Shown here one piece after another: positions 1 to 64,000 of a DNA stretch of 64,000 nt. Within the stretch, counting starts at the first letter, position 1. The number at the start of each line of letters is the position of its first letter. The DNA lies in the sequence record OQ718158.1; one strand, 5' to 3'. The notes beneath the pieces were generated by a model that was not told the origin of the DNA, made no database searches, and saw only the letters and a list, made by a program, of their open reading frames with translations. Made by a program: the position numbers and the translations under genes. This stretch comes from Escherichia phage vB_Ec-M-J.

Positions 1-187
1 TTGATTGGGAATAAAAAGGTATCGACATATAAATCAGATGCTGGTATAATAGCAAATGTAATATTGATAGTGGACCCCAAGACAAAGGATGGGGATATTT
101 ACATAGTCATTTATCAAGATTCGTCGAACAAACGCGATCAGGATATTGATAAATTGAATATTCATTGTGAACTGTAAGGTATAACAA

Positions 188-571
188 ATGATAAACGATG
201 TAATGCTTTATGTATTAATTACTCCGATTCTTATTAACTCAGTAATAACTATTTCAATGGCATTATTTGGTATAGTAGCAATTGTTTATGCGGTTAGTAC
301 TGGAAAGTATACTTTAATTAGTAAGGTTGATTCATGGTTCGCATCTGATAGTGTACCATATTCAGCTAGTATGATTACGATTGGTATTCTAATCGTTGCA
401 TTTACACTGCACTGTATTGGTTTTATTAATACAAGTATTTTTTCAGTTTTTATTGGTCTATCATTATATCCATCACTTTGGTACTTGATTTATGTAATCG
501 ATGTTTGGTATAATAACTACAAGCAGTACAAAGTGAAGAAATCCATTTTATCCAAAGGAAACAAATCATGA
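188..571 (+). CDS. small hydrophobic membrane protein (hypothetical)
   Basis: 127-aa track ORF, several hydrophobic segments; stop overlaps next start (ATGA). Confidence 0.5.
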   Translation: MINDVMLYVLITPILINSVITISMALFGIVAIVYAVSTGKYTLISKVDSWFASDSVPYSASMITIGILIVAFTLHCIGFINTSIFSVFIGLSLYPSLWYLIYVIDVWYNNYKQYKVKKSILSKGNKS

Positions 572-918
572 AAGTAATTTTGTTTTTTGTTTGTATGATT
601 ATATGTGGTATGTCTTATGCAGAACCATTACCTGGACTAGTCTGTACTGAAGGTGATATTAAACACATTTACCAAGGTGATAGCGATGACCATACTATCG
701 TTTATATCGATGGTGAAGTGTATAATTTTGTTAAAGAACATACTGTAGGTGACATTAGTTTTACGCAGTACTCGAATGATACTGATCCCAATATGCTTGC
801 ATTTCTTCAAGTTGATGTATATGAAGAAAGTAATGGTGAACAGTATGTTAAACTTGTGATGATGCGTAAGGCAGCAAAACAGGCAACATTCGGTGGCTTG
901 TGTAAATATGAGGACTAA
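568..918 (+). CDS. secreted hypothetical protein with N-terminal signal peptide
   Basis: N-terminus MKVILFFVCMIICGMSYA is signal-peptide-like; RBS GGAAAC before ATG. Confidence 0.55.
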   Translation: MKVILFFVCMIICGMSYAEPLPGLVCTEGDIKHIYQGDSDDHTIVYIDGEVYNFVKEHTVGDISFTQYSNDTDPNMLAFLQVDVYEESNGEQYVKLVMMRKAAKQATFGGLCKYED

Positions 919-922
919 ACAT

Positions 923-1114
923 ATGTTGATTTATCAATGTGATAACATTCGTGTTATGCAGCATCCCTACTTACAAATCTTTGATGTGCAGCAGTATATG
1001 GAAGGTGATGACCCAAGAACCTATGGTCGTAAGTATGATTACTTCACTGTAAAGCAGTGTCATAACATCAAAGAAGTACGACAATTAGTTCAAGAACTTC
1101 AAAATAAAGGTTGA
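923..1114 (+). CDS. hypothetical protein
   Basis: track ORF 893..1114 trimmed to first ATG after upstream stop; followed by terminator hairpin. Confidence 0.45.
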   Translation: MLIYQCDNIRVMQHPYLQIFDVQQYMEGDDPRTYGRKYDYFTVKQCHNIKEVRQLVQELQNKG

Positions 1115-1140
1115 CTTCGGTCAACCTTTTTTGTTATAAT
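1106..1140 (+). terminator. fused terminator-promoter module (UUCG-loop hairpin holding TTGACT -35, then TATAAT)
   Basis: AAAGGTTGAC-TTCG-GTCAACCTTTTTT followed by TATAAT. Confidence 0.65.
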
Positions 1141-1169
1141 TACTTCATCAACTACTGGGGATTTTAATT

Positions 1170-1610
1170 ATGTACGTATATCGTTTTGAACTTAAATTCA
1201 GTTATATTGAACCTAACTTAGATCCAGCAAAAACAGTAGGGCCGTTCGCACGGTACTCTTCACGATACAGTACTAAAAATGGATTTGACCGTTTGTGCAT
1301 GACCACGCCTTCGCAATTCCAACCAGAACCAACTGAAGATGGAATCTATTCAATCAAACGTGGCTGGGCATTTGGCTGTCAGAGTTTGAATGATTTGTTT
1401 AAGTTCTTTACTATGGACTTGGGTAAATTACATCGTGCAGGGTTTGCTGTATCAGTATATGAAGTTCCTGATAATCATGTTGACATTGGTCGTAGTCAGG
1501 TTCAGTACTATTGTGGTAGTGCCAATCTGGTTCGTATTATGTCAGTGAGAGAAGCAAAGGATGAGTACCGCCAAAGTAAAAGAGTAATACATGAGGCTGT
1601 ATATGGATAA
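1170..1610 (+). CDS. hypothetical protein
   Basis: 146-aa track ORF directly downstream of terminator/promoter module. Confidence 0.55.
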   Translation: MYVYRFELKFSYIEPNLDPAKTVGPFARYSSRYSTKNGFDRLCMTTPSQFQPEPTEDGIYSIKRGWAFGCQSLNDLFKFFTMDLGKLHRAGFAVSVYEVPDNHVDIGRSQVQYYCGSANLVRIMSVREAKDEYRQSKRVIHEAVYG

Positions 1611-1947
1611 GACTCAAATAGAATTAAAAAAATTTGTATCGTTTTATCTACCCAATGACCCACGTTGTACACAATATGATGTTGCATATTACAATGCATT
1701 GACTACACAGTTAATGAAGAAATTCAAACAGTGTTTGACTGTATTCAATGATGATGGTAGACGTAGATATAGAATCATTCCAATGAATGATGAAAACGAT
1801 AACTACTTTGACTTTGATGTTGTTTTTCGAGCATATAATGATGATAGAATAAAATTAAATTATGAGCAAATAATGCTTGACCTCAGTGTTATCTGTGTTA
1901 TAATTACTCACATAGCCGAACTTGATGGTTTAAAAGAATGGTATTAA
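1603..1947 (+). CDS. hypothetical protein
   Basis: track ORF 1591..1947 trimmed to ATG overlapping upstream stop (ATGGATAA). Confidence 0.5.
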   Translation: MDKTQIELKKFVSFYLPNDPRCTQYDVAYYNALTTQLMKKFKQCLTVFNDDGRRRYRIIPMNDENDNYFDFDVVFRAYNDDRIKLNYEQIMLDLSVICVIITHIAELDGLKEWY

Positions 1948-1961
1948 CTTAGAGGATAATC

Positions 1962-2228
1962 ATGAAGCTTAAATTACAATACAATGGTTTTACTTTGCGT
2001 AACGACACTGAGTTTGTCAATCGTTCACCAGGTGCTGAGTTGTTTTTGCGAGAGATGAACATTCCTTTCGTCATCACTACTGTTGGTGACCGTGAAGTGC
2101 TACAATACGCAGAGCATCCAGTTATTGATGTTCCGTGGTATTCTGAGCATATGTATATGGATATGGCCCGTCGCTACGACTGTAAGTTCGTAGTTGAAGG
2201 TGATAAAATTACAGTCCAATTCAAATAA
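1962..2228 (+). CDS. hypothetical protein
   Basis: 88-aa track ORF; RBS GAGGA before ATG. Confidence 0.55.
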   Translation: MKLKLQYNGFTLRNDTEFVNRSPGAELFLREMNIPFVITTVGDREVLQYAEHPVIDVPWYSEHMYMDMARRYDCKFVVEGDKITVQFK

Positions 2229-2239
2229 GGTAACTTAAA

Positions 2240-2533
2240 ATGATCAGTACTTCAGTAAATGCAAGCATCGTGGCAGACGTAGAAATGGTTAAAGAATGTA
2301 CAGACGAAACCCTTCGCAACATGTACATCAATGATTTGATTTCAGAGTACGGAAGTCGTGGTGTTCATGAGTTTGTTCGCCTAAGCGGTGAATTGATGAA
2401 GAATCGCATTCGTATGAAGCTTAATGTGCATCCAAAAGCATGGGCGTTTACAATGAAGTACGCTGAAGATATTGTTGAGTTGCGTCGCAATGATGTGTAT
2501 AATCGTTTACACAATGGTACATTAAAGGACTAA
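2240..2533 (+). CDS. hypothetical protein
   Basis: 97-aa track ORF; AAGG RBS. Confidence 0.55.
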   Translation: MISTSVNASIVADVEMVKECTDETLRNMYINDLISEYGSRGVHEFVRLSGELMKNRIRMKLNVHPKAWAFTMKYAEDIVELRRNDVYNRLHNGTLKD

Positions 2534-2583
2534 ATTATAGGAATCCGTAAAAGGATTCCTGTTCTTGTTTATAAGGTAATAAA

Positions 2584-2808
2584 ATGAAATATCTAGTACT
2601 AGTACTGCTATTCTTGAGTACTGTTGTATGTGCTAAACCAAAGTATCATGTAGTGTGTATCAACGAGATGGAAGGATATACTGAAACATATAAGAACCAT
2701 ATTGTTGAAGTTGCAGCCCAAGGTTCCTATGGGACCATCATCTTCCTTAAGAACAATGTGATTGTTCAGTACAAAAAAGATTCAAATTGTAAAGTGACTA
2801 AAAAATGA
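2584..2808 (+). CDS. secreted hypothetical protein (signal peptide)
   Basis: N-terminus MKYLVLVLLFLSTVVCA; AAGG RBS. Confidence 0.55.
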   Translation: MKYLVLVLLFLSTVVCAKPKYHVVCINEMEGYTETYKNHIVEVAAQGSYGTIIFLKNNVIVQYKKDSNCKVTKK

Positions 2809-2878
2809 TCTAGATCAATTTTTCAGATATTCTCTGTAAATAATAGCAGTACAGAACATTATTTTACGGAGGTGTAAT

Positions 2879-3115
2879 ATGGAAACTATAATCATCATAT
2901 GTGCGTTGTTTGCATTTTTGGTAATGTGGTCACCAACATTCATTGCATATAAAATGAAAAATAAAAATGCAGAAGCAATTATGTACGTAAACTTATGTTG
3001 CATACTAACTTATGGAATACTTTTATTCTTTACTGAATTTACATTAATCCCAGTAGTAGTTTGTTCATCAATGTTTATTTGGTTGTTTCTGCTTTATGAA
3101 TCTATTAAAAAATAA
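2879..3115 (+). CDS. small membrane protein (hypothetical)
   Basis: 78-aa ORF, two hydrophobic helices; GGAGG RBS. Confidence 0.5.
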   Translation: METIIIICALFAFLVMWSPTFIAYKMKNKNAEAIMYVNLCCILTYGILLFFTEFTLIPVVVCSSMFIWLFLLYESIKK

Positions 3116-3169
3116 AAGATATAGGGTTGGTAATATGCCATCCCTTTTACTTTATGTGGGGTTTAATTA

Positions 3170-3742
3170 ATGAATAGAAAAGGTAAGTTCAAAGTATCAA
3201 AGAAGAACAAAAGTTCTAGATTTAGACCTATAACTTTAACTTTTAAGGCTAAAGAAGAATTAACTGCACTTAGTAAAAAGATAATTTCATCTAAGATTAA
3301 AGTATCATACGTAAATTCGGTAAAATTTCAGAAGGTTAAACCACAAGACAAACTCATTTCACTTATATTTAAACGTAATGATTTTGAGATATTAGTAGAT
3401 GATTATAGAGCCTATAATGCTGGATTCATTCATGTCACTTGTAATACCGAACTAACTGAGTTGGAACATTTGACATGTATCATAAGTGTAGATAACGGTG
3501 TGGTGAAGTACAATTTTTTACATTTTACCAATATCAATAATGGAATGGGTGTACAATCCAGACCTATAGTACCTACATGTGATGTGACTAATTTAGCAAA
3601 GCTCAATGAAGAAGAATATTTTCAAGAAAGCATTGTAACTGAGCATTTAGATGCTATAATAGCAACTTACAAAGAATGCATATGGGTTTTGAATGCGATA
3701 AAGCCCAAATTGTGTTTAATGAATGTCGTTCGTGATTTATAA
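3170..3742 (+). CDS. hypothetical protein
   Basis: 190-aa track ORF; GGGG RBS. Confidence 0.55.
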   Translation: MNRKGKFKVSKKNKSSRFRPITLTFKAKEELTALSKKIISSKIKVSYVNSVKFQKVKPQDKLISLIFKRNDFEILVDDYRAYNAGFIHVTCNTELTELEHLTCIISVDNGVVKYNFLHFTNINNGMGVQSRPIVPTCDVTNLAKLNEEEYFQESIVTEHLDAIIATYKECIWVLNAIKPKLCLMNVVRDL

Positions 3743-3755
3743 CTGGAGATGTAGT

Positions 3756-4199
3756 ATGGGTTGGATTAACGTTAATAGCATTGAACTAAATGAGCAAGAC
3801 ATATTTGCCTTTGTTAATTTGGTAGAGAACATTGCTATTAAAGGTCGTCTGTTTAGTTCATCGGACGGTAAAAAATGGATCTCTCTTATGAACGACAATG
3901 GCGAGATTTATGACGTTATGCAACTACCTCATTGGGCTTATAAGAATACATCTGATGATGTGATGGCTGCTGTTATGCGTGAGTTTGAGAAGCTGCCAGG
4001 TGGTGATATTAAGAACATCGTATTCAATGCAGAACGCATGAACTACACACCAGAGCAGCTTCAACAGTTGGCAATTGCTGCCTATCAAGCTGCCATTAAG
4101 AAACCTGAATGTGTGATATTAAAGTACACACCGAACTTGAAGTTAACACTAGAAGATATGGATTCCTTTATCTTCAGTTCAGAACTTAAACAGTACTGA
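3756..4199 (+). CDS. hypothetical protein
   Basis: track ORF 3723..4199 trimmed to ATG after GGAG. Confidence 0.55.
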   Translation: MGWINVNSIELNEQDIFAFVNLVENIAIKGRLFSSSDGKKWISLMNDNGEIYDVMQLPHWAYKNTSDDVMAAVMREFEKLPGGDIKNIVFNAERMNYTPEQLQQLAIAAYQAAIKKPECVILKYTPNLKLTLEDMDSFIFSSELKQY

Positions 4200-4270
4200 T
4201 TTGACTTTGGAACAACCATTTCATATGTGATATAATCTTAAGTGTCTGTTGAAATAAACAGCACATGAAG

Positions 4271-4278
4271 TATAAATA
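4271..4278 (+). promoter_or_regulatory. T4-type late promoter motif TATAAATA (tentative)
   Basis: exact TATAAATA about 35 nt upstream of 4311 start; 8-mer alone expected by chance in AT-rich DNA. Confidence 0.3.
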
Positions 4279-4310
4279 TTAAAGTAATTTATCTCTTTAA
4301 GGAGTATGAA

Positions 4311-4694
4311 ATGGTTGATAAATGGAATAAGAAAGATCCATCGCATGATGTGGATATTTCTGGAATTGATAATGCACATAAGCATAAGTATCTTGATTCA
4401 CTAGGTCTACTAAAGCCTGACCAAAGTCTTGCACATGATCGTCCTTCACGCGAAAAAGCTTTCAGTTTAGAATCACTAGGCCATGAATTGAATCGTGTAT
4501 TTGAAGATCATCCAATTTATGTACGTGATATCATTGAGAAACTTAAAGTGACTCCTAAAGAGCACTTCAAGGCAACAGTACACGCAGCATTCCGTGCACT
4601 ACATGAAGCACTAAAGAAAACTCATAACCTTCGTAAGATTCATGATGATATCGTGAACTCTATTGAAGGCGAAAAACATAAGTTTAAAAAATAA
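4311..4694 (+). CDS. hypothetical protein with Y(L/V)(D/N)SLGLL motif
   Basis: 127-aa ORF; AAGGAG RBS; TATAAATA late-type motif about 35 nt upstream; motif shared with 5542..7053. Confidence 0.6.
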   Translation: MVDKWNKKDPSHDVDISGIDNAHKHKYLDSLGLLKPDQSLAHDRPSREKAFSLESLGHELNRVFEDHPIYVRDIIEKLKVTPKEHFKATVHAAFRALHEALKKTHNLRKIHDDIVNSIEGEKHKFKK

Positions 4695-4698
4695 TTAA

Positions 4699-4734
4699 AA
4701 GGGGTTGACTTCAGTCAGCCCTTTGTCGTATAAT
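4699..4734 (+). terminator. fused terminator-promoter module
   Basis: GGGGTTGACTTCAGTCAGCCC hairpin then TATAAT. Confidence 0.55.
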
Positions 4735-4781
4735 ATTTTCATCAAGTGATACAAAATACAAACAACGTGAGGTATTAAATT

Positions 4782-4895
4782 ATGCAAGGTACTAAATTCA
4801 TCATCGCTGCCCTAATCGCTGCTGTTGTAGTGGGTACAGTATGTTATTCAATTGACACCTATATCAATACACCTAGTGTTGAACAAACCAAATAA
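4782..4895 (+). CDS. small hydrophobic peptide (37 aa, hypothetical)
   Basis: hand-found ORF below track threshold; GAGG RBS; single TM-like segment. Confidence 0.35.
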   Translation: MQGTKFIIAALIAAVVVGTVCYSIDTYINTPSVEQTK

Positions 4896-4903
4896 GGGAT
4901 ATC

Positions 4904-5167
4904 ATGGCTGAAACATTATCACTATATGCGTTAGTACTGTTATTTGTCGGATTTCTTCCCGCACTCATTACAGCCATTCGTGTTGTTAAACATGAAGCTG
5001 CATTGATTGTATGTAGTATTGGGTCGAACATTCTATTGTATTTCTTTTTGACAAACACTATTGTACTGTTCGCTTTCTTTATCATGATTCTGTGGGTACT
5101 TGTAATTCTCGGATTCTTCATTTGGTCATTGGTTGATCCTAAGAAAAAAACAGGAGAAGTGAAATGA
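4904..5167 (+). CDS. small membrane protein (hypothetical)
   Basis: 87-aa hydrophobic ORF; stop overlaps next start. Confidence 0.5.
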   Translation: MAETLSLYALVLLFVGFLPALITAIRVVKHEAALIVCSIGSNILLYFFLTNTIVLFAFFIMILWVLVILGFFIWSLVDPKKKTGEVK

Positions 5168-5460
5168 AATTAATTATTGTAATGATGATGTTTTTGGCTT
5201 TCCCAGTACTGGCTACTCCTAATCTGGACTGCACACTGTTGCGTTCAGATGGTGACACACTTGAAATCAACACATATGAACTCTTTGGTCCAAGTGTAGT
5301 GGAGAATGAAACCACCTACAATTTCAAAGCTATTGACTTTGAAGGTAATGTTCCAGTACTAACTACAATGACTATTGACAAAACTACTTTACTCGGACGA
5401 ATCACCACACAACGCGGAGAAAGTAAAACATTCACAGCGAAAGCTGACTGTAACTACTAA
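5164..5460 (+). CDS. secreted hypothetical protein (signal peptide)
   Basis: N-terminus MKLIIVMMMFLAFPVLA; GGAG RBS. Confidence 0.55.
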   Translation: MKLIIVMMMFLAFPVLATPNLDCTLLRSDGDTLEINTYELFGPSVVENETTYNFKAIDFEGNVPVLTTMTIDKTTLLGRITTQRGESKTFTAKADCNY

Positions 5461-5481
5461 TGGTATAGTACAGTGAAAATA

Positions 5482-5513
5482 GGGTTGACTTCGGTCAACC
5501 TTTTCTTTATACT
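5482..5513 (+). terminator. fused terminator-promoter module
   Basis: GGGTTGAC-TTCG-GTCAACC then T-run and TATACT. Confidence 0.6.
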
Positions 5514-5520
5514 ATAAATA
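5513..5520 (+). promoter_or_regulatory. T4-type late promoter motif TATAAATA (tentative)
   Basis: exact TATAAATA about 25 nt upstream of 5542 start. Confidence 0.3.
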
Positions 5521-5541
5521 TAGTCATAGAGAATAAACAAT

Positions 5542-7053
5542 ATGAAATCTATGGAGAGAAATCAAATGCCAGGTCAATTTACTGATAAAAATGGCGGGAA
5601 CATGGCAGGTCACTCTGATAAATGGAGTGAACGCAATCGTCGTCAAAATAGCTACCAAGCAGGACAGGGGTCACGTGGTTCACGTAATCAAGGGACAGGT
5701 TTAGCTGGTAAGGCAAACGCAGAAGCAGGTGAAGTTAAGAGTACTGAGAACATGACTGAGCTAGAAAAGCTACGTTATGTTAACTCATTAGGTCTTCTTA
5801 ACGCAACACAGAAACAACGCCTTGCTGATATGGAACGTGCTGAGAAAGAACAAGAAGTTCCTAAAGAAGAACCAAAACCAGAAGCTCCTAAAGCAGCTAA
5901 CCCTGTTAAAGAGTTATCTGATAACTTAGGTAAGATCTTTGCTAACAAACCACAGTTGATTCAGGGTATTGTCAAAGCACTACAGGCAGTTCCTAAAGAA
6001 GAACTCAAAGGTAAAGCACAAGCTGTACTTGATGCAATGAAAGGTAATAAGAGCACTGAACCTACTGAAGTATTCAGTACTATCATGCGTGCACTTGAAG
6101 GTACACACAAAGAAGATTCCAAAGAACCTGAACAGGGTGAAGCAAGTCTTGATGGTATTCTTAAAACTTTTGATAGTATTGGTAAAGCAGACCGTGCTAA
6201 TGCCCAGCAAGTCAAGAATGTACTGGCTAAACTTGAAAACCGTTTAGAAGGTAAAGATGATAAGGTTAAGCTCGTATCAGATGCAGTTAACAGTGCACTT
6301 AAATCTTATGTACAAGGTGAGAAAAGTCGCTTCGTAACAGCTATGGATGCTGCATTCAACACTATGAAAAAGTATGAAGCAGAACATGGTGAGAAAGTGA
6401 CACCTGATGGATATCTACTACGTAAAGATGAAGAAGGTGCAGTTGAACAGAAAGATGTTGAGCCTGAGCAAGAAGATCTACCTGATACCGTTGATATGGA
6501 TGGATACATTCATCGTCCTGAGATGGAAGAGTTTGGGTCAGATAAAGAAGGTTTTGAACATGCAATGGCAGTATATAAAGCATTAGTTAAAAATCCAGAT
6601 TATGCTAACCGTTTTGTTGACGAGTTTGATAGTGCATGGAATAACTACAAAGAGAAAGGTTATGATTTCCCTGCTGAAGCTGCATTCTTTGAACTTGGTA
6701 AACTATTAGCTAAACATGGAATTGACGTTGGTTCATCTGATTCCGAAGGTATGGAAGAAGAACATCTTGAAATGACTGATAAATCAATTCATGAACTTCA
6801 AAAGTTAATGATGTGGATATCCGAGATTGGTAAAAAAGCAGGTGCTGATAGTAAAAGTATCAACAAAAATATTAGTTGGATTAAAGATAATGTTGGTAAC
6901 AATGCTCGTAAACTTCAAAAGGCTTGGGCTGATTTAGTAAATGGTGCAGATGATGTTGACATTGAATCACCAGAAGCATATGAGTATGCACTAACTACAC
7001 TTGATAACTCATTCAAAGAGTACGACCGTGGTGTTGGAAAGGATAAAAAATAA
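5542..7053 (+). CDS. acidic K/E-rich 503-aa protein (hypothetical; candidate late/virion protein)
   Basis: longest plus-strand ORF in part 1; TATAAATA at 5513; shares SLGLL motif with 4311..4694. Confidence 0.7.
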   Translation: MKSMERNQMPGQFTDKNGGNMAGHSDKWSERNRRQNSYQAGQGSRGSRNQGTGLAGKANAEAGEVKSTENMTELEKLRYVNSLGLLNATQKQRLADMERAEKEQEVPKEEPKPEAPKAANPVKELSDNLGKIFANKPQLIQGIVKALQAVPKEELKGKAQAVLDAMKGNKSTEPTEVFSTIMRALEGTHKEDSKEPEQGEASLDGILKTFDSIGKADRANAQQVKNVLAKLENRLEGKDDKVKLVSDAVNSALKSYVQGEKSRFVTAMDAAFNTMKKYEAEHGEKVTPDGYLLRKDEEGAVEQKDVEPEQEDLPDTVDMDGYIHRPEMEEFGSDKEGFEHAMAVYKALVKNPDYANRFVDEFDSAWNNYKEKGYDFPAEAAFFELGKLLAKHGIDVGSSDSEGMEEEHLEMTDKSIHELQKLMMWISEIGKKAGADSKSINKNISWIKDNVGNNARKLQKAWADLVNGADDVDIESPEAYEYALTTLDNSFKEYDRGVGKDKK

Positions 7054-7062
7054 ACATTTAAA

Positions 7063-7100
7063 AGGTTGACTTCGGTCAACCTTTTTTTGTAAATATTGTA
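7063..7100 (+). terminator. terminator hairpin of module type
   Basis: AAAGGTTGAC-TTCG-GTCAACCTTTTTTT. Confidence 0.65.
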
Positions 7101-7124
7101 GAGGGTTTTATAAGAGGTAATGCA

Positions 7125-7376
7125 ATGTTTAAATATGTTTTATTTTCACTTGTATTGTTTACTGATATAGTTTATAGTACTGAATACCAGTGCTCCATTG
7201 CTAGACAGGAGTTTAGAAACGGTGAGTTCTATACCAAGTCTTACACTAGAGGATTGGTACATGACAATAATAAAACTATAGGGTTCAATGCATTTGATAA
7301 CAAAGATCGATATACGTCTGGAATACTATCTGAACGTAAGTCTGATATACTAGGTATCGAGCGTGAATTCCGGTGA
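7125..7376 (+). CDS. secreted hypothetical protein (signal peptide)
   Basis: N-terminus MFKYVLFSLVLFTDIVYS; GAGG RBS. Confidence 0.5.
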   Translation: MFKYVLFSLVLFTDIVYSTEYQCSIARQEFRNGEFYTKSYTRGLVHDNNKTIGFNAFDNKDRYTSGILSERKSDILGIEREFR

Positions 7377-7386
7377 CACGGTTGCA

Positions 7387-7737
7387 ATGTGTAATGATAT
7401 TGAGAGTACTAAGAAAGTATATACTAATGGTGAAAATACTTTTAGATTCCACAATCTTACTACTAATGAAAGTTTATACTTCTACAACTGTAAAGAGTTC
7501 ATTAAACCTGTGGATAACTCATGTGATATGCCGGAGCCAAAAGCTGCTGTATGTGAGGAACCACAATCCAAAGCTGACAAAGATTCAAAAGATAAGAAAG
7601 ACAAAGCTGACAAATCGGATAAAAAAGAAAACAAAAAGAAAGCTAAAGATGATAAAGATAAAAAGTCCCCTAAGCCAAATCCATTTGAAAAGCCAAAGAA
7701 TGAAAAGCCAAAACCAGACATGACATGTAAAATATAA
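7387..7737 (+). CDS. hypothetical protein with Lys/Asp-rich low-complexity tail
   Basis: track ORF 7363 (GTG) trimmed to first ATG; may be a frameshifted continuation of 7125..7376. Confidence 0.4.
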   Translation: MCNDIESTKKVYTNGENTFRFHNLTTNESLYFYNCKEFIKPVDNSCDMPEPKAAVCEEPQSKADKDSKDKKDKADKSDKKENKKKAKDDKDKKSPKPNPFEKPKNEKPKPDMTCKI

Positions 7738-7742
7738 AAGAA

Positions 7743-7777
7743 AAGGGTTGACTTCGGTCGGCCTTTTTTGCTATAAT
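7743..7777 (+). terminator. fused terminator-promoter module
   Basis: GGGTTGACTTCGGTCGGCC then TTTTTTGCTATAAT. Confidence 0.6.
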
Positions 7778-7803
7778 CATTTCATCAACTACTGGAGGCA
7801 AAC

Positions 7804-8217
7804 ATGTTAAAAGTTATTTTCCGTTCTATCAGTTCATTACTTCTTATGATTAGTTCAGTTTGTTATGCAAATGAAGTATCTGATTTATTTGAGAAGAATT
7901 ACCCAACTGCACAAGAGATGGGTGTTTTAAAATGCAAGCTAACTTCGTACAACATCATCGGCAGTAAACTTGTACTAGAACATGAACGTAGTACACCAAT
8001 CCCTCTAGTAGAAGAAGGTAGTACCTTTAGCTTCAAGTACGGGGTGAACGTAACATCTGGTGTAATGAACAATGTTGATGCAGAGACTGGTTCAACATGG
8101 AGTACTAGCGGTAAAGATGTGTTTCATCGTATGCGTGAAAATGGTAAACTGAAGTACGTATATGAAAGTTCATTCATGAAACGTGTATTCATTATAAAAA
8201 ATTGTGTACCAGCATAA
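7804..8217 (+). CDS. secreted hypothetical protein (signal peptide)
   Basis: N-terminus with hydrophobic core before CYA; GGAGG RBS. Confidence 0.55.
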   Translation: MLKVIFRSISSLLLMISSVCYANEVSDLFEKNYPTAQEMGVLKCKLTSYNIIGSKLVLEHERSTPIPLVEEGSTFSFKYGVNVTSGVMNNVDAETGSTWSTSGKDVFHRMRENGKLKYVYESSFMKRVFIIKNCVPA

Positions 8218-8228
8218 GGAACAACATC

Positions 8229-8504
8229 ATGCGTTCATTTGAAAACTTAATAGGTAAACTTCGCTTACAAGAAATTGAAGCTGATGTGAAGGAATTATCT
8301 GAAACTAAGAGTTACATTCATTTAGATGAACTGTTTATTAAGTACGGTGAGATTGGTTTTAAGTCATTATTTGTGTTTGTCATGAAGGTGCATAGTTTAA
8401 AGTACTTTGATTTGAGTTCAAAAGACGGACAACCAAATCTGTATTACATGTATTATCTTAAGAACATAGACGAAGCTAATACATTATTCTTAGAATATAT
8501 GTAG
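8229..8504 (+). CDS. hypothetical protein
   Basis: track ORF trimmed to ATG after AAGGAACAA. Confidence 0.5.
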   Translation: MRSFENLIGKLRLQEIEADVKELSETKSYIHLDELFIKYGEIGFKSLFVFVMKVHSLKYFDLSSKDGQPNLYYMYYLKNIDEANTLFLEYM

Positions 8505-8513
8505 GGGTAAAAA

Positions 8514-8852
8514 ATGGAACAACATTTTGAATTAATTAATAAGGTATCATTTTATGTAGTATCATTAATTTGGGTGTATTACATGTTTTGTTACATTATT
8601 GCATTCTTCCGATACACGACCTTGTATCAACGCATATACTACGATGCACCCATTTCATTTATGATGTTCTGTGCATGTACGTGGGGGATAATTGAAGCAC
8701 TGGTATGTGGATATAGTACTGACGAATTAAATCTCGTATCGGGGTTGACATTACTAACAATTGCCATTATGATAGCTACTGTTCCGATATTTTTGCTCTT
8801 TAAACTGCTTCATCGTATCGATGAGTGGCGTAATAAAATCCCTGAAAAGTAA
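8514..8852 (+). CDS. small multi-pass membrane protein, family A paralog 1
   Basis: about 112 aa, hydrophobic, C-terminal basic tail ending KIPEK; tandem with two paralogs. Confidence 0.6.
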   Translation: MEQHFELINKVSFYVVSLIWVYYMFCYIIAFFRYTTLYQRIYYDAPISFMMFCACTWGIIEALVCGYSTDELNLVSGLTLLTIAIMIATVPIFLLFKLLHRIDEWRNKIPEK

Positions 8853-8861
8853 GGATTGATA

Positions 8862-9203
8862 ATGATTTTTTACACTAATGCGTTTGCTTATGCCGTTGCA
8901 TCAATCTACATTGTGTACTTCTTATTTGGTGGAGTACTGTACTTCTTTAAGTACAAAACATTGTTTAACCGAATGTATCCAAATCACCCAATTGTAGTAG
9001 TACTTTTGATGATTTCTGTTGCTCACATCATTGTAGAAACAATAATGGGTATCAGTGCAGTACATTACAGTCTAGGTACTATTGTGATTATTACTATGAT
9101 CATCGCATACATTTTAGTAATGGGTTCTGGTTTATTTGGGAATGTAGCAATGAAATTGTATAATCGAATTAAAACCTTACGTGATAATCTACCGGAGCGT
9201 TGA
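8862..9203 (+). CDS. small multi-pass membrane protein, family A paralog 2
   Basis: track ORF (TTG) trimmed to ATG; tail ends NLPER. Confidence 0.6.
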   Translation: MIFYTNAFAYAVASIYIVYFLFGGVLYFFKYKTLFNRMYPNHPIVVVLLMISVAHIIVETIMGISAVHYSLGTIVIITMIIAYILVMGSGLFGNVAMKLYNRIKTLRDNLPER

Positions 9204-9204
9204 G

Positions 9205-9549
9205 ATGTATAATTTAAATTTAATCTCATATATCATAACAACACTGTTTACTTTCTATACCTTTGTCGGTATACTCCTACTGTACTTTAAATTTTATAAA
9301 CTCTTTGACCGTTTATATCCATCATTGGAACATGAATTCTTATTGGTGATGTACATCTGTTTAACGTGTATGTCTACATTTTTCACTGTATTTGATGGTA
9401 TCATCGGTATTAAAGCTGAAGATCCAAATGGCAGTACACTTGTTGCCTTTATCCTGGTAGGATTCTTCGGTACTTATATCACTTTCATTTCAACATGGTC
9501 TGTGGTTGATTATCTCATTAGATTACGAGATAAAATGCCAAATCGATAG
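9205..9549 (+). CDS. small multi-pass membrane protein, family A paralog 3
   Basis: track ORF (GTG) trimmed to ATG right after upstream stop; tail ends KMPNR. Confidence 0.6.
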   Translation: MYNLNLISYIITTLFTFYTFVGILLLYFKFYKLFDRLYPSLEHEFLLVMYICLTCMSTFFTVFDGIIGIKAEDPNGSTLVAFILVGFFGTYITFISTWSVVDYLIRLRDKMPNR

Positions 9550-9558
9550 GGGATTGCT

Positions 9559-9816
9559 ATGTTTGCATTGCGTAATAAAAATACAAAAGAGATTCTATGT
9601 ATCTCAACAGTATGGGATTGTGCAGGAAGTGAAATGATCCTCGAAGAAGGTTCAGGTGATTGTGTTTATGTTGTTCATGATCGTCGCGAACTGGAATCAT
9701 TACTTGATGAATTTAATGCTGGTGGAAATCCTAAAAGTACTCAATTCCCTGAGATCAGGAATCCAGCACCACCAGGCTCTTATGAAATTCTACAACTGTG
9801 GGAGATGGATAAGTAA
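9559..9816 (+). CDS. hypothetical protein
   Basis: 85-aa track ORF; GGGG RBS. Confidence 0.5.
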   Translation: MFALRNKNTKEILCISTVWDCAGSEMILEEGSGDCVYVVHDRRELESLLDEFNAGGNPKSTQFPEIRNPAPPGSYEILQLWEMDK

Positions 9817-10196
9817 TGCGACAAATGCACAAAGTAACCGAGCTAAACAAGCGTCTGATTAAACAATCAATGTTTGAGGATAAAGAGTCTTACTATAACT
9901 TCAAACGTGCTGTAGAGGCTGCTATCCACATTCAGAAGCTTAAAGATAGTGGATGTATTATTCTCGAAAATGGTTCTGACGTTGTTACTGATGACTTCAG
10001 TGTAGCGTTTGATGTTTCACCTGATGGTTCGCTATCAATGCCACGCTTAGGGACTGGTGACATGACTGTGTGGGTAGGTTTCACTATGGGGAATGTACCA
10101 GGCACGGTGTATGTAGATGATGCTGAGTTGAAAGAAAGCTTTAAAAACTTATCGCATCTTGAACCACAATACGCACATGAAATGAATTTATTTTGA
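9816..10196 (+). CDS. hypothetical protein
   Basis: 126-aa ORF; start overlaps upstream stop (TAATG). Confidence 0.55.
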   Translation: MRQMHKVTELNKRLIKQSMFEDKESYYNFKRAVEAAIHIQKLKDSGCIILENGSDVVTDDFSVAFDVSPDGSLSMPRLGTGDMTVWVGFTMGNVPGTVYVDDAELKESFKNLSHLEPQYAHEMNLF

Positions 10197-10197
10197 G

Positions 10198-10225
10198 TTG
10201 ACAAACTCATTCAGTACTGTATAAT
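10198..10225 (+). promoter_or_regulatory. sigma70-type promoter followed by 5' GC hairpin (10235..10255)
   Basis: TTGACA-N16-TATAAT; hairpin GGGGATGAACTTCTCATCCCC. Confidence 0.6.
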
Positions 10226-10272
10226 GTTTATCAAGGGGATGAACTTCTCATCCCCACAATCGAGGAATTGTC

Positions 10273-10827
10273 ATGATTACTTTTAAGAAAACTGCTAACC
10301 ACATCCATGAGATCTACATTAACGGTCACAAAGCTGGCCTTCTTCGTTTACTCGCCCATCATCCGAATATTACCGTATCTGATAATGAACCTAAAGATTG
10401 GCGTGTATTTTTCTTTGGAAAGTACAGTGATTTTCAAGTATCAAACCTGAAGAACATTCGTTCAGTATGCACGTTAACTGAAATTAAAGAAAAGTTAACC
10501 AAAGCATTGAAAACTAATCCAGATGGTGTTCTTCCACCTGATAACTTTGTAGAGAAAGGATATGCCTTAGCTCATTTCAAAGATGGTACTATTCAATCTA
10601 TCAGTACTGAATATGAATATCAATGGACTGAGTACTTCACTTATGGATCGCGTAATACATTGATGGCTTCACGTAGTAAATTGGAAGAAGTACTGACTCG
10701 TATGAATGAACGCGAGCGTCAGTACTATGACAAACCAGAAATGTGGAGTTCAACTTACATTGACCGTATTGACTATGTTATTATGACTCCAATCTTTGAC
10801 ACTGCTTACTATGATTCTTTGAAATAA
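10273..10827 (+). CDS. hypothetical protein
   Basis: 184-aa ORF behind TTGACA-N16-TATAAT promoter and 5' GC hairpin. Confidence 0.6.
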   Translation: MITFKKTANHIHEIYINGHKAGLLRLLAHHPNITVSDNEPKDWRVFFFGKYSDFQVSNLKNIRSVCTLTEIKEKLTKALKTNPDGVLPPDNFVEKGYALAHFKDGTIQSISTEYEYQWTEYFTYGSRNTLMASRSKLEEVLTRMNERERQYYDKPEMWSSTYIDRIDYVIMTPIFDTAYYDSLK

Positions 10828-10838
10828 GGATAACTTAT

Positions 10839-11015
10839 ATGAAACTACGTACTCGTAATCGACTGATGGATGCACTGTACCATGAACAGCTTTCACTGAA
10901 TGAAGTGAAGCGACAGTTAATGTACACATATCTGTTACCCGCTCGCATTGCAAAACAACGTGCTAAAGAATTGCTGAAAGAAGCAATCGAGTACTGGGAA
11001 TCTGATTCGTACTAA
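10839..11015 (+). CDS. small hypothetical protein (58 aa)
   Basis: hand-found ORF below track threshold; AAGGA RBS. Confidence 0.35.
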   Translation: MKLRTRNRLMDALYHEQLSLNEVKRQLMYTYLLPARIAKQRAKELLKEAIEYWESDSY

Positions 11016-11043
11016 TTGTCACGTTAATTAAGTGAGGCGATAA

Positions 11044-11295
11044 ATGAAAATTTTATTAGTTCTAATACTACTAATTGTTTTACCATTTACGTTAGTATCC
11101 CCTGAACTTGCATGGAATGTGTTTGTGTACTTACTATGTACTATGATAGTAAATGGTATCTTGTTCTTAGTTCTATTCATAAATGGAATAGGACACGGTG
11201 GAGGATGGACCAGTACTGCTGATATTGTACATAAAACCACTATGTCTTTATTTGTAGTGTGGAATTTATTCTGGACTTGGTTTGTGTTCTTCTAA
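11044..11295 (+). CDS. small membrane protein (hypothetical)
   Basis: 83-aa hydrophobic ORF; GAGG RBS. Confidence 0.5.
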   Translation: MKILLVLILLIVLPFTLVSPELAWNVFVYLLCTMIVNGILFLVLFINGIGHGGGWTSTADIVHKTTMSLFVVWNLFWTWFVFF

Positions 11296-11305
11296 TTAAA
11301 AAAAT

Positions 11306-11677
11306 ATGAATATAGATTTGAAAGGTGCAACACGAACTGTCATACTCATTGGGGAATATGCTATCAAGATTCCAACCTTTAAAAGTTGGAAGCTATTCTT
11401 AACAGGGATGATAGCTAACCTCAATGAACGTTCGTGGATGCAGTACTCCAAGCGTAGTGATACTGGTATCTGTCCTACTTTGTGGTCATCATGTACTGGA
11501 CTAGTAACTGTACAGAAACGTTGTAAGCCAGTACAACATAGGGGTTTATTTTGGGTGGAGTTGTGTGCTTTAGCATTGAATTCAGAGTTAAGTACTGACT
11601 TCTTCTATTCAGATGCGAAGCCAGAAAACTTTGGGTATCTGTGTGGTAAGTTGGTTAAACTTGATTATGGAGATTAA
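11306..11677 (+). CDS. mini protein-kinase-like protein (hypothetical)
   Basis: YAIKIP (beta3 Lys-like), DAKPEN (catalytic-loop-like), KLDYGD (DFG-like) in kinase order; weak RBS. Confidence 0.45.
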   Translation: MNIDLKGATRTVILIGEYAIKIPTFKSWKLFLTGMIANLNERSWMQYSKRSDTGICPTLWSSCTGLVTVQKRCKPVQHRGLFWVELCALALNSELSTDFFYSDAKPENFGYLCGKLVKLDYGD

Positions 11678-11678
11678 T

Positions 11679-11948
11679 ATGTACGCATTGTATAATAAAG
11701 AAAAGAAACGATTTGCTAAGGTTGAAATTTCGATTGATACATTTGATATGTTGGAGTACTGTATTGTAACGGACTTATATGCTAACTTGTATTACGTTCT
11801 TGATGACGTATCAGTACTGCAACGATTGCTTGAGAATTCCAAAAGTCAATGCCAGGGCATCCATGATGGTTCATCTTATGAAACACCTGAGTGTTCCTAC
11901 GGCTATCTGGACGGGTATGAGATTGTGAAGTTGGGGATTGTTGAATAA
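11679..11948 (+). CDS. hypothetical protein
   Basis: track ORF trimmed to ATG immediately after upstream stop. Confidence 0.45.
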   Translation: MYALYNKEKKRFAKVEISIDTFDMLEYCIVTDLYANLYYVLDDVSVLQRLLENSKSQCQGIHDGSSYETPECSYGYLDGYEIVKLGIVE

Positions 11949-11960
11949 ATGGATTAAACA

Positions 11961-12374
11961 ATGAAGAAGTGTATCACGTGTAATATTGAAAAAGACATTA
12001 GTGAATTTGGTATAAGAAGTGATACTGGGAAACATAGAAATACATGCAAAGGTTGTAGTAATATTACCAGTAAGAAAACCAGAAATAAAAAAACTGATGT
12101 CAAAAAACTTGAAGAAATCAAAAGAAAAAATAAAGATTTCATGACCAGAGTTAAATCATTTTATGGTTGTAGTGTTTGTATGATGAAGTATCCAGAATGT
12201 TTAGACTTTCACCATCTTGACCCTAATACCAAAGAACATACACCAAGTTCTATGTTCAGTAAAAGTCGAGATGCTATCAAAGATGAAATTCGAAAGTGTA
12301 TGATTCTTTGTTCTAATCACCATCGCATGGTACATTCTGGTAGACTATGTTTGATTGAAAGAAAAAAGGGTTGA
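11961..12374 (+). CDS. HNH endonuclease (homing-endonuclease-like)
   Basis: Cys pairs plus HHLDP...CSNHHRMVH, an HNH-type motif; stop lies inside terminator hairpin. Confidence 0.75.
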   Translation: MKKCITCNIEKDISEFGIRSDTGKHRNTCKGCSNITSKKTRNKKTDVKKLEEIKRKNKDFMTRVKSFYGCSVCMMKYPECLDFHHLDPNTKEHTPSSMFSKSRDAIKDEIRKCMILCSNHHRMVHSGRLCLIERKKG

Positions 12375-12400
12375 CTTCGGTCAGCCCTTTTTGCTATAAT
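12366..12400 (+). terminator. fused terminator-promoter module
   Basis: AAAGGGTTGAC-TTCG-GTCAGCCCTTTTTGCTATAAT; HNH gene stop lies in stem. Confidence 0.65.
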
Positions 12401-12428
12401 CATTTCATCGAAACGAGAGGATGAATAC

Positions 12429-12944
12429 ATGACACGCATTAACTTAGTACACGTTAAAGAACTTGCTGACCAACATCTGATGGCTGAATATCGTGAACTC
12501 CCACGTGTGTTTGGTGCTGTACAAAAACATGTTCAAGCACGTAAGCGAGTCCGTGATTTCAAAATTAACAGTACTTACCTGTTAGGTTCAGGTCATGTAA
12601 CATTCTTCTACAACAAGTTATTGTACTTACAGAAGCGTCATATTGATATTGTTAACGAATGTTTGCGTCGTGGTATGAAGATTCAAAACACTGAAGTAAA
12701 CGACATTAGCGGATTCCCTGCTGAGTTTTGTAATGACTACGTACCATCGGAGTCAGAGATTAAAATGTCTCGTGAGCGTTTGATTGAGAAGCTCCAGATG
12801 AAGCCTACGTGGTATAAATTTACTGACGTTGAACGCCCACAGTACGTTAAAGATATGCAGGACGTAAGTAGTAATATAGAATCTAGTACTGATATGTTAG
12901 ACGAAATTGAAGAACAAATCAAAGATGAAATGAATAATTATTAA
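12429..12944 (+). CDS. denV: endonuclease V, pyrimidine-dimer DNA glycosylase (T4 DenV homolog)
   Basis: N-terminus [31 protein letters not shown] matches T4 DenV as recalled from memory. Confidence 0.85.
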
Positions 12945-12982
12945 AGGTAAGGGTTAACTTCGGTCACACAAAGGAACATAAC

Positions 12983-13177
12983 ATGTTATTAGTATATTCA
13001 AAGCGTTTCTGGATTTCTTTTATTGTACTATCGCTTATCGGCTTCGGTGTGAGTATACTCTTTTCGTGGGATGAATTGGGTACATGGTATTATGAAGTTC
13101 CGTGGTACATGAAGATAGCTCCTTGTTATGCGGCATTGTTCGTGTCATTCCTTATTGTTGTCTTCAGCGAGGATTAG
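12983..13177 (+). CDS. small membrane protein (hypothetical)
   Basis: 64-aa ORF with two hydrophobic segments. Confidence 0.45.
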   Translation: MLLVYSKRFWISFIVLSLIGFGVSILFSWDELGTWYYEVPWYMKIAPCYAALFVSFLIVVFSED

Positions 13178-13283
13178 TTGATGTAGTAGGTGCTACACCA
13201 AAGTATTTGGATATTTGAGATATAAACATTGACACCTGTTCTATCTTTCTGTATTATGTACATCACCAAATGAGGAATACCAC

Positions 13284-13643
13284 ATGGCATCTTTAAGTGA
13301 AATCGCGGAATACAACCCACTAACAATCTCAACAATTCAACGTACAAAAACTTTTTATTTCCGTCCTGCTGATGGATGGAAACGTGGAATGAATGGTGAC
13401 TATCGAGTACTGGAAGATGCACTCGTCGAGCGTATCAACTCTGAACTACATAAGTATGAAGGTGTTAAAGTTGTGCGTTCAACTTCTCGTTATTTTGAGT
13501 ACTACATTGAGTCTTCAACTGTAAATGAAAACTCATCATTCTCGGTGGATAACACTGATATTCTTCGCAATGCAGTTGGTCTGTTATGCAACATTGCTGA
13601 GGAAATGGGATTAACTATTACTACAATGAGTGAATTAGAATGA
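13284..13643 (+). CDS. hypothetical protein
   Basis: 119-aa ORF behind TTGACA-N17-TATTAT promoter; GAGGAA RBS. Confidence 0.55.
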   Translation: MASLSEIAEYNPLTISTIQRTKTFYFRPADGWKRGMNGDYRVLEDALVERINSELHKYEGVKVVRSTSRYFEYYIESSTVNENSSFSVDNTDILRNAVGLLCNIAEEMGLTITTMSELE

Positions 13644-13837
13644 TTAAAACTTTTATTCTTACTATGGTATTTGGGTCTTATGGGTATGGTGGTGGTGTAG
13701 CAACAGTTGAGTATCCATTATACGAAGATTGTAAGGCCGCCGCTGAAGTGTTTGTAAAAACAACCAAAGATTTAGCAACTGTCACTGATGCAAAAGCTTG
13801 GTGTACAACTAAAAATACACCAGAAACTAAGAAATAA
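13640..13837 (+). CDS. small hypothetical protein
   Basis: 65-aa ORF; ATGA overlap with upstream gene. Confidence 0.5.
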   Translation: MIKTFILTMVFGSYGYGGGVATVEYPLYEDCKAAAEVFVKTTKDLATVTDAKAWCTTKNTPETKK

Positions 13838-13843
13838 AAAATA

Positions 13844-13879
13844 AAGGGTTGACTTCGGTCAGCCCTTTTTGCTATAATT
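13844..13879 (+). terminator. fused terminator-promoter module
   Basis: same 36-nt module as at 12366 and 15256. Confidence 0.65.
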
Positions 13880-13904
13880 ATTTCATCAACTGATGAGGTA
13901 ACAA

Positions 13905-14141
13905 ATGAAACTATCTTTTATACGATTAGCTGAATTTTTCGGTACTAATGTAATTACTCTACAACAAATCGCAGATAATACATCATTAACTACTCAAGAA
14001 GTACTTGACTTAGATGTAATTCAGTGCGATAATACTTCCATCGATTACAAAGAAGGTCTTGTCGAAAAAGATAAGATTCAAGCTAAGATTAATGGTGCTG
14101 GACGGGTTCAGTACTGGAAAGGAGTTTTAAGTAATGTATAA
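13905..14141 (+). CDS. hypothetical protein
   Basis: 78-aa ORF after terminator/promoter module; GAGG RBS. Confidence 0.5.
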   Translation: MKLSFIRLAEFFGTNVITLQQIADNTSLTTQEVLDLDVIQCDNTSIDYKEGLVEKDKIQAKINGAGRVQYWKGVLSNV

Positions 14142-15249
14142 ATTTTATTTTAATGACGATGGTGAAAAAGTTTATTTCCACGAAGAACTTGGTATGCGTT
14201 TTGAATGGATGCACGCGGAAGACATTGAACAATTTTCTTGTGGAAAAACTGCCAAAGACCACGTTGATGACATAGAGGCATCATTCTATGATTTAGGAAT
14301 AACTGATATCACAATTTTGGGTATTGGTGTGTCAAACGCAGCTGAATTTGGTATTTCTGGAAATTCACATGCTAAAATCGTCTTAAAAAAAGACGATATC
14401 ATCTATAATAATTATAAAATAACTGCTTTTAAAACAAAGCTTAATAAGTTGTCAGAAGGTGATGGTATTAAGTTATCTTTTTCATACACAAATGATAATT
14501 ATTACTATTACGTAACCAAACTTGCAAAATTACAATCTAAAAACTGTCATATACATCCAAATGAAATAATTGATAATGGAATTTCATCTAAAATAAAATT
14601 CACATATAGTGATGGTGTAACTGTACCTAGAAGAATAAATGATATATTGACAAAAACTAAAATTAATGTGAGTTATTTTGTAGATGATGATATTAGAGAT
14701 GGGGTAGCTTTAAATCGATGTAGAGAATTGAAATATCATTTTCAGTCTATTTACAAGCATGAGAATGGACGATACTTTGTAAAATATGAGTGTACTAGAG
14801 GTCATCAATGTGATCAAGACTATCATGCATTTACTGGTACAGCGAAGCAATCATGTGGTGTGTGTTCTAAACTTAAGACACACTCATATGGTCATAATGA
14901 TACCATGAAATTTTTAAGGAATTTGCATATTACAATAACGGAAAAAACTTTCAATGATTTGAAAGATAAAATGAAACTTCCATATGATTTTTATGTGAAA
15001 GATTTAAATGCGTTGATAGAATATGACGGTAGTGATCATTTTAAAAATAAGTCATCTCGAAACAATTTTATTGATCGTCAGAAGAAAGATAAAATGAAAA
15101 CGGAGTACGCAATCAACAATGGATATAACTTCCTACGAATTGCATATTATGAAGGTCATCTTGAAGTACTGGAATCTTTCCTGAAACTCATCGAAGAGAA
15201 CCCAGGAAAGCAAATCGTACAGATTTATGGTGATGTGAAAATCATCTAA
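14134..15249 (+). CDS. putative nuclease (zinc-ribbon plus PD-(D/E)xK-like C-terminal domain)
   Basis: C-terminus IEYDGSDHF...DRQKKDKMK...GYNFLRIAY resembles restriction-endonuclease-like fold; Cys/His cluster. Confidence 0.5.
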   Translation: MYKFYFNDDGEKVYFHEELGMRFEWMHAEDIEQFSCGKTAKDHVDDIEASFYDLGITDITILGIGVSNAAEFGISGNSHAKIVLKKDDIIYNNYKITAFKTKLNKLSEGDGIKLSFSYTNDNYYYYVTKLAKLQSKNCHIHPNEIIDNGISSKIKFTYSDGVTVPRRINDILTKTKINVSYFVDDDIRDGVALNRCRELKYHFQSIYKHENGRYFVKYECTRGHQCDQDYHAFTGTAKQSCGVCSKLKTHSYGHNDTMKFLRNLHITITEKTFNDLKDKMKLPYDFYVKDLNALIEYDGSDHFKNKSSRNNFIDRQKKDKMKTEYAINNGYNFLRIAYYEGHLEVLESFLKLIEENPGKQIVQIYGDVKII

Positions 15250-15255
15250 AACAAA

Positions 15256-15290
15256 AAGGGTTGACTTCGGTCAGCCCTTTTTGCTATAAT
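15256..15290 (+). terminator. fused terminator-promoter module
   Basis: same module; GCTATAATCATTTCATCAACTGATGAGG continues to RBS. Confidence 0.65.
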
Positions 15291-15318
15291 CATTTCATCA
15301 ACTGATGAGGATAACGAA

Positions 15319-16089
15319 ATGACCAGAGAAGCACGTAGCATTCAAATCCAGAAAAACTTCAACTCCATGATGGTTGCTCTTGAGTGTTTGCTCGACGATA
15401 ACAGTACTGTAAAAAGTATGGTTGTCAGCGGTGCACCTGGTGTTGGTAAGACTTACACCCTGTCACAACGCCTCCAGAAAGCTCATGACGCAGCAGAATG
15501 GAACGTAGCTACTATCAGTGGTAAGATGACTACTCTTGCTCTGTACGAAGTTCTGTACAAGAATCGTCACAGCACTAACGTATTAGTACTGGATGATATG
15601 GACAGCATCTTTGATTCAGAAGACGGTATGAACCTGCTCAAAGCAGTACTGGACAGCGGTAAACGTACTGTGTCTTACATGACTAGCTCTAAGTACTTAA
15701 CTACCAACGGTATCCCTAACAGCTTTGATTTTAACGGTCGTATCGTATTCATTACTAACAAAGATTTAGCACTGAATGCTAAAGCTAAAACCAAAATGTC
15801 TGCTCACTATGCTGCTCTTATGTCTCGCTCTGTGTATGTTGACTTACAGATCCAGACTAAAAGCGATATCATGATTCACATTGAAAACGTAATGAACAAG
15901 ACCAACATCCTGTCAACTAAAGGTGTTAATAGTAATGGTAGCAAAGCAATCCTGAATTGGATGCTGAAACATGAAGATGCACTTCGTGCCCCTTCACTGC
16001 GTATGCCTCTGTTGATTTCAGCAGTATACAACAACAACCCGTATGATTGGGAAGAGCAGTGCGAAAACTTGTTCCTTGAGAAAATTTAA
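15319..16089 (+). CDS. P-loop NTPase (ATPase)
   Basis: Walker A GAPGVGKT and Walker B-like VLVLDDMD. Confidence 0.65.
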   Translation: MTREARSIQIQKNFNSMMVALECLLDDNSTVKSMVVSGAPGVGKTYTLSQRLQKAHDAAEWNVATISGKMTTLALYEVLYKNRHSTNVLVLDDMDSIFDSEDGMNLLKAVLDSGKRTVSYMTSSKYLTTNGIPNSFDFNGRIVFITNKDLALNAKAKTKMSAHYAALMSRSVYVDLQIQTKSDIMIHIENVMNKTNILSTKGVNSNGSKAILNWMLKHEDALRAPSLRMPLLISAVYNNNPYDWEEQCENLFLEKI

Positions 16090-16156
16090 TTACATGTATT
16101 GACAGCACTACACTATGGTAGTACTATAACTTAATATTCACCACCGGAGATACGAT

Positions 16157-16495
16157 ATGCTTGAGTTTTTTAATTCAGATACAATGCTTAGTATTACTTT
16201 GATTTATCTGTTTGGTTTTTTCTTTTATCATGCACTAGTTGTAGTACTATGGTATTTTAAAAAGAAAATTGTTTTCAAACTGTATCCTGATGGAAATATT
16301 TCACTACTTCTTTTCACTATTATCCAAGGTATGTTTGCAATTGTTGGTCTTATCGCACACTTAATTTATTGTGCTAATCCACAGTTGAACTCAATATCAC
16401 AATATATTGTTTTCCTTGGATTACTAATTTGGGTGCTGATATACTTGTTTAATCTCATCATTAATGGTAGAGCAAAAATTCGTGGGGACTTCTAA
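16157..16495 (+). CDS. small multi-pass membrane protein, family B paralog 1
   Basis: 112 aa, hydrophobic; first of 7 tandem paralogs with coupled starts. Confidence 0.6.
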   Translation: MLEFFNSDTMLSITLIYLFGFFFYHALVVVLWYFKKKIVFKLYPDGNISLLLFTIIQGMFAIVGLIAHLIYCANPQLNSISQYIVFLGLLIWVLIYLFNLIINGRAKIRGDF

Positions 16496-16842
16496 TGTTT
16501 GAATCTTATCTTGAGTTTTTAAAGAGTAGTTCTGTTGCACATTCAATTGCAGGGATTATTCTAACAGGTTATGTAACATTTTGGGTAGTTATGTTTCTAG
16601 GATGGTATTTTAAACGACAATTCTATAAGCGTAATGGTGAAGATTTTATGAATTCTTTCATTAATCAATCGTTGTTTGCATCAACATTGATAGCATGTAT
16701 TGTAGCAACACTCACAGGAAAGGTACTGCCAGCATTCTCCGCAGTTTACGGTACATTGGGTATGATATGTGTAGTTTTTTACTTGACCATTAAACTTTGT
16801 TGTGTTATGATTGAACTTCGAAACAAGATACCGGAGGAATGA
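16495..16842 (+). CDS. small multi-pass membrane protein, family B paralog 2
   Basis: tail ELRNKIPEE like family A; TAATG overlap. Confidence 0.6.
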   Translation: MFESYLEFLKSSSVAHSIAGIILTGYVTFWVVMFLGWYFKRQFYKRNGEDFMNSFINQSLFASTLIACIVATLTGKVLPAFSAVYGTLGMICVVFYLTIKLCCVMIELRNKIPEE

Positions 16843-17177
16843 TGGAATATTTTTTACACTTACTGCCGTGGTATATGAAAGTTAGTACTATGTACTATAT
16901 TCTTAGTGCTGGATTCTACTTTCTGATGTGGTTCTTCAAACGACCAATTTCAGTATTCATCTCTGATAACATGCTGCAATTAAAATTACACGCATGGTTT
17001 TTTATGGCGATGTTTATGCCTATTATTCACTACTCAATGATTAGTAGAGGTTTACGTTCTAATGGTGAACCAATTATATTAGTATTCTATTGGGGTTCAA
17101 CTATTGCATATGTAAGTTTGTTGTTGATCCCAGCCGTTCATAAATTGCGTTCTAAAGTTCCTGATGCGAGGTACTAA
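16839..17177 (+). CDS. small multi-pass membrane protein, family B paralog 3
   Basis: tail HKLRSKVPDARY; ATGA overlap. Confidence 0.6.
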   Translation: MMEYFLHLLPWYMKVSTMYYILSAGFYFLMWFFKRPISVFISDNMLQLKLHAWFFMAMFMPIIHYSMISRGLRSNGEPIILVFYWGSTIAYVSLLLIPAVHKLRSKVPDARY

Positions 17178-17491
17178 TGGATATCGTAACATTGATTTAC
17201 ACGTTGTATTCATTCTATTTTATTATGTGTTGGGTTGGATTTTTATTTGTACTGAAAATGTTTGATTATGTTGAAAAACAGATAAAAGAATTTTGTATTC
17301 CTTTTATTGGGTCAACCATAATTAGTATTACTTGTTTGTATTATTTGGTATGTGATCCACCTGTTAATACAGCAATGATTGACTTCATGTTATTACCAAC
17401 AACTGTTATTTTTTTATGTAGTCTGATGCCACCGATTAGTCGTGGGCTAACCGAATTTAGACGCAATCAAAAGCGTAAACGAGGGATGTGA
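17177..17491 (+). CDS. small multi-pass membrane protein, family B paralog 4
   Basis: 104-aa hydrophobic ORF; TAATG overlap. Confidence 0.55.
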   Translation: MDIVTLIYTLYSFYFIMCWVGFLFVLKMFDYVEKQIKEFCIPFIGSTIISITCLYYLVCDPPVNTAMIDFMLLPTTVIFLCSLMPPISRGLTEFRRNQKRKRGM

Positions 17492-17859
17492 TGGAAATTG
17501 CACTTATTATATTAACTGCTATGTTGTTTATTAGTACAATTGTTATTATTGGCAAGTTCTTCTGTGTATCCTTCTTGGAAACCGTATACGATGAAATTGC
17601 TGATGATTATGAATTACATGCGGGATTTTTTACTACGTATTGGATTAGTTTATTACTACTTATCACTGTATGGATTTTACATATATTCAAATGGGGTATG
17701 GTAGATGGTGATCCAGTACTGGCAATTATCTGTGTAGTGTTTGGTCTACTCGGTGGTGCTGTCCATAATCTGATGGTAATTTGGCAAACCGTACAATATG
17801 TATTAGTTCCACATTTTCAGAGAATGCACCAAAGCATCAAATACCGCAAACGAGGATAA
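17491..17859 (+). CDS. small multi-pass membrane protein, family B paralog 5
   Basis: track ORF 17488 (GTG) trimmed to ATG overlapping upstream stop. Confidence 0.55.
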   Translation: MEIALIILTAMLFISTIVIIGKFFCVSFLETVYDEIADDYELHAGFFTTYWISLLLLITVWILHIFKWGMVDGDPVLAIICVVFGLLGGAVHNLMVIWQTVQYVLVPHFQRMHQSIKYRKRG

Positions 17860-17860
17860 C

Positions 17861-18223
17861 ATGAATAATATTGAATTATCTTTTATTGGTCAATTAATGG
17901 TAATGGCGTATACATTTATCTTCTCACTGAATGCATTCGTGTGCATTGGGAAGTACTTCCATAAGCGACCATTATCAAATATATATGATGTAATACAAAG
18001 GAGATATAGTCCAGCATATACTGTGTTGAGTACAGCATTCAATTTTGGTTTTATTCTAATGCTGGTTGCATTATTAACATCGAGTTCGAATTTTATAACA
18101 TTTGGTATTATGGTATGTTCACTAACACTGTGTGTGGTTATTCTCTGTGCATCAGTTGAGTTGATGGCGTGGATGTATAATAAGATTTCCGAAATCCATG
18201 AGCGTTTAGGTAAGAGGAACTAA
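17861..18223 (+). CDS. small multi-pass membrane protein, family B paralog 6
   Basis: 120-aa hydrophobic ORF; GAGGA RBS. Confidence 0.55.
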   Translation: MNNIELSFIGQLMVMAYTFIFSLNAFVCIGKYFHKRPLSNIYDVIQRRYSPAYTVLSTAFNFGFILMLVALLTSSSNFITFGIMVCSLTLCVVILCASVELMAWMYNKISEIHERLGKRN

Positions 18224-18224
18224 A

Positions 18225-18596
18225 ATGAGTTATCGTGAAATATTTTCGATCATTACTATTATTGTGTTTAGTTTAGGTTCTTTGATTTGGTTATTGTATT
18301 ACTTCTGTGTAACCCCAGTATATAATATGCTAAATTCAGTACGCTCTGATGTTGGTATTGTTTCTTTTATTATCTTCATGGCATATTATATGCTAAGTAT
18401 CACAGGTTTGGTTTTGGTTGTTATCTTTGACCTTGGACCGAATCAAGATGGTATGGAGGTGTGGGAATTGATAACGATGTTTGCATGTATGATACCTGCA
18501 TTTGGTGTATGTGCTGGTGTATTTTATGGGTTATGTAAAGGTGTGAACTACTTAAAAAATATCCACAATACTATTCGTAAAAAACGTATGTTATAA
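18225..18596 (+). CDS. small multi-pass membrane protein, family B paralog 7
   Basis: 123-aa hydrophobic ORF; followed by bidirectional hairpin. Confidence 0.55.
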   Translation: MSYREIFSIITIIVFSLGSLIWLLYYFCVTPVYNMLNSVRSDVGIVSFIIFMAYYMLSITGLVLVVIFDLGPNQDGMEVWELITMFACMIPAFGVCAGVFYGLCKGVNYLKNIHNTIRKKRML

Positions 18597-18603
18597 TAAA
18601 AAA

Positions 18604-18626
18604 TCCAGTACTATAATAGTACTGGA
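18604..18626. terminator. bidirectional hairpin between convergent genes
   Basis: TCCAGTACTATAATAGTACTGGA in A/T-rich context. Confidence 0.55.
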
Positions 18627-18632
18627 TTAATT

Positions 18633-19757
18633 TTAATTATCTAAGCCACCAATTACACTGAACTGTGTGGTAACGTCTGAACTATTATCTATGTAAGTTC
18701 TTCGACCAACATAATATAGTTGTCCTTTTGCTTGAATAAAAGTTACGGTCCCTGTATTGAATGTTATAATATCATTGTATGTAATGTCAGGTGGTAGTGC
18801 TGCTGATAATGCAGTAACAGCACTTAATGCAGCACTAGCACTACCATTTATACCAGCAGCAATACTACCAGTACCATAGAACTTATTATCTTTACCAATG
18901 AATACGTTGGCTGATGCTTGTGTAGCTGATGTTATTGCCTTACCAATTTGGAATGCGGTTCCTATGGTGTATGGTGTGCTCCTGGCTGCGTCTATGCTTT
19001 GTGTATATCCATCCCCTAGCTGACCATTAACTTTGTCACCACATGAGTATAGAGTACCATTGAGGCTGTATATGATCCCACGGTTAGAGAAGCTAACAGC
19101 TTCTGCATTAGTCCATACTGGTGCGGTGTATGAGTTTACACGACTAGCGGTAGTTCCTAGACCTAGTATACCATATGTGTTATCACCACATCCAAACCAT
19201 TGTCCAGAACTGTTTTGATAGAACACTGAACGTTCTGTTGATTCCATGCGTACAGCATCCACAGCACCACTTTTAACGAACGAAGTGGATGAGGATGTAG
19301 TACCAGTACCCAATGCACCATAAGTGTTTGTACCAATCGCATAGATTGATCCTAGTGGTGTCATAACACGTATGCAGTTATATCCCAATTGAACTTTACA
19401 TTCAAATAGGTTGTCCCATATTTCAGGAACAGCAGAAAATAAATTTGTAATTTCGAACCATGATGTTGTCGAACCAGTTAATCCTATACTGCTTTTGTTT
19501 CCTAAAATGAAAACAGTTTTGTCCTTCTTAATTATCCATGATGATAGAAAGCCTATCTCACAGCTATGAACATTTGATTCGATTTGGGTAATATAATACT
19601 TAACGGTGTTATCACCCATAAATGCCGCAGCACCAGATGCAAAAAGGTTTCCAGTTTGTTTATTTAAAATGTAGTTATTGTTTCCATATACACTAACATC
19701 ATAAGAACTTTCTTGTTTTTCGTTCCCATAATCAAATAACAATACGAAAGGTAACAT
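18633..19757 (-). CDS. beta-propeller protein, RCC1-like repeats, divergent leader MLPFVLLFDYGN
   Basis: 374 aa; G/S/T/N-rich; motifs YGALGTG, YGILGLG, NGQLGDG. Confidence 0.75.
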   Translation of the reverse strand: MLPFVLLFDYGNEKQESSYDVSVYGNNNYILNKQTGNLFASGAAAFMGDNTVKYYITQIESNVHSCEIGFLSSWIIKKDKTVFILGNKSSIGLTGSTTSWFEITNLFSAVPEIWDNLFECKVQLGYNCIRVMTPLGSIYAIGTNTYGALGTGTTSSSTSFVKSGAVDAVRMESTERSVFYQNSSGQWFGCGDNTYGILGLGTTASRVNSYTAPVWTNAEAVSFSNRGIIYSLNGTLYSCGDKVNGQLGDGYTQSIDAARSTPYTIGTAFQIGKAITSATQASANVFIGKDNKFYGTGSIAAGINGSASAALSAVTALSAALPPDITYNDIITFNTGTVTFIQAKGQLYYVGRRTYIDNSSDVTTQFSVIGGLDN

Positions 19758-19834
19758 GATAAAATCTCCTTGTGTTATACTTTATTTAATCATTTTATAA
19801 TGTACAATTTTACAGCGATTTAATTGAGGTACTC

Positions 19835-20485
19835 ATGAATAAAAGAAGTAAGTTCTATCAAGAATATTTCACTAAACAGAAACGATTCACAAAAAAATAC
19901 TTTACATCATCCCACCGACCAGTTGCAAGTTACAAACGTCCTAATACTAACTATCTTACTGGTGGCAAGTTTAGTGCAAAGTTCGAATTACTTATGCGTG
20001 AAAAGAATATCAAGATGCATTACGCAGAGACAAGAAAAAACTCATCAATTATTTGTTCTGATTTTCTTGAGTACGGTTGCTTAACTTATAAATTCAATGA
20101 TGTATATTTGTATATTGATGTTGATTGTAACAGTACTCGTATGTTTGAGATTTCAATTCACCCAAATCACAACCGTTATATAAACATTAACTTGGTTGAT
20201 AAAGTACTGATTGGTATATCTAGTACTGATGGTGGTGGATTTGAATTTATTGCTTCAAAATATGATGAAGATTTCGTACTTTACCCAGTACTTGATGATG
20301 TGAAAGATATTCTCAATTCATTAAAAGGAAGTCAATACAAATTATCTGAAGAACAGCTATTTCAGTACTCACTTATTCATGATGATATCGAGATATACTT
20401 AGAGTGTGCGAGAATCTTGGAGTATCTTTATAATGAACTAACAACAACTGGTAAAGTGACAGCATTCACATTATATAATATGTAA
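19835..20485 (+). CDS. hypothetical protein (plus-strand gene embedded in propeller array)
   Basis: 216-aa ORF flanked by AGTACT hairpins on both sides. Confidence 0.55.
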   Translation: MNKRSKFYQEYFTKQKRFTKKYFTSSHRPVASYKRPNTNYLTGGKFSAKFELLMREKNIKMHYAETRKNSSIICSDFLEYGCLTYKFNDVYLYIDVDCNSTRMFEISIHPNHNRYININLVDKVLIGISSTDGGGFEFIASKYDEDFVLYPVLDDVKDILNSLKGSQYKLSEEQLFQYSLIHDDIEIYLECARILEYLYNELTTTGKVTAFTLYNM

Positions 20486-20493
20486 AAGAAAAA

Positions 20494-20512
20494 GCCAGTA
20501 CATAGTACTGGC
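20494..20512. terminator. bidirectional hairpin between convergent genes
   Basis: GCCAGTACATAGTACTGGC flanked by A and T runs. Confidence 0.55.
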
Positions 20513-20518
20513 TTTATA

Positions 20519-21652
20519 TTAAACTGGTGGAGAATTATATGGCTCAAATTTATAAGTTGTCGTAGCAGTACCAGCAATGGCGTTGTTAGCTAGTATGTAC
20601 ATAGTCCTATAGTCGATTACTACCACAGTAATACTACCACCAAAAGCATAGTCTGTTATGTTATTAGTGTTGAATGGTAAATTAGATGAACTGGTCCATG
20701 TATTAGCTGTTGTGCTATTTGTACCATTGGAATAGCCGACACTAGATGCACCAGTTGTCCATAAGTTTCCATCATTGAACAACGATACATGGTTAGCTGT
20801 ATATGATTTATTAGGTATAGAACTATCAATTGGCGTATTCCAAACTTTAGTAACCCATGTTGTGACGGCTGTATTATTAGTAACACCATTACCTAACGAA
20901 CCATTTATTGGTATACCTCTTATATAAGAAGTGTTAGTACTAGGGTCAACATATCCAAATGTATATGTATCAAATGCAAATTGAAAACAATCAGAACTCG
21001 GTAATGTGTACAGTAATGTATATGAAGACGTGATTATTGATGAATTTGTACCGTTCACGCCTTGGTATAAAATACCACTACCCAATATTTGATTATTATT
21101 TTTTGTTATAGCAGTCATAGATGGATATGTTTTTACTTCACGCACATCATTAGTTACATATGTTTGTGTTGATAATGCAACATTACTACCATTACCAATA
21201 ACACCTGTATTTGCACCGCTTCCATAAAGTGAACCATCATTCAAAAGTACCATTGTGGCATTACTATTTCCAGTAATTGTTTTAATATTACTAACATCCA
21301 CCGCAGCAAATACAGTTGATGTTAAATCAGTGAAACGTGTATAATGTGATGTTGTGCCATTGATTGGTGTCGCAAAACCAGAATACAAAATTCTATTTTC
21401 TTTGGTAATAAGGAATGTTCCAGTAACACCGTTTGAATGGATATCAATAATATTATCGCCCATTAATACCCAATCACTTACGAATGTTGTACCAGCACCC
21501 AACCCATATGTCGTATTGTATCCACGTCCATACACTCTACCATCACTGAGTAATGTTACCACACATTGACCACCACCACCAAGGATAACTTTTTGGATAG
21601 TACTCTTTACTTTTATATTCCCGTACTTAACCATTCTTGCAAAAGGTAACAT
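20519..21652 (-). CDS. beta-propeller protein, RCC1-like, leader MLPFARMVKYGN
   Basis: 377 aa; conserved leader and upstream cassette with AAGGAGG RBS. Confidence 0.8.
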   Translation of the reverse strand: MLPFARMVKYGNIKVKSTIQKVILGGGGQCVVTLLSDGRVYGRGYNTTYGLGAGTTFVSDWVLMGDNIIDIHSNGVTGTFLITKENRILYSGFATPINGTTSHYTRFTDLTSTVFAAVDVSNIKTITGNSNATMVLLNDGSLYGSGANTGVIGNGSNVALSTQTYVTNDVREVKTYPSMTAITKNNNQILGSGILYQGVNGTNSSIITSSYTLLYTLPSSDCFQFAFDTYTFGYVDPSTNTSYIRGIPINGSLGNGVTNNTAVTTWVTKVWNTPIDSSIPNKSYTANHVSLFNDGNLWTTGASSVGYSNGTNSTTANTWTSSSNLPFNTNNITDYAFGGSITVVVIDYRTMYILANNAIAGTATTTYKFEPYNSPPV

Positions 21653-21696
21653 AATTCCCTCCTTTATTCTTTATACTATATTTAATCAAAAAGAAA

Positions 21697-21715
21697 AGCC
21701 AGTACTCTGTACTGG
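21697..21715 (-). terminator. inter-cassette terminator hairpin of propeller array (representative)
   Basis: GCCAGTACAGAGTACTGGC followed by TTTTCTTTTT on minus strand; same design between most paralogs. Confidence 0.6.
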
Positions 21716-21722
21716 CATTATT

Positions 21723-22883
21723 TTAAATTGGTGAATCTTCAACAAATATAGTACTAGCAGTACCACCAGATACTAGGTTAGTACCACTTGAATATATTTT
21801 GTTTCCATCTGTCATATATGTTTTACCATAGCAACTTTGGATTTTAACATCTTTGAAATTCAAATCAGGAGTAATAGATTTAGTGTAAGTTAATACGTTA
21901 GTAGTTGAACCTGTACTTAATTGTCCATAGTATGAAGTCGCTGAGTTATTACCAGCAACGTATACACCTGTGTCAGTAATAACAAAGTTAGAGTAATATC
22001 CGTACCCATATCCTATATCTAATATATTTCCTTGTGGTTGATTTGCCACAACAGTTGTCAATATGTTGGTTGATGCTGCTGTATTAGTAGCAGCCTGTCC
22101 ATATGATTGGTCACCACCAGTATACACAGTAACAACAGACGTACTATTGTTTCTAGCAATACCTTGAACCATACCATTAACAGTACTTATAAATGCTATA
22201 GTACTAACAGTTGCTGGTAATCTATCTGATAATGCGAATACATTATAAAAACTCACGGTTGAAGTACTGTTAGTATCACCCTTAACTTCACCTGTGTAAT
22301 ATAGTCTACCACTTTCGGCAATAAACGAACACATGTTTATACCTGCAATAATCCTTTTCGGAACCGCACCACTTGGTATAATTGATTGTACTAAAGTAGA
22401 GAAACTGTTAGAATAAGAAGCATTCCCAAGCTGCCCTCCTGTGTTATAACCACCACTCCAAATTGTCCCATTACTCATAAGTATTGAAATGAAGTTATTC
22501 CCTAGTGATATTTCTGAAATTGTTCCTTGGGAATTAACTTGATTAATAACAGTTTGCATAGAAGTCCATGCATTAACAGATGATGTACCCATACACACAT
22601 TGTATTGTCGCCCTGTGTATTGATATGTACCATCTGATTTGTGAATCATTGTAGCATACTGACCACACCATACATCAATGACATCCGATGCAGTTACTGT
22701 CCATGATGTTCTGGTTGTATTGTCTCCTAAACCCAACTGACCACTTGAATTGGAACCACGGGTATATAATTTACCATTACTACCCAATACCATAACCCAG
22801 TTATACCCTGCAACTAATTTTTTAATGGCAGCAGGGGATGGTGCAATGTTCCCGTAATCAAACAATCTTACAAAAGGTAACAT
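21723..22883 (-). CDS. beta-propeller protein, RCC1-like, leader MLPFVRLFDYGN
   Basis: track ORF trimmed to MLPF start (AAGGAG RBS); motifs SGQLGLGDN, GGQLGN. Confidence 0.8.
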   Translation of the reverse strand: MLPFVRLFDYGNIAPSPAAIKKLVAGYNWVMVLGSNGKLYTRGSNSSGQLGLGDNTTRTSWTVTASDVIDVWCGQYATMIHKSDGTYQYTGRQYNVCMGTSSVNAWTSMQTVINQVNSQGTISEISLGNNFISILMSNGTIWSGGYNTGGQLGNASYSNSFSTLVQSIIPSGAVPKRIIAGINMCSFIAESGRLYYTGEVKGDTNSTSTVSFYNVFALSDRLPATVSTIAFISTVNGMVQGIARNNSTSVVTVYTGGDQSYGQAATNTAASTNILTTVVANQPQGNILDIGYGYGYYSNFVITDTGVYVAGNNSATSYYGQLSTGSTTNVLTYTKSITPDLNFKDVKIQSCYGKTYMTDGNKIYSSGTNLVSGGTASTIFVEDSPI

Positions 22884-22896
22884 TTTTTTCTCCTTA

Positions 22897-24045
22897 TTAT
22901 ATTGATGGCATATCCAACACATATGAGTTGCTAGTAATTGATGAATATGTAGAATTTAAACCTGTACTATAAACATAATCACCTGCCCATAAGAATGTTC
23001 TATCCAATGTTGTATGTATTTCAATATCATCATATGATGATAATGATATTTGTGCTAGTGTATATGTAGTAGCATCAATGTTTGAACCAATACCCAAAGT
23101 ACCATTGTATTGTGATTGGGAGTTTTGACCAGTTGCATATATACCAGATTTGGTTATTAAATGCTGATTGTACATTGACGTACCTTTAAACAATTTAATT
23201 AAATTAGAGTTAGGTGTAGTTATTGGTGCAGGAGCAAGTATTGTTGTTGTAGTGCCACCATCACCTAATTGTCCATATCGTTGGTAACCACCAGCGTATA
23301 CCTGTTTAACTCCAGCCGTAGTTTCAATAATAAAGAATGAACCATAGCCAGTAGTATTAAAGTCTATAATTTTATTTGTACTCAAACCAACATTATATCT
23401 AGTAAATGTTGTTGCATTTGCTGAACCACCAGCATTCCCACCTACCATTTGCCCACTATAATAAAATGCTCCAGTACTGTCAGTATAAGCCATACAGTTC
23501 TCACTACCATAGATTTTTACTGGTGTACTGGGGAAACTAGAGGTTATATTCACACATGTATTATATTTTGCAGTAGTTCCAGTAATTTCACCATTGTTGT
23601 TTTGCCCAATTACCCAAACTGTGTCATCCGAACGTATAGCCATTGAGCTATAAAACGAGGATACAAATTGTTTAATAAAGGAACCAGGGAGAGAAGTAAG
23701 CATACTATTGATTTGTGCACTCACATTGGTCCATGTATTCACAACTGAATTGACACCTGCGGCTGCACCTGAACCAGAACTCCACCATGATTCATCATTC
23801 TTTTTAATCAATGTACCATTAGCAGAGCAATAAACATCAGCAACTGAACTATTAACTAATATCCATGCCCTCGCTGCTGTTGTATTACCAGTACCTAGCT
23901 GTCCTGCTGCATTACTACCCTTAGCATATAAATCTCCATTCTGCGTTAAAAGCATAGCATGTTGGTATCCAGTTGACAATTTCTTTATTTTTGGTAATGC
24001 TGGTGCTTCATTTCCATAATCAAACATTCTAACAAAAGGTAACAT
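22897..24045 (-). CDS. beta-propeller protein, RCC1-like, leader MLPFVRMFDYGN
   Basis: 382 aa; motifs AGQLGTGN, YGQLGDGG. Confidence 0.8.
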   Translation of the reverse strand: MLPFVRMFDYGNEAPALPKIKKLSTGYQHAMLLTQNGDLYAKGSNAAGQLGTGNTTAARAWILVNSSVADVYCSANGTLIKKNDESWWSSGSGAAAGVNSVVNTWTNVSAQINSMLTSLPGSFIKQFVSSFYSSMAIRSDDTVWVIGQNNNGEITGTTAKYNTCVNITSSFPSTPVKIYGSENCMAYTDSTGAFYYSGQMVGGNAGGSANATTFTRYNVGLSTNKIIDFNTTGYGSFFIIETTAGVKQVYAGGYQRYGQLGDGGTTTTILAPAPITTPNSNLIKLFKGTSMYNQHLITKSGIYATGQNSQSQYNGTLGIGSNIDATTYTLAQISLSSYDDIEIHTTLDRTFLWAGDYVYSTGLNSTYSSITSNSYVLDMPSI

Positions 24046-24116
24046 AATTCCCTCCTTTATTCATTATACTATATTTAATCAAAAAGAAAAGCCAGTACTC
24101 AAGTACTGGCATTATC

Positions 24117-25295
24117 TTAAAATTGTGGTAGTTGGTATTCAGTTAATGTCCATGTACCTGTAACTGTTCCATTCGGGGACATCCCTGTGTAGTATAATTT
24201 GCCACCAGCGTATACAAATAATGCATTGTCATTAGCAGCAACCATCGAAGTTTCTGGATCAAATACTACAGAAATTGGTAATTGTGATTGAACAAATACT
24301 GACGCATTGGTAGTTGAATTGTTACCAAGTTGTCCATAGTTGTTATACCCAGTACTGAAAATACGGCTACCATTTCTATATAATATACCCCTAGTACTTT
24401 GTGAATGTAGATCTATAAATTCAAAATCGGAAACATTAGTTAATTGCAAATAAGTACTTTGTGGAGTTAGTGCTGTCTTATTCGTATTGGTTGTAACTCC
24501 ATTACCTAATTGACCGTAAAATTGTGATCCTAAACCATATAGCGGATAAGTACCATCTGAATAAAGAACTATACCCAACATCTTATTATGTGAAAGAATA
24601 TCTATTGGATATTTCCCTGTACCAAAGTCGTATCTAGTCCAAGACGTTAATGTAGCCGACGCTGCCCCAGTTAACAAAGTACCAGTGGTAGTTGTGCCAC
24701 ATCGCCACGCTGAATTATCATTCTTAATTATCCAAGTTGGACTATTAAAAAATGAACTAACCTTTTTAACATTAATATTGACCTGGGTTAATTCTGTAAG
24801 CATTGATGAACTTGAACCCAACTCATATGTGGAGTTATTACCTATTGCATAAAGAACCCCACTATTTGTTAGTACAAACAAATTACGAACATTAGGATAT
24901 ATCTCTTTAATATCATCAATATTAATACCCGAAAAATAAGAAGTACATTCCACAAAGGTAGTACTTTGTACTTCACTCGATGCACCTGTCCAGGTGTTCC
25001 ATCCTGCATAATAAAATTTATTATCATTAGTCTGTACTAAGCTATATGAAGAGTTCCTAGTGCACCAGAAATTTTTCACATTTTGCATTAATCGAACCCA
25101 TGATGTCTGTGTTGTAGTATTACCCAGTCCGAAAATACCAGCATTGTTTCCACCGATACCCCACAAATCACCGTTACTATACTGTAGCATCAATGTATTG
25201 TTGGTGAACGCTGATGGTGCTTGCATTTTAATTACATTAGCTGATGGTGCAGGTTTAATATTCCCGTACTTAACCATTCTTGCAAAAGGTAACAT
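24117..25295 (-). CDS. beta-propeller protein, RCC1-like, leader MLPFARMVKYGN
   Basis: 392 aa; motifs YGQLGNGV, YGQLGNNS. Confidence 0.8.
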   Translation of the reverse strand: MLPFARMVKYGNIKPAPSANVIKMQAPSAFTNNTLMLQYSNGDLWGIGGNNAGIFGLGNTTTQTSWVRLMQNVKNFWCTRNSSYSLVQTNDNKFYYAGWNTWTGASSEVQSTTFVECTSYFSGINIDDIKEIYPNVRNLFVLTNSGVLYAIGNNSTYELGSSSSMLTELTQVNINVKKVSSFFNSPTWIIKNDNSAWRCGTTTTGTLLTGAASATLTSWTRYDFGTGKYPIDILSHNKMLGIVLYSDGTYPLYGLGSQFYGQLGNGVTTNTNKTALTPQSTYLQLTNVSDFEFIDLHSQSTRGILYRNGSRIFSTGYNNYGQLGNNSTTNASVFVQSQLPISVVFDPETSMVAANDNALFVYAGGKLYYTGMSPNGTVTGTWTLTEYQLPQF

Positions 25296-25370
25296 ATATT
25301 TTTCCTCCTTTATTCATTATACTATATTTAATCAAAACGAAATGCCAGCACTCAAGTACTGGCATTATTG

Positions 25371-26561
25371 TTATAGTTGTCTTGGAGTATCAAGTACATA
25401 TCTATTTGTACTAGGACCACCATCATCATAAGTTCCGGTTGAATATATATTTTTCATATCAGCAGTTAGGAAAGTACGTAACGACCCTCGATATATTTTT
25501 ATTTTATCATACATAGAATATGTTATTTCTGACGGCAATGGACATGCAGTAAATTTACCAATGGTAACATTAGAACCAACACCCAATGAACCAGCATAAC
25601 TACTCGCATTTAAACCTGTTGCATATACACCAGAACTCGTAACTAGTATACTAGATTGTGCTGGGTATCCAGTATGAATTGAATACAAAGTACCGGGTGG
25701 TAAGGTTGTACTATTATTTCCTAATACTGCTCGTGCTGTACTAGACGTAGTGTTATTACCCCATGCCCCATTATTGGCGTTCCCACCCACTAGGAACTGA
25801 CGTGCTCCTGTACTTGGATTCTCCACTAAAGCACTGACTGCACCAATTGTACATACAACATATTGTAATGTTTTTGTATATGTTGTACTTGGCTGATATA
25901 AAGTATATTGATTGTATGGAGTCCATGTATCAGTAGTACTTATACCTGATGTACTACCACCAATATATAAATTATTTTGTGTATCATAAAACATTACACA
26001 GCTATTTGTTGACTGTATTCGTGCAATATCAACATTAGGCGTGACAGCTTTTACAAATGATCCATCTGTTATTTGCTGAGTACTACCAGTACCATCAGCG
26101 AATTGTCTAGCCCCACTCCAACCAGTACTCCATATTGTATTATTATCCATTAAGAAAGTAAACCAAGTAGTACCTGCATACATCTGTTTAATTGAAGTAC
26201 CTGAACTTTGTGTGTACAAATTTTCAATATATTGGTTATAACTTAAAAATGATGTAGTACTAGTTTCTAAACCAATATGACTACCATATCCACAATAAAA
26301 ATAATTTAAGTCCTTATCTTGAACTAACAAAGTTCCTTGTGTCATCCAGCAATCTTTGACATTTTCTCTAATTAATGTCCACGACCTTACTGCATTATTA
26401 TTTCCGCGACCGAACTTCCCATAACTATTATTTCCTCGTGCGTATAGTTGACCGTCAGTATAAAGTACAACCACATCAGTATCAGTTGGTATTATTTTCT
26501 TAATTAGAAGAGGTTCAGGTGTGATATTCCCATAATCAAACAATCTAACAAAAGGTAACAT
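25371..26561 (-). CDS. beta-propeller protein, RCC1-like, leader MLPFVRLFDYGN
   Basis: 396 aa; conserved leader and cassette. Confidence 0.8.
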   Translation of the reverse strand: MLPFVRLFDYGNITPEPLLIKKIIPTDTDVVVLYTDGQLYARGNNSYGKFGRGNNNAVRSWTLIRENVKDCWMTQGTLLVQDKDLNYFYCGYGSHIGLETSTTSFLSYNQYIENLYTQSSGTSIKQMYAGTTWFTFLMDNNTIWSTGWSGARQFADGTGSTQQITDGSFVKAVTPNVDIARIQSTNSCVMFYDTQNNLYIGGSTSGISTTDTWTPYNQYTLYQPSTTYTKTLQYVVCTIGAVSALVENPSTGARQFLVGGNANNGAWGNNTTSSTARAVLGNNSTTLPPGTLYSIHTGYPAQSSILVTSSGVYATGLNASSYAGSLGVGSNVTIGKFTACPLPSEITYSMYDKIKIYRGSLRTFLTADMKNIYSTGTYDDGGPSTNRYVLDTPRQL

Positions 26562-26631
26562 ATTTTCCTCCTTTATTCATAATACTATATTTAACCAAAA
26601 AGAAAAGCCAGTACTTGATACTGGCGTAATG

Positions 26632-27774
26632 TCAATAAGCTTCCCACGGTAAGGGTGTCTTCCTAAATCCATACCTGGTTGTGGTCGCACCATCACCAGC
26701 AATGTATCGACCGATACCACATTGGTATAACTCTGTACTACTACATATAGCACCACCAATAGTACCACTACTCCACAGAATTATATTAGAATATGTTATT
26801 GGTAAATCACTACATTTAGTATATACACCAACGGTAGCAGTCCCACTAATACCACCAAACATACTTCGGTTAGCACCAGTATAATATATACCATCTGGAC
26901 TCATAAATGCAGAGGTGTAAGTTGTACTACAATCCACTGGACTTCTTATAGTATTAAGATCGCCTGGGTATGTCCTGACACCAAAGGTGTATACATTACC
27001 ATCAGTTGTAATACCATTACCTAACTGCCCACTGTTTTGTCCACCACATGTAAGCAACAATGCAGAACCAGAAACAATTGCAGTAGCATTATACGAAGTA
27101 CCCATCGCAATAGAAGCACCAGACAATAGTTTTGGAGTAACAATAGCTGTTGTATTACCCTGGCCTAATTCACCATTGATATTTCGTCCCCATGCGTATA
27201 TAGAAGTTGTATCCAATCGACATAGTACTGAACCATAACTAAACGTATATCGCATGTCAATTACCGCATTAGGCAAATTAACCTTAGTTGCAACACTAAT
27301 AACACCACCAGTAACACCACTGTTTGCGTTCATGTTACGACCATATGCATATAAAGAACCATCTGAAGTTTTAATATGCATCATACCATCTGTACAATAC
27401 AATGCATCTATACTATCCACTGCAACCGGACCCATACTGGTAGTTATATCGGTCCACCCAAGCGTGGTAGTACTGGAAATTAAGTTATTTCCGGCGTATA
27501 GTATTCTATTATTATTAGTAACTACAACTGTATATCTGGCAGTAACACCAATTAATCGAACATCAGTATATATCTTAGACCACGCACCTAATGAATTGGT
27601 GTTTGCATCCAAAAAGCCCAACTGCCCATCTGTATTGTATCCAATACCCCATACATCACCTGCACTGTCCAATAACACTTCATGTGAAAATCCAATCTTA
27701 AAATCTTTTATTGTAGGAACTACCGGAACTGGTGCAATATTCCCGTACTTAACCATTCTAGCAAAAGGTAACAT
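26632..27774 (-). CDS. beta-propeller protein, RCC1-like, leader MLPFARMVKYGN
   Basis: 380 aa; motifs DGQLGF, SGQLGNG, NGELGQGN. Confidence 0.8.
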   Translation of the reverse strand: MLPFARMVKYGNIAPVPVVPTIKDFKIGFSHEVLLDSAGDVWGIGYNTDGQLGFLDANTNSLGAWSKIYTDVRLIGVTARYTVVVTNNNRILYAGNNLISSTTTLGWTDITTSMGPVAVDSIDALYCTDGMMHIKTSDGSLYAYGRNMNANSGVTGGVISVATKVNLPNAVIDMRYTFSYGSVLCRLDTTSIYAWGRNINGELGQGNTTAIVTPKLLSGASIAMGTSYNATAIVSGSALLLTCGGQNSGQLGNGITTDGNVYTFGVRTYPGDLNTIRSPVDCSTTYTSAFMSPDGIYYTGANRSMFGGISGTATVGVYTKCSDLPITYSNIILWSSGTIGGAICSSTELYQCGIGRYIAGDGATTTRYGFRKTPLPWEAY

Positions 27775-27850
27775 AATTCCCTCCTTTATTCATTATACTA
27801 TATTTAATACAAAAAAGAAAAGCCAGCACTCAAGTACTGGCATTTTAATT

Positions 27851-28999
27851 TTAACGAGGTATAACTATTTTTTTGAATAATCCAGTATTTCCTGCATTTT
27901 CTTCTTCATATGGAATTGTACCCATACCAGCAGTTCTGCCACCATTCCCTGAACCATACAGTTCTCCATTCTTAATCATGAATGTTATCATATAACCATG
28001 TGTCATTTTATCATATGGAACTGGTTCAGTTATATTATTACATGCTCGCCATGTACTAATAACACTAGAGTTCGTTATACCATCACCTGATGCGTTTCCT
28101 CGACCAGCGAAATACCATATCCCACCTGCTCTAACGTGTGCTTCATAATTAGAACCACCTATGTAATCAATCGCAGTACTAGGAATACTAGAAGCTGGTA
28201 TCTTTGTGATTGTTCTAAGACTGTTAATAGTGCCATTAGTACCATCACCCAACTGTCCATATATTTGTGAACCGAATACATATAGCCCATCACTCTTTAA
28301 TACGTAATTAGCACTATATGCATTTTCTGAATTTACCTGTAATACTCCAGTAGTAACAGTAGTCAATGTGGTGGTAGTTGTACCAGTCGAACCAATACTA
28401 GATTTATTCCCACTGTACTTTAATATTCCATTATTGTATAATACAAATGAAGCATTATCAGCGGTTACACCAATATCTTTAACATCAACTTCTGGTGTCA
28501 ATGTCAGTACTGATACTCTTTGGTCAACAGCCCCAGTAAAAACTTCACCGTTGTTATTGTAACCCATCTTATATAATTTATTATCTATTGTTAATAATAA
28601 TGTAACGCCGTTTCCTATAACTATTTTACTATATGTGTCATTCACATCATCAAAAATACCAAGTATTTCTGTCCATACACGATAAGTAGTATTAACACCA
28701 CGATAGATTTGAGCACCAGTACTCCACCATGTGCCATCATTTTTACGTACTAATATTCCATGTGTATTACCAGTAGTCCAAAATTCCTTTACATCAGTTA
28801 AACATAAAACCCACTCTTCAACTATAGTAGGAGAACTACTACCAGTACCTAATTGATAGTAAAAATTATGCCCTCTGCCATATAATCTTCCGTCTTCTAA
28901 TAAAATAAACACATTATTCTGTAAAACTTTTACCATCTTTATACCAACTGGCACAGGTGCTTCATTCCCATAATCAAACATTCTAACAAAAGGTAACAT
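27851..28999 (-). CDS. beta-propeller protein, RCC1-like, leader MLPFVRMFDYGN
   Basis: 382 aa; motifs YYQLGTGS, YGQLGDGT. Confidence 0.8.
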   Translation of the reverse strand: MLPFVRMFDYGNEAPVPVGIKMVKVLQNNVFILLEDGRLYGRGHNFYYQLGTGSSSPTIVEEWVLCLTDVKEFWTTGNTHGILVRKNDGTWWSTGAQIYRGVNTTYRVWTEILGIFDDVNDTYSKIVIGNGVTLLLTIDNKLYKMGYNNNGEVFTGAVDQRVSVLTLTPEVDVKDIGVTADNASFVLYNNGILKYSGNKSSIGSTGTTTTTLTTVTTGVLQVNSENAYSANYVLKSDGLYVFGSQIYGQLGDGTNGTINSLRTITKIPASSIPSTAIDYIGGSNYEAHVRAGGIWYFAGRGNASGDGITNSSVISTWRACNNITEPVPYDKMTHGYMITFMIKNGELYGSGNGGRTAGMGTIPYEEENAGNTGLFKKIVIPR

Positions 29000-29070
29000 A
29001 TTTCCCTCCTTTATTCATTATACTATATTTAATTCAAAAAGAAAAGCCAGTATCAAGTACTGGCATTATG

Positions 29071-30180
29071 TTATTTTGGTAAATCAATTTTAGTAAAGAC
29101 TGCAACATCCTCGCTTGCCCCTGGGATGGCGTAATAAGAACCAGTACTATATACATCTCCGTCTTTTGTTAATATTGAAGTTAAACCATCACTAAAAAGA
29201 ACATCACTAATCTCACTAACTGAAACAGGTAATTGTAAATTAGTAGCACTATATATTGCACCAGTTTGAGAATTGTTTAATCCCAAACCACGGTTCGCCC
29301 CAACACCCTTCTGATATGTACTAGTAATTATAATTTGTGTAGCAGTATTTAATGCAGGTGAATTCGTCATAAACAACGGAGAACTATTAGGCAAAGAACT
29401 TACAGGAACTGCACGAAATGTAGTTGTATCTGAACTAAGAAAGTTTGGCGTTTGACCACATACGAAATATGATGTACCATTATAGTAATTAAATGCATTA
29501 CCACCTATAGCTGCATCTATTACTCCAGTACTACGTAATCCCCACGTGTTAATTTGTGTTCGGTTCCCCGTGCCATGCTGACCCCTGTCATTCCACCCAG
29601 AACTATATAACTTATTATCTAATGTAATATACATACTGTCATTTGAATTCGTCATTACTTTACGCACATTAGTAGCACATTGAGTTAATGTGTAAATTGA
29701 TGATGAACCAATACCTAAAGCACCACGATATCCATTAGCCCCTGCACCATAGAGTACTGAACTAGTGCTAAGTACAAATATTAAACCATACGAACATACT
29801 ATATCAGCAATTTCATTTACCGATAGTACACTCGTAAACCACGCAGTCCTATCAACTAATACAGTACTGTAAGAAGTCCCAGTAGAAGACGAAAACCAAT
29901 AAGTCTCACCAGCAGTCCATATAGTATTGTCACTCTTAATAACAACAACTGTACGATCACCAGCAAAAAAATTAGTAACTTCTGTACTCACTAATCTCCA
30001 TGAAGATACAGTGTTGGTATTACCATTTCCAGATTCACCACCTTGATTTCTACCTATGTAATATAAATCATGTGAATCAGTCAATAAGAATTGACCCTGT
30101 GTAGACGCACCAACTTTTATTATATTTTTAGGACCAGGTGTGATATTCCCATAATCAAACATTCTTACAAAAGGTAACAT
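29071..30180 (-). CDS. beta-propeller protein, RCC1-like, leader MLPFVRMFDYGN
   Basis: 369 aa; motif RGQHGTGN; only 10 nt from upstream paralog (co-transcribed). Confidence 0.8.
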   Translation of the reverse strand: MLPFVRMFDYGNITPGPKNIIKVGASTQGQFLLTDSHDLYYIGRNQGGESGNGNTNTVSSWRLVSTEVTNFFAGDRTVVVIKSDNTIWTAGETYWFSSSTGTSYSTVLVDRTAWFTSVLSVNEIADIVCSYGLIFVLSTSSVLYGAGANGYRGALGIGSSSIYTLTQCATNVRKVMTNSNDSMYITLDNKLYSSGWNDRGQHGTGNRTQINTWGLRSTGVIDAAIGGNAFNYYNGTSYFVCGQTPNFLSSDTTTFRAVPVSSLPNSSPLFMTNSPALNTATQIIITSTYQKGVGANRGLGLNNSQTGAIYSATNLQLPVSVSEISDVLFSDGLTSILTKDGDVYSTGSYYAIPGASEDVAVFTKIDLPK

Positions 30181-30190
30181 ATTTCTCTCC

Positions 30191-31321
30191 TTAATTTAAT
30201 AATGCCCCTGGCAAATCCACTTTGACGAATTGTGCATATGCTGAGGAATTTTGATCAAAGTTTGGTCCCAATCCATAAAATGAGCTAATGCCGTCTTCAT
30301 TTGTGTATATGATATAAACGTTCTTTACATCATTTCCGCATATAAATCGAATGTCTTTCGTTTGTGTTCCCGCTGGAACATTACGAAGGTTCACAACGCC
30401 ATTACTTGCATTGTTATCAGCCGACGCAATTGGTAATTGATTTTGACCATATTGACCACGCATATTTTTTGCATCTAAACCAAACACAGTATCTGATACC
30501 GCACCAACTTTCAAAAATGAACCAAAACTATTATTGAATGACTTTGGAAATGTACCACTATAAACACTTCTCCCATCTGATAATACCGCTGAACTGAATT
30601 TCCCGCTATTCGATATGGCAAATTCATTGTAAGGAAGTGTACCCATTTTGGTATATACAGAATATGAATTAGTGGAAGTATTATCAATAATCTTATTACC
30701 ATTATATCCAATACCATACTGGTATCCGTCTGCATCTTGAACTATACACAAAGGACCACTTGGGGTTTGTGTCAACGAAACAACACGTTCAACTTGTATA
30801 TCACCAAATGTATTTCTTCGCCATGTTCTATCTATTATAGTACTAGTATTACCCAAAGATAATGCCACACTATATAATAGATTGTTTTCAGTAAAAATGG
30901 CAACATAATATGCGTGGTTAATAACTTGCTTCATCCCAGCATCAATAACTTCCTGTGGAATATGATCAGTAACATCCAACCAATCAAGGTTAGATGATGC
31001 AATATCTGGAGTACTGAATTTGTCAAATCTAGTTGAGCCACAAACTAGCACTCTATCATCATTTGTCAAAGCCACTGTGCTAGTCTGCATATTAGAACTG
31101 AATGATTTAACATTACTAATGTTAGACTTGTACCAACCCTTATCAGCAGCACCCACCGTGAATCCGGTTCCCATTGATCCACTTGTACTTGTACCATAAG
31201 CCCACATCTCACCACTATATGTTAGTGCCATACAGTGGCTTCCATTTGCTTGGAAATCCTTTATACCAGTGGGAGCAACCACTGTATTCCCATAATCAAA
31301 CATTCTAACAAAAGGTAACAT
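30191..31321 (-). CDS. beta-propeller-like protein, leader MLPFVRMFDYGN
   Basis: 376 aa; same leader; variant upstream cassette. Confidence 0.75.
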   Translation of the reverse strand: MLPFVRMFDYGNTVVAPTGIKDFQANGSHCMALTYSGEMWAYGTSTSGSMGTGFTVGAADKGWYKSNISNVKSFSSNMQTSTVALTNDDRVLVCGSTRFDKFSTPDIASSNLDWLDVTDHIPQEVIDAGMKQVINHAYYVAIFTENNLLYSVALSLGNTSTIIDRTWRRNTFGDIQVERVVSLTQTPSGPLCIVQDADGYQYGIGYNGNKIIDNTSTNSYSVYTKMGTLPYNEFAISNSGKFSSAVLSDGRSVYSGTFPKSFNNSFGSFLKVGAVSDTVFGLDAKNMRGQYGQNQLPIASADNNASNGVVNLRNVPAGTQTKDIRFICGNDVKNVYIIYTNEDGISSFYGLGPNFDQNSSAYAQFVKVDLPGALLN

Positions 31322-31398
31322 AACTAATTCTCCAAATTCAAATAATTATAATGTATTTACAAAAAAAATACCAGCACATATTTCAGTACTGGTATCAT

Positions 31399-32580
31399 TT
31401 ATGGTAAAATGATAGATTGTAACGAACTCATACCCAATGCTGGAACACTAGCCTGTGGTGCTGGAGAATTCAATTTTGGTGATGAAACCGCATATGACAT
31501 TCCTGAACCCAAATCTGGATCAAAAACTACAGCACAATAATTCCCACTATATATAAGTCCATTCTTGTATCCTTGTGCACTTTGAATGCATTTCGTGAAC
31601 GTACCAATATCTGTAGTGGCATTTATTAAGTTCCTCCCACGATAACCGCAGGTGTATATGAAATTATCATCGCCTATGTACATACTAGAATCCCCAGAAG
31701 AACTACATAGATACGACATATAAGCACGCATGTTTTTAGGAGCAACTGACAATGTACCTGCATAGAATTTATTATTCGAACCCGTAATATCACCATCACC
31801 CAATGCACCAAAACTTCCCCAGCCAGTACCATAATATCTCTTATCACTCAAGAATATAATACAGTTGTTATTACACATCTTGACTTGATATATCAATGAA
31901 GGATCAACCCCAGGGAATGATTCAGTGTATGTTAGAACAGCCAGATCAGTACTAGCATTACATTGATGATATGTATTAGTACCAGCGGACAAGATTGTTC
32001 CATTAGCTAACAGAATTCTCGCAGTACCAGTACCAGCAGTACAAGCAACTGCACTTCCTGCACTTCCGGTGTATATTTGTCTGAAAGTAAAGAAACCAAC
32101 AGTTTTACTTCCCTGCCCACTCCAACCAGTATTATCAACTCCACACGCCCATACTGAACCATCTTGCATGATCATCATTACACCAAAGCGTTCTATTGAA
32201 ATATAAACAATCTTCGTTGTATCAACTGCACTAAATCTAGAAGTTATATCAGTCCATACCTTAACACTTACCGCCGTCGCACTGGAAGTAGGATCTTCAC
32301 CAGCTATCATTATCCTCCCATTGTTAGTAAGATACATTGTCTGACTATAACCAGTACTACAAAACTTAACACTATCAGTCTCTGGAACTTTTAACCACTC
32401 GTTGTAACGTGTTACGTTAGTGTTATTACCTAACTGATAATAGTTATTCATCCCAGATACATATAACACACCATCCTTTATTAAACTATAAGTCGCACTA
32501 TAGTCACTACAGGTATAACGTGTACCCACAGGTCGCTCAACGACGTTCCCATAATCAAACATTCTAACAAAAGGTAACAT
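31399..32580 (-). CDS. beta-propeller protein, RCC1-like, leader MLPFVRMFDYGN
   Basis: 393 aa; motif YYQLGNNT. Confidence 0.8.
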   Translation of the reverse strand: MLPFVRMFDYGNVVERPVGTRYTCSDYSATYSLIKDGVLYVSGMNNYYQLGNNTNVTRYNEWLKVPETDSVKFCSTGYSQTMYLTNNGRIMIAGEDPTSSATAVSVKVWTDITSRFSAVDTTKIVYISIERFGVMMIMQDGSVWACGVDNTGWSGQGSKTVGFFTFRQIYTGSAGSAVACTAGTGTARILLANGTILSAGTNTYHQCNASTDLAVLTYTESFPGVDPSLIYQVKMCNNNCIIFLSDKRYYGTGWGSFGALGDGDITGSNNKFYAGTLSVAPKNMRAYMSYLCSSSGDSSMYIGDDNFIYTCGYRGRNLINATTDIGTFTKCIQSAQGYKNGLIYSGNYCAVVFDPDLGSGMSYAVSSPKLNSPAPQASVPALGMSSLQSIILP

Positions 32581-32653
32581 AATAAAATCTCCGTAATTAA
32601 ATTATATAGTATTTACAAAAAATACCAGTACATATTTCAGTACTGACCTATTA

Positions 32654-33775
32654 TTAAAAGGGCAACGGTAACTCAGTAAAAGTACTTACGTCCGGTAAAC
32701 CATACATTGAATTAGCATCACCACAGTAATACCACTTCGTAGAATCATGTACCACCGATAAACGCTGTGCACATAACACTTCCTGTATGTCATTAAACAC
32801 CATCGGGACTAACTCATATGTATCCGCAAATGAAGATACACCACCACTCGCATGAAAAGTATTCGTCCCAGCATAAAATAACTGATTAGTGTTCTTACCC
32901 ACAGCAAATGTCATCAATATCCCATCATTCTCCCATAAAGAAGAAAACTTATCAACACTACCAGAAAGCTCTGTGTAAGTACTCGTAATGGCACTCGCAG
33001 CCGCCGCATTACCCATCTGTTTATTCAAGTTCTGTCCAGCAATAAAATATCTCGTGCGTGCACTAGAATCAGTATATAATAACCCAGTGTTCGTAGTCAT
33101 CATTCCAATGTCCTTAATCGTCATACCAGTCTGTGAATAACTTAGATACGAAGTTAAACTACCATTATTACCCAACGAACCGTTATCACTCATGCCACAA
33201 CGATGTAATATACCACTTGTATCAACGTAGATAGTACTAACTAAACTCGTATACAACTCTTGTACATTATTCGCAATAAACACAGCAGTCGCCTTATTAC
33301 TAACCCCACCAAATGATAGGTTATTATCAAATCCCTTAGCGTATAATTGATTATTAGTAGTCAATAATCCAATCGTGAAATAAGACATTTTCATATCCCT
33401 TACTGTACTCAAATCTACTGCCCCAAATTGGTGCGTAACATCTGTCCATGTGAAAATCTGTGCACTACCAACACCACCCGTTTCAAACCATTTGTCACCA
33501 CAGTACAATATGCGATTACCCTTAGTAAAGATAACTGTTACCAATCCACTACCACACGCAAACTTTACATCACTTCTAACCTTCGTCCAATCAAGTACAT
33601 AGGTAGTGGTGTTATTACCTATACCTAACTTGCCATAACGGTTATAACCACGCACCCACAAATCACCACTCTTAGTAATTAATAGTAATGCGTCTCCTGT
33701 ACTTATTATTCGAAATCCCGAACTAGGATCAGGTACTTCATTTCCATAATCAAACATTCTAACAAAAGGTAACAT
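32654..33775 (-). CDS. beta-propeller-like protein, leader MLPFVRMFDYGN
   Basis: 373 aa; conserved leader and cassette. Confidence 0.75.
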   Translation of the reverse strand: MLPFVRMFDYGNEVPDPSSGFRIISTGDALLLITKSGDLWVRGYNRYGKLGIGNNTTTYVLDWTKVRSDVKFACGSGLVTVIFTKGNRILYCGDKWFETGGVGSAQIFTWTDVTHQFGAVDLSTVRDMKMSYFTIGLLTTNNQLYAKGFDNNLSFGGVSNKATAVFIANNVQELYTSLVSTIYVDTSGILHRCGMSDNGSLGNNGSLTSYLSYSQTGMTIKDIGMMTTNTGLLYTDSSARTRYFIAGQNLNKQMGNAAAASAITSTYTELSGSVDKFSSLWENDGILMTFAVGKNTNQLFYAGTNTFHASGGVSSFADTYELVPMVFNDIQEVLCAQRLSVVHDSTKWYYCGDANSMYGLPDVSTFTELPLPF

Positions 33776-33848
33776 ATATCCCTCCTTTATTCATTATACT
33801 ATATTTAATCAAAAAAGAAATGCCAGTACTCAAGTACTGGCATAGTAT

Positions 33849-34976
33849 TCAAAAAGGTAAATCAATTTGCTTAGTAATAATAGTATCTAACGGTATTGAA
33901 CACAATGAGAAATTCTTTCCACCCGTATTTTCAGGATTATATCCATTCATCCATACATTATTACCTTCGTAAAATGTATTCCAGTATAAAGACCCACTAT
34001 ATCGTGTATTCGAATTGAACGATGTAAAATTGAATTCTTGAAATGCTGTAAAATATGGAAGGGAACTTGAACTACTTCCCGTAAATGGGGTATGCCCAGT
34101 TGCTATTAGTTTGTTTGTATCTGCATTAATTAAAAATACAACACTAGTCGAATAGTCCAACGAATCAGGATGATATATATTACTCATATCACCTATAGTA
34201 AAACCAACATCAAAAACTTTACTATGTGCACCACTACCAGCAAAAGTAGTTCCAGTTGCATATATTTTATTATCAGATGTTATCATTACAAAACCAACAC
34301 CAGAAACAAAACTGCATTTTATATCATAAGATATATCATCAAACAACGGAACAAATGTGGTTGCATCACCCGATGTTGCTTTAACTTGAAAGCTGTTATT
34401 TGAACCTGAACCATATACAGTTCCATCGTTTTTAATCTTAAACAATGTATCGCCAAGGTAACCGCCAAATATATTATCCACATTAGTGTCAAGTACAGTC
34501 CACGCTGAAACATAATTTTTATGTCCTAAACCTAATGTACCACTTCGATTCCATCCTCTTCCATAAAGTGTTCCGTCTTTCATTAATATAAATGCTGTAT
34601 AACCACATAACATTTTTTTAATTTGGGTAACATCTATACCAGTGAAATACACAGCCCAGTCAGTATATCCTTGTTGGAAAGTATTAGAATTCGTGAATGC
34701 ATATGTTGAACCTGAACCATATATTTTATCACCTTTAATAACAACGGAAAACGATCCTAACCATAAGTCATCAACTTCAGTTGTGATTTGTTGAACTGCT
34801 CCTAACGATACAAACTGTGTACTTAAACCCGCATTATAGTTTGAATCTTCACCGTGTGCATATACAGTGCCATCTTGCATTAGAAACATTTCAAGAGTGT
34901 AACTAACAACACTTTTCTTTATATTATTAACTTCGATTATATTCCCATAATCAAACATTCTAACAAAAGGTAACAT
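33849..34976 (-). CDS. beta-propeller protein, RCC1-like, leader MLPFVRMFDYGN
   Basis: 375 aa; motifs YGRGWNRSGTLGLGH, YGSGSNNS. Confidence 0.8.
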   Translation of the reverse strand: MLPFVRMFDYGNIIEVNNIKKSVVSYTLEMFLMQDGTVYAHGEDSNYNAGLSTQFVSLGAVQQITTEVDDLWLGSFSVVIKGDKIYGSGSTYAFTNSNTFQQGYTDWAVYFTGIDVTQIKKMLCGYTAFILMKDGTLYGRGWNRSGTLGLGHKNYVSAWTVLDTNVDNIFGGYLGDTLFKIKNDGTVYGSGSNNSFQVKATSGDATTFVPLFDDISYDIKCSFVSGVGFVMITSDNKIYATGTTFAGSGAHSKVFDVGFTIGDMSNIYHPDSLDYSTSVVFLINADTNKLIATGHTPFTGSSSSSLPYFTAFQEFNFTSFNSNTRYSGSLYWNTFYEGNNVWMNGYNPENTGGKNFSLCSIPLDTIITKQIDLPF

Positions 34977-35045
34977 AATTCCCTCCTTTATTCATTATAC
35001 TATATTTAATCAAAAAAAGCCAGTATCAAGTACTGGCATATTAAT

Positions 35046-36194
35046 TTACTGCAAAAATGACATATCGACTTCTGTATAATTAAGAACGTTCTGTCCAGAA
35101 ATACCACCCATTACTACTATTGCAAGGCCACAATAATATAATTTTCCAGTATCAGTAAGTATAAGTGAACCAGATGGGGTGCGTACCAAATTACAAGAGG
35201 TATTAAACGAAGTATATGAAGGAGTATAGGAGTACTGATTAATATTATTACCAACACCTAATTGACCAGACGCGTTGCTTCCAGATGCATAAAGTACTTC
35301 ATCACCTTTAACTATATGTGATGCCATGTTACCAACACAAGTATATAAACTATAAACACCTGCACTCAATAATGTGGGGGTTTTATATTGTATATCAGTA
35401 GAAGAGGAAGTACCACCTGTACCAAATTCGTTCCCATATTGTGCACCGAACTGTTTACCACAAGCGTACAAATTATTATCCGATTTGATAAAAAATGTAC
35501 TCTGATAACTTACATTAAAATCTATAACATCCGAAGAAATCATCGTCACCCCAGTAATAGAAGTTTGATTACCCGTGCCCAACTGGTAGTAATAGTTAAA
35601 ACCACAACCCCATAAAGTATTATCTTCTCGCAAATAAATGTTACCAACTGCCTTTTTAACCGAAGTTATAGTATCTACTCTTTTGAATGTGTTAAAAGAA
35701 TTAATGTTTGTGCCATCACCAAATGATGATATGTTCGATATATTGTTAGCTCCACAACAATACAATGTACCATCGTTTGTTATCAAATTCACCTTCATAT
35801 CATAAAAACTACTCATGTATTTTATATCAGAAACATTAATACCACTTGATGTTATCCACGTAGTACAGTCCGTCCACAAAGTTTTTCTATCAGTTACACC
35901 AGTGAATGCCTTCGTGTTACCAGTGATAAAAACTTTTCCAGTACCTTTCTCTTCATACAATTGACAATCACTACTGTTATCTTCCAATAGAACTCGTTTA
36001 ACATTCTCCGCACAAAGAATAAATTTACTCGATGCTACACCTGTACCAGTACCCCAATTCGTCGCAGAAGATGCATACAACTTATCAGTATAAGTATCAT
36101 GAAGATACATAGAATCACTGGAATATATTTTAAAACGCCCAGAGTTGGTAGGTGCTTCATTCCCATAATCAAACATTCTTACAAAAGGTAACAT
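35046..36194 (-). CDS. beta-propeller protein, RCC1-like, leader MLPFVRMFDYGN
   Basis: 382 aa; motifs YYQLGTGN, SGQLGVGN. Confidence 0.8.
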   Translation of the reverse strand: MLPFVRMFDYGNEAPTNSGRFKIYSSDSMYLHDTYTDKLYASSATNWGTGTGVASSKFILCAENVKRVLLEDNSSDCQLYEEKGTGKVFITGNTKAFTGVTDRKTLWTDCTTWITSSGINVSDIKYMSSFYDMKVNLITNDGTLYCCGANNISNISSFGDGTNINSFNTFKRVDTITSVKKAVGNIYLREDNTLWGCGFNYYYQLGTGNQTSITGVTMISSDVIDFNVSYQSTFFIKSDNNLYACGKQFGAQYGNEFGTGGTSSSTDIQYKTPTLLSAGVYSLYTCVGNMASHIVKGDEVLYASGSNASGQLGVGNNINQYSYTPSYTSFNTSCNLVRTPSGSLILTDTGKLYYCGLAIVVMGGISGQNVLNYTEVDMSFLQ

Positions 36195-36206
36195 ATTTCC
36201 TCCAAA

Positions 36207-37112
36207 TTATTTAAAAACATACTGCGTATTAACACGTGTCCCGTTGTCGTAACCAAGTACGTAAAATATTTCAGCACTATTATTAGAGCCAAATAATGCA
36301 CCAGTACTATTACTCAACGTTGTATTGATAGCTAATGGTATCCATTTGTTTTGCTCGGCATCATATTTTAATAAATTTAATGCACCATAAGATACTGCAT
36401 ATATACCTTTGTCATATCTATTGTAAATTATCTTACTAGGGTTAGCTCCACCAACTGCTGCCATTCTTGACCAAACCGCACTCTCTATGTGATATTTTTG
36501 TGCAGGAGTAGATCCTTGTCCTGTAAAATATATGTAAGTACCATCAGTGCACATATCACCACCACCATTGTTTGTTGTATTCCCAGTAGTACCTAACGAT
36601 GTCCATGTATTAGTACTCGGCGTATAACTATATAATGCAGTATTAGACGGTGAACCCCACAAATATATCTTATCCCCTGTAGTAATCATCTTACTATATA
36701 CTGCCTGGTTAGGTTTGCCAACACTTGTATTATTCAGTGTCCATGTATCAGAGCTTATGTCATATACATAAAAATTATTATTAGCAACATTCGCTGCACC
36801 TAAACCACCGAACAAATATATTTTTCCTTGATAGGCACACAATGCACTTCCATAGGTGGATACTGGTGGTGATGATAATTGTACCCATATTCTAGAATTT
36901 AAATTAAAACTCCATAACTGATTATCCTGGTTCGAAGTATTCATTATACCACCAAATATATAAGCAGTATTTCTTGATGCATCATACGTATAACCAAAGT
37001 TATTTCGTGCTGAAGGTACTGGTGATGTGGTAAATTGAGTTCGTATACCACCATTTGGGGCTGGTAATGGAGCTTCATTCCCATAATCAAACATTCTAAC
37101 AAAAGGTAACAT
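36207..37112 (-). CDS. Kelch-type beta-propeller protein with the same leader MLPFVRMFDYGN
   Basis: track ORF trimmed to MLPF start; Kelch-like blades YIFGG, IYLFGG, IYLWG, YIYFTG. Confidence 0.75.
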   Translation of the reverse strand: MLPFVRMFDYGNEAPLPAPNGGIRTQFTTSPVPSARNNFGYTYDASRNTAYIFGGIMNTSNQDNQLWSFNLNSRIWVQLSSPPVSTYGSALCAYQGKIYLFGGLGAANVANNNFYVYDISSDTWTLNNTSVGKPNQAVYSKMITTGDKIYLWGSPSNTALYSYTPSTNTWTSLGTTGNTTNNGGGDMCTDGTYIYFTGQGSTPAQKYHIESAVWSRMAAVGGANPSKIIYNRYDKGIYAVSYGALNLLKYDAEQNKWIPLAINTTLSNSTGALFGSNNSAEIFYVLGYDNGTRVNTQYVFK

Positions 37113-37159
37113 ATTTCCTCCTTTATTCATTATATCATATTTACCCCATAAACAAAACC

Positions 37160-37188
37160 CTTGACATCCTTTCAGTACTGGTGTACTA
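37160..37188 (+). promoter_or_regulatory. sigma70-type promoter for the plus-strand small-gene array
   Basis: TTGACA-N17-TACTAT in divergent region between Kelch gene start and array. Confidence 0.55.
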
Positions 37189-37214
37189 TAGAAGGAATAC
37201 AAGGAGAACTACAC

Positions 37215-37442
37215 ATGACAGCTACACTTAAGTACTACATTAATACTCTAAATGAACTAGAGTACGGTAAGTTTCTCGCGGATAGTTCGTGGCTAATTGA
37301 GCTAAAAACACATAACAGTACTGGATGTAACCTTATGCTGAACAATGCACTTGATACCCTTGTAGTGAGTATTTTACACAGCACCATCTGCGGGGATAGC
37401 AATAAACAATTATCAAAAATCTTAGTACTGGTAGCTCTATGA
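37215..37442 (+). CDS. small protein, EYY-family-like (first gene of plus-strand array)
   Basis: track ORF trimmed to ATG after AAGGAG; N-terminal KYYINTL; behind TTGACA-N17-TACTAT promoter. Confidence 0.5.
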   Translation: MTATLKYYINTLNELEYGKFLADSSWLIELKTHNSTGCNLMLNNALDTLVVSILHSTICGDSNKQLSKILVLVAL

Positions 37443-37651
37443 ACACTATGAACATTGAACAGTACTACATTGATGCACTGCCAACAAAAGGTCTACGAGA
37501 AAGCCTACTGTATACACAAAATAATTATATAAACCTCAAACATTGTCCTAAACTATTGAACTCGTACAGGAATAATAAAATAAGAAATGCTGTACAAGGG
37601 GTAGAAAGTATGCAATACTATTACATCCTAACCCTTTTAATCGAGCACTAA
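37439..37651 (+). CDS. small protein, EYY-family paralog
   Basis: about 70 aa; N-terminal QYYIDAL, C-terminal YYYILTLLIEH. Confidence 0.55.
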   Translation: MNTMNIEQYYIDALPTKGLRESLLYTQNNYINLKHCPKLLNSYRNNKIRNAVQGVESMQYYYILTLLIEH

Positions 37652-37652
37652 T

Positions 37653-37838
37653 ATGTATAAAGAATTCTACTGTAGTAAGCTGCACAAACAATACAGAGAT
37701 TCATTTCCCAATGAACCTATGGATATGAATAGTCCCTTTTATAAATTTGACTTCAGACTGGAGACACGTTATGCAATAGAACATCAATTTCCTGAAACTA
37801 AGTACTTATCTATCATGAACCTCATCTTTAAGTTCTAA
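37653..37838 (+). CDS. small protein, EYY-family paralog
   Basis: N-terminal MYKEFY; hydrophobic C-terminal motif. Confidence 0.55.
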   Translation: MYKEFYCSKLHKQYRDSFPNEPMDMNSPFYKFDFRLETRYAIEHQFPETKYLSIMNLIFKF

Positions 37839-37849
37839 AAGAGTACTAT

Positions 37850-38062
37850 ATGAAAACTATGAACATACACCAGTACTACTTAGATATTCTCCCTAAAGAT
37901 GTACAGTTCATCCTTAAACAAGAATACAGTACTTTAAAAAACCTTAAAAGATCCGCACCGAATGTATTAATCCTGCACCAAGAAAATGTAGTTGATAATA
38001 TTCTACAAGGTGTACCAGGGACCGAGTACTTTAACATAATAAGGCTAATTACATTACCATGA
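37850..38062 (+). CDS. small protein, EYY-family paralog
   Basis: N-terminal HQYYLDILP; C-terminal EYFNIIRLITLP. Confidence 0.55.
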   Translation: MKTMNIHQYYLDILPKDVQFILKQEYSTLKNLKRSAPNVLILHQENVVDNILQGVPGTEYFNIIRLITLP

Positions 38063-38244
38063 ATCATATATTATACTATTACCAAAATCTATCCGACAGG
38101 GACAAGTACACCCACAACTCCAATGTATGGTACTACAAACGCGGTAGTATAAGAGACAAACAACATTACTTCTGTATTGCTATAAAAGAAGCACTAACAA
38201 CTAAGTACACGTACAGAGCAGTACTGAAACTTATTGATATGTAA
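38059..38244 (+). CDS. small protein, EYY-family paralog
   Basis: C-terminal YTYRAVLKLIDM; ATGA overlap. Confidence 0.55.
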   Translation: MNHILYYYQNLSDRDKYTHNSNVWYYKRGSIRDKQHYFCIAIKEALTTKYTYRAVLKLIDM

Positions 38245-38254
38245 AGAGAATACT

Positions 38255-38437
38255 ATGAGCATTGAATTGTACTTAAGTAAATTACAGCCTGGCGATAGAT
38301 TCATCTACAATAAGTTCGAATTCAACTACAAGAACGGGAGCAACAAATATCGTCGAGGATACCTATATACAAGCACAAGAGATGCACAAAACGAAAAGTA
38401 CACATACAGAGAAGTACTTAAACTAATCTCTATTTGA
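38255..38437 (+). CDS. small protein, EYY-family paralog
   Basis: track ORF trimmed to ATG; C-terminal YTYREVLKLISI. Confidence 0.5.
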   Translation: MSIELYLSKLQPGDRFIYNKFEFNYKNGSNKYRRGYLYTSTRDAQNEKYTYREVLKLISI

Positions 38438-38445
38438 GGTAATAT

Positions 38446-38631
38446 ATGAATACATTTGAGTACTATACAAATAAACTATCTATGCCTGAAAGATCTCATC
38501 TCTATGTGTGGAGAAATGCGTATAAAAGCGGCAATAAACTTATACAAAGAAATTCCCTTACAGTGTGTACAAATTTAATTAAAGCAGAGTACCGCACATA
38601 TATTGAAGTACTCAAACTGATAGCAATCTAA
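38446..38631 (+). CDS. small protein, EYY-family paralog
   Basis: N-terminal MNTFEYYTNKL; C-terminal EVLKLIAI. Confidence 0.55.
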   Translation: MNTFEYYTNKLSMPERSHLYVWRNAYKSGNKLIQRNSLTVCTNLIKAEYRTYIEVLKLIAI

Positions 38632-38639
38632 GGTACTCT

Positions 38640-38819
38640 ATGCAAGAATTCTATATCTATAACCTCCAGCACAAAGATAGATACAACTATAATAAATTCC
38701 AAAGGTACTACACAGTCGGGAACAAAAGAGATAAAAAACGTTATCTACTCTCGTGTACAGTAGAAGCACAAAACGAAAAGTACACGTACAGAGAAGTACT
38801 TAAACTAATCTTAATCTAA
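38640..38819 (+). CDS. small protein, EYY-family paralog (59 aa)
   Basis: hand-found ORF below track threshold; MQEFYIYNL...YTYREVLKLILI. Confidence 0.5.
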   Translation: MQEFYIYNLQHKDRYNYNKFQRYYTVGNKRDKKRYLLSCTVEAQNEKYTYREVLKLILI

Positions 38820-38826
38820 GGTAGAC

Positions 38827-39015
38827 ATGAACACTTTTGAGTACTACTTCAATAAACTAAACCACATAGAACAAAGTATGCACAACTCATTTATTCAGCA
38901 CCATCAATCATCTGCACATGGAATTAAAAATATATCGATTGAGATTATCACTACCCGTGTACTGTCATCTGAACGTTATATGTATATTGATGTACTGAAA
39001 CTCATCTCTATGTAA
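38827..39015 (+). CDS. small protein, EYY-family paralog
   Basis: N-terminal MNTFEYYFNKL; C-terminal DVLKLISM. Confidence 0.55.
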   Translation: MNTFEYYFNKLNHIEQSMHNSFIQHHQSSAHGIKNISIEIITTRVLSSERYMYIDVLKLISM

Positions 39016-39023
39016 GGAATAAT

Positions 39024-39203
39024 ATGCAAGAATACTATATAGAACACATAAGCATTAAAGACCGTTTCATGTACGACACCTTCGTGAAGTACTACAACCT
39101 GGCAACTAATAGTACTAAAAATATTAATCTCAATAGCTGCATTCATCACGCACTAACAAAAGATAATCCCTTCAGGGAAATCCTCGCTCTCGCATCTGTA
39201 TAA
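39024..39203 (+). CDS. small protein, EYY-family paralog (59 aa)
   Basis: hand-found ORF below track threshold; N-terminal MQEYYIEHI. Confidence 0.45.
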   Translation: MQEYYIEHISIKDRFMYDTFVKYYNLATNSTKNINLNSCIHHALTKDNPFREILALASV

Positions 39204-39213
39204 AGGAAACCAA

Positions 39214-39873
39214 ATGAAACTTAATGCACACAGCAAACAATACCTTAAGCACTTTAAATACCTCAACAGTATTCAAGCAGAATCAGTTACATCATCTTAT
39301 ACGTATCACCCGAATATACTAAAGAAACGAAATAAAAAGAAAAAATCCAGAAATGTTCTCGTATCTAAGAACCTCAAATCGTACTTGAAGAAAAATAATA
39401 TAGCTCTTGCTTTTATTAATATCTATAATACTGATTTAAAAGTATTGAGTACTAATACCAGCACAAAAGCACTAAAGAATGCATCTATCTATATACACAT
39501 GGATAATATCCCGTGCACTATAATTCTATCTTTCGGGAATGTATACTTCTTCGGGAATTGTAATAGCACCCATGATATCAGTACTGCACAATTCCAAATC
39601 GGCGATATGTACTGCATGGGTTCAGAAAAAATACACGATAACATGCACTTCTTCCAAAAGCAACGTACTAACGAAACTGATACAGTACTGCAATTCCTCA
39701 AAGAATTACCAGGCAAAGAATTAACACCAGAAGAAGAATTCATGTACAGTACTGTAATCGATAATCCAGGACTCTATAAAAACGCGTACAAACTAACAAA
39801 ACATGTACAGGAACTTATCAGTACTGATAAGAAAATTCATCACCTCATTACGTATATTACAAACTATGTATAA
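39214..39873 (+). CDS. hypothetical protein (219 aa) interrupting the small-gene array
   Basis: track ORF; basic N-terminal region; GGAAAC RBS. Confidence 0.55.
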   Translation: MKLNAHSKQYLKHFKYLNSIQAESVTSSYTYHPNILKKRNKKKKSRNVLVSKNLKSYLKKNNIALAFINIYNTDLKVLSTNTSTKALKNASIYIHMDNIPCTIILSFGNVYFFGNCNSTHDISTAQFQIGDMYCMGSEKIHDNMHFFQKQRTNETDTVLQFLKELPGKELTPEEEFMYSTVIDNPGLYKNAYKLTKHVQELISTDKKIHHLITYITNYV

Positions 39874-40048
39874 AGAATACTACAAAGATAAAATCCCAAT
39901 GCATCTACAACACCATATACCAAACGTTGCATTGGGTATCAAAGATCACGCAAAGATAATGTTCCAACAATGTACTAAGTACACGCTCATATACGATGAT
40001 AATCCATATATGCTGTACTACGTAGTAATGCTAACATTCAGGTACTAA
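39866..40048 (+). CDS. small protein, EYY-family paralog
   Basis: track ORF trimmed to MYKEYYKDKIP; C-terminal YYVVMLTFRY. Confidence 0.5.
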   Translation: MYKEYYKDKIPMHLQHHIPNVALGIKDHAKIMFQQCTKYTLIYDDNPYMLYYVVMLTFRY

Positions 40049-40049
40049 T

Positions 40050-40229
40050 ATGCACAAACATAAAGAATTCTACCTCTCGTACCTTAATTCCGATATAGTA
40101 ACATCCAATACCTTCAGTACTAAAATTATCTATAATGAATTAATGAAAGAGTGTATTAAAGGTGCTATTAACCCTAAAGATACGTATGACTTGTACTATG
40201 CAGTACTAACCCTTGTTTTCACGAAATAA
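40050..40229 (+). CDS. small protein, EYY-family paralog (59 aa)
   Basis: hand-found ORF below track threshold; N-terminal MHKHKEFYLSYL. Confidence 0.45.
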   Translation: MHKHKEFYLSYLNSDIVTSNTFSTKIIYNELMKECIKGAINPKDTYDLYYAVLTLVFTK

Positions 40230-40237
40230 CACATAAT

Positions 40238-40429
40238 ATGAATAACCACAAAGAATACTACATAGATAAACTCCCAATGCATCTACAATACCTTGTACCA
40301 ACAGAACCATTGGGTATAGAAAAAGACTACGAAAAAGACTACTTCGTTAAGTGCACTAAATCCTCGATAGATATTGAGGACTATAATCGAGTACTGTATC
40401 ACATCCTTTTACTAATATATAAGTACTAA
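40238..40429 (+). CDS. small protein, EYY-family paralog
   Basis: N-terminal MNNHKEYYIDKLP; C-terminal ILLLIYKY. Confidence 0.55.
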   Translation: MNNHKEYYIDKLPMHLQYLVPTEPLGIEKDYEKDYFVKCTKSSIDIEDYNRVLYHILLLIYKY

Positions 40430-40430
40430 T

Positions 40431-40619
40431 ATGAATAACCACAAAGAATACTACATACAATTTCTCCCCAGTATTTTTGAACACTACGCCAGATATAAAG
40501 TCCCCCTGGATAACGATTTGGCAGTACTGGGATTCAATAACTGCATAGAACGAAGTATAGAAAATAGTAGTAGTTATGACCAATTATATAACACTATCCT
40601 ACTTATATTCAGGTACTAA
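40431..40619 (+). CDS. small protein, EYY-family paralog
   Basis: N-terminal MNNHKEYYIQFLP; C-terminal ILLIFRY. Confidence 0.55.
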   Translation: MNNHKEYYIQFLPSIFEHYARYKVPLDNDLAVLGFNNCIERSIENSSSYDQLYNTILLIFRY

Positions 40620-40620
40620 T

Positions 40621-40812
40621 GTGTATAAAGAATACTACATAAAAGATTTACCACCGCACCTTCAAGGTAATCTGTTAGAAGATGAACCTCGCGGTATCAA
40701 TGCTCAAAACGATAAAGTGTACTTTACTATGTGCACTAAAGCATGTATACTAGATTTTGACAGCTATCATCGAGTACTGTATCATGTACTGTACCTAGCT
40801 TTCGTGTACTAA
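40621..40812 (+). CDS. small protein, EYY-family paralog (probable GTG start)
   Basis: paralog alignment places start at GTG giving (M)YKEYYIKDLP; C-terminal VLYLAFVY. Confidence 0.45.
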   Translation: MYKEYYIKDLPPHLQGNLLEDEPRGINAQNDKVYFTMCTKACILDFDSYHRVLYHVLYLAFVY

Positions 40813-40822
40813 AGAGGCCAAT

Positions 40823-41029
40823 ATGAACGAACAGAAAGAATTTTACACCAAACACCTCAGTGCATCAGAACAAATGTTTCTAAGGAGTGTATCACCTTTA
40901 AGTTTAGATACACCACACGCCAGAGATTGTTTTAATAATTGTATACGTATTACTCTAGAAGCTTTAGAAAATAATAACAAAAATATTCAGTACTCAGGCG
41001 TAATGGGACTAATATTCTTCTATGAATAA
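40823..41029 (+). CDS. small protein, EYY-family paralog
   Basis: N-terminal MNEQKEFYTKHL; C-terminal GLIFFYE. Confidence 0.55.
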   Translation: MNEQKEFYTKHLSASEQMFLRSVSPLSLDTPHARDCFNNCIRITLEALENNNKNIQYSGVMGLIFFYE

Positions 41030-41210
41030 CAAAGAATTCTACATAAACCATCTGGAACTAAACTCCCAAATGCTTATACCACTAAACCCAATAGATATCA
41101 AGGATAAGAAAAATACCCAACAATTCATTTACCATACACAGTGTGCTATCACTCCAGATTATAATACATATAAACTGTACTACATTCTCGCCCTAATATA
41201 CAGGTACTAA
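41022..41210 (+). CDS. small protein, EYY-family paralog
   Basis: N-terminal MNNKEFYINHL; start overlaps upstream stop. Confidence 0.55.
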   Translation: MNNKEFYINHLELNSQMLIPLNPIDIKDKKNTQQFIYHTQCAITPDYNTYKLYYILALIYRY

Positions 41211-41211
41211 T

Positions 41212-41397
41212 ATGCATAGAGAATACTACACACAATTTGTTAAAGGGAACTACAAACACGCCGTCCCCGTAAACCCCTTAAATTCTAATGACCCAAGTAC
41301 TATATTCTTGTTCCATGACGCAATACGTACAGTACTCAATACTAAAGATGAACAGGTGCAGTACGTATTCTTACTATTACTTATATACAGACACTAA
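41212..41397 (+). CDS. small protein, EYY-family paralog
   Basis: N-terminal MHREYYTQF; C-terminal LLLLIYRH. Confidence 0.55.
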   Translation: MHREYYTQFVKGNYKHAVPVNPLNSNDPSTIFLFHDAIRTVLNTKDEQVQYVFLLLLIYRH

Positions 41398-41402
41398 CTA
41401 AT

Positions 41403-41612
41403 ATGAATAAAGAACATAAAGAATACTACTCCAAACACCTCAGCCCCTCAGAACAAATGTTTCTAAGGACTACAGCACCTTTAAGTACTGATACATATTT
41501 CGGCAGATTATGCTACAATAATTGTATTCAAATGACTTTAAACGCAAACGACAATAATAACAGTACTAACCTGTACTCAGGCATCATAGGTATACTATTT
41601 CTATATGAATAA
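41403..41612 (+). CDS. small protein, EYY-family paralog
   Basis: N-terminal MNKEHKEYYSKHL; close paralog of 40823..41029. Confidence 0.55.
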   Translation: MNKEHKEYYSKHLSPSEQMFLRTTAPLSTDTYFGRLCYNNCIQMTLNANDNNNSTNLYSGIIGILFLYE

Positions 41613-41787
41613 AGAACATAAAGACTTCTATATAAGAAAACTAACATTCGTCCCCGTAAAAATATATAAAGAATGCGACCCAAGATTATACCTATGGCAC
41701 TTCAATGAGTGCATAAAAGATTCTATATACCCTAAGAACTACAAAGAACAATTGTGCTCAGTACTAACCCTAGTACTATCATATTAA
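41605..41787 (+). CDS. small protein, EYY-family paralog
   Basis: N-terminal MNKEHKDFYIRKL. Confidence 0.55.
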   Translation: MNKEHKDFYIRKLTFVPVKIYKECDPRLYLWHFNECIKDSIYPKNYKEQLCSVLTLVLSY

Positions 41788-41800
41788 TAGAGATAATACT

Positions 41801-41983
41801 ATGCATAAAGACTTCTATATAAGTAAACTCAAAGAGAATGAACAAGCATGGGTTAACAATTTAATCCCCCTGGCAATGACTCAATACGAATTTAATATGT
41901 GTACAAAGATTGTTTTAACTAGTAATGATATCTCTAATACGTACTACTTCCTATTAAGAGTACTATATGGTACTTTGAAATAA
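41801..41983 (+). CDS. small protein, EYY-family paralog
   Basis: N-terminal MHKDFYISKL. Confidence 0.55.
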   Translation: MHKDFYISKLKENEQAWVNNLIPLAMTQYEFNMCTKIVLTSNDISNTYYFLLRVLYGTLK

Positions 41984-41994
41984 TAAGGTATACT

Positions 41995-42201
41995 ATGCAG
42001 AACATAAAAAACTATAAAGAGTACTATATAAGTAAACTACCACCGACTGACCAAGCATGGATTAGATCTATAATAGTACTGGCATTTAATAGATATGCAT
42101 TTAACAGATGTACCGAGATTGCTATAGACCCTTATAATATTAAAGAGAATGTACAGCATAATCAGTACTACTATATGTTAATGCTTATATATAGGAAGTA
42201 A
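41995..42201 (+). CDS. small protein, EYY-family paralog (last of array)
   Basis: N-terminal KEYYISKLP; C-terminal YYYMLMLIYRK. Confidence 0.55.
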   Translation: MQNIKNYKEYYISKLPPTDQAWIRSIIVLAFNRYAFNRCTEIAIDPYNIKENVQHNQYYYMLMLIYRK

Positions 42202-42547
42202 TTCAACATATAGACAGGGGGAAGCTCCGCAGGGAAAGCATTGGACAGGCTTTAACATATGTTATATATGTTAAAATTCAGCCTGGACAAATGCGATCAC
42301 TAGGATTCTCCCCAGGCTAAACCCCGTAATCATATGTAGTCATAAGTAATCATATATAAACATTTAAGTAATCATTTATAATCACTGTAGTGATCAGTAG
42401 TGAGTACTAGAGTGTAATAGAGTACAGGAATGTGCACGTTTAATCAAGAACGTAGCAGTACTGATATGTCACTAAAGTAGGCAGAGGAAGTCTGCCGTAC
42501 TTTGTAGTTTCCAAGCTCCTTTTCCATTTTGCAAATTACATCAAATG

Positions 42548-42574
42548 TAATCAAAAGTAATCAAAAGTAATCAC
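42548..42574. repeat. short tandem repeat GTAATCAAAA x2.7
   Basis: AATGTAATCAAAAGTAATCAAAAGTAATCA. Confidence 0.6.
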
Positions 42575-43263
42575 GCAATGATTAGTACTGAATTATTACT
42601 TTCACCTTAATTTCAATTACCCCTTTACCCTTCGGGGTAAAATTCCATTACCCCTTGAGGCTCCAGCAAAAAGTTGGTTAGTACTCCATCCTAAATCTCG
42701 ATCCTAAAAATTTTGGAGTACCTATGAAATAAAAGTTGGATCTTCGAAATTTGAAATTTACGTTGGGACGTTTATGATTTGTGGGATATAATGATGTTTG
42801 TAGTCGGGTAGTTTTCAAGAATATCAGCACTGAATAATGAAAGAAAGCTATTGACATTATGATTCAGTACTGTATAATGTTCTACATAGGGTGATGAGTT
42901 GCTGCGAACAATTCATTTACTCTACCTCCTGTCGTGAGACAGTACAGAAAAGATAGTTCCTCCTGTGGTGGTACATCTTTTTGAACCTCATATGAAAATC
43001 GTAATAACAGTACTGATATTAACAGAATGGTGTCAGTACTGATTTTAATCTAAAGCATTATGCCACCAGCACAAGCTGGTGGATTCCCTCTAACAGTATT
43101 CAGTACTACATGATGGTCTTCATCCTCCTAGGGTAACATAGTGAGGGCTATGATGGCAGTACTGAATACTCCCTTTCAAAAGATAGATCTATGGTATAGT
43201 ACTGACGGATTTTGGGCGTAGTTACCCTGGATGGATTTTGGACGTAGATATGTCTAGCCCTCC

Positions 43264-43395
43264 AGAAGTCTGGAAGTAAAGATGGCTATCCATCTAGACG
43301 GCTAAACGGCTAGATTTCTGGATGGCTAGATGGCTAGACGTTTGGACGGCTAAACGGCTAGATGGTTACACGTCTGGAAGTATAGACGGCTAAAT
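43264..43395. repeat. iteron-like direct repeats of (C/T)GGCTA(A/G)A
   Basis: about 9 copies of GGCTAGA/GGCTAAA within 130 bp, plus repeated TCTGGAAGT. Confidence 0.6.
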
Positions 43396-44151
43396 CAAAA
43401 TTTTATTTTGTTTTTCCAATAGTTCCCCTACCGCGTGGGGATAGTTTCCCCGCAGTATCTGGAGTTAGATTTTTCTGAATCTGGAATCATTATCTTATAA
43501 ACTGGGGGCAATGTCAACGACCTGGACGGATATTTTTAAAAATTTTTTCAGTACTGAATTTTGGGCGTAACTATGCACCCGGTGGGCTTGAGTCTTTCTC
43601 GACTTGATGGAACTATTATACAGTACTGAAAAAATAAAGCAATACCCTGGAAGCAAAAAAGTTTTAATTAATTTGCTTGCTATCCTGGGCCGGACTATGG
43701 TACTATATTTCAGTACTGAGAAAGTGCGTTTACCTGCTAGGGTGCGGGAGTGTATCCTTTTTTTATATCTTGAATTTTGGGCGTAATTCCGCACCCTCTG
43801 GGGTTTCCGCTTTCTCGCGTCTATGTAGTAATTATACGCTTTTTCAGGATCAAGTCAATACCTAAAAACAAAATAATTGAAAATAATTTAACGCGTTTAA
43901 ACGGCCCGTAAAGCCCTGGAATGATTGGAATGGTGCAAATGTATAGCTTAGGTGTATTAATGCGTTAGAATGCGTCTGAGGCCGTTTTACGGGGTATAGG
44001 GATGATTTGGTGGATTGATTCAGTACTGAATGATAGTACTACTATATAGAAAGATAGTTCCCCTGGATGGTTGCAGTACTGAATGATAGTACTGAATAAT
44101 AGTTCCCCTATATAGAAAGAAAACTATTTTAAAAGTATTTGTAGAAAGTAC

Positions 44152-44179
44152 TTGCAAACTAAGTTTAACGGCGTATAAT
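44152..44179 (+). promoter_or_regulatory. class-A early promoter
   Basis: AAAGTACTTGCAA-N16-TATAATGTTTTACATC, one of about 30 near-identical copies. Confidence 0.7.
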
Positions 44180-44234
44180 GTTTTACATCGAGAGCGGGAA
44201 CACTTCCCGCTACATATTACGAGAGATTAAAACG

Positions 44235-44597
44235 ATGGCGACTCAAATCACTAAAATTATTGCTAACCTGGTTAACTTTCGCGACGAGATGAAAGATCTT
44301 CCGGCAGAAACGGTAAAAATTCACATTTCAGCTTATCGGGAACTTATTGCAATGTTACCGCTTAAGCGTGAACAATACGCCGCGACCGTGATGCTTGATG
44401 CGATGATCCATAAGATGATCGCCAGTGATTTAACGATGGTTTATCAGTATATGGGCGAAAATTTCGCGGTGTATAGTAAACCAGTACCAGGAATGGAAAG
44501 TACAGAAGTATTACACGGTTTAAATTTAAAACAAGATGCATGGGATAATATGCCTCGTTTCCTGGTATGGGCTGACAGTGGCAAGATTTACGAATAA
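44235..44597 (+). CDS. small early-type ORF (hypothetical)
   Basis: track ORF trimmed to ATG after class-A promoter and GC hairpin. Confidence 0.55.
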   Translation: MATQITKIIANLVNFRDEMKDLPAETVKIHISAYRELIAMLPLKREQYAATVMLDAMIHKMIASDLTMVYQYMGENFAVYSKPVPGMESTEVLHGLNLKQDAWDNMPRFLVWADSGKIYE

Positions 44598-44611
44598 GTT
44601 TTAAAAAGTAC

Positions 44612-44639
44612 TTGCAAACTAAGTTTAAAAGCGTATAAT
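44612..44639 (+). promoter_or_regulatory. class-A early promoter
   Basis: same consensus; hairpin at 44651..44671. Confidence 0.7.
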
Positions 44640-44691
44640 GTTTTACATCAGGTGGGGAATAGTTCCCCACTATAATTAAGAGATTAATTTC

Positions 44692-44925
44692 ATGAGTACT
44701 ATTTTAACTGTTTCTCAATCCGTTGCACTGACTGACCTATTAAACGCTTTAAGCCGTTGCACTGAGGTTGGCTTGTTTGATGTGGTAGACGTTGCACCGG
44801 ACGTTATTAATCATTTTTGTGATGCGATGGAAGAATGTAAGGAAGATGATAGCCGTATGATGGCGGTCGCCTTTGAGGAAGTACAACCAGGTGAGATCAA
44901 AGGTTTACCAGTACTGAAAAAATAG
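44692..44925 (+). CDS. small early-type ORF (hypothetical)
   Basis: behind class-A promoter and hairpin GGTGGGGAATAGTTCCCCACT. Confidence 0.55.
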   Translation: MSTILTVSQSVALTDLLNALSRCTEVGLFDVVDVAPDVINHFCDAMEECKEDDSRMMAVAFEEVQPGEIKGLPVLKK

Positions 44926-44928
44926 TAC

Positions 44929-44956
44929 TTGCAAACTAAGTTTAAAAGCGTATAAT
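44929..44956 (+). promoter_or_regulatory. class-A early promoter
   Basis: same consensus; hairpin at 44968..44988. Confidence 0.7.
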
Positions 44957-45007
44957 ACTTTCTATCAGGTGGGGAATAGTTCCCCACTATATAAGAGGAT
45001 TTAAAAA

Positions 45008-45247
45008 ATGGCTAAATCAAAAATGTTCTTAGGTCACAAAAACAAAACTCATTGGAATGTAAGCCTTTGGATTAATAACGATGAGTCATTGTACCGGTTG
45101 GCCCAGGACTTTATTAACGATAGCACTAATCGCAATGATGCGGCCCGTCATATGATGTTATTTTTAGAACAGACTGGACAAGATAAAACACCGGACGGAT
45201 TCAAATATAGCACTACTGCGATCCGTGCGGCGATGGTTGGAATGTAA
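45008..45247 (+). CDS. small early-type ORF, paralog of 47111..47350
   Basis: shared HKNKTHWNVSLWINN and C-terminal TPDGFKYSTTAIRAAMVGM. Confidence 0.65.
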   Translation: MAKSKMFLGHKNKTHWNVSLWINNDESLYRLAQDFINDSTNRNDAARHMMLFLEQTGQDKTPDGFKYSTTAIRAAMVGM

Positions 45248-45335
45248 TAGAATAGAATTTATTTAAAGTACTATTGCACGGGGATAGTACTTTATAATAG
45301 TGTTTTATTCATACACCAACGATAAGGGCAACAGC

Positions 45336-45602
45336 ATGAATATTAAGTATTTTGCGACGCGTGAACAAGCTCGGATCGCCGCACGGCAGGACGGGGCAAC
45401 GTTTAAAGATATGGGCGTACAATCGGAACGTGGTAAACGTTGGGCCATTGTAAAGCGTAGTACCGCCAGATCATTACAGTACTGGTTAGCGGCCTTAAAA
45501 AGTCCCGATAGTGTATCGCGTCGAGTGGTAGAAATAAAGCTCGACCGAAAGGGCAACCGCGTGACTGTGTACCGTACTAAAAAGATTGCAGTACTTGAAT
45601 AA
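45336..45602 (+). CDS. small early-type ORF, paralog of 57850..58245
   Basis: track ORF trimmed to ATG after AAGGGCAACAGC; shared FATREQARI...RKGNRVTVY. Confidence 0.6.
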   Translation: MNIKYFATREQARIAARQDGATFKDMGVQSERGKRWAIVKRSTARSLQYWLAALKSPDSVSRRVVEIKLDRKGNRVTVYRTKKIAVLE

Positions 45603-45609
45603 AAAGTAC

Positions 45610-45637
45610 TTGCAAACTATGTTTAATGGCGTATAAT
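45610..45637 (+). promoter_or_regulatory. class-A early promoter
   Basis: TTGCAA-N16-TATAAT then GCGGGAACACTTCCCGC hairpin. Confidence 0.7.
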
Positions 45638-45689
45638 GTTTTACATCGAGAGCGGGAACACTTCCCGCCTATAACCTGGAGTAATAAAA

Positions 45690-45920
45690 ATGACTAATAT
45701 GTATATGACTGAAGTTAAAACCGTAAAAGATACTACCACGAATAAAACTACTTACTTACAGCGGATCTGCGGTGTATGGCAACGTATCAGCAAATCAAAG
45801 TACTTTAAATTAACATCATATGCAAACCGTTCGGATTCATTCAGTACTGAAATAAAAGGTAATAAAGTACACCAATACGGCACTTATTATTATTATAGCC
45901 TGGACGCGATTGCAGTCTAA
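45690..45920 (+). CDS. small early-type ORF (hypothetical)
   Basis: behind class-A promoter and hairpin; GGAG RBS. Confidence 0.55.
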   Translation: MTNMYMTEVKTVKDTTTNKTTYLQRICGVWQRISKSKYFKLTSYANRSDSFSTEIKGNKVHQYGTYYYYSLDAIAV

Positions 45921-46201
45921 GCAGTTTACAAATCTTTACAATTGCCGGTATTGACTTATTTTGTCAGTACTGGCATAATGTATTCATTGGCAGATAAGCC
46001 GTAGCCCATAGGGTGCGGGAGTGTATCTATAGAAAAATTAGTTTAGTACAGTTACAATTGTGCACCCGGTGGGTTAGCTGTTGTCATGGGGTATATTATG
46101 CCAGTACTTGATAATGCTGTCAATACTTTTTTAATATTCAGTACTGAAAACTATTTTTAAAAAGTACTTGCAAACTATGTTTAAAGGCGTATAATGTTTT
46201 A

Positions 46202-46276
46202 CATCAGGACGGGGAACGAAATAAGTAACTTCCCGTTAAGTAGCCCAGGAGTAAGGCACACGAAAAACTCCCCTGA
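46202..46276 (+). ncRNA. candidate structured leader or small RNA, copy A
   Basis: ORF-free transcribed segment between two promoters; ATCAGG...CCTGAT closing stem plus inner ACGGG/CCCGT stem. Confidence 0.35.
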
Positions 46277-46327
46277 TAAAATAGTTTGACAATTGTTTTT
46301 AAAAGCGTATAATACTTACATCAACTA

Positions 46328-46453
46328 CTGAATGAGGGTTACAAAATGAAAACTATCACTACTACTACTTTCGTTATGGATTTTTCTGAATTGAATGAGG
46401 GTTGCAAAGCGAAAACTGTCACTAATACTACTTTCGTTATGGATTTTTCTGAA
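46328..46453 (+). repeat. 63-bp tandem duplication spanning the start of gene 46346
   Basis: TGAATGAGGGTT(A/G)CAAA...TTTCGTTATGGATTTTTCTGAAT occurs twice. Confidence 0.7.
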
Positions 46454-47020
46454 TTGAACGCAGAACAAAAAACGTCAGCTATCGAACTGGTTCGGGAACG
46501 TGAAAAAAACTTAAACGATGATTATTTTTCTGAAAGTGAAATTGAATACTATAAAGAAACAGTACTACCGGAATATGGCATTAATGACGCTGAAATACAA
46601 TTCAGTGGTTTTTGGTCCCAGGGTGACGGTGCATCAATCAGTACTGACCACGTTGACGCAGTGAAGTTTTTACGCAAGGTAAGAGCATTAACTAAATATC
46701 GCTCAATCCGTCACTTGCTGAATGAAGATGATTTGGCGATGAGTGTAAAGCGTTCTCACTCCCACTACTCGCATGAGAATACTGTAAGCGGGTACATTGA
46801 ATCGGCTTACACTGATTTAACCGCAAAACAAGAAACGTTAGTTAATGAGCTTGAGGAACTACTCACTGAAACTATTCGTGAATTATCCCGCAAGTTGTAC
46901 CGTGATTTAGAGAATGCATATGAGGATCAATTCACTACTGAAAACATTACGGCACTGATTGAGGGTAACGAATATCAATTCAATGTTATTAATGGCGTAG
47001 TAGAATCAATCGAATATTAA
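46346..47020 (+). CDS. hypothetical protein with 21-aa N-terminal tandem duplication
   Basis: 224-aa track ORF; 63-bp direct duplication spans the start region. Confidence 0.6.
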   Translation: MKTITTTTFVMDFSELNEGCKAKTVTNTTFVMDFSELNAEQKTSAIELVREREKNLNDDYFSESEIEYYKETVLPEYGINDAEIQFSGFWSQGDGASISTDHVDAVKFLRKVRALTKYRSIRHLLNEDDLAMSVKRSHSHYSHENTVSGYIESAYTDLTAKQETLVNELEELLTETIRELSRKLYRDLENAYEDQFTTENITALIEGNEYQFNVINGVVESIEY

Positions 47021-47110
47021 TTTAAAAAGTACTTGCAAACTAAGTTTAAAGGCGTATAATACTTTATATCGAGGCGGGGAGTGGTTCCCCGCTCAAACGA
47101 GGATTAAAAA

Positions 47111-47350
47111 ATGGCTAGTACTAAAACTTACAACGGGCACAAAAACAAAACTCATTGGAATGTTTCCTTATGGATTAATAACGGTGAGTCATTGTATCGG
47201 CTTGCTCAAAGTTGCATCGCACAAAGTAGAACTAAAGATATTGCTGCGGAATGTATGTACCGCAGATTAAAAGCCAACGGTACTACTACAACGCCGGACG
47301 GATTCAAGTATAGCACTACGGCGATCCGTGCTGCAATGGTTGGAATGTAA
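47111..47350 (+). CDS. small early-type ORF, paralog of 45008..45247
   Basis: near-identical N- and C-terminal blocks; own promoter and hairpin. Confidence 0.65.
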   Translation: MASTKTYNGHKNKTHWNVSLWINNGESLYRLAQSCIAQSRTKDIAAECMYRRLKANGTTTTPDGFKYSTTAIRAAMVGM

Positions 47351-47408
47351 TATTCAGTACTGTAACAATGGCGGGGAATGGTTCCCGCCTTTATTGAGGG
47401 TTTATCTA

Positions 47409-47669
47409 ATGAGTAAAGTAATTAGCTATACAGTACTAAGCAAGTCATTATCTATTAGCCAGTGCACCGATGGTTATTGGCTATTTGATGAAACGCGTGG
47501 AATGAATTTAGCTATGCGTGCAAAAACTGCTGAGGCGGCGTATCTTGAGGCACTGGAATACTACCAGGAACGTTTAACGGAAGTAGAAGAAGATTATAAA
47601 AGCCTCAAAGCGAAAGTAGATCATTTCGTCGGTCAATTCATCGAGGAAGACGACGACAAACAATATTGA
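47409..47669 (+). CDS. small early-type ORF (hypothetical)
   Basis: track ORF trimmed to ATG after GAGGG; acidic C-terminus. Confidence 0.5.
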   Translation: MSKVISYTVLSKSLSISQCTDGYWLFDETRGMNLAMRAKTAEAAYLEALEYYQERLTEVEEDYKSLKAKVDHFVGQFIEEDDDKQY

Positions 47670-47755
47670 AAAAGTACTTGCAATTAGTTTTAAGTACTGT
47701 ATAATGGTTTACATCAAAGGGAGAAATGGTTCTCCCTGGTAATGAGGAAAATAAA

Positions 47756-47977
47756 ATGGCTAATATCACTACTCTTTCCCAACTGGAAGCACTGGTTAAA
47801 TCTATGCGGGAACATGCCGACAAAATCGGCGTACAAGATCCAGCCGTTTGCTTCTGCGACGAATTGAATGATGATACCCTGGTAATAGCAGAAGTCCAGG
47901 ACGTTTCTAACTATTCCTCGCGTTACACTGGCGGCGTAGCAAATAAAGGTGACTTCTGTTTATACCTTACAAAATAA
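47756..47977 (+). CDS. small early-type ORF (hypothetical)
   Basis: track ORF trimmed to ATG after promoter and hairpin. Confidence 0.55.
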   Translation: MANITTLSQLEALVKSMREHADKIGVQDPAVCFCDELNDDTLVIAEVQDVSNYSSRYTGGVANKGDFCLYLTK

Positions 47978-48220
47978 CAACGCGGGGAGATAATAACTCC
48001 CCGTTACTTTTTCAGTACTGAATCATTTAATAGACGGATCTCGGCACCCGGTGGGTTAGTGACTGTTTCGTCTTGATGTAGTAATTATGCCAGTACTGGA
48101 TGCACTTGTCAACAATTATTTTTCAAATACTTTTTATTAAAATACTTGCAATTAGTTTTTAAACGCGTATAATGTTTTGCATAGGGGGAGCGGTTCCCCT
48201 GGTAACTAAGGAATAAGAAA

Positions 48221-48457
48221 ATGGTCGAACAAATCAAATCAACGTCTTCGAATGTAACGGGAACGGTAGCACACTTTACTAGTGATGAATCGCGGGGCGT
48301 TCCCTATTGTGCTGTACATGTAAACACTGAGGGTAACTACTGGTTTACGGTTTACGGATCATATTCATTTGGACGGCCAGGGCATCAAAAAATTCTGGAT
48401 AAAGTACAACCAACGGGTAAAAATATCACTGCCGAAATGTTTTATAAAAAATCATAA
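48221..48457 (+). CDS. small early-type ORF (hypothetical)
   Basis: behind promoter and hairpin; AAGGAATAAG RBS. Confidence 0.55.
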   Translation: MVEQIKSTSSNVTGTVAHFTSDESRGVPYCAVHVNTEGNYWFTVYGSYSFGRPGHQKILDKVQPTGKNITAEMFYKKS

Positions 48458-48541
48458 AGTACTTGCAATTAGTTTTTAGTACTGTATAATATTTTACATC
48501 GCAAGGGGGAGCGGTTCCCCCTGGTAACTAAGGATAATCAA

Positions 48542-48841
48542 ATGAAAATTGCAATCATCGCCCTGGCTTTATCTGTTTCCTCTTTCGCTGTTAATGCGTC
48601 ATTAGATGTAAGTAGTGAAAAATTCATTCAGTGCACTGTTGCAATGACCGATGAAAGAACTGGCGAGATTGTATTAAAGGATTTAGAGATCCAGCCGGAA
48701 GCATTTAAAAACGGGCCGTTCCATGAAGAAGACGAAAAAGGTAGCACGACAATTTATTACGATGCCAGTACTAAACGCGGTTCGGTCACTGTAATGGATA
48801 CTGAGAAAGTAACTCATACTGGCGTTATTAATTGCCGTTGA
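48542..48841 (+). CDS. secreted small protein (signal peptide)
   Basis: N-terminus MKIAIIALALSVSSFAVNA; own promoter and hairpin. Confidence 0.6.
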   Translation: MKIAIIALALSVSSFAVNASLDVSSEKFIQCTVAMTDERTGEIVLKDLEIQPEAFKNGPFHEEDEKGSTTIYYDASTKRGSVTVMDTEKVTHTGVINCR

Positions 48842-48862
48842 TAGATACTACGGGGTAACATC

Positions 48863-49093
48863 ATGACTAAGCGAATTGTTTTACTTAACGAAAGCAGTAC
48901 TACACAACTACTTAACGCCGTGCATTATGATATTGAAACGAGCGTTAATCTTATCAGTACTGTCGTACTGTTGGACACTGGAAAGGTCGCCAATGATAAA
49001 GCGATTGCAGGTATATTAACGGATCTTGAGCCTGGTAGCAGTGCACCCATAACGTTAAATGGTAAAGTGTTTAATATTTTACTCACTGATTAA
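48863..49093 (+). CDS. small ORF (hypothetical)
   Basis: 76-aa track ORF co-directional with neighbours. Confidence 0.5.
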   Translation: MTKRIVLLNESSTTQLLNAVHYDIETSVNLISTVVLLDTGKVANDKAIAGILTDLEPGSSAPITLNGKVFNILLTD

Positions 49094-49327
49094 GTACATA
49101 GCCCACCTGGTGGGCTTTTTTTGTTTTTGTAGTATCGTAGTACTGAGATACTTTGAAAATAGTTTTAAAAAAGTAGTTGACATTACCGCAGAAAAGCGTA
49201 GAATGTATTACATCAAGACGGGGAGCACTAAGTAGACCGCCAGTAAGTCGAACGAAAAACTGGACACGTCGAGAAAACTTTGATACACTAATAAACGTAA
49301 ACTAAACTTTAATTGAGGATTTATAAA

Positions 49328-49810
49328 ATGGCTAATGTAAAATCATTCATCAAAGCACTGGTAGCAAATGAAACTAACGTCGCGGCTGAGATCCTGGCTG
49401 AACTGGATAACGATACCATGAAAGCGGTACGCAATAATTTTAACATCGCGTACAGTACTGCGAAAGAACTACAAGCAAATAAAGCGGCAGAAATTGAAGC
49501 GGCAAAGGCTGCCCGTGAAGCAGAACTACAAGCAACAATCGAAAGTATTCAGGCGGCAGTAGTTGGATTGGATCTGGAAGTAGTTACAGAGATGGCACAA
49601 AAAGCCCTGGCGGTTAAGTATGGGGAAGACAAGCCAGAAGTAAAAGCCAAAAAATGGATTCAGGAACGCGTAGCGGTAGTACTGGATAATGGGGAAGAAT
49701 ATCTGATTCCGGTGCGTGGTAACTGTATTGCGGTAGTACTGGACGCGATTAACGCCAGCGGTATGACTCGCGAGGAATGGATCGAATCTCATCGCAAAGT
49801 TGAAGCATAA
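49328..49810 (+). CDS. hypothetical protein (161 aa), Ala/Glu-rich
   Basis: track ORF trimmed to ATG after GAGGA; followed by strong terminator. Confidence 0.6.
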   Translation: MANVKSFIKALVANETNVAAEILAELDNDTMKAVRNNFNIAYSTAKELQANKAAEIEAAKAAREAELQATIESIQAAVVGLDLEVVTEMAQKALAVKYGEDKPEVKAKKWIQERVAVVLDNGEEYLIPVRGNCIAVVLDAINASGMTREEWIESHRKVEA

Positions 49811-49831
49811 CAATTAAAGTACTGAATCACT

Positions 49832-49857
49832 AGCCCACTGTATAAGTGGGCTTTTTT
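49832..49857 (+). terminator. rho-independent terminator
   Basis: AGCCCACTGTATAAGTGGGCT then TTTTTT. Confidence 0.7.
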
Positions 49858-50094
49858 GTGTTTATCGTTTACCAGGCCACCAGCACCGCCTAGAAACGAT
49901 TCTAACGTATTAAACTGTTTATCTGATGCATTGCCCTAGCTGGTGGCGTGAAGGTCGTTAGAATGCGATTGAGAGCGTTTAAAGTATTTTGCAAAAAGTA
50001 ATAAAAAGTACTTGCACGATTAAGAGATTAGCGTATAATGTTTTACATCGAGAGGGGGAAACGGTTCTCCTTCCAAATCAAAGGAATCAAAACA

Positions 50095-50322
50095 ATGGCT
50101 ATCGTAATCACTCGCGTAACTGGTACTACTGGCAATTCTTCTACTGTTGCTGTAATTACTAATAAGAAAGGTGCGGAATTGCATTTTGCAATGGATAAAT
50201 GGGCCGTTAATGAGTTCGGTCAGTGGGCAAGTGTAGCATACATTGAAACCTATCAAGTGCCGTCGATTAGTTTAACTGATTTGGGCGTTGAGCGTATCCT
50301 TTGCCTTGATGAATTAAATTAA
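50095..50322 (+). CDS. small early-type ORF (hypothetical)
   Basis: track ORF trimmed to ATG after promoter and hairpin. Confidence 0.55.
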   Translation: MAIVITRVTGTTGNSSTVAVITNKKGAELHFAMDKWAVNEFGQWASVAYIETYQVPSISLTDLGVERILCLDELN

Positions 50323-50407
50323 AAAAGTACTTGCAAAGTAAATCGAATAAAGTATAATACATTACATCAAGGGGAGAAATGGTTCTCCCCACTACAAGGA
50401 AACTAAA

Positions 50408-50551
50408 ATGAAAACTTGTCAATGTGGTCAGAAATCTATTACGGGTTTAAAGCGGGGCGTTGCTCTTTGCCAGTACCATTATAATTTACAAGTATGGGGT
50501 AAAGAATGGGCCGACCAGGTGGAAGCAGCAAAGAAAGCAAAAAGTAAGTAA
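50408..50551 (+). CDS. small Cys-containing ORF (47 aa)
   Basis: hand-found ORF below track threshold; CQCG...CQYH; own promoter and hairpin. Confidence 0.45.
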   Translation: MKTCQCGQKSITGLKRGVALCQYHYNLQVWGKEWADQVEAAKKAKSK

Positions 50552-50569
50552 AATATTATCACAGTACTA

Positions 50570-50598
50570 TTGACATAGTTTGATAGTACTGGCATAAT
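50570..50598 (+). promoter_or_regulatory. class-B promoter (TTGACA-N17-CATAAT flanked by AGTACT)
   Basis: CAGTACTATTGACATAGTTTGATAGTACTGGCATAAT; repeated at 50864, about 53706 and about 61900. Confidence 0.65.
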
Positions 50599-50631
50599 AG
50601 ATTTTATCAAGACAACTAAGAGGAAACAATA

Positions 50632-50844
50632 ATGGCTATCATCACAAAAATCAAAGTTAACAAATCACTGGTTAAACTTGAACAAGTGAAAGCAGGTTAT
50701 AAAGTATCGTGGTGCGGTATGTATCGGATGTTCACCGATATAGACAATGCAATCAAGTACTACACTGACACCGTTGCCTCATTCGTTCGTGCTGATGTGG
50801 TTATGGCAGTGGCAACGCACAAAGCAGCGAAAGAAAGTAAGTAA
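50632..50844 (+). CDS. small early-type ORF (hypothetical)
   Basis: behind class-B promoter TTGACA-N17-CATAAT; AAGAGGAAAC RBS. Confidence 0.55.
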   Translation: MAIITKIKVNKSLVKLEQVKAGYKVSWCGMYRMFTDIDNAIKYYTDTVASFVRADVVMAVATHKAAKESK

Positions 50845-50863
50845 AAATATTATCACAGTACTA

Positions 50864-50892
50864 TTGACATAGTTTGATAGTACTGGCATAAT
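50864..50892 (+). promoter_or_regulatory. class-B promoter
   Basis: identical block to 50570..50598. Confidence 0.65.
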
Positions 50893-50933
50893 AGATTTTA
50901 TCAAGACAACATATTAATTTAAGGAATACAAAA

Positions 50934-51257
50934 ATGGCTAAAACTATCATTAACACCGTTTCCCTGGCTGCAATCCGTGCAATCAATGTTGACGGTAAAC
51001 GTTGGACTGATTCATATGGCAATACTTATCATTCTTGTCATGTAAGCGTTGAACTGGATAACGGTTTGAATGATCTGGCGGTTGAATCATTTACTTATGG
51101 CTATGAAGATGCATATCAACAAACGGCGTTATCTCTCTTAAAGGAATCAGTAGACGGGCTTAATACTGATGAAACCTCCCTTACTCGTGTGTGCAATGAT
51201 CTTAATATCCCGTTGCATTGTACTGTACAGAATGTTAAACGCAAAAAAGATCTTTAA
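50934..51257 (+). CDS. small early-type ORF, paralog of 57431..57754
   Basis: shared RWTDSYGNTYHSCHVS and C-terminal VKRKKDL. Confidence 0.65.
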   Translation: MAKTIINTVSLAAIRAINVDGKRWTDSYGNTYHSCHVSVELDNGLNDLAVESFTYGYEDAYQQTALSLLKESVDGLNTDETSLTRVCNDLNIPLHCTVQNVKRKKDL

Positions 51258-51336
51258 TTAGCTTTACTTTATGCAGATACTTTGATATAGTGTCTGCATA
51301 GGGGAAAGAAATTAAACTACTTAAGAGGATCGTATA

Positions 51337-51606
51337 ATGAAAAATATCAGTACTTTAATCGATGCAGGTACTCATGTTCGTCGGTCTATGGTTGCAACCA
51401 GTACTACAAAACAAGTAGCGAGCGGTTATCTTGTATTTGTGCACGATGGTAAACTCCTGGAACGTTCAATCAATTTTGATGTTAAAAACAATTGCCGTTT
51501 TATTATCTTTAAGCGTGAGCAATATAAAATTGATTTACCAGCAAAGCCCATTAGTGGGGCGTACAACGTGCAATCATTGTTTGAACGTCAACCATACACC
51601 TATTAA
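51337..51606 (+). CDS. small ORF (hypothetical)
   Basis: 89-aa track ORF; AAGAGGA RBS. Confidence 0.55.
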   Translation: MKNISTLIDAGTHVRRSMVATSTTKQVASGYLVFVHDGKLLERSINFDVKNNCRFIIFKREQYKIDLPAKPISGAYNVQSLFERQPYTY

Positions 51607-51657
51607 TCAAAACATCGTTAGCGGTCGATTCAGGCCGCTTATATTGGGGATTATACC

Positions 51658-51930
51658 ATGAACGTTAATCAAGTACTGAATGAGATCGAAAGCATCATTA
51701 AACCGATGAAGCGTACTGATGCTATGTTAACACCGGAAGAATGCCGCCTTTATGAGCGTTACAGCGTCGAACAAGTCCAGGCAATGGCTATGGCTACCCC
51801 AGCCGTTAAACCGCCTGAGAATGCGTTACAGGACGTTACAGGGGATTATATCATCAATCCAGTACTAGGGAAGATGGCTGCAATCACCGAAGATCAACAA
51901 GACTACTTAAGCCAGTACTTAAAAGGTTAA
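51658..51930 (+). CDS. small ORF (hypothetical)
   Basis: 90-aa track ORF; GGGG RBS. Confidence 0.5.
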   Translation: MNVNQVLNEIESIIKPMKRTDAMLTPEECRLYERYSVEQVQAMAMATPAVKPPENALQDVTGDYIINPVLGKMAAITEDQQDYLSQYLKG

Positions 51931-51935
51931 TTAAT

Positions 51936-52145
51936 ATGCTTACTGTACAGGATAAGATCGACATCTTAAAGGTTAATATGTATGTGATTGATGCAGTACC
52001 TGGTAAAGTATTTGCCTACGATGACACCACTGTAAGCGATTTCTACTATAGCCAGGCCGTGGGGGATCTTTCTGTACAGTCGGTTATTGAAAACGTAGTT
52101 AATGCAGCGTATGAGCATTTACTTTCAAATAGTACTTGCAATTAG
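51936..52145 (+). CDS. small ORF (hypothetical)
   Basis: 69-aa ORF; stop falls inside next promoter. Confidence 0.5.
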   Translation: MLTVQDKIDILKVNMYVIDAVPGKVFAYDDTTVSDFYYSQAVGDLSVQSVIENVVNAAYEHLLSNSTCN

Positions 52146-52214
52146 TTTTTAAACGCGTATAATGTTTTACATGAAGGGGAGAAATGATTCTCCCCACTAA
52201 TTAAGGAATATGAA

Positions 52215-52361
52215 ATGAAAGCATCAAAAAAGAGTACTAACAAGAAAGCACGTTCAACCTTAGATGGGGTATTCCCTTTACGTTTCGTTGATGAAGTGGT
52301 TTCCTACCCGCCTGGCCTTACTCCTGAGATGGTAGAAAGTTTGCGTAAATCTAAAAAATAG
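52215..52361 (+). CDS. small basic ORF (48 aa)
   Basis: hand-found ORF below track threshold; own promoter and hairpin. Confidence 0.45.
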   Translation: MKASKKSTNKKARSTLDGVFPLRFVDEVVSYPPGLTPEMVESLRKSKK

Positions 52362-52442
52362 TACTTGCAATTAGTTTTTAGTACTGTATAATGTTTTACA
52401 TGAAGGGGAGAAATGATTCTCCCCAATAACAGGAGAAACAAA

Positions 52443-52595
52443 ATGAAACAATACAACGCTCGGTTTGATGTTACTATCGGTAACGGCAAAGGTCAATTCT
52501 CTTTCAGTACTCGCAAAAGTTATACAGAAAACTTCCTGCGTAATTGTGCACTGACCGCCGCACAAATTAAACATTACTTTCAGGCTAAAAAATGA
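52443..52595 (+). CDS. small ORF (50 aa)
   Basis: track ORF trimmed to ATG after promoter and hairpin. Confidence 0.5.
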   Translation: MKQYNARFDVTIGNGKGQFSFSTRKSYTENFLRNCALTAAQIKHYFQAKK

Positions 52596-52681
52596 AATCA
52601 TTAGCTTACTATAGTTCTGCGGTGATCGGTGCATTGATCGCGGCGTTGTTAGTAACCTATCTATTCTTTATGGTGATTTAA

Positions 52682-52825
52682 ATGAATCCAACAGGTTTAA
52701 ACTATAAAAGTTGTTCGGCGTTTACGAAAGCAAATAAAGCGAATGCACGTAAAGCGAAAGTACAGGAATACATCAAGCAAGGCATGACGCGAAAAGCGGC
52801 GATTATAAAAGCTAAAAATAAATGA
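52682..52825 (+). CDS. small basic ORF (47 aa)
   Basis: hand-found ORF; preceded by a 29-aa hydrophobic mini-ORF at about 52592..52681. Confidence 0.4.
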   Translation: MNPTGLNYKSCSAFTKANKANARKAKVQEYIKQGMTRKAAIIKAKNK

Positions 52826-52831
52826 AAAAAG

Positions 52832-52862
52832 TGGTTGACTCCGGTCAGCCATTTTGCTATTA
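52832..52862 (+). terminator. fused terminator-promoter module, UCCG-loop variant
   Basis: GGTTGAC-TCCG-GTCAGCC then TTTTGCTATTATAT. Confidence 0.55.
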
Positions 52863-53036
52863 TATATTCATTGAGAGATAGCTCACTAGCCCACAGGGTG
52901 CATAAGTGTATCTATTATATGAGTATTGAGTACTGAAAACTATTTTTAAAAAGTACTTGCAAACTATCTCAATAAGCGTATAATGTTTTACATCGAGAGG
53001 GGGAAACGGTTTCCCCTGGTAATAAGGAAACAAATC

Positions 53037-53378
53037 ATGACTATCTCAATTGCTCAATCTAACTTTGAAAATGAAATCATCGCCCAGGCACTGCGTTTAA
53101 ATGATGGTCGGGCCGAAATTAATTACGGTTTCAATTCAGGCGGTTGCGAAAACTATCAGTACTTTGTAACGGCTGATGGCGGTGTCCTGGGTATCAATAC
53201 AGTTATTGTAAACATCCAAAAAATTAATTTCAATGATCCAGACGATAGCCAGTTTTACATCACTGGCGTAGACGTGAACTATGAGGATGACTCACTAACT
53301 GATGATCACACTGGCGAGCGGTTAGAAAGTGCATACGGTGAAGATGATTATCAGTCCGGTCCAGAAGATTTCGAATAA
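53037..53378 (+). CDS. small acidic early-type ORF
   Basis: track ORF trimmed to ATG after promoter and hairpin. Confidence 0.55.
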   Translation: MTISIAQSNFENEIIAQALRLNDGRAEINYGFNSGGCENYQYFVTADGGVLGINTVIVNIQKINFNDPDDSQFYITGVDVNYEDDSLTDDHTGERLESAYGEDDYQSGPEDFE

Positions 53379-53473
53379 TATAAAAAATAGTTTGACAATA
53401 GATTATAGTACTGTATAATTAATTACATCAAGGGGAGAAAAACTTCTCCCCACTAACAGAGAGAGAAAACAAA

Positions 53474-53686
53474 ATGGCTAATATCCGGTCGAAATTAAAA
53501 AATGCAAAACAAGTTTTATTTTCAGATCATGAATACTTTAATAAAGATATTACAGGAGTTACAAGTATCAAGGAAGTAAAAGAAAAAACCGGCGTTTTGT
53601 GTGATGTGCGATTAGTTGGGACATTTGGGAATAACGTGCTATATCGCTGCGGTGATTACAATTTTACACTGACTATCATTAACTAA
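53474..53686 (+). CDS. small early-type ORF (hypothetical)
   Basis: behind TTGACA-variant promoter and hairpin. Confidence 0.55.
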   Translation: MANIRSKLKNAKQVLFSDHEYFNKDITGVTSIKEVKEKTGVLCDVRLVGTFGNNVLYRCGDYNFTLTIIN

Positions 53687-53769
53687 AAATATTATCACAG
53701 TACTATTGACATAGTTTGATAGTACTGACATAATAACTTTTATCAACTACACTACTAAGGAATTAAAAA

Positions 53770-53949
53770 ATGGCTATCATCGCAAAAACTGAAATCGTTG
53801 GTCTGGATTCTATCATCATGACGTTTGAAGATCAAAAAGGTATGTATGTAGTTTCCTATGGTGATTATGTTCGGGAGTATGAAACGGTAGACGAAGCCTT
53901 TGAAAGTTATATTCGCCAGGTGAATAAAGCATACGACGACTACCGCTAA
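53770..53949 (+). CDS. small ORF (59 aa), loosely similar to 50632..50844
   Basis: hand-found ORF below track threshold; behind class-B promoter; N-terminal MAII. Confidence 0.45.
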   Translation: MAIIAKTEIVGLDSIIMTFEDQKGMYVVSYGDYVREYETVDEAFESYIRQVNKAYDDYR

Positions 53950-54048
53950 AATATATTACCAGTACTATTAAATCTATTGACAACGTTTGATAGTACTGTA
54001 TAATAAGTTTTATAAACAGTAGTTAACTTAACCTAAGAGAGAAACAAA

Positions 54049-54192
54049 ATGATCGCACTGGATTCATTCATCGACGCAGTACTGGCAAAAACTGGCGAGG
54101 ATCTGACCGCAGAACAATACGCGATGATCGAGCAATGTCAGCAAAACGGTAAATCGGTGAAAGATACTGTTAAGATTATCCGCAAGATGTAA
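54049..54192 (+). CDS. small ORF (47 aa)
   Basis: hand-found ORF; class-B-like promoter upstream; terminator hairpin downstream. Confidence 0.4.
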   Translation: MIALDSFIDAVLAKTGEDLTAEQYAMIEQCQQNGKSVKDTVKIIRKM

Positions 54193-54198
54193 TATTAT

Positions 54199-54226
54199 AG
54201 CCCACTGGTTAACGCTGGTGGGCTTT
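54199..54226 (+). terminator. terminator-like hairpin containing a Chi octamer
   Basis: AGCCCACTGGTTAACGCTGGTGGGCT then TTT. Confidence 0.5.
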
Positions 54227-54297
54227 AATCATTTACCCTATACAATGCCAGTACTAAACCGTTTATCTCGTTAGAATGCGTTACAGGACGTTTGACA

Positions 54298-54495
54298 ATG
54301 ATTAGCATGAAATCAGTACAAAAACAAATAGAAACATTATCAAAAATTAAACGTAAACAATACTCGTTAGAATATACAATCAATGGTAACTATCATCTAA
54401 TGAAAGAAAATAATTTTATAGTCATTGATGAATCATTGCAAGTTATTAGTATAGTACTGAAAGCATTAATTAATGATAGAAAAAAATTAAAATAA
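54298..54495 (+). CDS. small AT-rich ORF (hypothetical)
   Basis: track ORF (TTG) trimmed to ATG; composition differs from neighbours. Confidence 0.4.
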   Translation: MISMKSVQKQIETLSKIKRKQYSLEYTINGNYHLMKENNFIVIDESLQVISIVLKALINDRKKLK

Positions 54496-54823
54496 TTGTT
54501 GACATACAATGCCAGTACTGGCATAATACTTACATCAAGACGAGAACGTCACTAACCCATAGGGTGCACAAATGTAACTATATAATATCGATCAATAAAT
54601 GATCAAAAAAGTACTGGATCAATTTAGCATAAGGAGTATAATTCTGATCAATTCTTGATCAAAGGCAATATACGCAGTTGAATTTATATAGACAGTACAA
54701 AGGCGTTACTATCCGTGGTAATGCTGATGGATATGTAGTATCATACGGTTTGAATAAGATAAGCACTAGTAGTATTATTGTAGCATTACAGTACTATAGT
54801 ATTTTTATAATGAGGTTAAAATA

Positions 54824-55081
54824 ATGGCTGTTGGATTCGCGAAGGACGGGGCCGAGCAAGACGAGATTAACGCAGTTATTCAGGCCGCTGTAAACCACGC
54901 TAGAACGCAAATTAACGCACAAATAGAATCACTGATACATTGCCTCGACTGTGGCGATAAAATCCCTGAGAATCGCCGCCAGGTCGTTAAGGGGTGTAAG
55001 TACTGTATCACTTGCCAGGAGGATCATGATAGTACTTTTAAACGTCAACCGCGTAATTGTTGGCATAGATCTATGAGATAA
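54824..55081 (+). CDS. TraR/DksA-family-like C4 zinc-finger protein
   Basis: CLDCG...(17 aa)...CITCQ, the CxxC-N17-CxxC spacing typical of TraR/DksA. Confidence 0.55.
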   Translation: MAVGFAKDGAEQDEINAVIQAAVNHARTQINAQIESLIHCLDCGDKIPENRRQVVKGCKYCITCQEDHDSTFKRQPRNCWHRSMR

Positions 55082-55144
55082 AAAGTATTGACAGTACTAT
55101 CCAGTAGTGTATAATGTTTTATATCTTAACTGAGGATAGAAATC

Positions 55145-55501
55145 ATGGGAATACAACATATCACGCGTACTACTGACAATGGCGAGATCACTGGCTATCA
55201 AGTACAGGGCAAAGTAGCACAATTGCAGTACTGGTTTGTTAAACGTGGAATCATTGCACCGGATCTTGATTATGACCGTGTAGCGTTTATTGATTCTCTT
55301 TATGTTGATCCTGATAGTCGGGGGAATGGTGAAGGTAACGAATTAATGAATGCCTTTATTGATGCCGCCGATGATTCAGATTGTATCATCTTAGAATGCG
55401 ATACGGGAGAAGATAACGCCTTTAATCTTAAAGAATGGTATGAAGGTTTCGGATTCGAGGTACTGATCGATAGTGAATATCCTATCATGATTTTATCATA
55501 G
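55145..55501 (+). CDS. small GNAT-like acetyltransferase (putative)
   Basis: LYVDPDSRGNGEGNELMNAFIDAA resembles GNAT acetyl-CoA-binding motif A. Confidence 0.4.
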   Translation: MGIQHITRTTDNGEITGYQVQGKVAQLQYWFVKRGIIAPDLDYDRVAFIDSLYVDPDSRGNGEGNELMNAFIDAADDSDCIILECDTGEDNAFNLKEWYEGFGFEVLIDSEYPIMILS

Positions 55502-55580
55502 TACTTGCATTTAGTTTTCAGTACTGTATAATAGTTTACATGAAGGGGAGAATAGTTCTCCCCACTACAAGGAAAGACAA

Positions 55581-55769
55581 ATGGAAAACTTATCAAGTAT
55601 TTTAGTACAAGATGATTTCGGTAATCCTGGAAGTGCTATCATTGTTCGGGGTAATAAAGCAACGTTTGTTATTGCTGGTGGACCCGTACAGCGTAGCATT
55701 AAAAATAATGCTGTTACCATTAATAATGTACGCTATCGCTTAGATAAAGAATTAATTCATAAACTGTAA
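55581..55769 (+). CDS. small early-type ORF (hypothetical)
   Basis: behind class-A promoter and hairpin. Confidence 0.55.
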   Translation: MENLSSILVQDDFGNPGSAIIVRGNKATFVIAGGPVQRSIKNNAVTINNVRYRLDKELIHKL

Positions 55770-55855
55770 AAAAGTACTGGACAATAGATTATAGTACTGT
55801 ATAATAAGTTACATGAAGGGGAGAAAATGATTCTCCCCACTAAGAGGAAAGAAAA

Positions 55856-56068
55856 ATGCAAGGTCAACTAATCGTTCGTAAATGGTCTGATACTAACGCT
55901 AAACCGTGGGATGTACAATACATCGCCCCCAATGGTGAATCCAGATATCAACCAGGTGTAACGCATAGTACTGAGCAATTCGCCGCCGCTCATCGTGAAC
56001 GTCTGTTACAATCAATGCAGCAAGGTTTCGGTGAAAAATTCATTCAGGATCATTGGCTGAAAGATTAA
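55856..56068 (+). CDS. small early-type ORF (hypothetical)
   Basis: behind TTGGACA-type promoter and hairpin. Confidence 0.55.
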   Translation: MQGQLIVRKWSDTNAKPWDVQYIAPNGESRYQPGVTHSTEQFAAAHRERLLQSMQQGFGEKFIQDHWLKD

Positions 56069-56154
56069 AAAGTTCTTGCACAGTACTGAATAAAGTGTAT
56101 AATGTTTTATATCGAGAGGGGAATAGTTCCCCTCCTAACAAAAAGGAAAGTATA

Positions 56155-56328
56155 ATGATCCAAGTAGAATTATCAGTACTGAAAGATCTATTTTATCGGT
56201 TAGGTACTAATGGCGAGTATCCTAAAAGTGATACCGCAAAACTTTTTGTATCACTCGACTTATGGCAACGCGAACAATTAGTAATGTCGTGGCGTAAAGG
56301 TAAAGCAGATCGCGAGGTGAAAGCATGA
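56155..56328 (+). CDS. small early-type ORF (57 aa)
   Basis: track ORF trimmed to ATG after promoter and hairpin. Confidence 0.5.
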   Translation: MIQVELSVLKDLFYRLGTNGEYPKSDTAKLFVSLDLWQREQLVMSWRKGKADREVKA

Positions 56329-56474
56329 AAGAATTCTTATTTGAAGTAGTGTTTCAAGGTGTCGGTAGTAACCAACTGATTCGCTCAAGTGGTTACAATG
56401 TTAACCAGGCATGGAATAACATTAAACAAATGTACCCGAACGCTATCACATATCGCAACCCGAAAGAAGTTTAA
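56325..56474 (+). CDS. small ORF (49 aa), translationally coupled
   Basis: hand-found ORF; ATGA overlap; followed by terminator/promoter module. Confidence 0.45.
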   Translation: MKEFLFEVVFQGVGSNQLIRSSGYNVNQAWNNIKQMYPNAITYRNPKEV

Positions 56475-56488
56475 AAATAATTGAAAAA

Positions 56489-56521
56489 GGGATTGACTCC
56501 GGTCAGTCCCTTTGCTATTAT
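56489..56521 (+). terminator. fused terminator-promoter module, UCCG-loop variant
   Basis: GGGATTGAC-TCCG-GTCAGTCCC then TTTGCTATTATAT. Confidence 0.6.
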
Positions 56522-56656
56522 ATACGCATAGAAACAAATTAGCCCACCGGGTGCATAAATGTATCTATTGTTTGCTGGTGGCTAGTACTATCAAGTACTG
56601 AAAACTATTTTTAAAAAGTACTTGCAAAGTATCACGATAAGCGTATAATGTTTTAC

Positions 56657-56729
56657 ATCAGGACGGGGAACGAAACAAGTAACCCCGTTAAGTAGTCCAG
56701 GAGTAAGACATACGAAAAACTCCCCTGAT
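56657..56729 (+). ncRNA. candidate structured leader or small RNA, copy B
   Basis: about 90% identical to copy A, with stem-preserving differences. Confidence 0.35.
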
Positions 56730-56798
56730 AAAATAGTTTGACAATAGAAAGTAAACGAGTATAATACTTACATCAACCACTGATAAGGAAACATTAAA

Positions 56799-57074
56799 AT
56801 GCGGATTCTACTGACAGCTAACGAAATCGAACAAGTACTGACTACTAACCTGGAAGACTGGAAACGTGAAGCAGATATCCAGGCGGTTCAATGGCTTAAT
56901 GATAAGTTAACGCCGGATGATTTAAGTAAGATTGTAGATCCTCAATTCTACGAAGATATTCACGACACCGCGTTAAGCGTCGAGGATGTACTTGATAAGC
57001 ACTACATTGATACTGATTTACATGTTTACGGTCGTAAAAACTTTATCACTATTCACGACATTTACAATACTTAA
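56799..57074 (+). CDS. small acidic early-type ORF
   Basis: downstream of duplicated dual-promoter cassette. Confidence 0.55.
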   Translation: MRILLTANEIEQVLTTNLEDWKREADIQAVQWLNDKLTPDDLSKIVDPQFYEDIHDTALSVEDVLDKHYIDTDLHVYGRKNFITIHDIYNT

Positions 57075-57160
57075 GTATTGACAAAGTATCTTAGTACTGT
57101 ATAATAGTTTACATCGAGAGGGGAAACGGTTCCCCTCCTAACAAAGAGAGAGAAATAAAA

Positions 57161-57343
57161 ATGGCTAAGTGCACTATCTGCAAGAAAGAAATAGTATTAG
57201 TTCCAAGTGCCCGTGAACGTGCCGCTCGGTTTGGTGGCAAAGCGTCAGACTATACAAAAATGTTTACTGCCCATACAGCTTGCCAGGTAGCAAAACGTTC
57301 ACAAGAAAGCGTAGAATTAATGCGTAAACTTTCCAAAAAATAA
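57161..57343 (+). CDS. small early-type ORF with Cys pairs
   Basis: CTICKK...HTACQ; behind promoter and hairpin. Confidence 0.55.
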   Translation: MAKCTICKKEIVLVPSARERAARFGGKASDYTKMFTAHTACQVAKRSQESVELMRKLSKK

Positions 57344-57430
57344 GTATTGACAAAGTATCTTAGTACTGTATAATAGTTTACATCAAGCGAGGGGAATGGT
57401 TCCCCTCCTAACAAAGAGAGAGAAATAAAA

Positions 57431-57754
57431 ATGGCTATGATCCTTACCCAGAAAGTAGAACTGAAAATTGTAACCTCCTTTGACATTAACGTTAATCGGT
57501 GGACTGATTCACACGGCAATACTTACCACTCTTGCTACGTGTCTGCGTTAATTGGCGACCGCTGGGAAGACCTGGGACACGAAACCTTTACATACGGTTA
57601 CGGTACACAAGGCGAATACACGGGCTTGGAGATCATTAAAGAAACCGTTATAGGTTTCAACCCGAAAGAAAAAGTTATTCACCGCATCGAGGAAGAGATC
57701 AACAAAGAAATAACAGTTCGATACAACGATGTAAAACGTAAGAAAGACATGTAA
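57431..57754 (+). CDS. small early-type ORF, paralog of 50934..51257
   Basis: shared RWTDSHGNTYHSCYVS and VKRKKDM; upstream region duplicated from 57161 gene. Confidence 0.65.
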   Translation: MAMILTQKVELKIVTSFDINVNRWTDSHGNTYHSCYVSALIGDRWEDLGHETFTYGYGTQGEYTGLEIIKETVIGFNPKEKVIHRIEEEINKEITVRYNDVKRKKDM

Positions 57755-57849
57755 TAGAATCCATTTAAAGTACTATTTGACATTGCCCAGATAGTACTTT
57801 ATAATAGACTCTAACTTGTAGTACTAACTCAACTAATAGGATGTATACC

Positions 57850-58245
57850 ATGATTACTAAATTCTACGCTACCCGTGAAGCTGCCCGTATTGTTGCACGC
57901 GAGGAAGGAGCAGCATTTAAAGACATGGGCAAAGATGCACCGAAAGGTCAACGCTGGGCCGTACAGTTCAAAGAAATCTCTGATATTGTGAATTCACCTG
58001 AGCCAGTACTGACAGCAGCAGAACTAAAACGAGCGGATATGCTGGCGGCAATACTTGACGCACAAGATGAGTTTATCGCTGATTCTGATATCAAAGTACA
58101 GGTAAACCACACCGCATGGACTCACGCGGATCACCTGGCAAACCTTAAGCGTCCAAGTGAACTGATTCGCAACCAGAAAGAGATCCGACACGACCGTAAG
58201 GGTAATCGTGTAACAGTATACAGTAAACGCCGCCAGGTTATCTAA
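57850..58245 (+). CDS. small early-type ORF, paralog of 45336..45602
   Basis: start set by paralog alignment; shared FYATREAARI...RKGNRVTVY; terminator follows. Confidence 0.6.
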   Translation: MITKFYATREAARIVAREEGAAFKDMGKDAPKGQRWAVQFKEISDIVNSPEPVLTAAELKRADMLAAILDAQDEFIADSDIKVQVNHTAWTHADHLANLKRPSELIRNQKEIRHDRKGNRVTVYSKRRQVI

Positions 58246-58267
58246 TAACTTGCAGTACTAACAACAC

Positions 58268-58292
58268 GGCGGGATCAGTTCCCGCCTTTTTT
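58268..58292 (+). terminator. rho-independent terminator
   Basis: GGCGGGATCAGTTCCCGCC then TTTTTT. Confidence 0.7.
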
Positions 58293-58306
58293 ATAGGACA
58301 AACAAC

Positions 58307-58561
58307 ATGATTAAGGTTCAACTATCAAACGATAATGTATTACGGGTACACTATAAAGCACCTCAGAGAATCATCACAAAGGCCGTACAGCTTGCTAATG
58401 AGTTTATTAATGGTAACCTATTACCTAGGAAGTTAAGCAACGGGAAACTGCGTGTAATCGACGTGGACACTAACAACAGGATAGTAATCGAGAACACAGG
58501 AAAGATAAACCTTTATGAGCATCAACAATACAATAAGAAAATAAAACTAATATCACGTTGA
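58307..58561 (+). CDS. small ORF (hypothetical)
   Basis: 84-aa track ORF; AGGA RBS. Confidence 0.5.
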   Translation: MIKVQLSNDNVLRVHYKAPQRIITKAVQLANEFINGNLLPRKLSNGKLRVIDVDTNNRIVIENTGKINLYEHQQYNKKIKLISR

Positions 58562-58614
58562 CAGTACTCAATTGTTTTAGTACTATGTACACATACCAAC
58601 ACGGGAGAAACAAA

Positions 58615-58833
58615 ATGAAATTATCTAAAATCGAAAAGAAAACTATTGATGAAGCAGTTAAGCACGGTTATACCTTTCGTAATGATTCACATTTTACCAA
58701 TTTTCAACAAGGGTATCGTACTATTAAAAAACTAATTGACAAAGGTTTATTAGTTGAAGTCAATAACGGTAACGGTATCGAGTATCAACCAACACAGGAC
58801 GCATTTTATTTTAAGAAATATAATATTATCTAA
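58615..58833 (+). CDS. small ORF, promoter-duplicate partner of 58891..59133
   Basis: track ORF trimmed to ATG; identical upstream TTGACA promoter block. Confidence 0.5.
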   Translation: MKLSKIEKKTIDEAVKHGYTFRNDSHFTNFQQGYRTIKKLIDKGLLVEVNNGNGIEYQPTQDAFYFKKYNII

Positions 58834-58890
58834 TTGACAGTACTCAAATGTTTTAGTACTATATGTACATACCAACACGGGGGAAACAAA

Positions 58891-59133
58891 ATGATTACTT
58901 TAGAAAAACGTATCAAAGAAACTACATCGCTGGTGGAACTGTTAACAGTACTCAAATGTAAAACAACACCATTCAGCACGCCGGACTTTATTAATATGGT
59001 TGATGTTAATGGTCGCTATCGTATCACGGTCGAACAAGGAGCGGCGAAAGTATTCAGTACTAAAAACACTAAGGAAGTGATCCACGCCGTTAATGTTAAA
59101 AAAGTAGTTGCCATTGATAGTAAAGTACTGTAA
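58891..59133 (+). CDS. small ORF, promoter-duplicate partner of 58615..58833
   Basis: track ORF trimmed to ATG after GGGGGAAAC. Confidence 0.5.
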   Translation: MITLEKRIKETTSLVELLTVLKCKTTPFSTPDFINMVDVNGRYRITVEQGAAKVFSTKNTKEVIHAVNVKKVVAIDSKVL

Positions 59134-59164
59134 TATAGTTTCATTAACTCAAGGAGAACATGCA

Positions 59165-59749
59165 ATGCGTAATTATACTAAATTCATCCGTACACTGTCA
59201 GAAATGGAAACCAACAAAGAGATCCTTTCAGCTTGTCGGTTAGCTGGACTGGAGATCATCGGTGCTGGTTCTTCCCGTATAGTATTCGCTTTAAATGATC
59301 GGTTAGTGATTAAGGTCGCGAATTGTGATGCGGGTGTAGAACAAAATGAAACTGAATGTAAGGTATGGAATTTTTTAGACTATGACCGCCCTCAGTTGAA
59401 ACAGTACTTTGCAAAGGTGCATATGCATTTATGCGATCCTGATAATATGTTTATCGTTATGGATCGGTTGAGTACTGCAAGTAAAGGCAGTGTGAAGCAC
59501 GTTAACGCGTGCAATGAATTAAAGTACAATATTAAACGTAATGCAATTGAACGCCAGCACCGCTTTGCTGATGCACTACAACACGTCGATGATACATTAT
59601 CAACACTAACGATAAGAGATATCAGAAAACAGAATATCGGCCAGGATCGTAATGGCCTTATTAAAGTACTTGATTACGGTTTAACCTGCAATATCTGGAA
59701 TCAGTACTATAAAAAGCGTGATGTGGCAGCAAGTAAGGTAACACGATAA
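59165..59749 (+). CDS. mini protein-kinase-like protein (putative)
   Basis: IGAGSSRIVF (Gly loop), VIKVA (Lys), IRDIRKQNIG (catalytic loop), KVLDYG (DFG-like); AAGGAG RBS. Confidence 0.5.
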   Translation: MRNYTKFIRTLSEMETNKEILSACRLAGLEIIGAGSSRIVFALNDRLVIKVANCDAGVEQNETECKVWNFLDYDRPQLKQYFAKVHMHLCDPDNMFIVMDRLSTASKGSVKHVNACNELKYNIKRNAIERQHRFADALQHVDDTLSTLTIRDIRKQNIGQDRNGLIKVLDYGLTCNIWNQYYKKRDVAASKVTR

Positions 59750-59763
59750 AAAAGATTAAAAAA

Positions 59764-59796
59764 GGGATTGACTCCGGTCAGTCCCTTTGCTATTAT
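59764..59796 (+). terminator. fused terminator-promoter module, UCCG-loop variant
   Basis: identical to module at 56489. Confidence 0.6.
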
Positions 59797-59973
59797 ATAT
59801 TCATTGAGAGATAACTCACTGACCCATAGGGTGCGGAAGTGTATCTATTATATAAGTATTCAGTACTGAAAACTATTTTAAAAAAAAGTACTTGCATTGT
59901 ACTTAGAATCAAGTATAATGTTTTATATCGAGAGGGGGAAATGGTTCTCCCTGGTATATTAAGGAATAAAATC

Positions 59974-60195
59974 ATGACTACAATGACTTGCATTTACGCT
60001 TCCAATCTTCTGAATGATGCGGCCTTTAATGTTGATTCAGAATATCAATGTTATCGGGATGAAAATAAAAAAGTTTTTGTAGTTGATAATAATGGTTTCC
60101 ATATTGAATTACAATCCGGCTTCACTGGCGTTGATGGTAAATCAGTATGGGGCGTACAGGATGATAAAGGTACATATCATTTTAAACGTAATTAA
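59974..60195 (+). CDS. small early-type ORF (hypothetical)
   Basis: track ORF trimmed to ATG after promoter and hairpin. Confidence 0.55.
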   Translation: MTTMTCIYASNLLNDAAFNVDSEYQCYRDENKKVFVVDNNGFHIELQSGFTGVDGKSVWGVQDDKGTYHFKRN

Positions 60196-60278
60196 GTATT
60201 GACAAAGTATCTTAGTACTGTATAATAGTTTACATCAAGGGGAGAATAGTTCTCCCCGATACTAAAAGGAATAAAATC

Positions 60279-60686
60279 ATGACTACTACTAATCAAGCTC
60301 GGTCCATCGCCAACGATAAAAATCATGCTGAAATGGTCGCTGGTTACATTGAAGCTATGCAATTCAGTACTGTACACAATGAGAACGGCGAATACCTGGA
60401 AGATTATGAATTATCAGAGCAAGCCCATCAAGCGGCAGTGATTGCATGTTCACGTTTCCTTGCTGTACATGGTGAAGATATGGAAACAGTACAAAAACAC
60501 CATAATCCTGATTATACTTATAGTCATGCGGGTCATGATCTCTTTCTTACTCGCGAAGGTCACGGCACTGGTTTTTGGGATCGTGATATCGGTCACTATG
60601 ATGATATATTCACTAAGTACTGCGAAGAAATCAACGTTTGCGATCCCTATGTAGGCGATGATAATCTAATCTATATGGGCGAATAA
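60279..60686 (+). CDS. small early-type ORF, His/Asp-rich
   Basis: 135-aa track ORF behind promoter and hairpin. Confidence 0.55.
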   Translation: MTTTNQARSIANDKNHAEMVAGYIEAMQFSTVHNENGEYLEDYELSEQAHQAAVIACSRFLAVHGEDMETVQKHHNPDYTYSHAGHDLFLTREGHGTGFWDRDIGHYDDIFTKYCEEINVCDPYVGDDNLIYMGE

Positions 60687-60773
60687 AAGTATTTGACAAA
60701 GTATATCAGTACTGTATAATAGTTTACATCAAGGGGAGAATAGTTCTCCCCACCAATAAAAGGAAACAAAATT

Positions 60774-61046
60774 ATGTCCAGCTACTCCGCTACTATGATC
60801 ATTAAAGATATGAACGGTAATCCTACTTCTGCTGGTGGATCATTTGGAAACATTAATTTAGATGGTCGGTTATCCATGCAATCAGCCATCGATGCAGCGA
60901 AAGAAGTTTTTAAGAATGAATGTACTGTAAGTAAGCTGGATTATATGGGATTCGCTATCGAAAAAACTAATCGTTTTGTGAACTACAAAAATCCACTGAT
61001 GATCGATACTAACCTGAAAGCAAACGAAGTGGGGTACTTATTATGA
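60774..61046 (+). CDS. small early-type ORF (hypothetical)
   Basis: behind promoter and hairpin. Confidence 0.55.
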   Translation: MSSYSATMIIKDMNGNPTSAGGSFGNINLDGRLSMQSAIDAAKEVFKNECTVSKLDYMGFAIEKTNRFVNYKNPLMIDTNLKANEVGYLL

Positions 61047-61234
61047 CAGTAGAAGAAGTTAAAAAAGTACTGGCAGTACTACGCTATCATAATCATTGCA
61101 AGGTGAAGAATGATCCTGATTATCTCGATTCATCCCTGGAAGAGGATACACTACAAGCAATAAGCCATATGCAAAAAATGCTTAAGCGTATGACCGAAAA
61201 GAATAGGCCGGACTATATCGGAAATAAAATTTAA
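61043..61234 (+). CDS. small ORF, translationally coupled
   Basis: ATGA overlap with upstream gene. Confidence 0.5.
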   Translation: MTVEEVKKVLAVLRYHNHCKVKNDPDYLDSSLEEDTLQAISHMQKMLKRMTEKNRPDYIGNKI

Positions 61235-61321
61235 AAAGTACTTGCATTGTAGTTAGATTAACGTATAATGTTTTATATCGAGAGGGGGAAATGGTTTCCC
61301 CTCAAGTCCAGGAGATACACC

Positions 61322-61585
61322 ATGAACACTATCGAAATCACTATCAATGCACACGTATACGACAACGTAGTACTGCAAACTACTATGACCGCTAATGATA
61401 CCAGTACTTTGCGGAATACTGTTATTAGTGCCGTATGTGCTGCAATCGGTGATGTCGCCCTGGAAAATGCAGAACACATCAACAACGGTTTCACTATGTG
61501 CAAACGTGATAACGCAAAACATATCATCGTAGAAGGTTACGGCGGTGTAGAATTTAATGTTTATATGAAAAAAGTACTTGCATAA
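61322..61585 (+). CDS. small early-type ORF (hypothetical)
   Basis: track ORF trimmed to ATG after promoter and hairpin. Confidence 0.55.
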   Translation: MNTIEITINAHVYDNVVLQTTMTANDTSTLRNTVISAVCAAIGDVALENAEHINNGFTMCKRDNAKHIIVEGYGGVEFNVYMKKVLA

Positions 61586-61652
61586 TAACTAAAACAAAGT
61601 ATAATGTTTTGCATAGGGGGAGATATCCTCCCCCACTAAAAGGAGTAATAAA

Positions 61653-61877
61653 ATGGCTAACTTTGATGAACTGATGCGGGAAGTAGCTAACCTGGCAGAA
61701 GAGAAGAAATCATTCGATTCTATCTATAACACCGCTCACCGTGATTCAGTACTGGCATGTAACCAGGATCAAAAAGATGAACTAATCGCCACCTATCATG
61801 AAGCATGGAAGTACTACCGACAATGGGAGAAAGAAGAAAGTGAGTCTACCATCGAAGGTATCAATAATCTAATCTAA
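61653..61877 (+). CDS. small early-type ORF (hypothetical)
   Basis: behind promoter and hairpin; AAGGAG RBS. Confidence 0.55.
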   Translation: MANFDELMREVANLAEEKKSFDSIYNTAHRDSVLACNQDQKDELIATYHEAWKYYRQWEKEESESTIEGINNLI

Positions 61878-61953
61878 AAGTTTTATTTCAGTACTATTGA
61901 CATAGCTTGATAGTACTGATGTAATAACTTTACTAACTACAAGGGGAAACATA

Positions 61954-62211
61954 ATGGATCAATTCACACAATATCGGGTAAATCCTCAATCTATGGCCTA
62001 CGTAGAAGACCATAAAACGTTACCAGTACTGCAACCAGTTAAAGGCCGTATCTATCGTGGCCTTGCCTGGGATACGGCCCAGGATGGATATAAAACCGTC
62101 GCCGTGGGGATGTATTGCGGGAATGGTGAATGGTTTGATCCTAACAATCCGATTGCACTTGACAGTACTGAAAAAATGAAATGGGCCGACTACATCGAAG
62201 ATATTTCATAA
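61954..62211 (+). CDS. small early-type ORF (hypothetical)
   Basis: behind class-B promoter. Confidence 0.55.
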   Translation: MDQFTQYRVNPQSMAYVEDHKTLPVLQPVKGRIYRGLAWDTAQDGYKTVAVGMYCGNGEWFDPNNPIALDSTEKMKWADYIEDIS

Positions 62212-62301
62212 AAACTATTTGACAGTACTAACCAGTAATGTATAATGTTTTACATAGAGCGGGGGAATAGTTCTCCCGCCAATAGTTTGGAGTTAAACAT
62301 T

Positions 62302-62502
62302 ATGTCTATCGCTATCGCCCTGGTTGAAGTACTGAAAGAAGCTAAAGCCAACCTTATCGATGTACAGATTAAGGAATTGCAAAACGGCTTAATCGGCTGT
62401 ACTTGTACCGCTGGTGGAGCGGCAGACTATCGAGAACACGAATCACTCGAATCACTGGTTCGGTATCTTACCATGATCGTTGATGATTGGAGAATCATCT
62501 AA
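62302..62502 (+). CDS. small early-type ORF (hypothetical)
   Basis: track ORF trimmed to ATG after promoter and hairpin. Confidence 0.5.
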   Translation: MSIAIALVEVLKEAKANLIDVQIKELQNGLIGCTCTAGGAADYREHESLESLVRYLTMIVDDWRII

Positions 62503-62519
62503 CAAAAAAGAATAAAAAA

Positions 62520-62552
62520 GGGATTGACTCCGGTCAGTCCCTTTGCTATTAT
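62520..62552 (+). terminator. fused terminator-promoter module, UCCG-loop variant
   Basis: identical to module at 56489. Confidence 0.6.
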
Positions 62553-62746
62553 ATACGCATAGACAAAAACTAGCCCACAGGGTGCATAAGTGTATCCAAA
62601 ATATATAGTTAATAACGGTGAGTAACTATCTGCTGGTGGAGTGAAAACTATTAATAAAAAAGTATTGACAAAGTATATCAGTACTGCAATAATGTATCTC
62701 GTAGGGCGGCAATGGTGCGACGGCCCACAAAGTTAGGAGCTTCAAA

Positions 62747-63079
62747 ATGACTACTTCAATCGCTATCGTTAAAGCTTTCATCCGTACTAATGTTTCCTCT
62801 GTATTCATCGACGGCCTCGACCGTAACGTAGAATACTCAATCATTATCGCACAAACGGCAAACGGTTCTCGGTACATCCTGAATGATAGTGAAGCAAATC
62901 ACTACTACTTCACTAAAGCCACTGGCTTTAAACGCATCGATGCTGATGTAGTATACGCTAAGATGAATAAGCTGGTAGATAAGATTAACGCTAAAGGTAC
63001 TATAGATTTACAGTACTGGACCGAAACCGATCCAGAATATGGATCTCACCGCTACCTGAATCCAGGTATTAAAATGTAA
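62747..63079 (+). CDS. small early-type ORF (hypothetical)
   Basis: 110-aa track ORF; AGGAG RBS. Confidence 0.55.
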   Translation: MTTSIAIVKAFIRTNVSSVFIDGLDRNVEYSIIIAQTANGSRYILNDSEANHYYFTKATGFKRIDADVVYAKMNKLVDKINAKGTIDLQYWTETDPEYGSHRYLNPGIKM

Positions 63080-63168
63080 AAAGTACTTGCATAGTACTTA
63101 GATTCATGTATAATGTTTTACATAGAGAGGGGGAAATGGTTCTCCCTCCTAAATTAAGGAGTTTTATC

Positions 63169-63570
63169 ATGACCTTCTCAATCACTTCCTTCGCTGACGT
63201 TTTAGTACTGGCTCGGACTTTTGGTAAAGATGCACTGGAGTACGCTGTAAGTAATGGCACTATCCAACCGGAACAGTGCCGCATCATTGGAAACTGCAAA
63301 CGTTGGGCGGTATCCAATACTATTGCACTGGAAAACTTCAACGATGGCAACAATGAATATTCTGTTGATGCAGTATTCGAAGCCGTAGACCTGGGCGGTA
63401 TCTATAACACTAACCTGAATGATGTGCGTATCGTTCGCACGGGGTTCGGTGCTTATGATGTATCTATCCGTGAAGCTATGGACAATGGATACATTAGCAA
63501 GGACTTACTTGCTCACATCATGCAGCTATGGACGGAACGTAACGAAGCACGCACTATCTTAGGGCTGTAA
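63169..63570 (+). CDS. small early-type ORF (hypothetical)
   Basis: track ORF trimmed to ATG after promoter and hairpin. Confidence 0.55.
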   Translation: MTFSITSFADVLVLARTFGKDALEYAVSNGTIQPEQCRIIGNCKRWAVSNTIALENFNDGNNEYSVDAVFEAVDLGGIYNTNLNDVRIVRTGFGAYDVSIREAMDNGYISKDLLAHIMQLWTERNEARTILGL

Positions 63571-63638
63571 GCGTTACACATCACTAAACATCATAGGCCG
63601 CTCTCTAGCGGCCTTAACTATATCAGGAGGGCATACAT

Positions 63639-63848
63639 ATGTTCTATACAGTATATAGCGTTATAGGCACTATTGCAGGCGTACATGATAACGTCGATAG
63701 TGCTATGCGTACAGTACTGCAACAGGTTCCACTTAAGCCTAAGACCATTAAGCAGATGACAGCACGACTAACCAGGGCGACGGCTGGCGTGGAAGTATGG
63801 CAGGACTATGGGGATACACAGATAATCGTAAGCGTAACGAAGGATTAA
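63639..63848 (+). CDS. small ORF (hypothetical)
   Basis: 69-aa track ORF; AGGAGG RBS; hairpin upstream. Confidence 0.5.
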   Translation: MFYTVYSVIGTIAGVHDNVDSAMRTVLQQVPLKPKTIKQMTARLTRATAGVEVWQDYGDTQIIVSVTKD

Positions 63849-64000
63849 TGCGTAAAAGGATTTAGTACTGAATCATAAAAAAGTCAAGGTATTTTTAAAC
63901 TTCAGCGTTAAAAAAATGCATAGGTAATCCCTTGACTTTTATGAATAAAAAGGGATTGGACTATGGCAAAATGCGTAGGGGGCTAAAGGGCGGGTAACCT

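Follow-up and report, generated by a model that had tools for sequence, protein, structure and literature searches.

Repeated promoter cassettes and gene exchange in the putative early region of an Asteriusvirus terminal repeat

Promoter-early stem-loop cassettes (PeSLs) are known from the T4-type phages RB49/phi1, PST/T4, and nt-1/KVP40 (Arbiol et al. 2010, PMC2839356; Comeau et al. 2014, PMC4122927), and their stem-loops have been shown to terminate transcription in a lacZ reporter (PMC2839356). The region analysed here appears to match the PeSL modular shuffling of T4-type phages, here in the direct terminal repeat (DTR) of a Rak2-like jumbo phage. Like PeSLs, its elements are repeats of ~80-100 nt in which an AT-rich tract and a strong sigma70-like early promoter are followed by a polyG/polyC stem-loop, a Shine-Dalgarno (SD) sequence, and a start codon, and in the DTR they likewise occur preferentially in hyperplastic regions, in front of small orphan genes. 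It is probable that the early genes of the DTR stand behind a single cassette family, that units are swapped by PeSL-type recombination, and that the paralogs found among these genes are old duplicates within that system. The repeated cassettes would supply portable homology, and homologous recombination would therefore insert, delete, or swap "gene plus cassette" units, which is the PeSL mechanism.

The terminal repeat and its promoter cassettes

The region flagged in an earlier, sequence-only reading is placed by its sequence within the 21-kb terminal repeat of Escherichia phage vB_Ec-M-J, a jumbo coliphage of the genus Asteriusvirus (PBECO4/121Q-like, Rak2-related). The DTR in the window (the whole analysed stretch of 64,000 nucleotides) was located by mapping to the relatives fEgEco12, E9.1, and BF17: the E9.1 and BF17 records begin at window position 42476, and window positions 62700-64000 map to fEgEco12 19693-20993, the exact end of its 20,993-bp DTR (PMC13070987), and are found at two places in the fEgEco12 record. 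Eight Asteriusvirus phages, of ~170 matching records, were compared; the coverage of window positions 44-60 kb by the relatives is only 30-84%. Nearly all DTR genes are annotated as hypothetical, and the intergenic gaps are typically 80-95 nt long, with one cassette per gap (Table 1).

The promoter family comprises ~48 strong sigma70 promoters, each matching the consensus at 10-12 of 12 positions; they lie between 42.8 and 63.1 kb, exclusively on the + strand, and nearly every DTR gene has one family member upstream. All 32 PWM matches, from 42851 to 63087, are on the + strand, and so are 39 of the 45 listed sites that agree with the consensus at 10-12 of 12 positions; a loose consensus scan gave 103 sites vs 65 expected. 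A cassette consists of an A-tract, corresponding to the AT-rich upstream tract of PeSLs, AGTACT, near-consensus sigma70 -35 and -10 sequences, and a conserved CAT start region, followed in 26 cassettes by a 7-9 bp G/C hairpin at ~+5, and then by the SD sequence and ATG. AGTACT, which occupies fixed positions within the promoters, shows a 13-fold over-representation in this phage clade as a whole, and the terminal repeat is also enriched in Chi sites. The consensus sigma70 promoters suggest that the DTR genes would be expressed right after infection by the host RNA polymerase, which would fire all cassette promoters at that time.

The promoter strings quoted in the sequence-only reading, AAAGTACTAT..GATAGTACTTTATAAT, are indeed found at 45264-45298 and 57766-57805, and the promoter of gene 57161 recurs before 57431, as had been stated (44-nt exact match, 93% over 85 nt). 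What was missed is that the promoter block belongs to a ~48-copy family and is not pair-specific. The most similar promoters precede unrelated neighbouring genes, with near-identical cassettes in front of 57161/57431, 50632/50934, and 58615/58891; the block common to the last two was noted correctly, but the encoded proteins are unrelated. The best match of an upstream region is an immediate neighbour in 26% of cases vs 3.8% expected.

Table 1. Features of the terminal repeat, in window positions
Feature	Position	Strand	Remarks
DTR with early-gene region	42476..64000	+	~53 small + strand genes
Polymorphic unit gene	44692..44925	+	at this site only in BF17 among relatives
Polymorphic unit gene	50632..50844	+	absent in fEgEco12, G17, SP27
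GNAT acetyltransferase gene	55145..55501	+	deleted between two -10 regions in BF17, G17, SD-1_S14
Polymorphic unit gene	57161..57343	+	absent in JP4; junction homology 108 nt
Polymorphic unit gene	58615..58833	+	absent in E9.1, SP27, SD-1_S14
Polymorphic unit gene	60279..60686	+	among relatives only in fEgEco12, Ecwhy_1; junction homology ~100 nt
Paralog A1	45008..45247	+	79 aa, DUF7249 / phrog_871
Paralog A2	47111..47350	+	79 aa, DUF7249
Paralog B1	45336..45602	+	88 aa, phrog_8127
Paralog B2	57850..58245	+	131 aa, phrog_8127, 45-aa insertion
Paralog C1	50934..51257	+	107 aa, phrog_6246
Paralog C2	57431..57754	+	107 aa, phrog_6246
Cassette type I	44138..44211	+	-35 at 44152, -10 at 44174, hairpin 44193-44211
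Cassette type I	44598..44671	+	upstream of polymorphic gene 44692
Cassette type I	44915..44988	+	upstream of paralog 45008; hairpin identical to neighbour 44598; discriminator like 47019
Cassette type I	45596..45668	+	
Cassette type I	47019..47093	+	upstream of paralog 47111
Cassette type I	47664..47737	+	insertion and replacement breakpoint in relatives
Cassette type I	48132..48201	+	
Cassette type I	48449..48522	+	
Cassette type I	49998..50073	+	213-nt insertion inside cassette in fEgEco12, G17
Cassette type I	50317..50390	+	
Cassette type I	52122..52195	+	
Cassette type I	52351..52424	+	
Cassette type I	52943..53017	+	
Cassette type II	53378..53451	+	TTGACA
Cassette type I	55491..55563	+	right junction of acetyltransferase deletion
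Cassette	55764..55838	+	extra 324-nt gene at site in six relatives
Cassette type I	56062..56134	+	
Cassette type II	57064..57137	+	upstream of gene 57161
Cassette type II	57333..57407	+	upstream of paralog 57431; 93% identical to 57064
Cassette type I	59878..59952	+	
Cassette type II	60185..60257	+	upstream of polymorphic gene 60279
Cassette type II	60679..60751	+	downstream of gene 60279
Cassette type I	61228..61303	+	
Cassette type I	61564..61634	+	
Cassette type II	62205..62279	+	
Cassette type I	63073..63148	+	
Type III promoter (no hairpin)	50550..50616	+	upstream of gene 50632; 100% over 67 nt to 50844-50910
Type III promoter	50844..50910	+	upstream of paralog 50934
Type III promoter	53686..53752	+	90% identical to 50550
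Type III promoter, further copies	45951, 54499, 61895		
Type IV promoter	45264..45298	+	upstream of paralog 45336; two AGTACT motifs; -35 region shortened
Type IV promoter	57766..57805	+	upstream of paralog 57850
Type V promoter	58558..58586	+	upstream of gene 58615
Type V promoter	58834..58862	+	upstream of gene 58891, whose protein is unrelated to that of 58615
Type VI composite	52828..52863	+	terminator hairpin, -35 within stem
Type VI, further copies	56486, 59761, 62517		six more between 1.1 and 15.3 kb

Paralog pairs and gene turnover

An all-against-all blastp of the 268 window ORFs returned, in the 44-64 kb part (~53 genes), exactly the three pairs that had been proposed, all homologous in their coding sequences, with protein identities of 67% for 45008/47111 (E 3e-38), 35% for 45336/57850 (E 3e-19, with a 45-aa insertion), and 39% for 50934/57431 (E 1e-29). 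The nucleotide identity of the respective CDSs is 72%, 46%, and 58%, so the high values that would mark a recent or ongoing duplication are seen in none of the three pairs. The longest exact CDS matches are 26, 9, and 12 nt, respectively; hence the "long identical blocks" ascribed to all pairs exist in 45008/47111 and in promoters, but not in the coding DNA of the other two. The orthologues of the paralogs in the eight related phages are 94-100% identical and, therefore, the duplications are older than the radiation of the genus.

The upstream regions behave differently in each pair: their identity is 0.84 for 45008/47111 (99.6th percentile of all pairs; the same promoter and 5'UTR subtype), 0.62 for 45336/57850 (77th percentile; a rare type IV promoter common to both), and 0.53 for 50934/57431 (42nd percentile). 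The promoter architecture attributed to the last two pairs is thus shared in the former of them, while the promoters of 50934/57431 are unrelated. The comparison of copy number with related genomes, suggested in the sequence-only reading, did reveal variation: A2 is present in BF17, Ecwhy_1, SP27, and SD-1_S14 and replaced in E9.1, JP4, fEgEco12, and G17. The C1 slot in E9.1 is occupied by a third, divergent family member, and C1 has no close orthologue in SP27 (best match 39%). Judging from these comparisons, the three pairs are old duplicates riding in the cassette system, and clear co-duplication of gene and cassette is left only in 45008/47111.

Seventeen distinct indel or replacement events were found against six relatives, of which 15 have at least one end, and most have both, at a cassette edge or in a cassette 5'UTR; those with no cassette link are 48834|49099 and a fresh 66-nt tandem duplication within gene 46346, at 46392. 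Eight events are a gain or loss of one gene together with one cassette, the single cassette aligning to both flanking copies, with a junction homology of 46-125 nt. In E9.1, the single cassette is chimeric, its left part corresponding to window cassette 44598 and its right part to 44915, and in the 47111 slot the same phage has a 56%-identical homologue of gene 44692 (slot exchange). Such element-bounded changes leaving a chimeric element are characteristic of PeSLs. Flanking cassettes are more alike around polymorphic genes (median 0.71 vs 0.53, p = 0.0009). Since viable whole-gene indels must be intergenic and the intergenic DNA is almost all cassette, breakpoint location alone is weak evidence; the argument for recombination is carried by the junction homology, the E9.1 chimera, and the flank-similarity test. 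The dominant process appears to be gain, loss, and replacement of single genes via recombination between the family-wide cassettes.

The sequence-only reading proposed instead that gene-plus-promoter units are still being duplicated, both in tandem and at dispersed sites, and that this had produced the paralogs as well as the repeated promoters, which we consider unlikely. The common promoter and 5'UTR subtype of 45008/47111, the copy number of this family differing among relatives, the type IV promoter of 45336/57850, and the 66-nt duplication in gene 46346 all agree with it, but just three pairs are present in ~53 genes, their members (35-67% protein, 46-72% nucleotide identity) are far more diverged than orthologues, the 50934/57431 promoters are unrelated, and near-identical promoters precede unrelated genes. 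Because relatives gain, lose, and swap genes at cassettes, a promoter shared by two genes is no sign that gene duplication is ongoing. The proposed duplication is largely refuted as the main process; what survives of the proposal is the gene plus its promoter as the unit of change, and the co-duplication of 45008/47111. Very improbable, in turn, is that the cassettes are alike owing to independent selection towards one optimum and that the indels are illegitimate, surviving only between genes. The -35, -10, and start regions are functional elements under obvious constraint, and viable indels do have to be intergenic; the identity, however, runs on into the spacers and discriminators and through the hairpin loops to the tails of the 5'UTRs (67 nt at 100%; 44-nt exact), cassette subtypes cluster among neighbours, and deletions take out one repeat period exactly, show 80-125 nt of homology at their junctions, and leave chimeric cassettes behind.

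The cassette hairpin

The hairpin always begins 12 nt behind the -10 sequence and occurs with 16 distinct stem sequences; like the PeSL stem-loops, it is stable, rich in G-runs followed by C-runs, and adjacent to the promoter. A covariance model found 183 copies in the window and eight relatives, all on the + strand; 97.5% of the alignment cells are paired, compensatory changes occur in four of the eight pairs, and the covariation score is 0.361 vs 0.209 in shuffles (0 of 500 reach 0.361) and at most 0.17 in slid controls. The hairpins fold with -13 to -16 kcal/mol and leave the SD sequence free. If +1 is the A of CAT, the stem is preceded by 3-5 unpaired nucleotides in eight folded UTRs, and by up to 6-7 judging by hairpin spacing, which is borderline for classical 5'-end protection. 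A literature search on this phage group found no data on transcription start, RNA stability, or termination, and for this reason the label "early", the +1 position, and the function of the hairpin are inferred.

The hairpin would act mainly as a 5'-proximal stem-loop stabilising the mRNA and insulating it from upstream sequence. It is less probable, though conceivable, that its chief role is to terminate or attenuate read-through from the upstream gene, or to bind a phage regulator, and not to stabilise the mRNA. PeSL stem-loops did terminate transcription of the lacZ reporter (PMC2839356), a hairpin of the cassette type followed by a T-run stands alone as a terminator-like element at 47370-47389 and 58268-58286, and the type VI elements, with the stem lying over the -35 sequence, look like intrinsic terminators and are clear terminator-in-promoter composites. 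The type I/II hairpins, however, have no T-run (their 3' neighbours are ACTA, CCTAA, or TGGTA) and were not called by the terminator scan, while the ARNOLD terminators in the G17 annotation fall on other, T-tailed hairpins. Moreover, the hairpin is located downstream of its own promoter, and every transcript from that promoter must therefore read through it.

Comparison with known systems

As with PeSLs, the elements bound indels between close relatives, and a single chimeric element remains. The two systems differ in lineage, the present one belonging to a Rak2-like jumbo phage and not to a T4-type phage, in that the elements fill the DTR, and in the AGTACT motifs built into the promoters. 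The main stem-loop lies here inside the 5'UTR (~+5) and is devoid of a U-tract, and thus the terminator function of PeSLs is doubtful in this case; the layout with a terminator over the -35 sequence is found in a separate class, type VI.

Early or host-takeover modules are located in the terminal repeats of T5 (the pre-early genes) and SPO1. The likeness to them lies in the organisation: many small genes of unknown function in a long DTR, strong host-type promoters driving each group, and, presumably, being the first DNA expressed. To our knowledge, first-step transfer, as in T5, is not known for this phage group, nor is a uniform cassette with a hairpin a described feature of the T5/SPO1 modules. 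5'-terminal stem-loop stabilisers of mRNA, such as the ompA 5'UTR, were reportedly described by Emory, Bouvet and Belasco in 1992. The cassettes resemble the ompA 5'UTR in having a stable hairpin within a few nucleotides of the 5' end and an SD region without structure behind it; their stabilising function is a putative one, and their 3-5 unpaired 5' nucleotides put them right at the limit that has been reported for such protection. Finally, as in integron gene cassettes, single genes of promoterless size are swapped as whole units whose boundaries are formed by repeated elements. Unlike integrons, which rely on attC sites, a site-specific integrase, and one shared promoter, the present system has the promoter itself as its boundary element, and its exchange resembles general homologous recombination.

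Direct terminal repeat and its paralogous genes

The region flagged by the sequence-only reading matches the genus Asteriusvirus, E. coli jumbo myoviruses of the PBECO4/121Q/G17 group (347–386 kb). The closest match is vB_EcoM_E9.1, with 84% coverage and 94.5% identity, while other relatives cover only 30–69% of the region, which is therefore a mosaic. Window position 42476 is the record start of both E9.1 and the related phage BF17, and 62700–64000 corresponds to fEgEco12 19693–20993, a stretch present twice in the fEgEco12 record and terminating at the exact repeat end. The direct terminal repeat (DTR) of fEgEco12 is 20,993 bp long and experimentally supported (PMC13070987). By this mapping to relatives, the flagged region is the DTR, spanning ca. 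42.5–64.0 kb.

The DTR comprises ca. 53 small genes on the + strand, separated by gaps of typically 80–95 nt. Recognisable products are few, namely a DksA/TraR zinc-finger protein and a GNAT acetyltransferase, and none of the paralog families (DUF7249/phrog_871, phrog_8127, and phrog_6246) has an assigned function. ARAGORN found no tRNA or tmRNA in 42–64 kb, and the Rfam search of the same stretch (E up to 0.1) gave a single sub-threshold Trp-leader match, at the terminator 49795–49859; since these scans were otherwise empty, the repeated non-coding modules are not known RNA families. Just inside the DTR start lies a 1.7-kb non-coding stretch with an iteron-like run of degenerate 8-bp units (GGCTAGAT / GGCTAAAC / GTCTGGAA) at 43232–43391, surrounded by dense CAGTACTGA motifs.

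The sequence-only reading proposed that three pairs of genes, here denoted by their start coordinates, had been duplicated together with their promoters. At the protein level, 45008/47111 (67% identity, 79 aa each, E = 3e-38), 45336/57850 (35% identity, 88 vs 131 aa with a 45-aa insertion, E = 3e-19), and 50934/57431 (39% identity, 107 aa each, E = 1e-29) are homologous far beyond chance, and all-against-all blastp of the 268 window ORFs yielded exactly these three pairs in 44–64 kb. The long identical blocks ascribed to them were overstated at the DNA level, the longest exact matches being 26, 9, and 12 nt, respectively. Orthologues of all six genes are 94–100% identical in those relatives having them, so the duplications long predate the time when these phages diverged, and the pairs themselves are ordinary. 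A far larger paralog family lies at 18633–37112 on the − strand, a tandem array of ca. 16 genes of ca. 370–395 aa with 25–40% mutual identity. Another array, at 37653–42201 on the + strand, consists of ca. 20 tiny genes (59–81 aa, 28–59% identity), directly precedes the DTR boundary and is also annotated in JP4, G17, and fEgEco12.

As regards promoters, all the strings quoted in that reading are present in the window. The 57161 promoter does recur before 57431 (a 44-nt exact match, 93% over 85 nt), and 58615 and 58891 do share a promoter block, but the proteins encoded in each of these two pairs are unrelated, which rules them out as paralogs. When the 85 nt before every start codon were compared and ranked as a percentile of all pairs, only one paralog pair, 45008/47111, had a high upstream identity. 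The sequence-only observation is confirmed in part, and its interpretation as duplication of gene-plus-promoter units likewise has partial support. The best-matching upstream region was that of the immediate neighbour in 26% of cases vs 3.8% expected. For annotation, promoter identity in this DTR should not be taken as a sign of gene duplication.

Promoter cassettes and their hairpin

The promoter blocks form a near-consensus, host-type family and are not a property of the paralog pairs. A weight-matrix scan detected 32 strong promoters between 42851 and 63087, without exception on the + strand, and a consensus scan listed 45 sites with 10–12 of 12 consensus positions, of which 39 are on the + strand, including 11 with a perfect TTGACA-N16/17-TATAAT. 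Together with the 5'UTR they constitute a unit, called here a cassette, repeated before the small genes and divisible into six types (see the table). The AGTACTTGCAA-N16-TATAAT type also occurs in Rak2-like IMG/VR contigs, there mostly without the hairpin. Ca. 48 natural, graded, strong promoter/5'UTR parts are thereby available as a ready set.

Promoter types, upstream regions, gene-sized events, and Chi sites in the window
Feature	Position or gene	Strand	Details
Promoter type I	many positions		AAAAAGTACTTGCAA-N16-TATAATGTTTTACATC; hairpin
Promoter type II	several positions		AGTATTGACAAAGTATCTTAGTACTGTATAATAGTTTACATC; hairpin
Promoter type III	45951, 50570, 50864, 53706, 54499, 61895		CACAGTACTATTGACATAGTTTGATAGTACTGGCATAAT; no hairpin
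Promoter type IV	45270, 57777		AAAGTACTAT(T)TGACA..GATAGTACTTTATAAT; no hairpin
Promoter type V	58558, 58834		TTGACAGTACTCAAATGTTTTAGTACTAT; no hairpin
Promoter type VI	52828, 56486, 59761, 62517, and six at 1.1–15.3 kb		AAAGGGATTGACTCCGGTCAGTCCCTTT, then GCTATTATAT; terminator stem contains -35
Paralogs	45008/47111		CDS nucleotide identity 72%; upstream identity 0.84 (percentile 99.6)
Paralogs	45336/57850		CDS nucleotide identity 46%; upstream identity 0.62 (percentile 77)
Paralogs	50934/57431		CDS nucleotide identity 58%; upstream identity 0.53 (percentile 42)
Unrelated neighbours	57161/57431		upstream identity 0.93 (percentile 99.9)
Unrelated neighbours	50632/50934		upstream identity 0.81, 100% over 67 nt (percentile 99.1)
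Unrelated neighbours	58615/58891		upstream identity 0.80 (percentile 99.0)
Unit event	44692		80 nt junction homology
Unit event	50632		125 nt junction homology
Unit event	57161		108 nt junction homology
Unit event	58615		85 nt junction homology
Unit event	60279		ca. 100 nt junction homology
Converse insertion in relatives	47670–47715		46 nt junction homology
Converse insertion in relatives	56725–56801		77 nt junction homology
Converse insertion in relatives	55769		clean, no measured overlap
Chi, DTR	43075, 49939, 54214, 55674, 56574, 58929, 60831, 62410, 62632	+	nine copies
Chi, DTR	43063, 49877	−	
Chi, elsewhere	9718	+	
Chi, elsewhere	23288, 23426, 24202	−	

The hairpin of types I and II was tabulated in 26 cassettes, in which a stem of 7–9 bp formed by a G-run and a C-run, with a loop of 3–5 nt, starts 12 nt (range 8–14) past the -10 hexamer and ends 17–23 nt before the ATG, with the SD sequence in between. 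The stem occurs with 16 different sequences, none of which breaks the pairing. Unanchored alignment of full-length cassettes with MAFFT and RNAalifold did not recover the hairpin because loops and stems of varying length put the arms out of register; it was replaced by this hairpin-anchored tabulation and by a covariance model built from six copies. The model matched 183 sites in the window and eight relatives, 27 of them in the window and all on the + strand. Among 71 distinct hairpin sequences 97.5% of the cells are paired, with compensatory changes in 4 of 8 pairs (61 cells), and the covariation score is 0.361 vs 0.209 in shuffles (reached by 0 of 500) and at most 0.17 in slid controls; this alignment had been fitted to the model and is therefore biased towards the structure, with which the independent tabulation agrees. 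The predicted folding energies of the 5'UTRs are -13 to -16 kcal/mol (z from -1.5 to -3.4), with the SD single-stranded and the hairpin at +4 to +6, if the A of the conserved CAT is taken as the transcription start.

The conserved hairpin has no U-tract. Its identification as an intrinsic terminator is unsupported, as it lacks a T-run and was called neither by the terminator scan nor in the ARNOLD run of the G17 annotators. The same hairpin type with a T-run occurs as stand-alone terminator-like elements at 47370–47389 and 58268–58286. As to its role, there is about an even chance that the hairpin shields and insulates the 5' end of the mRNA. Attenuation of read-through and binding of a regulator are both rather unlikely, to an equal degree, and any other role is less likely still.

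The window also carries several composite elements. Six AAAGGGTTGACTTCGGTCAGCCCTTTTTGCTATAAT copies lie outside the DTR on the + strand (at 1111, 4705, 7748, 12371, 13849, and 15261), each being an 11-bp UUCG-loop terminator that has the -35 within its stem and its T-run as the spacer of the promoter, a classical composite terminator/promoter layout. Conserved non-coding modules of ca. 140 nt are found at 52826–52950, 56475–56612, 59750–59885, and 62503–62640, with variants at 45951–46036 and 54499–54587 and inverted copies at 43566, 43782, 46061, and 48035; in each, a terminator-in-promoter element is followed by TAGCCCACAGGGTGCATAAGTGTATCTAT, and at 45.95–46.12 kb two of them converge on opposite strands. 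They have no Rfam match and may encode short RNAs of ca. 60–70 nt. A further arrangement, at 46168–46331 and 56622–56783 (89% identical) and at 49177–49327, before genes 46346, 56799, and 49328, respectively, comprises a type I promoter, a structured leader of ca. 90 nt with the signature GGACGGGGAACGAAATAAGTAAC..CCCGTTAAGTAG.., and a second consensus promoter, and could act as a regulatory leader or give rise to a small RNA.

AGTACT motif and Chi sites

The promoter architecture noticed in the sequence-only reading is made up by the palindrome AGTACT, often as CAGTACTG, which is the commonest hexamer of the window (288 copies vs 22.5 ± 5.0 in dinucleotide-preserving shuffles). It is fixed in 40 of 48 promoters, 27 nt and 7–8 nt before the -10 hexamer, i.e., at two positions 20 bp apart, one over the -35 and the other beside the -10. 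The sites occur throughout the window, most densely in 36–64 kb, at 9.5/kb in non-coding and 3.3/kb in coding DNA. A codon or dipeptide artefact is excluded, as the excess over codon-shuffled genes is found in all three codon phases (79 vs 17.9, 36 vs 3.1, and 56 vs 6.0). Site-by-relative comparisons show full conservation of AGTACT in 93% of cases vs 82% for other hexamers, and the motif is 10–23-fold in excess in Rak2-like contigs (of the RaK2, GAP32, and CBB kind), without excess in unrelated ones. The consensus bound by SlmA is GTGAGTACTCAC. AGTACT sites do not fit it, G at -1 (28/288) and C at +6 (21/288) being the rarest flanks; the preferred form is C-AGTACT-G. The motif was not mentioned in the literature searched. 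We tentatively regard it as a possible DNA signal under selection throughout the clade of Rak2-like jumbo phages and a candidate protein recognition site, though the odds are somewhat against this reading. If it is true, an AGTACT-binding factor could turn ca. 48 DTR promoters off (or on) together; it might, in addition, serve to mark, organise, or protect the 350-kb genome as a whole.

The E. coli Chi sequence GCTGGTGG is present in the window in 15 copies vs 0.67 expected. The + strand copies in the DTR are in the active orientation for RecBCD coming in at the right genome end, and an inverted (back-to-back) pair lies ca. 0.6 kb from the left DTR boundary. The DTR Chi sites may serve to protect the ends or to favour recombination of one repeat with the other; their clustering was not mentioned in the literature searched. 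Through this clustering and AGTACT, a new level at which jumbo phages control the whole genome or protect its ends could come to light.

Gene turnover and comparison with PeSLs

Chained blastn against six relatives revealed 17 distinct events, 8 of which are the gain or loss of exactly one gene and one cassette. In these unit events, which include three converse insertions in relatives, the cassettes that flank the unit in one phage both align to the single cassette of the other, with a junction homology of 46–125 nt where measured. The deletion of the acetyltransferase gene 55145 runs between the -10 regions of two promoters. Genes are also exchanged within slots: E9.1, JP4, and fEgEco12 carry between the same two cassettes a 54-aa gene in place of 47111 and 47409, a 56%-identical homologue of gene 44692, whose slot in the window is different, and a third member of the 50934 family (31–33% identical) occupies the 50934 slot in E9.1. 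The single E9.1 cassette before the 45008 orthologue is a chimera, its left part resembling window 44598 and its right part 44915. Insertion and excision by recombination between cassettes predict that flanking cassettes should be more alike around variable genes, and this was found for genes variably present in eight relatives (median 0.71 vs 0.53, Mann–Whitney p = 0.0009). Two events have no link to cassettes, one involving gene 48863, which has no promoter of its own, and the other a 66-nt tandem duplication at 46392. In the latter (46326–46460), the duplicated part of gene 46346 comprises its SD and start codon as well as its first 15 codons; the duplication is genuinely recent, since it is unique to the window and absent from all six relatives compared.

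Upon entry of the DTR into the cell, the host sigma70 RNA polymerase would transcribe every gene from its own cassette. Almost all neighbouring genes are separated by 80–100 nt of repeated sequence, which would be the substrate for homologous recombination, by which gene-plus-cassette units would be deleted, inserted, possibly via circular intermediates, or exchanged. The DTR would thus act as a rack of swappable slots for single genes, every slot having a strong promoter of its own and being reshuffled by recombination between cassettes, which would explain how the most variable part of these 350–380 kb therapeutic-candidate phages changes.

The feature represents PeSL-like modular early-gene cassettes. 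Such cassettes were not found described for Rak2-like phages in the literature searched, which for AGTACT, promoters, or PeSLs in Asteriusvirus/Rak2-like phages gave only generic RpoD-like predictions for CBB: the promoters reported in the CBB paper are MEME-predicted RpoD-like ones only, and promoters are not a subject of the fEgEco12, Sharanji, and RaK2 papers. PeSLs (promoter-early stem-loops) of T4-type phages consist of an AT-rich tract, a strong sigma70 promoter, a polyG/polyC stem-loop, and an SD with the start codon, concentrate before orphan genes in hyperplastic regions, and bound indels of close relatives (PMC2839356, PMC4122927). The window cassettes correspond to the PeSLs of Arbiol et al. 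and Comeau et al., and the mechanism would thereby be extended beyond T4-type phages. Nevertheless, the two differ in several respects: the present lineage is Rak2-like, the elements lie within a direct terminal repeat, AGTACT is embedded in their promoters, and the main stem-loop is situated inside the 5'UTR and has no U-tract, which makes terminator activity doubtful, whereas the type VI elements, with a terminator over the -35, show the classical layout.

Follow-up and report, generated by a model that had tools for sequence, protein, structure and literature searches.

A promoter-coupled motif in the terminal repeat of an Asteriusvirus genome and its candidate family of early RNAs

What function could a short sequence serve that recurs on both strands near one end of a jumbo coliphage genome? 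The window, meaning the whole 64,000-nucleotide stretch analyzed here (OQ718158.1, Escherichia phage vB_Ec-M-J), covers the final 64 kb of an Asteriusvirus genome (121Q/PBECO4-like, a Rak2-like jumbo coliphage). The initial annotation had pointed to a repeated motif following UCCG modules, sometimes as inverted pairs, and had suggested an operator, a structured RNA, or a small mobile or recombination element.

Eleven units in the terminal repeat

The repeated motif is real. Its core, CCCAYNGGGTGC, occurs as nine exact and two degenerate copies between 43.5 and 62.6 kb, where practically none would be expected by chance, and perfect matches to the full 24-mer, GCCCACAGGGTGCATAAGTGTATC, lie at 52889-52912 and 62573-62596, with a two-mismatch copy at 56542-56565 (expected, 0). 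Exact plus-strand cores begin at 46005, 52890, 54556, 56543, 59823, and 62574, and the degenerate copies are located at 43734-43745 (plus strand, CTGCTAGGGTGC) and 43791-43802 (minus strand, CCCAGAGGGTGC). The partner half-sites GCACCCGGTGGG described previously exist and are the same motif on the minus strand, where the exact cores occupy 43575-43586, 46062-46073, and 48044-48055. The inverted pairs (43734/43791 and 46005/46062) likewise proved genuine, each being two facing, complete promoter-plus-motif units. Other parts of the description needed correction: the copies it gave exist but lie a few nucleotides from the positions listed, its interval started at 52866 and omitted the copies at 43.5 to 48.1 kb although its own text named them, and the location after UCCG modules applies to four of the eleven copies (52890, 56543, 59823, and 62574) but not to the rest. 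Positions 1 to 43500 contain no copy, and no complementary target of the 12-mer was found elsewhere in the window.

All eleven units fall within the direct terminal repeat (DTR), a 21,525-bp early-gene block at 42476-64000. Position 1 of fEgEco12, whose termini were established with PhageTerm and restriction digests (PMC13070987), maps to window position 42476, and the end of its DTR (20,993) maps to 64000; the G17 record likewise has its right end at 42476. Since the DTR is present twice, a packaged genome carries 22 units, 11 in each repeat. A copy in Klebsiella phage Muenster falls within the annotated terminal repeat of that phage as well.

The leftmost units are mostly on the minus strand. 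Unit 1 (43560-43643, minus strand) has the promoter TTGCTT-16-TATAAT, a 5' hairpin AGTC/GACT, the motif at 43575-43586, and an ACGCCC-type 3' box; it scored 49.3 bits in cmsearch and has a 121Q ortholog at position 11546 of locus L002. The degenerate unit 2 (43680-43766, plus strand), with its motif at 43734-43745, converges on unit 3, and its GGGUGC...GUAUCC pairing (P3, described below) plus a U-run across 43739-43758 scored as terminator-like. Unit 3 (43776-43858, minus strand, 46.8 bits) consists of a promoter at 43858-43831 (TTGACT-16-TATAAT), a CGC/GCG hairpin, and the motif at 43791-43802. Units 4 and 5 are also convergent, with the reverse-complement motif of unit 5 located 57 nt from the motif start of unit 4. 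In unit 4 (45951-46031, plus strand), a promoter at 45951-45979 (TTGACT-17-CATAAT, with TG) precedes a GGC/GCC hairpin, the motif at 46005-46016, and a 3' box extending to 46031, while unit 5 (46047-46123, minus strand; promoter 46123-46095, TTGACA-17-CATAAT; motif 46062-46073) has a short A-rich linker in place of the hairpin. Unit 6 (47972-48112, minus strand) is of the stand-alone small-RNA type, with a promoter at 48112-48084, a GAC/GTC hairpin, the motif at 48044-48055, AGTACTG, and at +52 the bidirectional terminator of 48003-47983, read here on its minus-strand side, with a U-rich tail after it. Its predicted RNA of about 100 nt would be antisense to the gene array; 96 nt of the unit are 100% identical in 15 Asteriusvirus records, most of which leave it unannotated.

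The remaining units are on the plus strand. Unit 7 (52828-52916, 55.3 bits) begins with a UCCG-loop terminator hairpin at 52828-52855 that contains the -35 element TTGACT; its -10 element, TATTAT, ends at 52863, followed by a TGAG/CTCA hairpin, the motif at 52890-52901, and a 3' box to 52916. Unit 8 (54499-54582) has a promoter at 54499-54527 (TTGACA-17-CATAAT), a GACG/CGTC hairpin, and the motif at 54556-54567, and its promoter appears to be the only strong one upstream of an operon encoding a DksA/TraR-like protein (54824-55081). Units 9, 10, and 11 again start with UCCG terminator hairpins: unit 9 (56486-56569; hairpin 56486-56513, embedded promoter 56493-56521) and unit 11 (62517-62600; hairpin 62517-62544, promoter 62524-62552) have short linkers before motifs at 56543-56554 and 62574-62585, and unit 10 (59761-59849, 59.2 bits; hairpin 59761-59788, promoter 59768-59796) has a TGAG/CTCA hairpin before its motif at 59823-59834. 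Chi sites are present at 56574, directly 3' of unit 9, and at 62632, near unit 11.

Promoter coupling, genomic settings, and relatives

The motif is consistently coupled to a promoter. A sigma-70-type promoter on the same strand, with its -10 element ending 20 to 30 nt upstream (score of at least 9 of 12), accompanies 94% of 86 distinct copies, compared with 1.6% of random positions drawn from the same loci. A consensus scan independently recovered the unit promoters, the UCCG terminators, and the bidirectional terminators. Units were found in three settings. Leaders account for 35 of 85 distinct units, which lack a terminator and are followed by the next early promoter; these presumably run on into the gene of that promoter, and in several leader units, including the four UCCG units of the window, the -35 element is buried in the terminator hairpin of the preceding gene. 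Stand-alone units would form small-RNA genes of about 100 nt, with an intrinsic terminator starting 48 to 52 nt past the motif start; a terminator begins at this position in 10 units. In the third setting, 28 units face a partner, with the two motifs spaced at a constant 57, 68, or 75 nt, and the convergent RNAs would each end in a long hairpin made of their own motif and the complement of their partner's.

The promoter-plus-motif pattern was found at 23 viral loci in IMG/VR, all from Rak2-like phages of Enterobacterales, situated on Rak2-like jumbo-phage contigs (345 to 378 kb) or on shorter contigs with the same units. We take these contigs to belong to RaK2, 121Q, GAP32, CBB, Serratia, and Yersinia phages. 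Across prokaryote genomes totaling 596 Gb, the pattern gave four chance-level matches in unrelated MAGs and the element itself gave none. As the initial annotation had proposed to check, copies are conserved in position, being syntenic in 121Q (10 copies) and G17 and retained in more distant genera. The 121Q ortholog of the 46005 copy keeps the motif and 3' box, while its 5' hairpin (P1) is wholly replaced; across genera, the 12-mer is invariant and the promoter spacers, P1, and flanks have fully diverged. The suggestion of a mobile element found no support, since the inverted pairs consist of promoter units that converge and occupy syntenic positions, no transposase is present, and the module was not found in 185,579 prokaryote genomes. 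No Rfam family matched, even at an E value of ≤10, and we found no published description of the element in the literature.

Structure of the predicted RNA

Three parts make up the conserved ~55-nt element, namely a 5' hairpin that covaries, a short hairpin of the form R-CCC/GGG-U, and a YRYYY box. The RNA is predicted to start about 7 nt past the -10 element and would usually fold first into P1, a short hairpin with a purine-rich loop. A linker of 3 to 5 nt ending in UAR would separate P1 from P2, a small G-C hairpin composed of R-CCC, a loop of 3 to 4 nt, and GGG-U, then GC. The box RGARRU-N-YRYYY-AU would follow, and its YRYYY could pair with GGGUG in place of CCC (P3), giving GGG two possible partners. 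An AU-rich tail, usually containing AGUACU, would complete the module.

P1 is represented by more than 14 different complementary stems, and its four pairs all show compensatory changes (covariation score of 0.331, against at most 0.09 in slid registers and 0.144 in shuffles); in an alignment that had been fitted to the model structure, G-U combinations outnumbered A-C ones 13 to 3. P2 was predicted by RNAalifold, with a near-invariant stem showing two C-G to U-A double changes, loops of AYA, AGA, UAGA, UAUA, UUUA, or AUUA, and a closing pair of A-U or G-U. Because the CCC/GGG stem is almost invariant, its pairing rests on few divergent copies. For P3, 88% of cells were paired in the same fitted alignment, compared with 34 to 65% in slid registers, and all variation was between GC and GU or between UA and UG; this one-sided variation is what supports P3, and sequence conservation could produce the same pattern. 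Mean energies were -3.7 kcal/mol for P2 and -2.5 kcal/mol for P3, the latter being stronger in 41 of 85 units and energetically weak in AUCCGUCU-type boxes. Single units folded no better than shuffled sequence. Stretches with convergent pairs folded with z values of about -4 because each pair is two complete facing promoter-plus-motif units. Taken together, the structured-RNA option gained support from the fixed orientation relative to the unit's own promoter, the covariation in P1, the compensatory CCC/GGG changes with a variable loop, and variation that is wobble compatible on the transcribed strand only.

Weighing the explanations

The explanation we favor, and consider rather probable on this comparative evidence, is that the motif forms the invariant center of a ~55-nt transcribed module, to which a strong sigma-70-type promoter is firmly attached, and that the modules constitute an undescribed family of immediate-early non-coding RNAs and leaders, probably recognized by a protein. 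A DNA operator or roadblock seems unlikely to us; here a protein of the phage or host would bind the duplex 12-mer, alone or together with the 3' box, just past the start site and would shut off or pause this early promoter subclass. The primary sequence is indeed invariant beyond mere upkeep of pairing, its position is always promoter proximal, and a Fur-box-like palindrome between convergent units in several relatives places protein sites in this neighborhood. A classical operator is nevertheless unsupported by an element that lacks symmetry (TAR-CCC...GGG-TGC with the 3' box on one side only) and always points in the direction of transcription, whose distance from the -10 element varies by up to 10 nt (20 to 30 nt) via an inserted covarying hairpin, whose substitutions are wobble compatible on the RNA strand only, and whose loop length of 3 or 4 nt goes with compensatory stem changes. 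We give about the same low probability to a cis-acting elongation-control signal, in which the nascent hairpin and downstream box would pause RNA polymerase or load a factor and thereby decide between read-through and stop at the early-block terminators. Like lambda nut (boxA/boxB) and HK022 put, the units place short RNA hairpin elements just 3' of phage early promoters in terminator-rich early regions, ahead of genes when in leaders, with a stem conserved as sequence and presumably read by a protein or RNA polymerase. The elemental pause consensus is G-10/Y-1/G+1, and GG at +7/+8 with U at +17 (91% conserved), then G in 52%, fits it; the alternative P2/P3 pairing resembles an attenuator, and P3 plus a U-run forms the terminator-like site of unit 2. 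At least 10 units, however, run into a strong terminator at a constant position of +48 to +52 with nothing downstream to regulate, and 28 further units face a partner, arrangements that a processive antiterminator would defeat. The stem of 3 to 4 bp with a loop of 3 to 4 nt also differs from the 5-bp stem and GNRA-like pentaloop of boxB, each repeat has about 11 copies instead of 2, no boxA was found, and the DTR showed no protein resembling N, Q, or NusG. Lambda Q at pR' and RfaH ops are comparable as conserved early-transcribed elements of about 12 nt, co-oriented with transcription and possibly forming a small hairpin, but the motif has no sequence similarity to ops or Q-binding sites, its distance from the start site is variable, and the evidence points, indirectly, to RNA over non-template DNA.

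T4-type phages carry comparable composite repeats, the PeSL (promoter-early stem-loop) cassettes (Arbiol et al. 2010, PMC2839356; Comeau et al. 2014, PMC4122927): terminator hairpins with early sigma-70 promoters between small ORFs in a hyperplastic early region, paralogous within one genome, and with some mosaic borders at cassettes. The units differ in having the -35 element inside the terminator hairpin, in occurring also without that hairpin, on either strand, and as convergent pairs, and in carrying a conserved transcribed module 3' of the promoter, which we did not see described for PeSLs in the part of PMC4122927 covered. A PeSL-like recombination cassette, with a functionless motif carried in a terminator/promoter repeat homogenized by gene conversion and serving as a crossover point for gene shuffling, would account for the ~200-nt paralogous cassettes (terminator, unit, and next promoter) that are 76 to 87% identical within the genome and for several homology blocks in relatives that start or end at units (window ~52804, ~62600, and 62651/62718). 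We find it quite unlikely, since an invariant 12-mer amid fully diverged promoter spacers, P1, and flanks indicates selection on the motif rather than homogenization, and most mosaic borders are at other early promoters (AAAAAGTACTTGCAA type). Least probable by our estimate, and very improbable, is a promoter for a phage-encoded sigma factor with CCCACA/GGGTGC as the -35-like element and TATWAT at +23 to +28 as the -10. Rak2-like phages do encode an RpoD-like sigma factor (PMC5259590, PMC11895373), and the motif lies a fixed 17 nt from the TATWAT-like stretch. Against this, only 52% of units have T at +28, a sigma-70 promoter is always coupled upstream, stand-alone units would yield transcripts of only about 20 to 40 nt, and the motif is confined to the DTR rather than preceding middle or late genes, with no copy in the remaining 42 kb of the window or in the rest of a 50-kb 121Q stretch.

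The favored reading of a transcribed, protein-recognized module also has counterparts among small RNAs. Stand-alone units have a promoter, 5' hairpin, and intrinsic terminator, as bacterial sRNA genes do, although no base-pairing target of their RNAs was found. The related jumbo phage PA5oct highly expresses ncRNA001/002 in its terminal repeat (PMC7318152). Both systems have ORF-free transcription units within the long terminal repeat of a Rak2-related jumbo phage relying on host RNA polymerase, but the predicted RNAs here are about 100 nt rather than 236 to 451 nt, and the covariance model detected none of the units over the initial 40 kb of PA5oct, a stretch that includes its terminal repeat. 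Because all 11 units lie in the early-gene DTR, host RNA polymerase would be expected to fire their promoters in the first minutes of infection; we infer start sites, RNA ends, and abundance alike. A sequence-specific RNA-binding protein would be expected to read an unvarying stem and flanks around a free loop, so the element may be a protein-recognition site, possibly with two states; a search of 53 DTR ORFs detected no RNA-binding, antiterminator, or nuclease domain. Such an element would mark or regulate part of the immediate-early transcripts in cis and, where expressed alone, may give rise to an early non-coding RNA that is abundant and is bound by that same protein.

Promoter-coupled units in the terminal repeat

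The repeated motif proposed in the initial annotation was borne out, with the 24-mer found exactly at two sites and with two mismatches at a third, against 0 expected. Its 12-mer core, CCCAYNGGGTGC, is exact at six plus-strand and three minus-strand sites in the window, and two more, both degenerate, are at 43734 (+) and 43791 (-); nothing resembling the motif was detected at 1-43500. The positions first listed were broadly right, although small corrections were needed. Sites described as partner half-sites do exist, but they are the same motif read on the opposite strand rather than separate elements. The two stretches reported as inverted pairs are also present and fold well (z of about -4), and each consists of two whole promoter-plus-motif units in convergent arrangement. 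A position after UCCG modules holds for four copies (units at 52828, 56486, 59761, and 62517) but not for the remaining seven.

When the copies were aligned, a TTGAC(A/T)-N16-17-(T/C)AT(A/T)AT promoter was apparent upstream of each on the same strand, and a consensus scanner recovered these promoters independently. Among 86 distinct copies from the window and related phages, 94% have a promoter scoring at least 9/12 whose -10 element ends 20 to 30 nt upstream, compared with 1.6% of positions drawn at random from those loci. Each of the four UCCG units has its -35 element TTGACT embedded in a stem-loop that the scanner scores as the terminator of the preceding gene. Unit 8 (motif at 54556-54567, plus strand) appears to be the sole strong promoter upstream of a DksA/TraR-like operon.

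The 11 kb surrounding the motif are 89 to 97% identical to Asteriusvirus jumbo coliphages (121Q, PBECO4, G17, fEgEco12, Sharanji, and others). The Rak2-like group, which includes these phages, uses the host RNA polymerase and has a direct terminal repeat (DTR) of ~20 kb (PMC5259590, PMC11895373, PMC13070987), and the termini of fEgEco12 were established with PhageTerm and restriction digests (PMC13070987). In our alignment, position 1 of fEgEco12 corresponds to window position 42476 and its DTR end (20,993) to 64000, and the G17 record, too, has its right end at 42476; because of these correspondences, we assign 42476-64000 (21,525 bp) as the DTR. The window ends where the DTR ends, presumably at the right end of the genome. 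The repeat length given for vB_Ec-M-J is likewise 21,525 bp (PMC13070987).

The DTR is a dense plus-strand array of ~55 small ORFs, where promoter-like sites number 103 with 67 expected (11 of them perfect TTGACA/TATAAT pairs in the consensus scan) and terminator-like sites number 23 with 11.5 expected. Scanning 53 DTR ORFs with Pfam and PHROG returned a DksA/TraR zinc finger, a GNAT acetyltransferase, a ParE-like toxin domain, a weak protein-kinase match, and DUF7249 (twice), the ORFs with recognizable domains including 54824-55081, 55145-55501, and 59165-59749. The rest matched solely phage families of unknown function, and neither scan identified an RNA-binding protein partner among the 53. 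Isolation of Rak2-like jumbo phages (121Q, PBECO4, RaK2, GAP32, CBB, and relatives) for therapy is proceeding in large numbers, and annotation of their ~21-kb terminal repeats consists only of dozens of "hypothetical proteins."

Positional conservation, whose absence the initial annotation had named as part of a refutation, is seen in relatives: the 50 kb of 121Q that were examined contain ten copies and no others, all at syntenic positions, and a 9-kb stretch of G17 contains the three orthologues expected. In unit 6 (minus strand, motif at 48044-48055), 96 nt show 100% identity across 15 Asteriusvirus genomes, most of which leave them unannotated. When 2.9 million viral contigs were scanned for the combined pattern of motif, spacing, -10, and -35, 23 loci emerged; all are on contigs of 345 to 378 kb, which by length we take to be RaK2, 121Q, GAP32, CBB, and Serratia and Yersinia phages, or on shorter contigs that carry these units. 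Matches in CBB are duplicated, as a DTR would predict, a copy in Klebsiella phage Muenster lies inside the annotated terminal repeat, and copies fall inside the terminal repeat wherever that repeat could be located. The promoter-plus-motif pattern gave only four chance-level matches in prokaryotes (596 Gb), all in unrelated MAGs, and the element itself gave none in 185,579 prokaryote genomes (GTDB representatives); a copy in host genomes was rejected on these results. Rak2-like phages that infect Enterobacterales have this module as a signature, and the simple combination of promoter and CCCAYNGGGTGC has so far picked out this phage group only.

Predicted RNA structure and context of the units

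Position-specific counts from 56 nonredundant units revealed conservation from about -11 to +26, counted from the first C of the motif, with a consensus that reads AAA, (c)TAR, an invariant CCCA-Y-A-GGGTGC, and RGARRT-N-YRTCTAT. Ninety matches were obtained with a covariance model constructed from 41 units, and pairs were counted in an alignment fitted to the model structure. In that alignment, the hairpin between the start site and the motif (P1) shows compensatory changes in four of four pairs and a covariation score of 0.331, compared with at most 0.09 in slid registers and 0.144 in shuffles. More than 14 distinct complementary stems occur at P1 (including GGC/GCC, GAG/CUC, GACG/CGUC, AGACA/UGUCU, CCAC/GUGG, and GGAG/CUCC), and an A-rich linker takes its place in about one-quarter of units. 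P1 is wholly replaced in the 121Q orthologue of the 46005 unit, which retains the motif and the 3' box.

The motif itself is predicted to fold as R-CCC/GGG-U (P2), which is the RNAalifold consensus. Its closing pair is A-U or G-U, a C-G pair has become U-A in two copies, and divergent copies carry AGA, UAGA, UAUA, UUUA, or AUUA loops. In an alternative pairing (P3), GGGUG(C) could bind a YRYYY box that occupies +19 to +23; the paired fraction of cells is 88%, compared with 34 to 65% in slid registers, and all substitutions are GC to GU or UA to UG exchanges in either direction. This support is one-sided. Mean energies are -3.7 kcal/mol for P2 and -2.5 kcal/mol for P3, and P3 is the stronger in 41 of 85 units. 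Boxes of the AUCCGUCU type leave P3 weak, and a local AGA-UCCG-UCU hairpin forms in its place. The 3' box might also have paired with the 5' end or the P1 loop (AGAUA/UAUCU); this was set aside as a general feature, being found in some units and lacking in many, and a mutual-information scan gave no consistent pairing partner for this box.

In P1, G-U pairs are far more frequent than A-C (13 versus 3), and this excess, together with the A-U or G-U closing pair of P2, is specific to the transcribed strand and points to RNA rather than duplex DNA. Single units were no more stable than shuffled sequence, indicating that whole-unit thermodynamic stability is not the signal. An operator, a structured RNA, and a mobile element had all been proposed at the outset; wobble-type variation and P1 covariation argue for the RNA, and neither a dimeric operator nor a mobile element fits the copies.

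Among 85 distinct units, 35 are of a leader type in which the next early promoter comes after the unit, and 28 belong to convergent pairs in which the partner motif starts exactly 57, 68, or 75 nt past the unit's own motif start. Ten run into a strict intrinsic terminator starting at +48 to +52, and the remaining 12 were unclassified, some with weaker terminators. Of the 85 units, 57 contain AGTAC between +28 and +55. Unit 6 (48112-47972, minus strand) is of the stand-alone type, antisense to the gene array, and relies on the minus-strand side of a bidirectional terminator. Units also cast doubt on overlapping ORF calls: a 59-amino-acid ORF at 43607-43786 (+) spans units 1 and 2, and annotated 121Q gp270 (13583-13768 of the 121Q stretch, L002) spans a convergent pair. 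Neither has an obvious ribosome-binding site, promoters on the two strands overlap each of them, and they are probably not genes.

Other repeats and sites in the region

Six plus-strand copies of GTAATCA flank the DTR boundary on both sides, three at 42326-42374 and three at 42547-42573. Over the window as a whole the heptamer shows no enrichment, and the cluster could be a terminase or end-recognition array. An 8-nt periodic array (GGCTAGAY / GGCTAAAC, ~20 repeats, family D10) occupies 43232-43391 within the ORF-free first 1.7 kb of the DTR; it is faced by the minus-strand units at 43575 and 43791 and recalls the short-repeat arrays adjoining the terminal repeats of T7-type phages.

AGTACT, a palindrome, is found 288 times in the window against ~22 expected, most densely at 36000-64000, and CAGTACTG occurs 61 times against 0.7. 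It lies directly upstream of the -10 element in many early promoters (cAGTACTGtATAAT) and, as ttCAGTACTGaaaa, in the interval from a unit to the promoter or terminator that follows it. The excess of this 6- to 8-bp palindrome suggests a binding or modification site. Chi (GCTGGTGG) is present 15 times against 0.67 expected, at 43063-62639 and also at 9718 and 23288-24209. A run of eight plus-oriented copies lies within 49.9-62.7 kb of the DTR, two of them directly after units (56574 and 62632), and this orientation is the one recognized by RecBCD entering at the 64000 end. In loci from related phages (L001 to L025), Chi or its complement is often found in the unit-promoter spacer.

Several relatives have a Fur-box-like palindrome (AATGATAATCATT; GAGAATGATAATGATTCTC) at the center of convergent unit pairs (L003 2792-2872 and 8050-8137; L005 1248-1335; L006 ~1060-1100; L007 ~320-360; L020 3082-3169; L025 6060-6140). 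GAGAATGATAATGATTCTC matches 16 of 19 positions of the Fur consensus, and the window pair at 46005/46062 has no such palindrome.

The main early promoter class (family D3, 24 copies at 44138-63123) reads AAAAAGTACTTGCAA-N-TATAAT-gttttACAT. Downstream of most of these promoters comes a 5'-UTR hairpin whose stems covary and whose loop is conserved (GGGGAGAAAUGGUUCUCCCC, GCGGGAACACUUCCCGC, among others), with a ribosome-binding site after it, and mosaic borders against 121Q fall mostly at this class. A second ORF-free repeat (D18) is found at 46203-46280 and 56657-56735, 89% identical over 100 nt, with a related stretch at 49212-49270. An early promoter of the main class transcribes it, and it folds (z of -1.3 and -2.5) as a stem closed by AUCAGG...CCUGAU that encloses two hairpins. 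It is a candidate for another early noncoding RNA.

Alternative explanations and significance

No Rfam family reached the gathering score anywhere in the window (CRISPR-DR, riboswitches, ribozymes, and known sRNAs included), none of the four weak matches at E ≤ 10 in 52800-56700 overlapped any of the three units there, and ARAGORN detected no tRNA or tmRNA. Likeness to tmRNA had been suggested by a similarity to GCGAAACCCAAGGUGCAUG in ssrA, and was dropped when local alignments of four units to Escherichia coli ssrA scored no better than shuffled sequence. A CRISPR-repeat mimic or RNA anti-CRISPR is likewise unsupported, with no CRISPR-DR family at E ≤ 10 in 52800-56700; by eye, units share 17 of 28 identities with the type I-F repeat, but the stem register and loop size differ. 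A leader peptide was rejected because no more than about half of units have AUG or GUG at +16 to +18, other units having AUC, GUC, GUA, or UUA among their codons there, and one unit stops immediately after its start (AUG UAA). As to a trans target within the phage, the window contains no complement of the 12-mer outside the units, even with G-U pairs allowed. Base-pairing sRNAs of the Hfq type have their own promoter, a Rho-independent terminator, no ORF, and a conserved seed that pairs with target mRNAs; the first three of these features fit the stand-alone subset, such as 48112-47972 (-), but not the leader type. No match to the motif in any orientation was found in the literature searched, and published accounts of CBB, Sharanji, fEgEco12, and PA5oct do not mention it. 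The terminal repeat of Pseudomonas phage PA5oct does encode highly expressed noncoding RNAs (PMC7318152), but these are unrelated in sequence to the units, and the covariance model found no unit in the first 40 kb of that phage, which covers the repeat.

We consider it fairly probable that the units form a transcribed module, a family of leaders and small RNAs of the immediate-early phase that have in common a hairpin for recognition by a protein, possibly with a second fold; its specific role may be that of a decoy, a tag, or a switch. That the motif is instead a DNA operator seems unlikely, given its asymmetry, its variable distance from the promoter, and its RNA-type substitutions. The operator of a dimeric repressor would be expected to show dyad symmetry and independence of orientation, but the flanks differ (TAR versus TGC), the 3' box is one-sided, and unit orientation always equals promoter orientation. 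An elongation signal resembling nut, put, or ops would suit the leader units and could involve a G-10/Y-1/G+1 pause at +17, but it clashes with units running directly into a terminator or a partner unit, and we regard it as improbable. Lambda nut sites combine a boxB with a 5-bp stem and 5-nt GNRA-like loop with a preceding boxA (CGCUCUUUA-like). The units differ in their R-CCC/GGG-U stem and 3- to 4-nt loop, and AAA and UAR are the only conserved positions upstream of the motif, with no boxA-like CGCUCUUUA. For the 10 units with a terminator at +48 to +52 and for the 28 convergent units, context also argues against processive antitermination of the lambda nut or HK022 put kind, in which polymerase would pass through terminators downstream.

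PeSL cassettes of T4-type phages join a terminator-like stem-loop to an early sigma-70 promoter and are repeated between small ORFs, as in the four UCCG units, whereas the other seven units have a promoter without the hairpin. The UCCG terminator-promoter part can be likened to these elements (PMC4122927, PMC2839356). Copies of PeSLs also mark borders at which close relatives differ by insertion, deletion, or replacement. A PeSL-like recombination cassette carrying the motif as a passenger would account for paralogous cassettes of ~200 nt and for the few mosaic borders between relatives at units (~52804, ~62600, and 62651/62718 in the window, most borders lying at the other early promoter class). 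We think this very unlikely, however, since the 12-mer is invariant across genera while its flanks have diverged. A MITE or other mobile element is not indicated, as the inverted arms are whole promoter-plus-motif units (family I10), syntenic in 121Q and G17, and no transposase domain was found among the DTR ORFs. The least credible alternative, a promoter for a phage sigma factor, fails on distribution and can be nearly dismissed.

Within the transcribed-module interpretation, a rather doubtful but more specific proposal is a novel type of RNA-based host-takeover device. Host polymerase would produce a two-state P2/P3 small RNA in bulk from ~22 promoters in the two terminal repeats during the first minutes of infection, sequestering or redirecting a host factor such as a defense sensor, a ribonuclease, or an RNA-polymerase accessory protein. 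Convergent pairs would then deliberately give double-stranded RNA or a collision-based insulation of early operons.

The repeats carry a conserved, unannotated, promoter-coupled module, predicted to act as RNA, whose conservation is about equal to the strongest in the region; for the RNA module downstream of the promoter, we found no described counterpart. If expressed as predicted, its RNAs would be some of the earliest and most plentiful products of infection, and they would therefore open a direct way to study how a giant phage reliant on host polymerase organizes its immediate-early program or disarms its host.

Follow-up and report, generated by a model that had tools for sequence, protein, structure and literature searches.

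The window, a 64,000-nt stretch of sequence record OQ718158.1 (Escherichia phage vB_Ec-M-J), comes from an Asteriusvirus-type E. coli jumbo phage that has 98% identity to phage Turkey3 and is described as relying on host RNA polymerase (RNAP). Two genes, one for an 85-aa zinc-finger protein and one for a 118-aa GNAT acetyltransferase, lie side by side on the plus strand within a series of short ORFs, most of which have a consensus sigma-70 promoter on their 5' side (Table 1). All 13 perfect (12/12) TTGACA-N16/17-TATAAT sites of the whole window are on the plus strand, and seven such sites fall within 52000..58500. Plus-strand promoters of this kind in front of short ORFs fit the "early genes" label of the original prediction, and the pattern suggests that both genes are transcribed early. 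In the Rak2-like jumbo phages, RpoD-type promoters likewise precede clusters of short ORFs that are presumed to be early genes, and the same arrangement is present in this window. Several of the early promoters in the window are followed by stem-loops in the 5' leader. Searches for structured RNAs and tRNAs near the two genes found none, and tblastn found no paralog of either protein within the window.

Transcription of the zinc-finger gene probably begins at the 54499..54527 promoter, the closest strong one on its 5' side, and no terminator-like site is predicted on the plus strand between this promoter and position 55501. The 48-codon ORF whose stop overlaps the zinc-finger start codon is labelled hypothetical in both Turkey3 and PBECO4, and we consider its coding status doubtful because we saw no good ribosome-binding site for it. 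A degenerate promoter module within this ORF, judged by comparison with the perfect promoter of the GNAT gene, lies too near the zinc-finger ATG for an mRNA carrying a ribosome-binding site, and hence is probably a relic of the early-promoter repeat.

Table 1. Features of the zinc-finger/GNAT locus, in window positions.
Feature	Position	Strand	Basis or remark
Sigma-70-type promoter, TTGACA-17-CATAAT with TG extension, 11/12	54499..54527	+	nearest strong promoter 5' of the zinc-finger gene
48-codon ORF, TTG start; stop overlaps the zinc-finger ATG (TAATG)	54678..54824	+	
Degenerate early-promoter repeat module, ATTACA-GTACTATAGTATTTT-TATAAT, 15-nt spacer	54785..54811	+	read from sequence
85-aa DksA/TraR/YbiI-family C4 zinc-finger gene, ATG start, stop included; GAGG Shine-Dalgarno at 54812..54815, 8 nt 5' of the ATG	54824..55081	+	
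Codons 1-12, MAVGFAKDGAEQ, near-invariant family-specific N-terminal tip	54824..54859	+	mean identity 0.96
Zinc knuckle C40-x2-C43-x17-C61-x2-C64, including I47-P48-E49 and R51-R52	54941..55015	+	alignment, 45 clusters
Codons 72-85, FKRQPRNCWHRSMR, near-invariant basic Cys/His tail	55037..55078	+	mean identity 0.93
Perfect sigma-70 promoter TTGACA-GTACTATCCAGTAGTG-TATAAT, drives the GNAT gene	55088..55115	+	promoter consensus match
Mobile GNAT cassette: -10 element, leader, ORF, stop and AGTACT	~55110..55525	+	genome comparison
118-aa minimal GNAT acetyltransferase gene; GAGGA ribosome-binding site at 55132..55136	55145..55501	+	
GNAT motif A, codons 59-64, R-G-N-G-E-G, acetyl-CoA pyrophosphate-binding loop	55319..55336	+	
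Codons W98-Y99, family-invariant, at the 'LY' position of GNAT motif B	55436..55441	+	

The 85-aa protein had been proposed as a TraR/DksA-like factor from a CLDCG-N17-CITCQ signature, which is present exactly as described (C40-L-D-C43-G, 17 residues, C61-I-T-C64-Q). Its score against the Pfam model zf-dskA_traR (PF01258; E 2.3e-11) is 43.9 bits, above the curated gathering cutoff of 24.9, and it matches PHROG 54, 'DksA-like zinc-finger protein', at E 1.8e-18. All four cysteines are invariant in 45 homolog clusters, as are I47, P48, R51, R52, G57, and Q65, and E49 is 98% conserved. The protein is a member of the DksA/TraR C4 zinc-finger family. The subfamily extends over some 170 records of T4-like and jumbo phages; this YbiI-like branch is conserved among their genomes with identities of 64-95%. 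The DksA/TraR model and the GNAT models described below both exceed their curated thresholds; both families are known, and related GenBank records already annotate them.

Within this family the assignment had to be refined, as the nearest branch is YbiI, and neither TraR nor DksA. In sequence, the solved structures nearest to the phage protein are those of YbiI (2KGO, E 8.7e-12) and RNAP-bound TraR (5W1S/6N57, E 3e-6), and a Foldseek search of the PDB with the predicted model returned 2KGO, then TraR (6N57_M and 5W1S_M), then DksA. The best NCBIfam match is the YbiI equivalog NF008243 (PRK11019), to which residues 1-74 align over profile positions 1-73 of 88 with a score of 80.1 bits, below the cutoff of 96. 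The TraR subfamily models also score below cutoff (TIGR02419, 51.5 vs 59.7; NF010268, 32.4 vs 108), and DksA_like reaches 17.9 bits vs 105. YbiI (88 aa) aligns with residues 1-70 of the phage protein by phmmer, and the two have in common the N-terminus MAxG[F/W]AxD, a C4 knuckle with IP-x-x-RR, and, at the C-terminus, an extended basic tail whose last residue is R. They differ at E11 and H25 of the phage family, where YbiI has V and R, and in the tail, which reads PRNCWHRSMR in the phage protein vs NRRGSKDSQLR in the YbiI-like sequence P0046. In the multiple alignment P0046 is an intermediate that joins a phage-type N-terminus to a YbiI-type tail.

The two ends of the protein are distinctive of the phage subfamily. 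The tip MAVGFAKDGAEQ is rich in Gly and aromatic residues, contains D8 and E11, and is the most highly conserved segment of the protein, and the C-terminus has the near-invariant consensus FKRxPRNCWHRSMR. Three invariant Cys/His residues, H25, C79, and H81, are additions of the phage family. The AlphaFold2 (AF2) model is of moderate confidence (pLDDT 72.8) and consists of a helix at residues 7-32, the zinc knuckle, and a short helix at residues 62-68; residues 69-85 are conserved, non-helical, and modelled at pLDDT 50-61, and could fold upon binding. A 54-aa Mosigvirus protein (PHROG 25948) that matches residues 60-85 only was considered as evidence that the tail is an autonomous module. We rejected this idea: the first ~25 residues of that protein are identical to the start of the unrelated 68-aa Mosigvirus p000v gp223, which marks it as a chimera, the scar of a recombination that deleted sequence in frame.

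Comparison with TraR, for which residue requirements were taken from a 2019 eLife and a 2022 mBio paper, bears directly on what the phage protein may do. TraR and its phage homologs have the same architecture, an N-terminal helix followed by a C4 globular domain, and R27/I30/N31/A32/C40 of the phage protein are in register with R24/I27/N28/A29/C37 of TraR. The segment I47-P48-E49, R51-R52, invariant or nearly so, corresponds to TraR I44-P45-E46, R48-R49, in which R48 binds the rim helices and E46 and R49, together with K50, contact the Si3 insertion of β′. On the basis of this homology the 85-aa protein likely binds the secondary channel of host RNAP. At the active-site end the correspondence breaks down. 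D3, D6, and A8 of TraR align with A6, G9, and E11, and the DxxDxA motif is thus absent in register from the phage protein. The phage family has instead a near-invariant D8-x-x-E11 two residues out of the TraR register, with a variable residue 13 at the position equivalent to the A of DxxDxA, and its N-terminus reaches three residues beyond that of TraR, which itself extends into the RNAP active site to 4.3 Å from the catalytic Mg2+. At the other end, the long C-terminal helix of TraR (58-73) contacts the β lobe-Si1, whereas the phage model has only the short helix 62-68, followed by the 14-residue conserved basic Cys/His tail where TraR has its helix. TraR has neither of the two near-invariant termini of the phage subfamily.

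We consider three ways in which these features may be read together with secondary-channel homology, and one that departs from it. In our preferred reading, the protein is a YbiI-branch factor adapted to the phage, with a long N-terminal helix that would insert into the RNAP channel, and insertion would either alter initiation kinetics or keep out DksA/ppGpp and the Gre factors. Host RNAP would then be moved away from rRNA-type promoters and towards phage promoters. The role of RNAP modulator is one that we infer from homology, and because the tip and the tail are unlike those of TraR, the precise output may not match that of TraR.

Rather unlikely, in our estimate, is that the protein acts as a passive plug of the secondary channel, competing with DksA/ppGpp, GreA/GreB, or Rnk and not regulating RNAP allosterically as TraR does; such a competitor might, for example, shield phage transcription from the stringent response of the host. 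In favour of a plug, the rim-helix and Si3 contact residues are conserved while DxxDxA is missing in register; D3 and D6 are needed for the activity of TraR and of lambda Orf73 and are dispensable for binding, and purely competing channel binders, such as Rnk, are known. Against a plug, no other segment of the protein is as conserved as the tip (0.96), which argues for a specific action, and the conserved D8-x-x-E11 is similar to the acidic pairs that TraR and the Gre factors carry. The same features admit a somewhat more probable, though still tentative, alternative, namely that the protein represents a distinct class of secondary-channel factor with a mechanism of its own, and is an overlooked host-takeover factor of T4-like phages. 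Here the tip would directly occlude or remodel the active site, or a second metal site would act, and the invariant basic Cys/His tail would stand in for the lobe-binding helix of TraR.

The remaining reading, which we regard as improbable, places the function away from RNAP, in a cellular role shared with YbiI that is possibly related to metal or stress. YbiI is the closest relative and its gene sits in an iron-related operon, the invariant H25, C79, and H81 could make a second metal site, and the GC content of the zinc-finger gene (0.47 vs 0.36 for the window) fits capture of a host-like gene. Yet high-level expression of YbiI relieves the auxotrophy of a dksA null (a 2009 remark, data not shown), the RNAP-contact residues of TraR are invariant in the phage protein, and a role in metal homeostasis is hard to square with a gene kept so widely among lytic phages of the T4-like and jumbo groups. 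A full-text literature search on YbiI function returned nothing beyond the 2009 remark and mostly concerned ytterbium(II) chemistry.

The neighbouring 118-aa ORF, in which a GNAT motif-A-like segment had been noticed, does encode a GNAT protein. The segment reads R59-G-N-G62-E-G64, with G62 and G64 invariant in the family and R59 present in at least 90% of its members, and three Pfam GNAT models score above their cutoffs: Acetyltransf_1 (PF00583, 37.2 bits, cutoff 20.7), Acetyltransf_7 (PF13508, 33.5, cutoff 27), and Acetyltransf_10 (PF13673, 26.3, cutoff 23.6). The Tyr of the motif B 'LY' pair often serves as the general acid in GNAT enzymes. The structure model is confident (pLDDT 83.6, pTM 0.74) and has the GNAT fold. 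What the original prediction did not anticipate is that the canonical N-terminal arm, β1-α1-α2, is absent. The Pfam match spans only profile positions 53-116 of 116, and no more than 105 residues align with any solved GNAT (89 with the best three matches); with profile and structure coverage this short and the arm missing, the protein is a minimal GNAT. Its first 44 residues are modelled as two strands and one helix, helix 25-33 is specific to the family, and G17-Y18 is invariant. With a pI of 4.05, the protein is strongly acidic.

A word-index homolog search with the GNAT returned only two clusters, and the family was recovered by an exhaustive HMMER search. These relatives are domains of proteins that also carry ART-PolyVal, PARP-like ART, ParB_N, ParB-C, NUDIX, Amidoligase_2, or DUF5661 domains: ART-PolyVal (E 4.9e-25) and NUDIX in P0110, PARP and ParB_N in P0063, ParB-C in P0056, Amidoligase_2 in P0115, and DUF5661 in P0075 and P0176. 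Members of the family are found on phage-like contigs. From family membership and the conserved motifs, the 118-aa protein would be an acetyl-CoA-dependent N-acetyltransferase reduced to a minimal GNAT core, and its most likely substrate would be a host protein, acetylated soon after infection.

A small-molecule substrate, for instance a metabolite, a polyamine, or an aminoglycoside-like antibiotic, is a possibility that we hold to be clearly weaker than a protein substrate. The low pI would fit a polyamine or another small cationic substrate, Turkey3 labels the gene 'PaiA acetyltransferase', and NCBIfam gives weak sub-threshold matches to AAC(6') and ArsN-type resistance enzymes. These last scores are, however, far under the cutoffs, and the best of the weak matches is RimI, an enzyme that acetylates the N-terminus of a protein. 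Protein acetylation is further favoured by the relatives within polyvalent proteins, which lie beside protein-modifying ART domains, and by the literature, which places the GNAT family of such proteins in a RimI-like clade.

The two genes do not form a conserved pair. PBECO4 and Salmonella phage SD-2_S15 are without the GNAT cassette and both retain the zinc-finger gene at 94% identity, while the unrelated Shigella phage SF1-1 carries the cassette at 96% identity without the zinc-finger gene, and Klebsiella phage 05F01 likewise has the GNAT and lacks the zinc-finger gene. A conserved functional pair was accordingly rejected, and as each gene is found without the other we regard the two as independent neighbours and not as a system. 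The boundaries of the GNAT cassette are uncertain by ~15 nt because the junctions fall inside repeated promoter sequence; in PBECO4, the promoter equivalent to 55088..55115 stands immediately 5' of the next gene. As read from these genome comparisons, the GNAT gene is a promoter-bounded module that travels between phages. Taken together, we assign a probability of roughly 0.6 to the reading of the locus as two independent early cassettes, one encoding an RNAP-binding zinc finger of the YbiI branch and the other a minimal GNAT N-acetyltransferase.

Neither protein is surprising in kind, and their value lies in being concrete targets for inexpensive biochemistry. It is proven that host RNAP is directly reprogrammed by TraR-like proteins, both from a conjugative plasmid and from temperate phages, and a 2021 comparative review of host takeover by jumbo phages mentions neither DksA nor TraR. 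The conservation of a YbiI-like branch whose invariant termini are distinct from those of TraR suggests that the well-studied T4-like and jumbo phage groups carry an unstudied secondary-channel factor, and the phage protein may help to reveal what YbiI does in E. coli. The mini-GNAT is a further case of a promoter-bounded accessory cassette moving among unrelated phages, akin to the effector modules of polyvalent proteins, and is a candidate host-protein-modifying or counter-defence enzyme.

Among known systems, the TraR group is, after YbiI, a close counterpart of the zinc-finger protein. Homologs of TraR include lambda Orf73, P2 Orf82, VP882 Orf61, and VHML Orf8; all five phage homologs tested bind RNAP and inhibit rRNA promoters, Orf73 increases the burst size of lambda, and these proteins are predicted to divert host RNAP. 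In tblastn, our zinc-finger protein matches the lambda genome with 47% identity across residues 29-75. All are encoded on mobile elements of Proteobacteria, but the tested TraR homologs trace to three temperate phages, a conjugative plasmid, and one likely prophage, whereas the present subfamily belongs to T4-like and jumbo phages. DksA has the Pfam zinc-finger domain in common with the phage protein and, by homology, would have the same binding site on RNAP. It differs in being a protein of 151 aa with a two-helix coiled coil that requires ppGpp; the phage protein has a single helix and is without the ppGpp-site context.

For the GNAT, the host-transcription shutoff factor Rac of phiKMV-type phages (LUZ19 gp28), itself a phage GNAT that acts via the RNAP α subunit, is one comparison, and jumbo-phage GNATs have been predicted to act like Rac. 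The likeness here is that the GNAT adjoins a likely RNAP-binding factor, but this adjacency is not conserved. Homology to Rac was rejected: tblastn with the 118-aa protein matched 24 phage records only, none of them from Pseudomonas phages, and the protein is therefore not a Rac homolog detectable at tblastn sensitivity. Many viral GNATs of 104-127 aa have the fold in common with it. Among short GNATs, the anti-CRISPR acetyltransferase AcrVA5 raises the idea of an anti-defence enzyme, namely that the mini-GNAT inactivates a host immune protein through acetylation, which we consider quite improbable. We looked for a sequence-level link to AcrVA5 (PDB 6IUF) and detected none, the score against the Pfam model of the YjdJ-type minimal GNATs (PDB 5I0C, Acetyltransf_CG) is 19.4 vs a cutoff of 30, and AcrVA5 and YjdJ-type GNATs have ~25 residues fewer than the 118-aa protein, whose additional residues include helix 25-33 and G17-Y18.

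A further parallel is with the polyvalent proteins described by Iyer et al. (2017), who reported a RimI-like GNAT family in gammaproteobacterial phages that lies beside ART domains, includes solo versions, and is predicted to modify proteins; the large polyvalent proteins are predicted to enter the host along with the DNA. The domain context of the relatives of the 118-aa protein matches that of these GNAT modules, a likeness drawn by description and not by accession. The Iyer modules sit in large multidomain proteins, whereas the GNAT studied here stands alone with its own promoter. In its mobility it resembles the PeSL cassettes known from T4-like phages, in which promoter/stem-loop motifs bring about the shuffling of gene modules, as the junctions of the GNAT insertion/deletion likewise lie in repeated early-promoter sequence with stem-loops nearby. 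It differs from them in having a repeat, TTGACAGTACT...TATAAT, peculiar to this phage group, and in that its mobility is read from genome comparison.

The zinc-finger gene and the adjacent gene for the 118-aa protein are both present as originally predicted, the first encoding an 85-aa product with C40-LD-C43 and C61-IT-C64 separated by 17 residues and the second a GNAT motif A that reads R59-GNG-E-G64. The DksA/TraR affiliation proposed for the 85-aa protein held: it scores 43.9 bits with Pfam zf-dskA_traR (cutoff 24.9) and matches PHROG 54 at E 1.8e-18. Among solved structures, the best match by sequence is E. coli YbiI (2KGO; E 8.7e-12, collinear over residues 1–70), followed by TraR in RNAP complexes (5W1S and 6N57; E about 3e-6). 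In NCBIfam, the YbiI equivalog model ranks first at 80.1 bits, below its cutoff of 96, the TraR subfamily model comes second at 51.5, under its cutoff of 59.7, and the DksA model scores 17.9. The AlphaFold model (46 sequences; pLDDT 72.8) contains a helix at residues 7–32, the zinc knuckle and a short helix at 62–68, with the final 17 residues at low confidence, and a Foldseek search of the PDB with this model returned YbiI, TraR and DksA, in that order. Together these results make the protein a bona fide superfamily member whose nearest branch is that of YbiI and which falls short of the curated equivalog limits for both YbiI and TraR.

The region 53000..57000 matches 54 phage records by megablast, led by Escherichia phage Turkey3 (98.3% identity, 100% query coverage) and including PBECO4, 121Q-type phages, slurp01 and Salmonella phages; the matching phages have genomes of ~310–386 kb and are classified in the genus Asteriusvirus. 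Several of their records annotate the zinc-finger gene as "TraR/DksA C4-type zinc finger protein" or "DksA-like zinc-finger protein" and the GNAT gene as "acetyltransferase" or "GNAT family N-acetyltransferase". Both genes are ordinary in kind: each adds a member to a known family and already carries an annotation in relatives. The PBECO4 RefSeq record (NC_027364.1) has no CDS annotated for an intact zinc-finger gene, 94% identical in protein, that lies between gp253 and gp252.

A word-index search retrieved 46 clusters of zinc-finger homologs of 84–88 aa, with one of 145 aa. Members from T4-like phages include those of Citrobacter phage Moon, Yersinia phages MHG19 and fHe-Yen9-01, and E. coli phage vB_EcoM_RZ. 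By tblastn the wider family occurs in 959 phage records, about 168 of them at 60% identity or more; lambda is among the 959 through its Orf73 region (47% identity over residues 29–75). Within the 45 phage-type clusters, all four zinc-finger cysteines are invariant, as are I47, P48, R51, R52, G57 and Q65, and E49 is 98% conserved. The most conserved segments are the two termini, with mean identities of 0.96 for residues 1–12 (MAVGFAKDGAEQ) and 0.93 for residues 72–85 (FKRxPRNCWHRSMR), compared with 0.59–0.71 for segments 13–39, 40–65 and 66–71. TraR has neither conserved terminus, whereas YbiI and the intermediate homolog P0046, which joins a phage-type N-terminus to a YbiI-type tail, share the N-terminal pattern and the extended basic tail with the phage protein. 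One moderately interesting lead is that T4-like and jumbo phages have a YbiI-like branch of their own, whose invariant termini differ from those of TraR. The GC content of the gene is 0.47 against 0.36 for the window, and that of the Dhakavirus copy is 0.45 against 0.40 for its locus, which fits a host-like origin.

In the cryo-EM structures of TraR, the N-terminal helix passes through the secondary channel and places S2 4.3 Å from the catalytic Mg2+, the globular domain sits on the β′ rim helices, and the C-terminal helix touches the β lobe–Si1. R48 of TraR is important in rim-helix binding, and E46, R49 and K50 contact Si3. With the corresponding IPE-x-RR patch (I47-P48-E49, R51-R52) kept in the phage protein, docking on RNAP is the best-supported inference. 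The N-terminus, which is three residues longer, differs from that of TraR. A phmmer alignment sets R27, I30, N31, A32 and C40 opposite TraR R24, I27, N28, A29 and C37, so that A6, G9 and E11 would occupy the positions of TraR D3, D6 and A8 if the helix is continuous, and the TraR N-terminal motif DxxDxA is absent in this register; the phage family instead keeps D8-x-x-E11, shifted by two residues. In TraR, D3 and D6 of the motif are required for activity and dispensable for binding, and homologs with an imperfect motif or an N-terminal extension retain RNAP binding at lower activity. Overexpressed YbiI reportedly rescues dksA-null auxotrophy (data not shown), all five phage homologs tested bind RNAP and inhibit rRNA promoters, and the yield of lambda rises 3- to 4-fold with Orf73. 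Given the retained patch, the YbiI rescue and the tested phage homologs, we rate as most likely that the zinc-finger protein is a secondary-channel binder that would reprogram or shield host RNAP, with an uncertain output.

Both genes lie among short ORFs all running one way, with seven perfect TTGACA-N16/17-TATAAT promoters on the plus strand in the surrounding 6.5 kb; all 13 perfect promoters of the window are on that strand. In the related Rak2-like jumbo phage CBB, short ORFs preceded by clustered RpoD-like promoters have been read as an early, host-RNAP-dependent region, and in the tk-rI-mobD region of a Mosigvirus record an annotated T4-type early promoter stands upstream of what is left of the zinc-finger gene. 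This pattern and these precedents make the original assignment of both genes to the early class plausible. The degenerate promoter copy before the zinc-finger gene is too near the ATG to serve it, and the gene is probably transcribed from the promoter at 54499..54527, with a leader of ~290 nt.

Features of the zinc-finger/GNAT region and of the wider window
Feature	Coordinates	Strand	Remark
Tandem ORF array	18633..37202	−	about 15 head-to-tail ORFs, 331–399 aa each
Stem-loops GGGGAGAA-loop-TTCTCCCC	about 52417..52438, 53443..53468, 55831..55853	−	strand as given by terminator scan
Stem-loop GGGGAGAA-loop-TTCTCCCC	55545..55563	−	strand as given by terminator scan
Hairpins, 12-bp stem	52828..52855, 56486..56513		AAAGGGATTGACTCCGGTCAGTCCCTTT and a variant
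Probable zinc-finger gene promoter	54499..54527
GATCAA/TGATCAA cluster	54590..54662		five motifs in 73 nt, untranslated leader
48-codon ORF	54678..54824	+	TTG start; overlaps zinc-finger ATG (TAATG)
Degenerate copy of GNAT-promoter module	54785..54811	+	just before zinc-finger gene
Shine-Dalgarno GAGG, zinc-finger gene	54812..54815	+	good match
Zinc-finger gene	54824..55081	+	85 aa
GNAT cassette	approximately 55110..55525		bounded by repeated promoter sequence
Shine-Dalgarno GAGGA, GNAT gene	55132..55136	+	good match
GNAT gene	55145..55501	+	118 aa

The GATCAA cluster in the leader may be an operator or an element related to Dam/SeqA; across the window GATC is rarer than expected (136 observed, 250 expected). 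The 48-codon ORF is annotated in Turkey3 and PBECO4, and a different, shorter ORF is annotated at its site in Salmonella phage SD-2_S15. We found no convincing ribosome-binding site for it, and it may not be a gene. In Mosigvirus vB_EcoM_SA35RD, a 54-aa ORF (PHROG 25948) is an in-frame chimera: the first ~25 residues of a 68-aa Mosigvirus protein (p000v), itself unrelated, are joined to the last 26 of the zinc-finger protein. Found at 90% identity or more in about 26 phage records, the ORF is the scar left by a deletion in a hyperplastic locus.

The GNAT assignment of the 118-aa protein was borne out by a match to Pfam Acetyltransf_1, which covers only positions 53–116 of the 116-position profile. 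A word-index search found only two clusters; exhaustively searching 1.84 billion representatives with HMMER gave 290 proteins at E ≤1e-3, mostly of 115–145 aa and aligned end to end. In their alignment Y18, G62, G64, W98 and Y99 are invariant, and G17, N29, R59, D86 and E89 nearly so. The AlphaFold model is confident (pLDDT 83.6, pTM 0.74), with the order β(3–9), β(13–21), α(25–33), β(45–54), α(63–74), β(80–84), α(95–101), β(105–108) and β(114–117), and lacks the canonical β1-α1-α2 arm. The family profile reaches the 93-aa YjdJ (E 3.1e-5), and BFVD holds many uncharacterized viral GNATs of 104–127 aa with this fold.

Some relatives of this mini-GNAT occur as domains of large proteins, in one case with ART-PolyVal (E 4.9e-25) and NUDIX, in another with a PARP-like ART and ParB_N, and elsewhere with a ParB C-terminal domain, Amidoligase_2 or DUF5661. 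Solo members lie on phage-like contigs adjoining a family-B DNA polymerase, and one of them neighbours a protein of 1860 aa that matches ART and GNAT faintly. This context agrees with a RimI-like GNAT family described in polyvalent proteins of gammaproteobacterial phages. The published family is predicted to modify proteins; it typically adjoins an ART domain, and solo versions exist. A jumbo-phage survey predicts for such GNATs an action on RNAP, like that of phiKMV Rac, or on the translation apparatus; tblastn detected no relationship of the 118-aa protein to Rac. With a pI of 4.05 the protein is strongly acidic, and a polyamine or another small cation is accordingly still a candidate substrate. 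The most likely reading is that the mini-GNAT is an active minimal acetyltransferase whose target early in infection would be a host protein; confidence in the substrate class is modest.

The mini-GNAT is found by tblastn in only 24 phage records. PBECO4 and SD-2_S15 carry the zinc-finger gene at 94% identity and no GNAT, and we therefore rejected the idea that the two genes form one system. In a three-way alignment, PBECO4 has the promoter TTGACA-GTACTATCCAGTAGTG... immediately before the next gene. Shigella phage SF1-1 (146-kb genome) aligns with the window only across the GNAT cassette, short promoter/leader motifs aside; the homology, 96% at the protein level, runs from the -10 element to the stop codon plus AGTACT, and no zinc-finger gene lies beside the SF1-1 GNAT. 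The PBECO4 promoter position and these limits define the GNAT as a promoter-bounded cassette. In CRJP21, E9.1, JP4, ELP-22, fEgEco12, WPEC3 and WPEC5 (366–384 kb), tblastn matches in two places suggest a second, more distant copy elsewhere in the genome; the window holds no second copy.

AGTACT is the most over-represented hexamer of the window, with 288 occurrences where base composition predicts about 22 (13-fold). It typically reads cAGTACTg and occurs throughout, more densely in 36–64 kb, inside early-promoter spacers (TTGACAGTACT...) and directly after stop codons; a binding site for a phage protein and a recombination joint are possibilities. The tandem ORFs on the minus strand are presumably paralogs. 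Both 12-bp-stem hairpins (n=2) overlap the -35 element TTGACT of promoter-like sites. The GGGGAGAA/TTCTCCCC stem-loops separate early promoters from ribosome-binding sites, a layout that recalls the PeSLs of T4-type phages. The promoter-bounded GNAT cassette presents a case analogous to the PeSL-mediated modular shuffling of T4-like phages.
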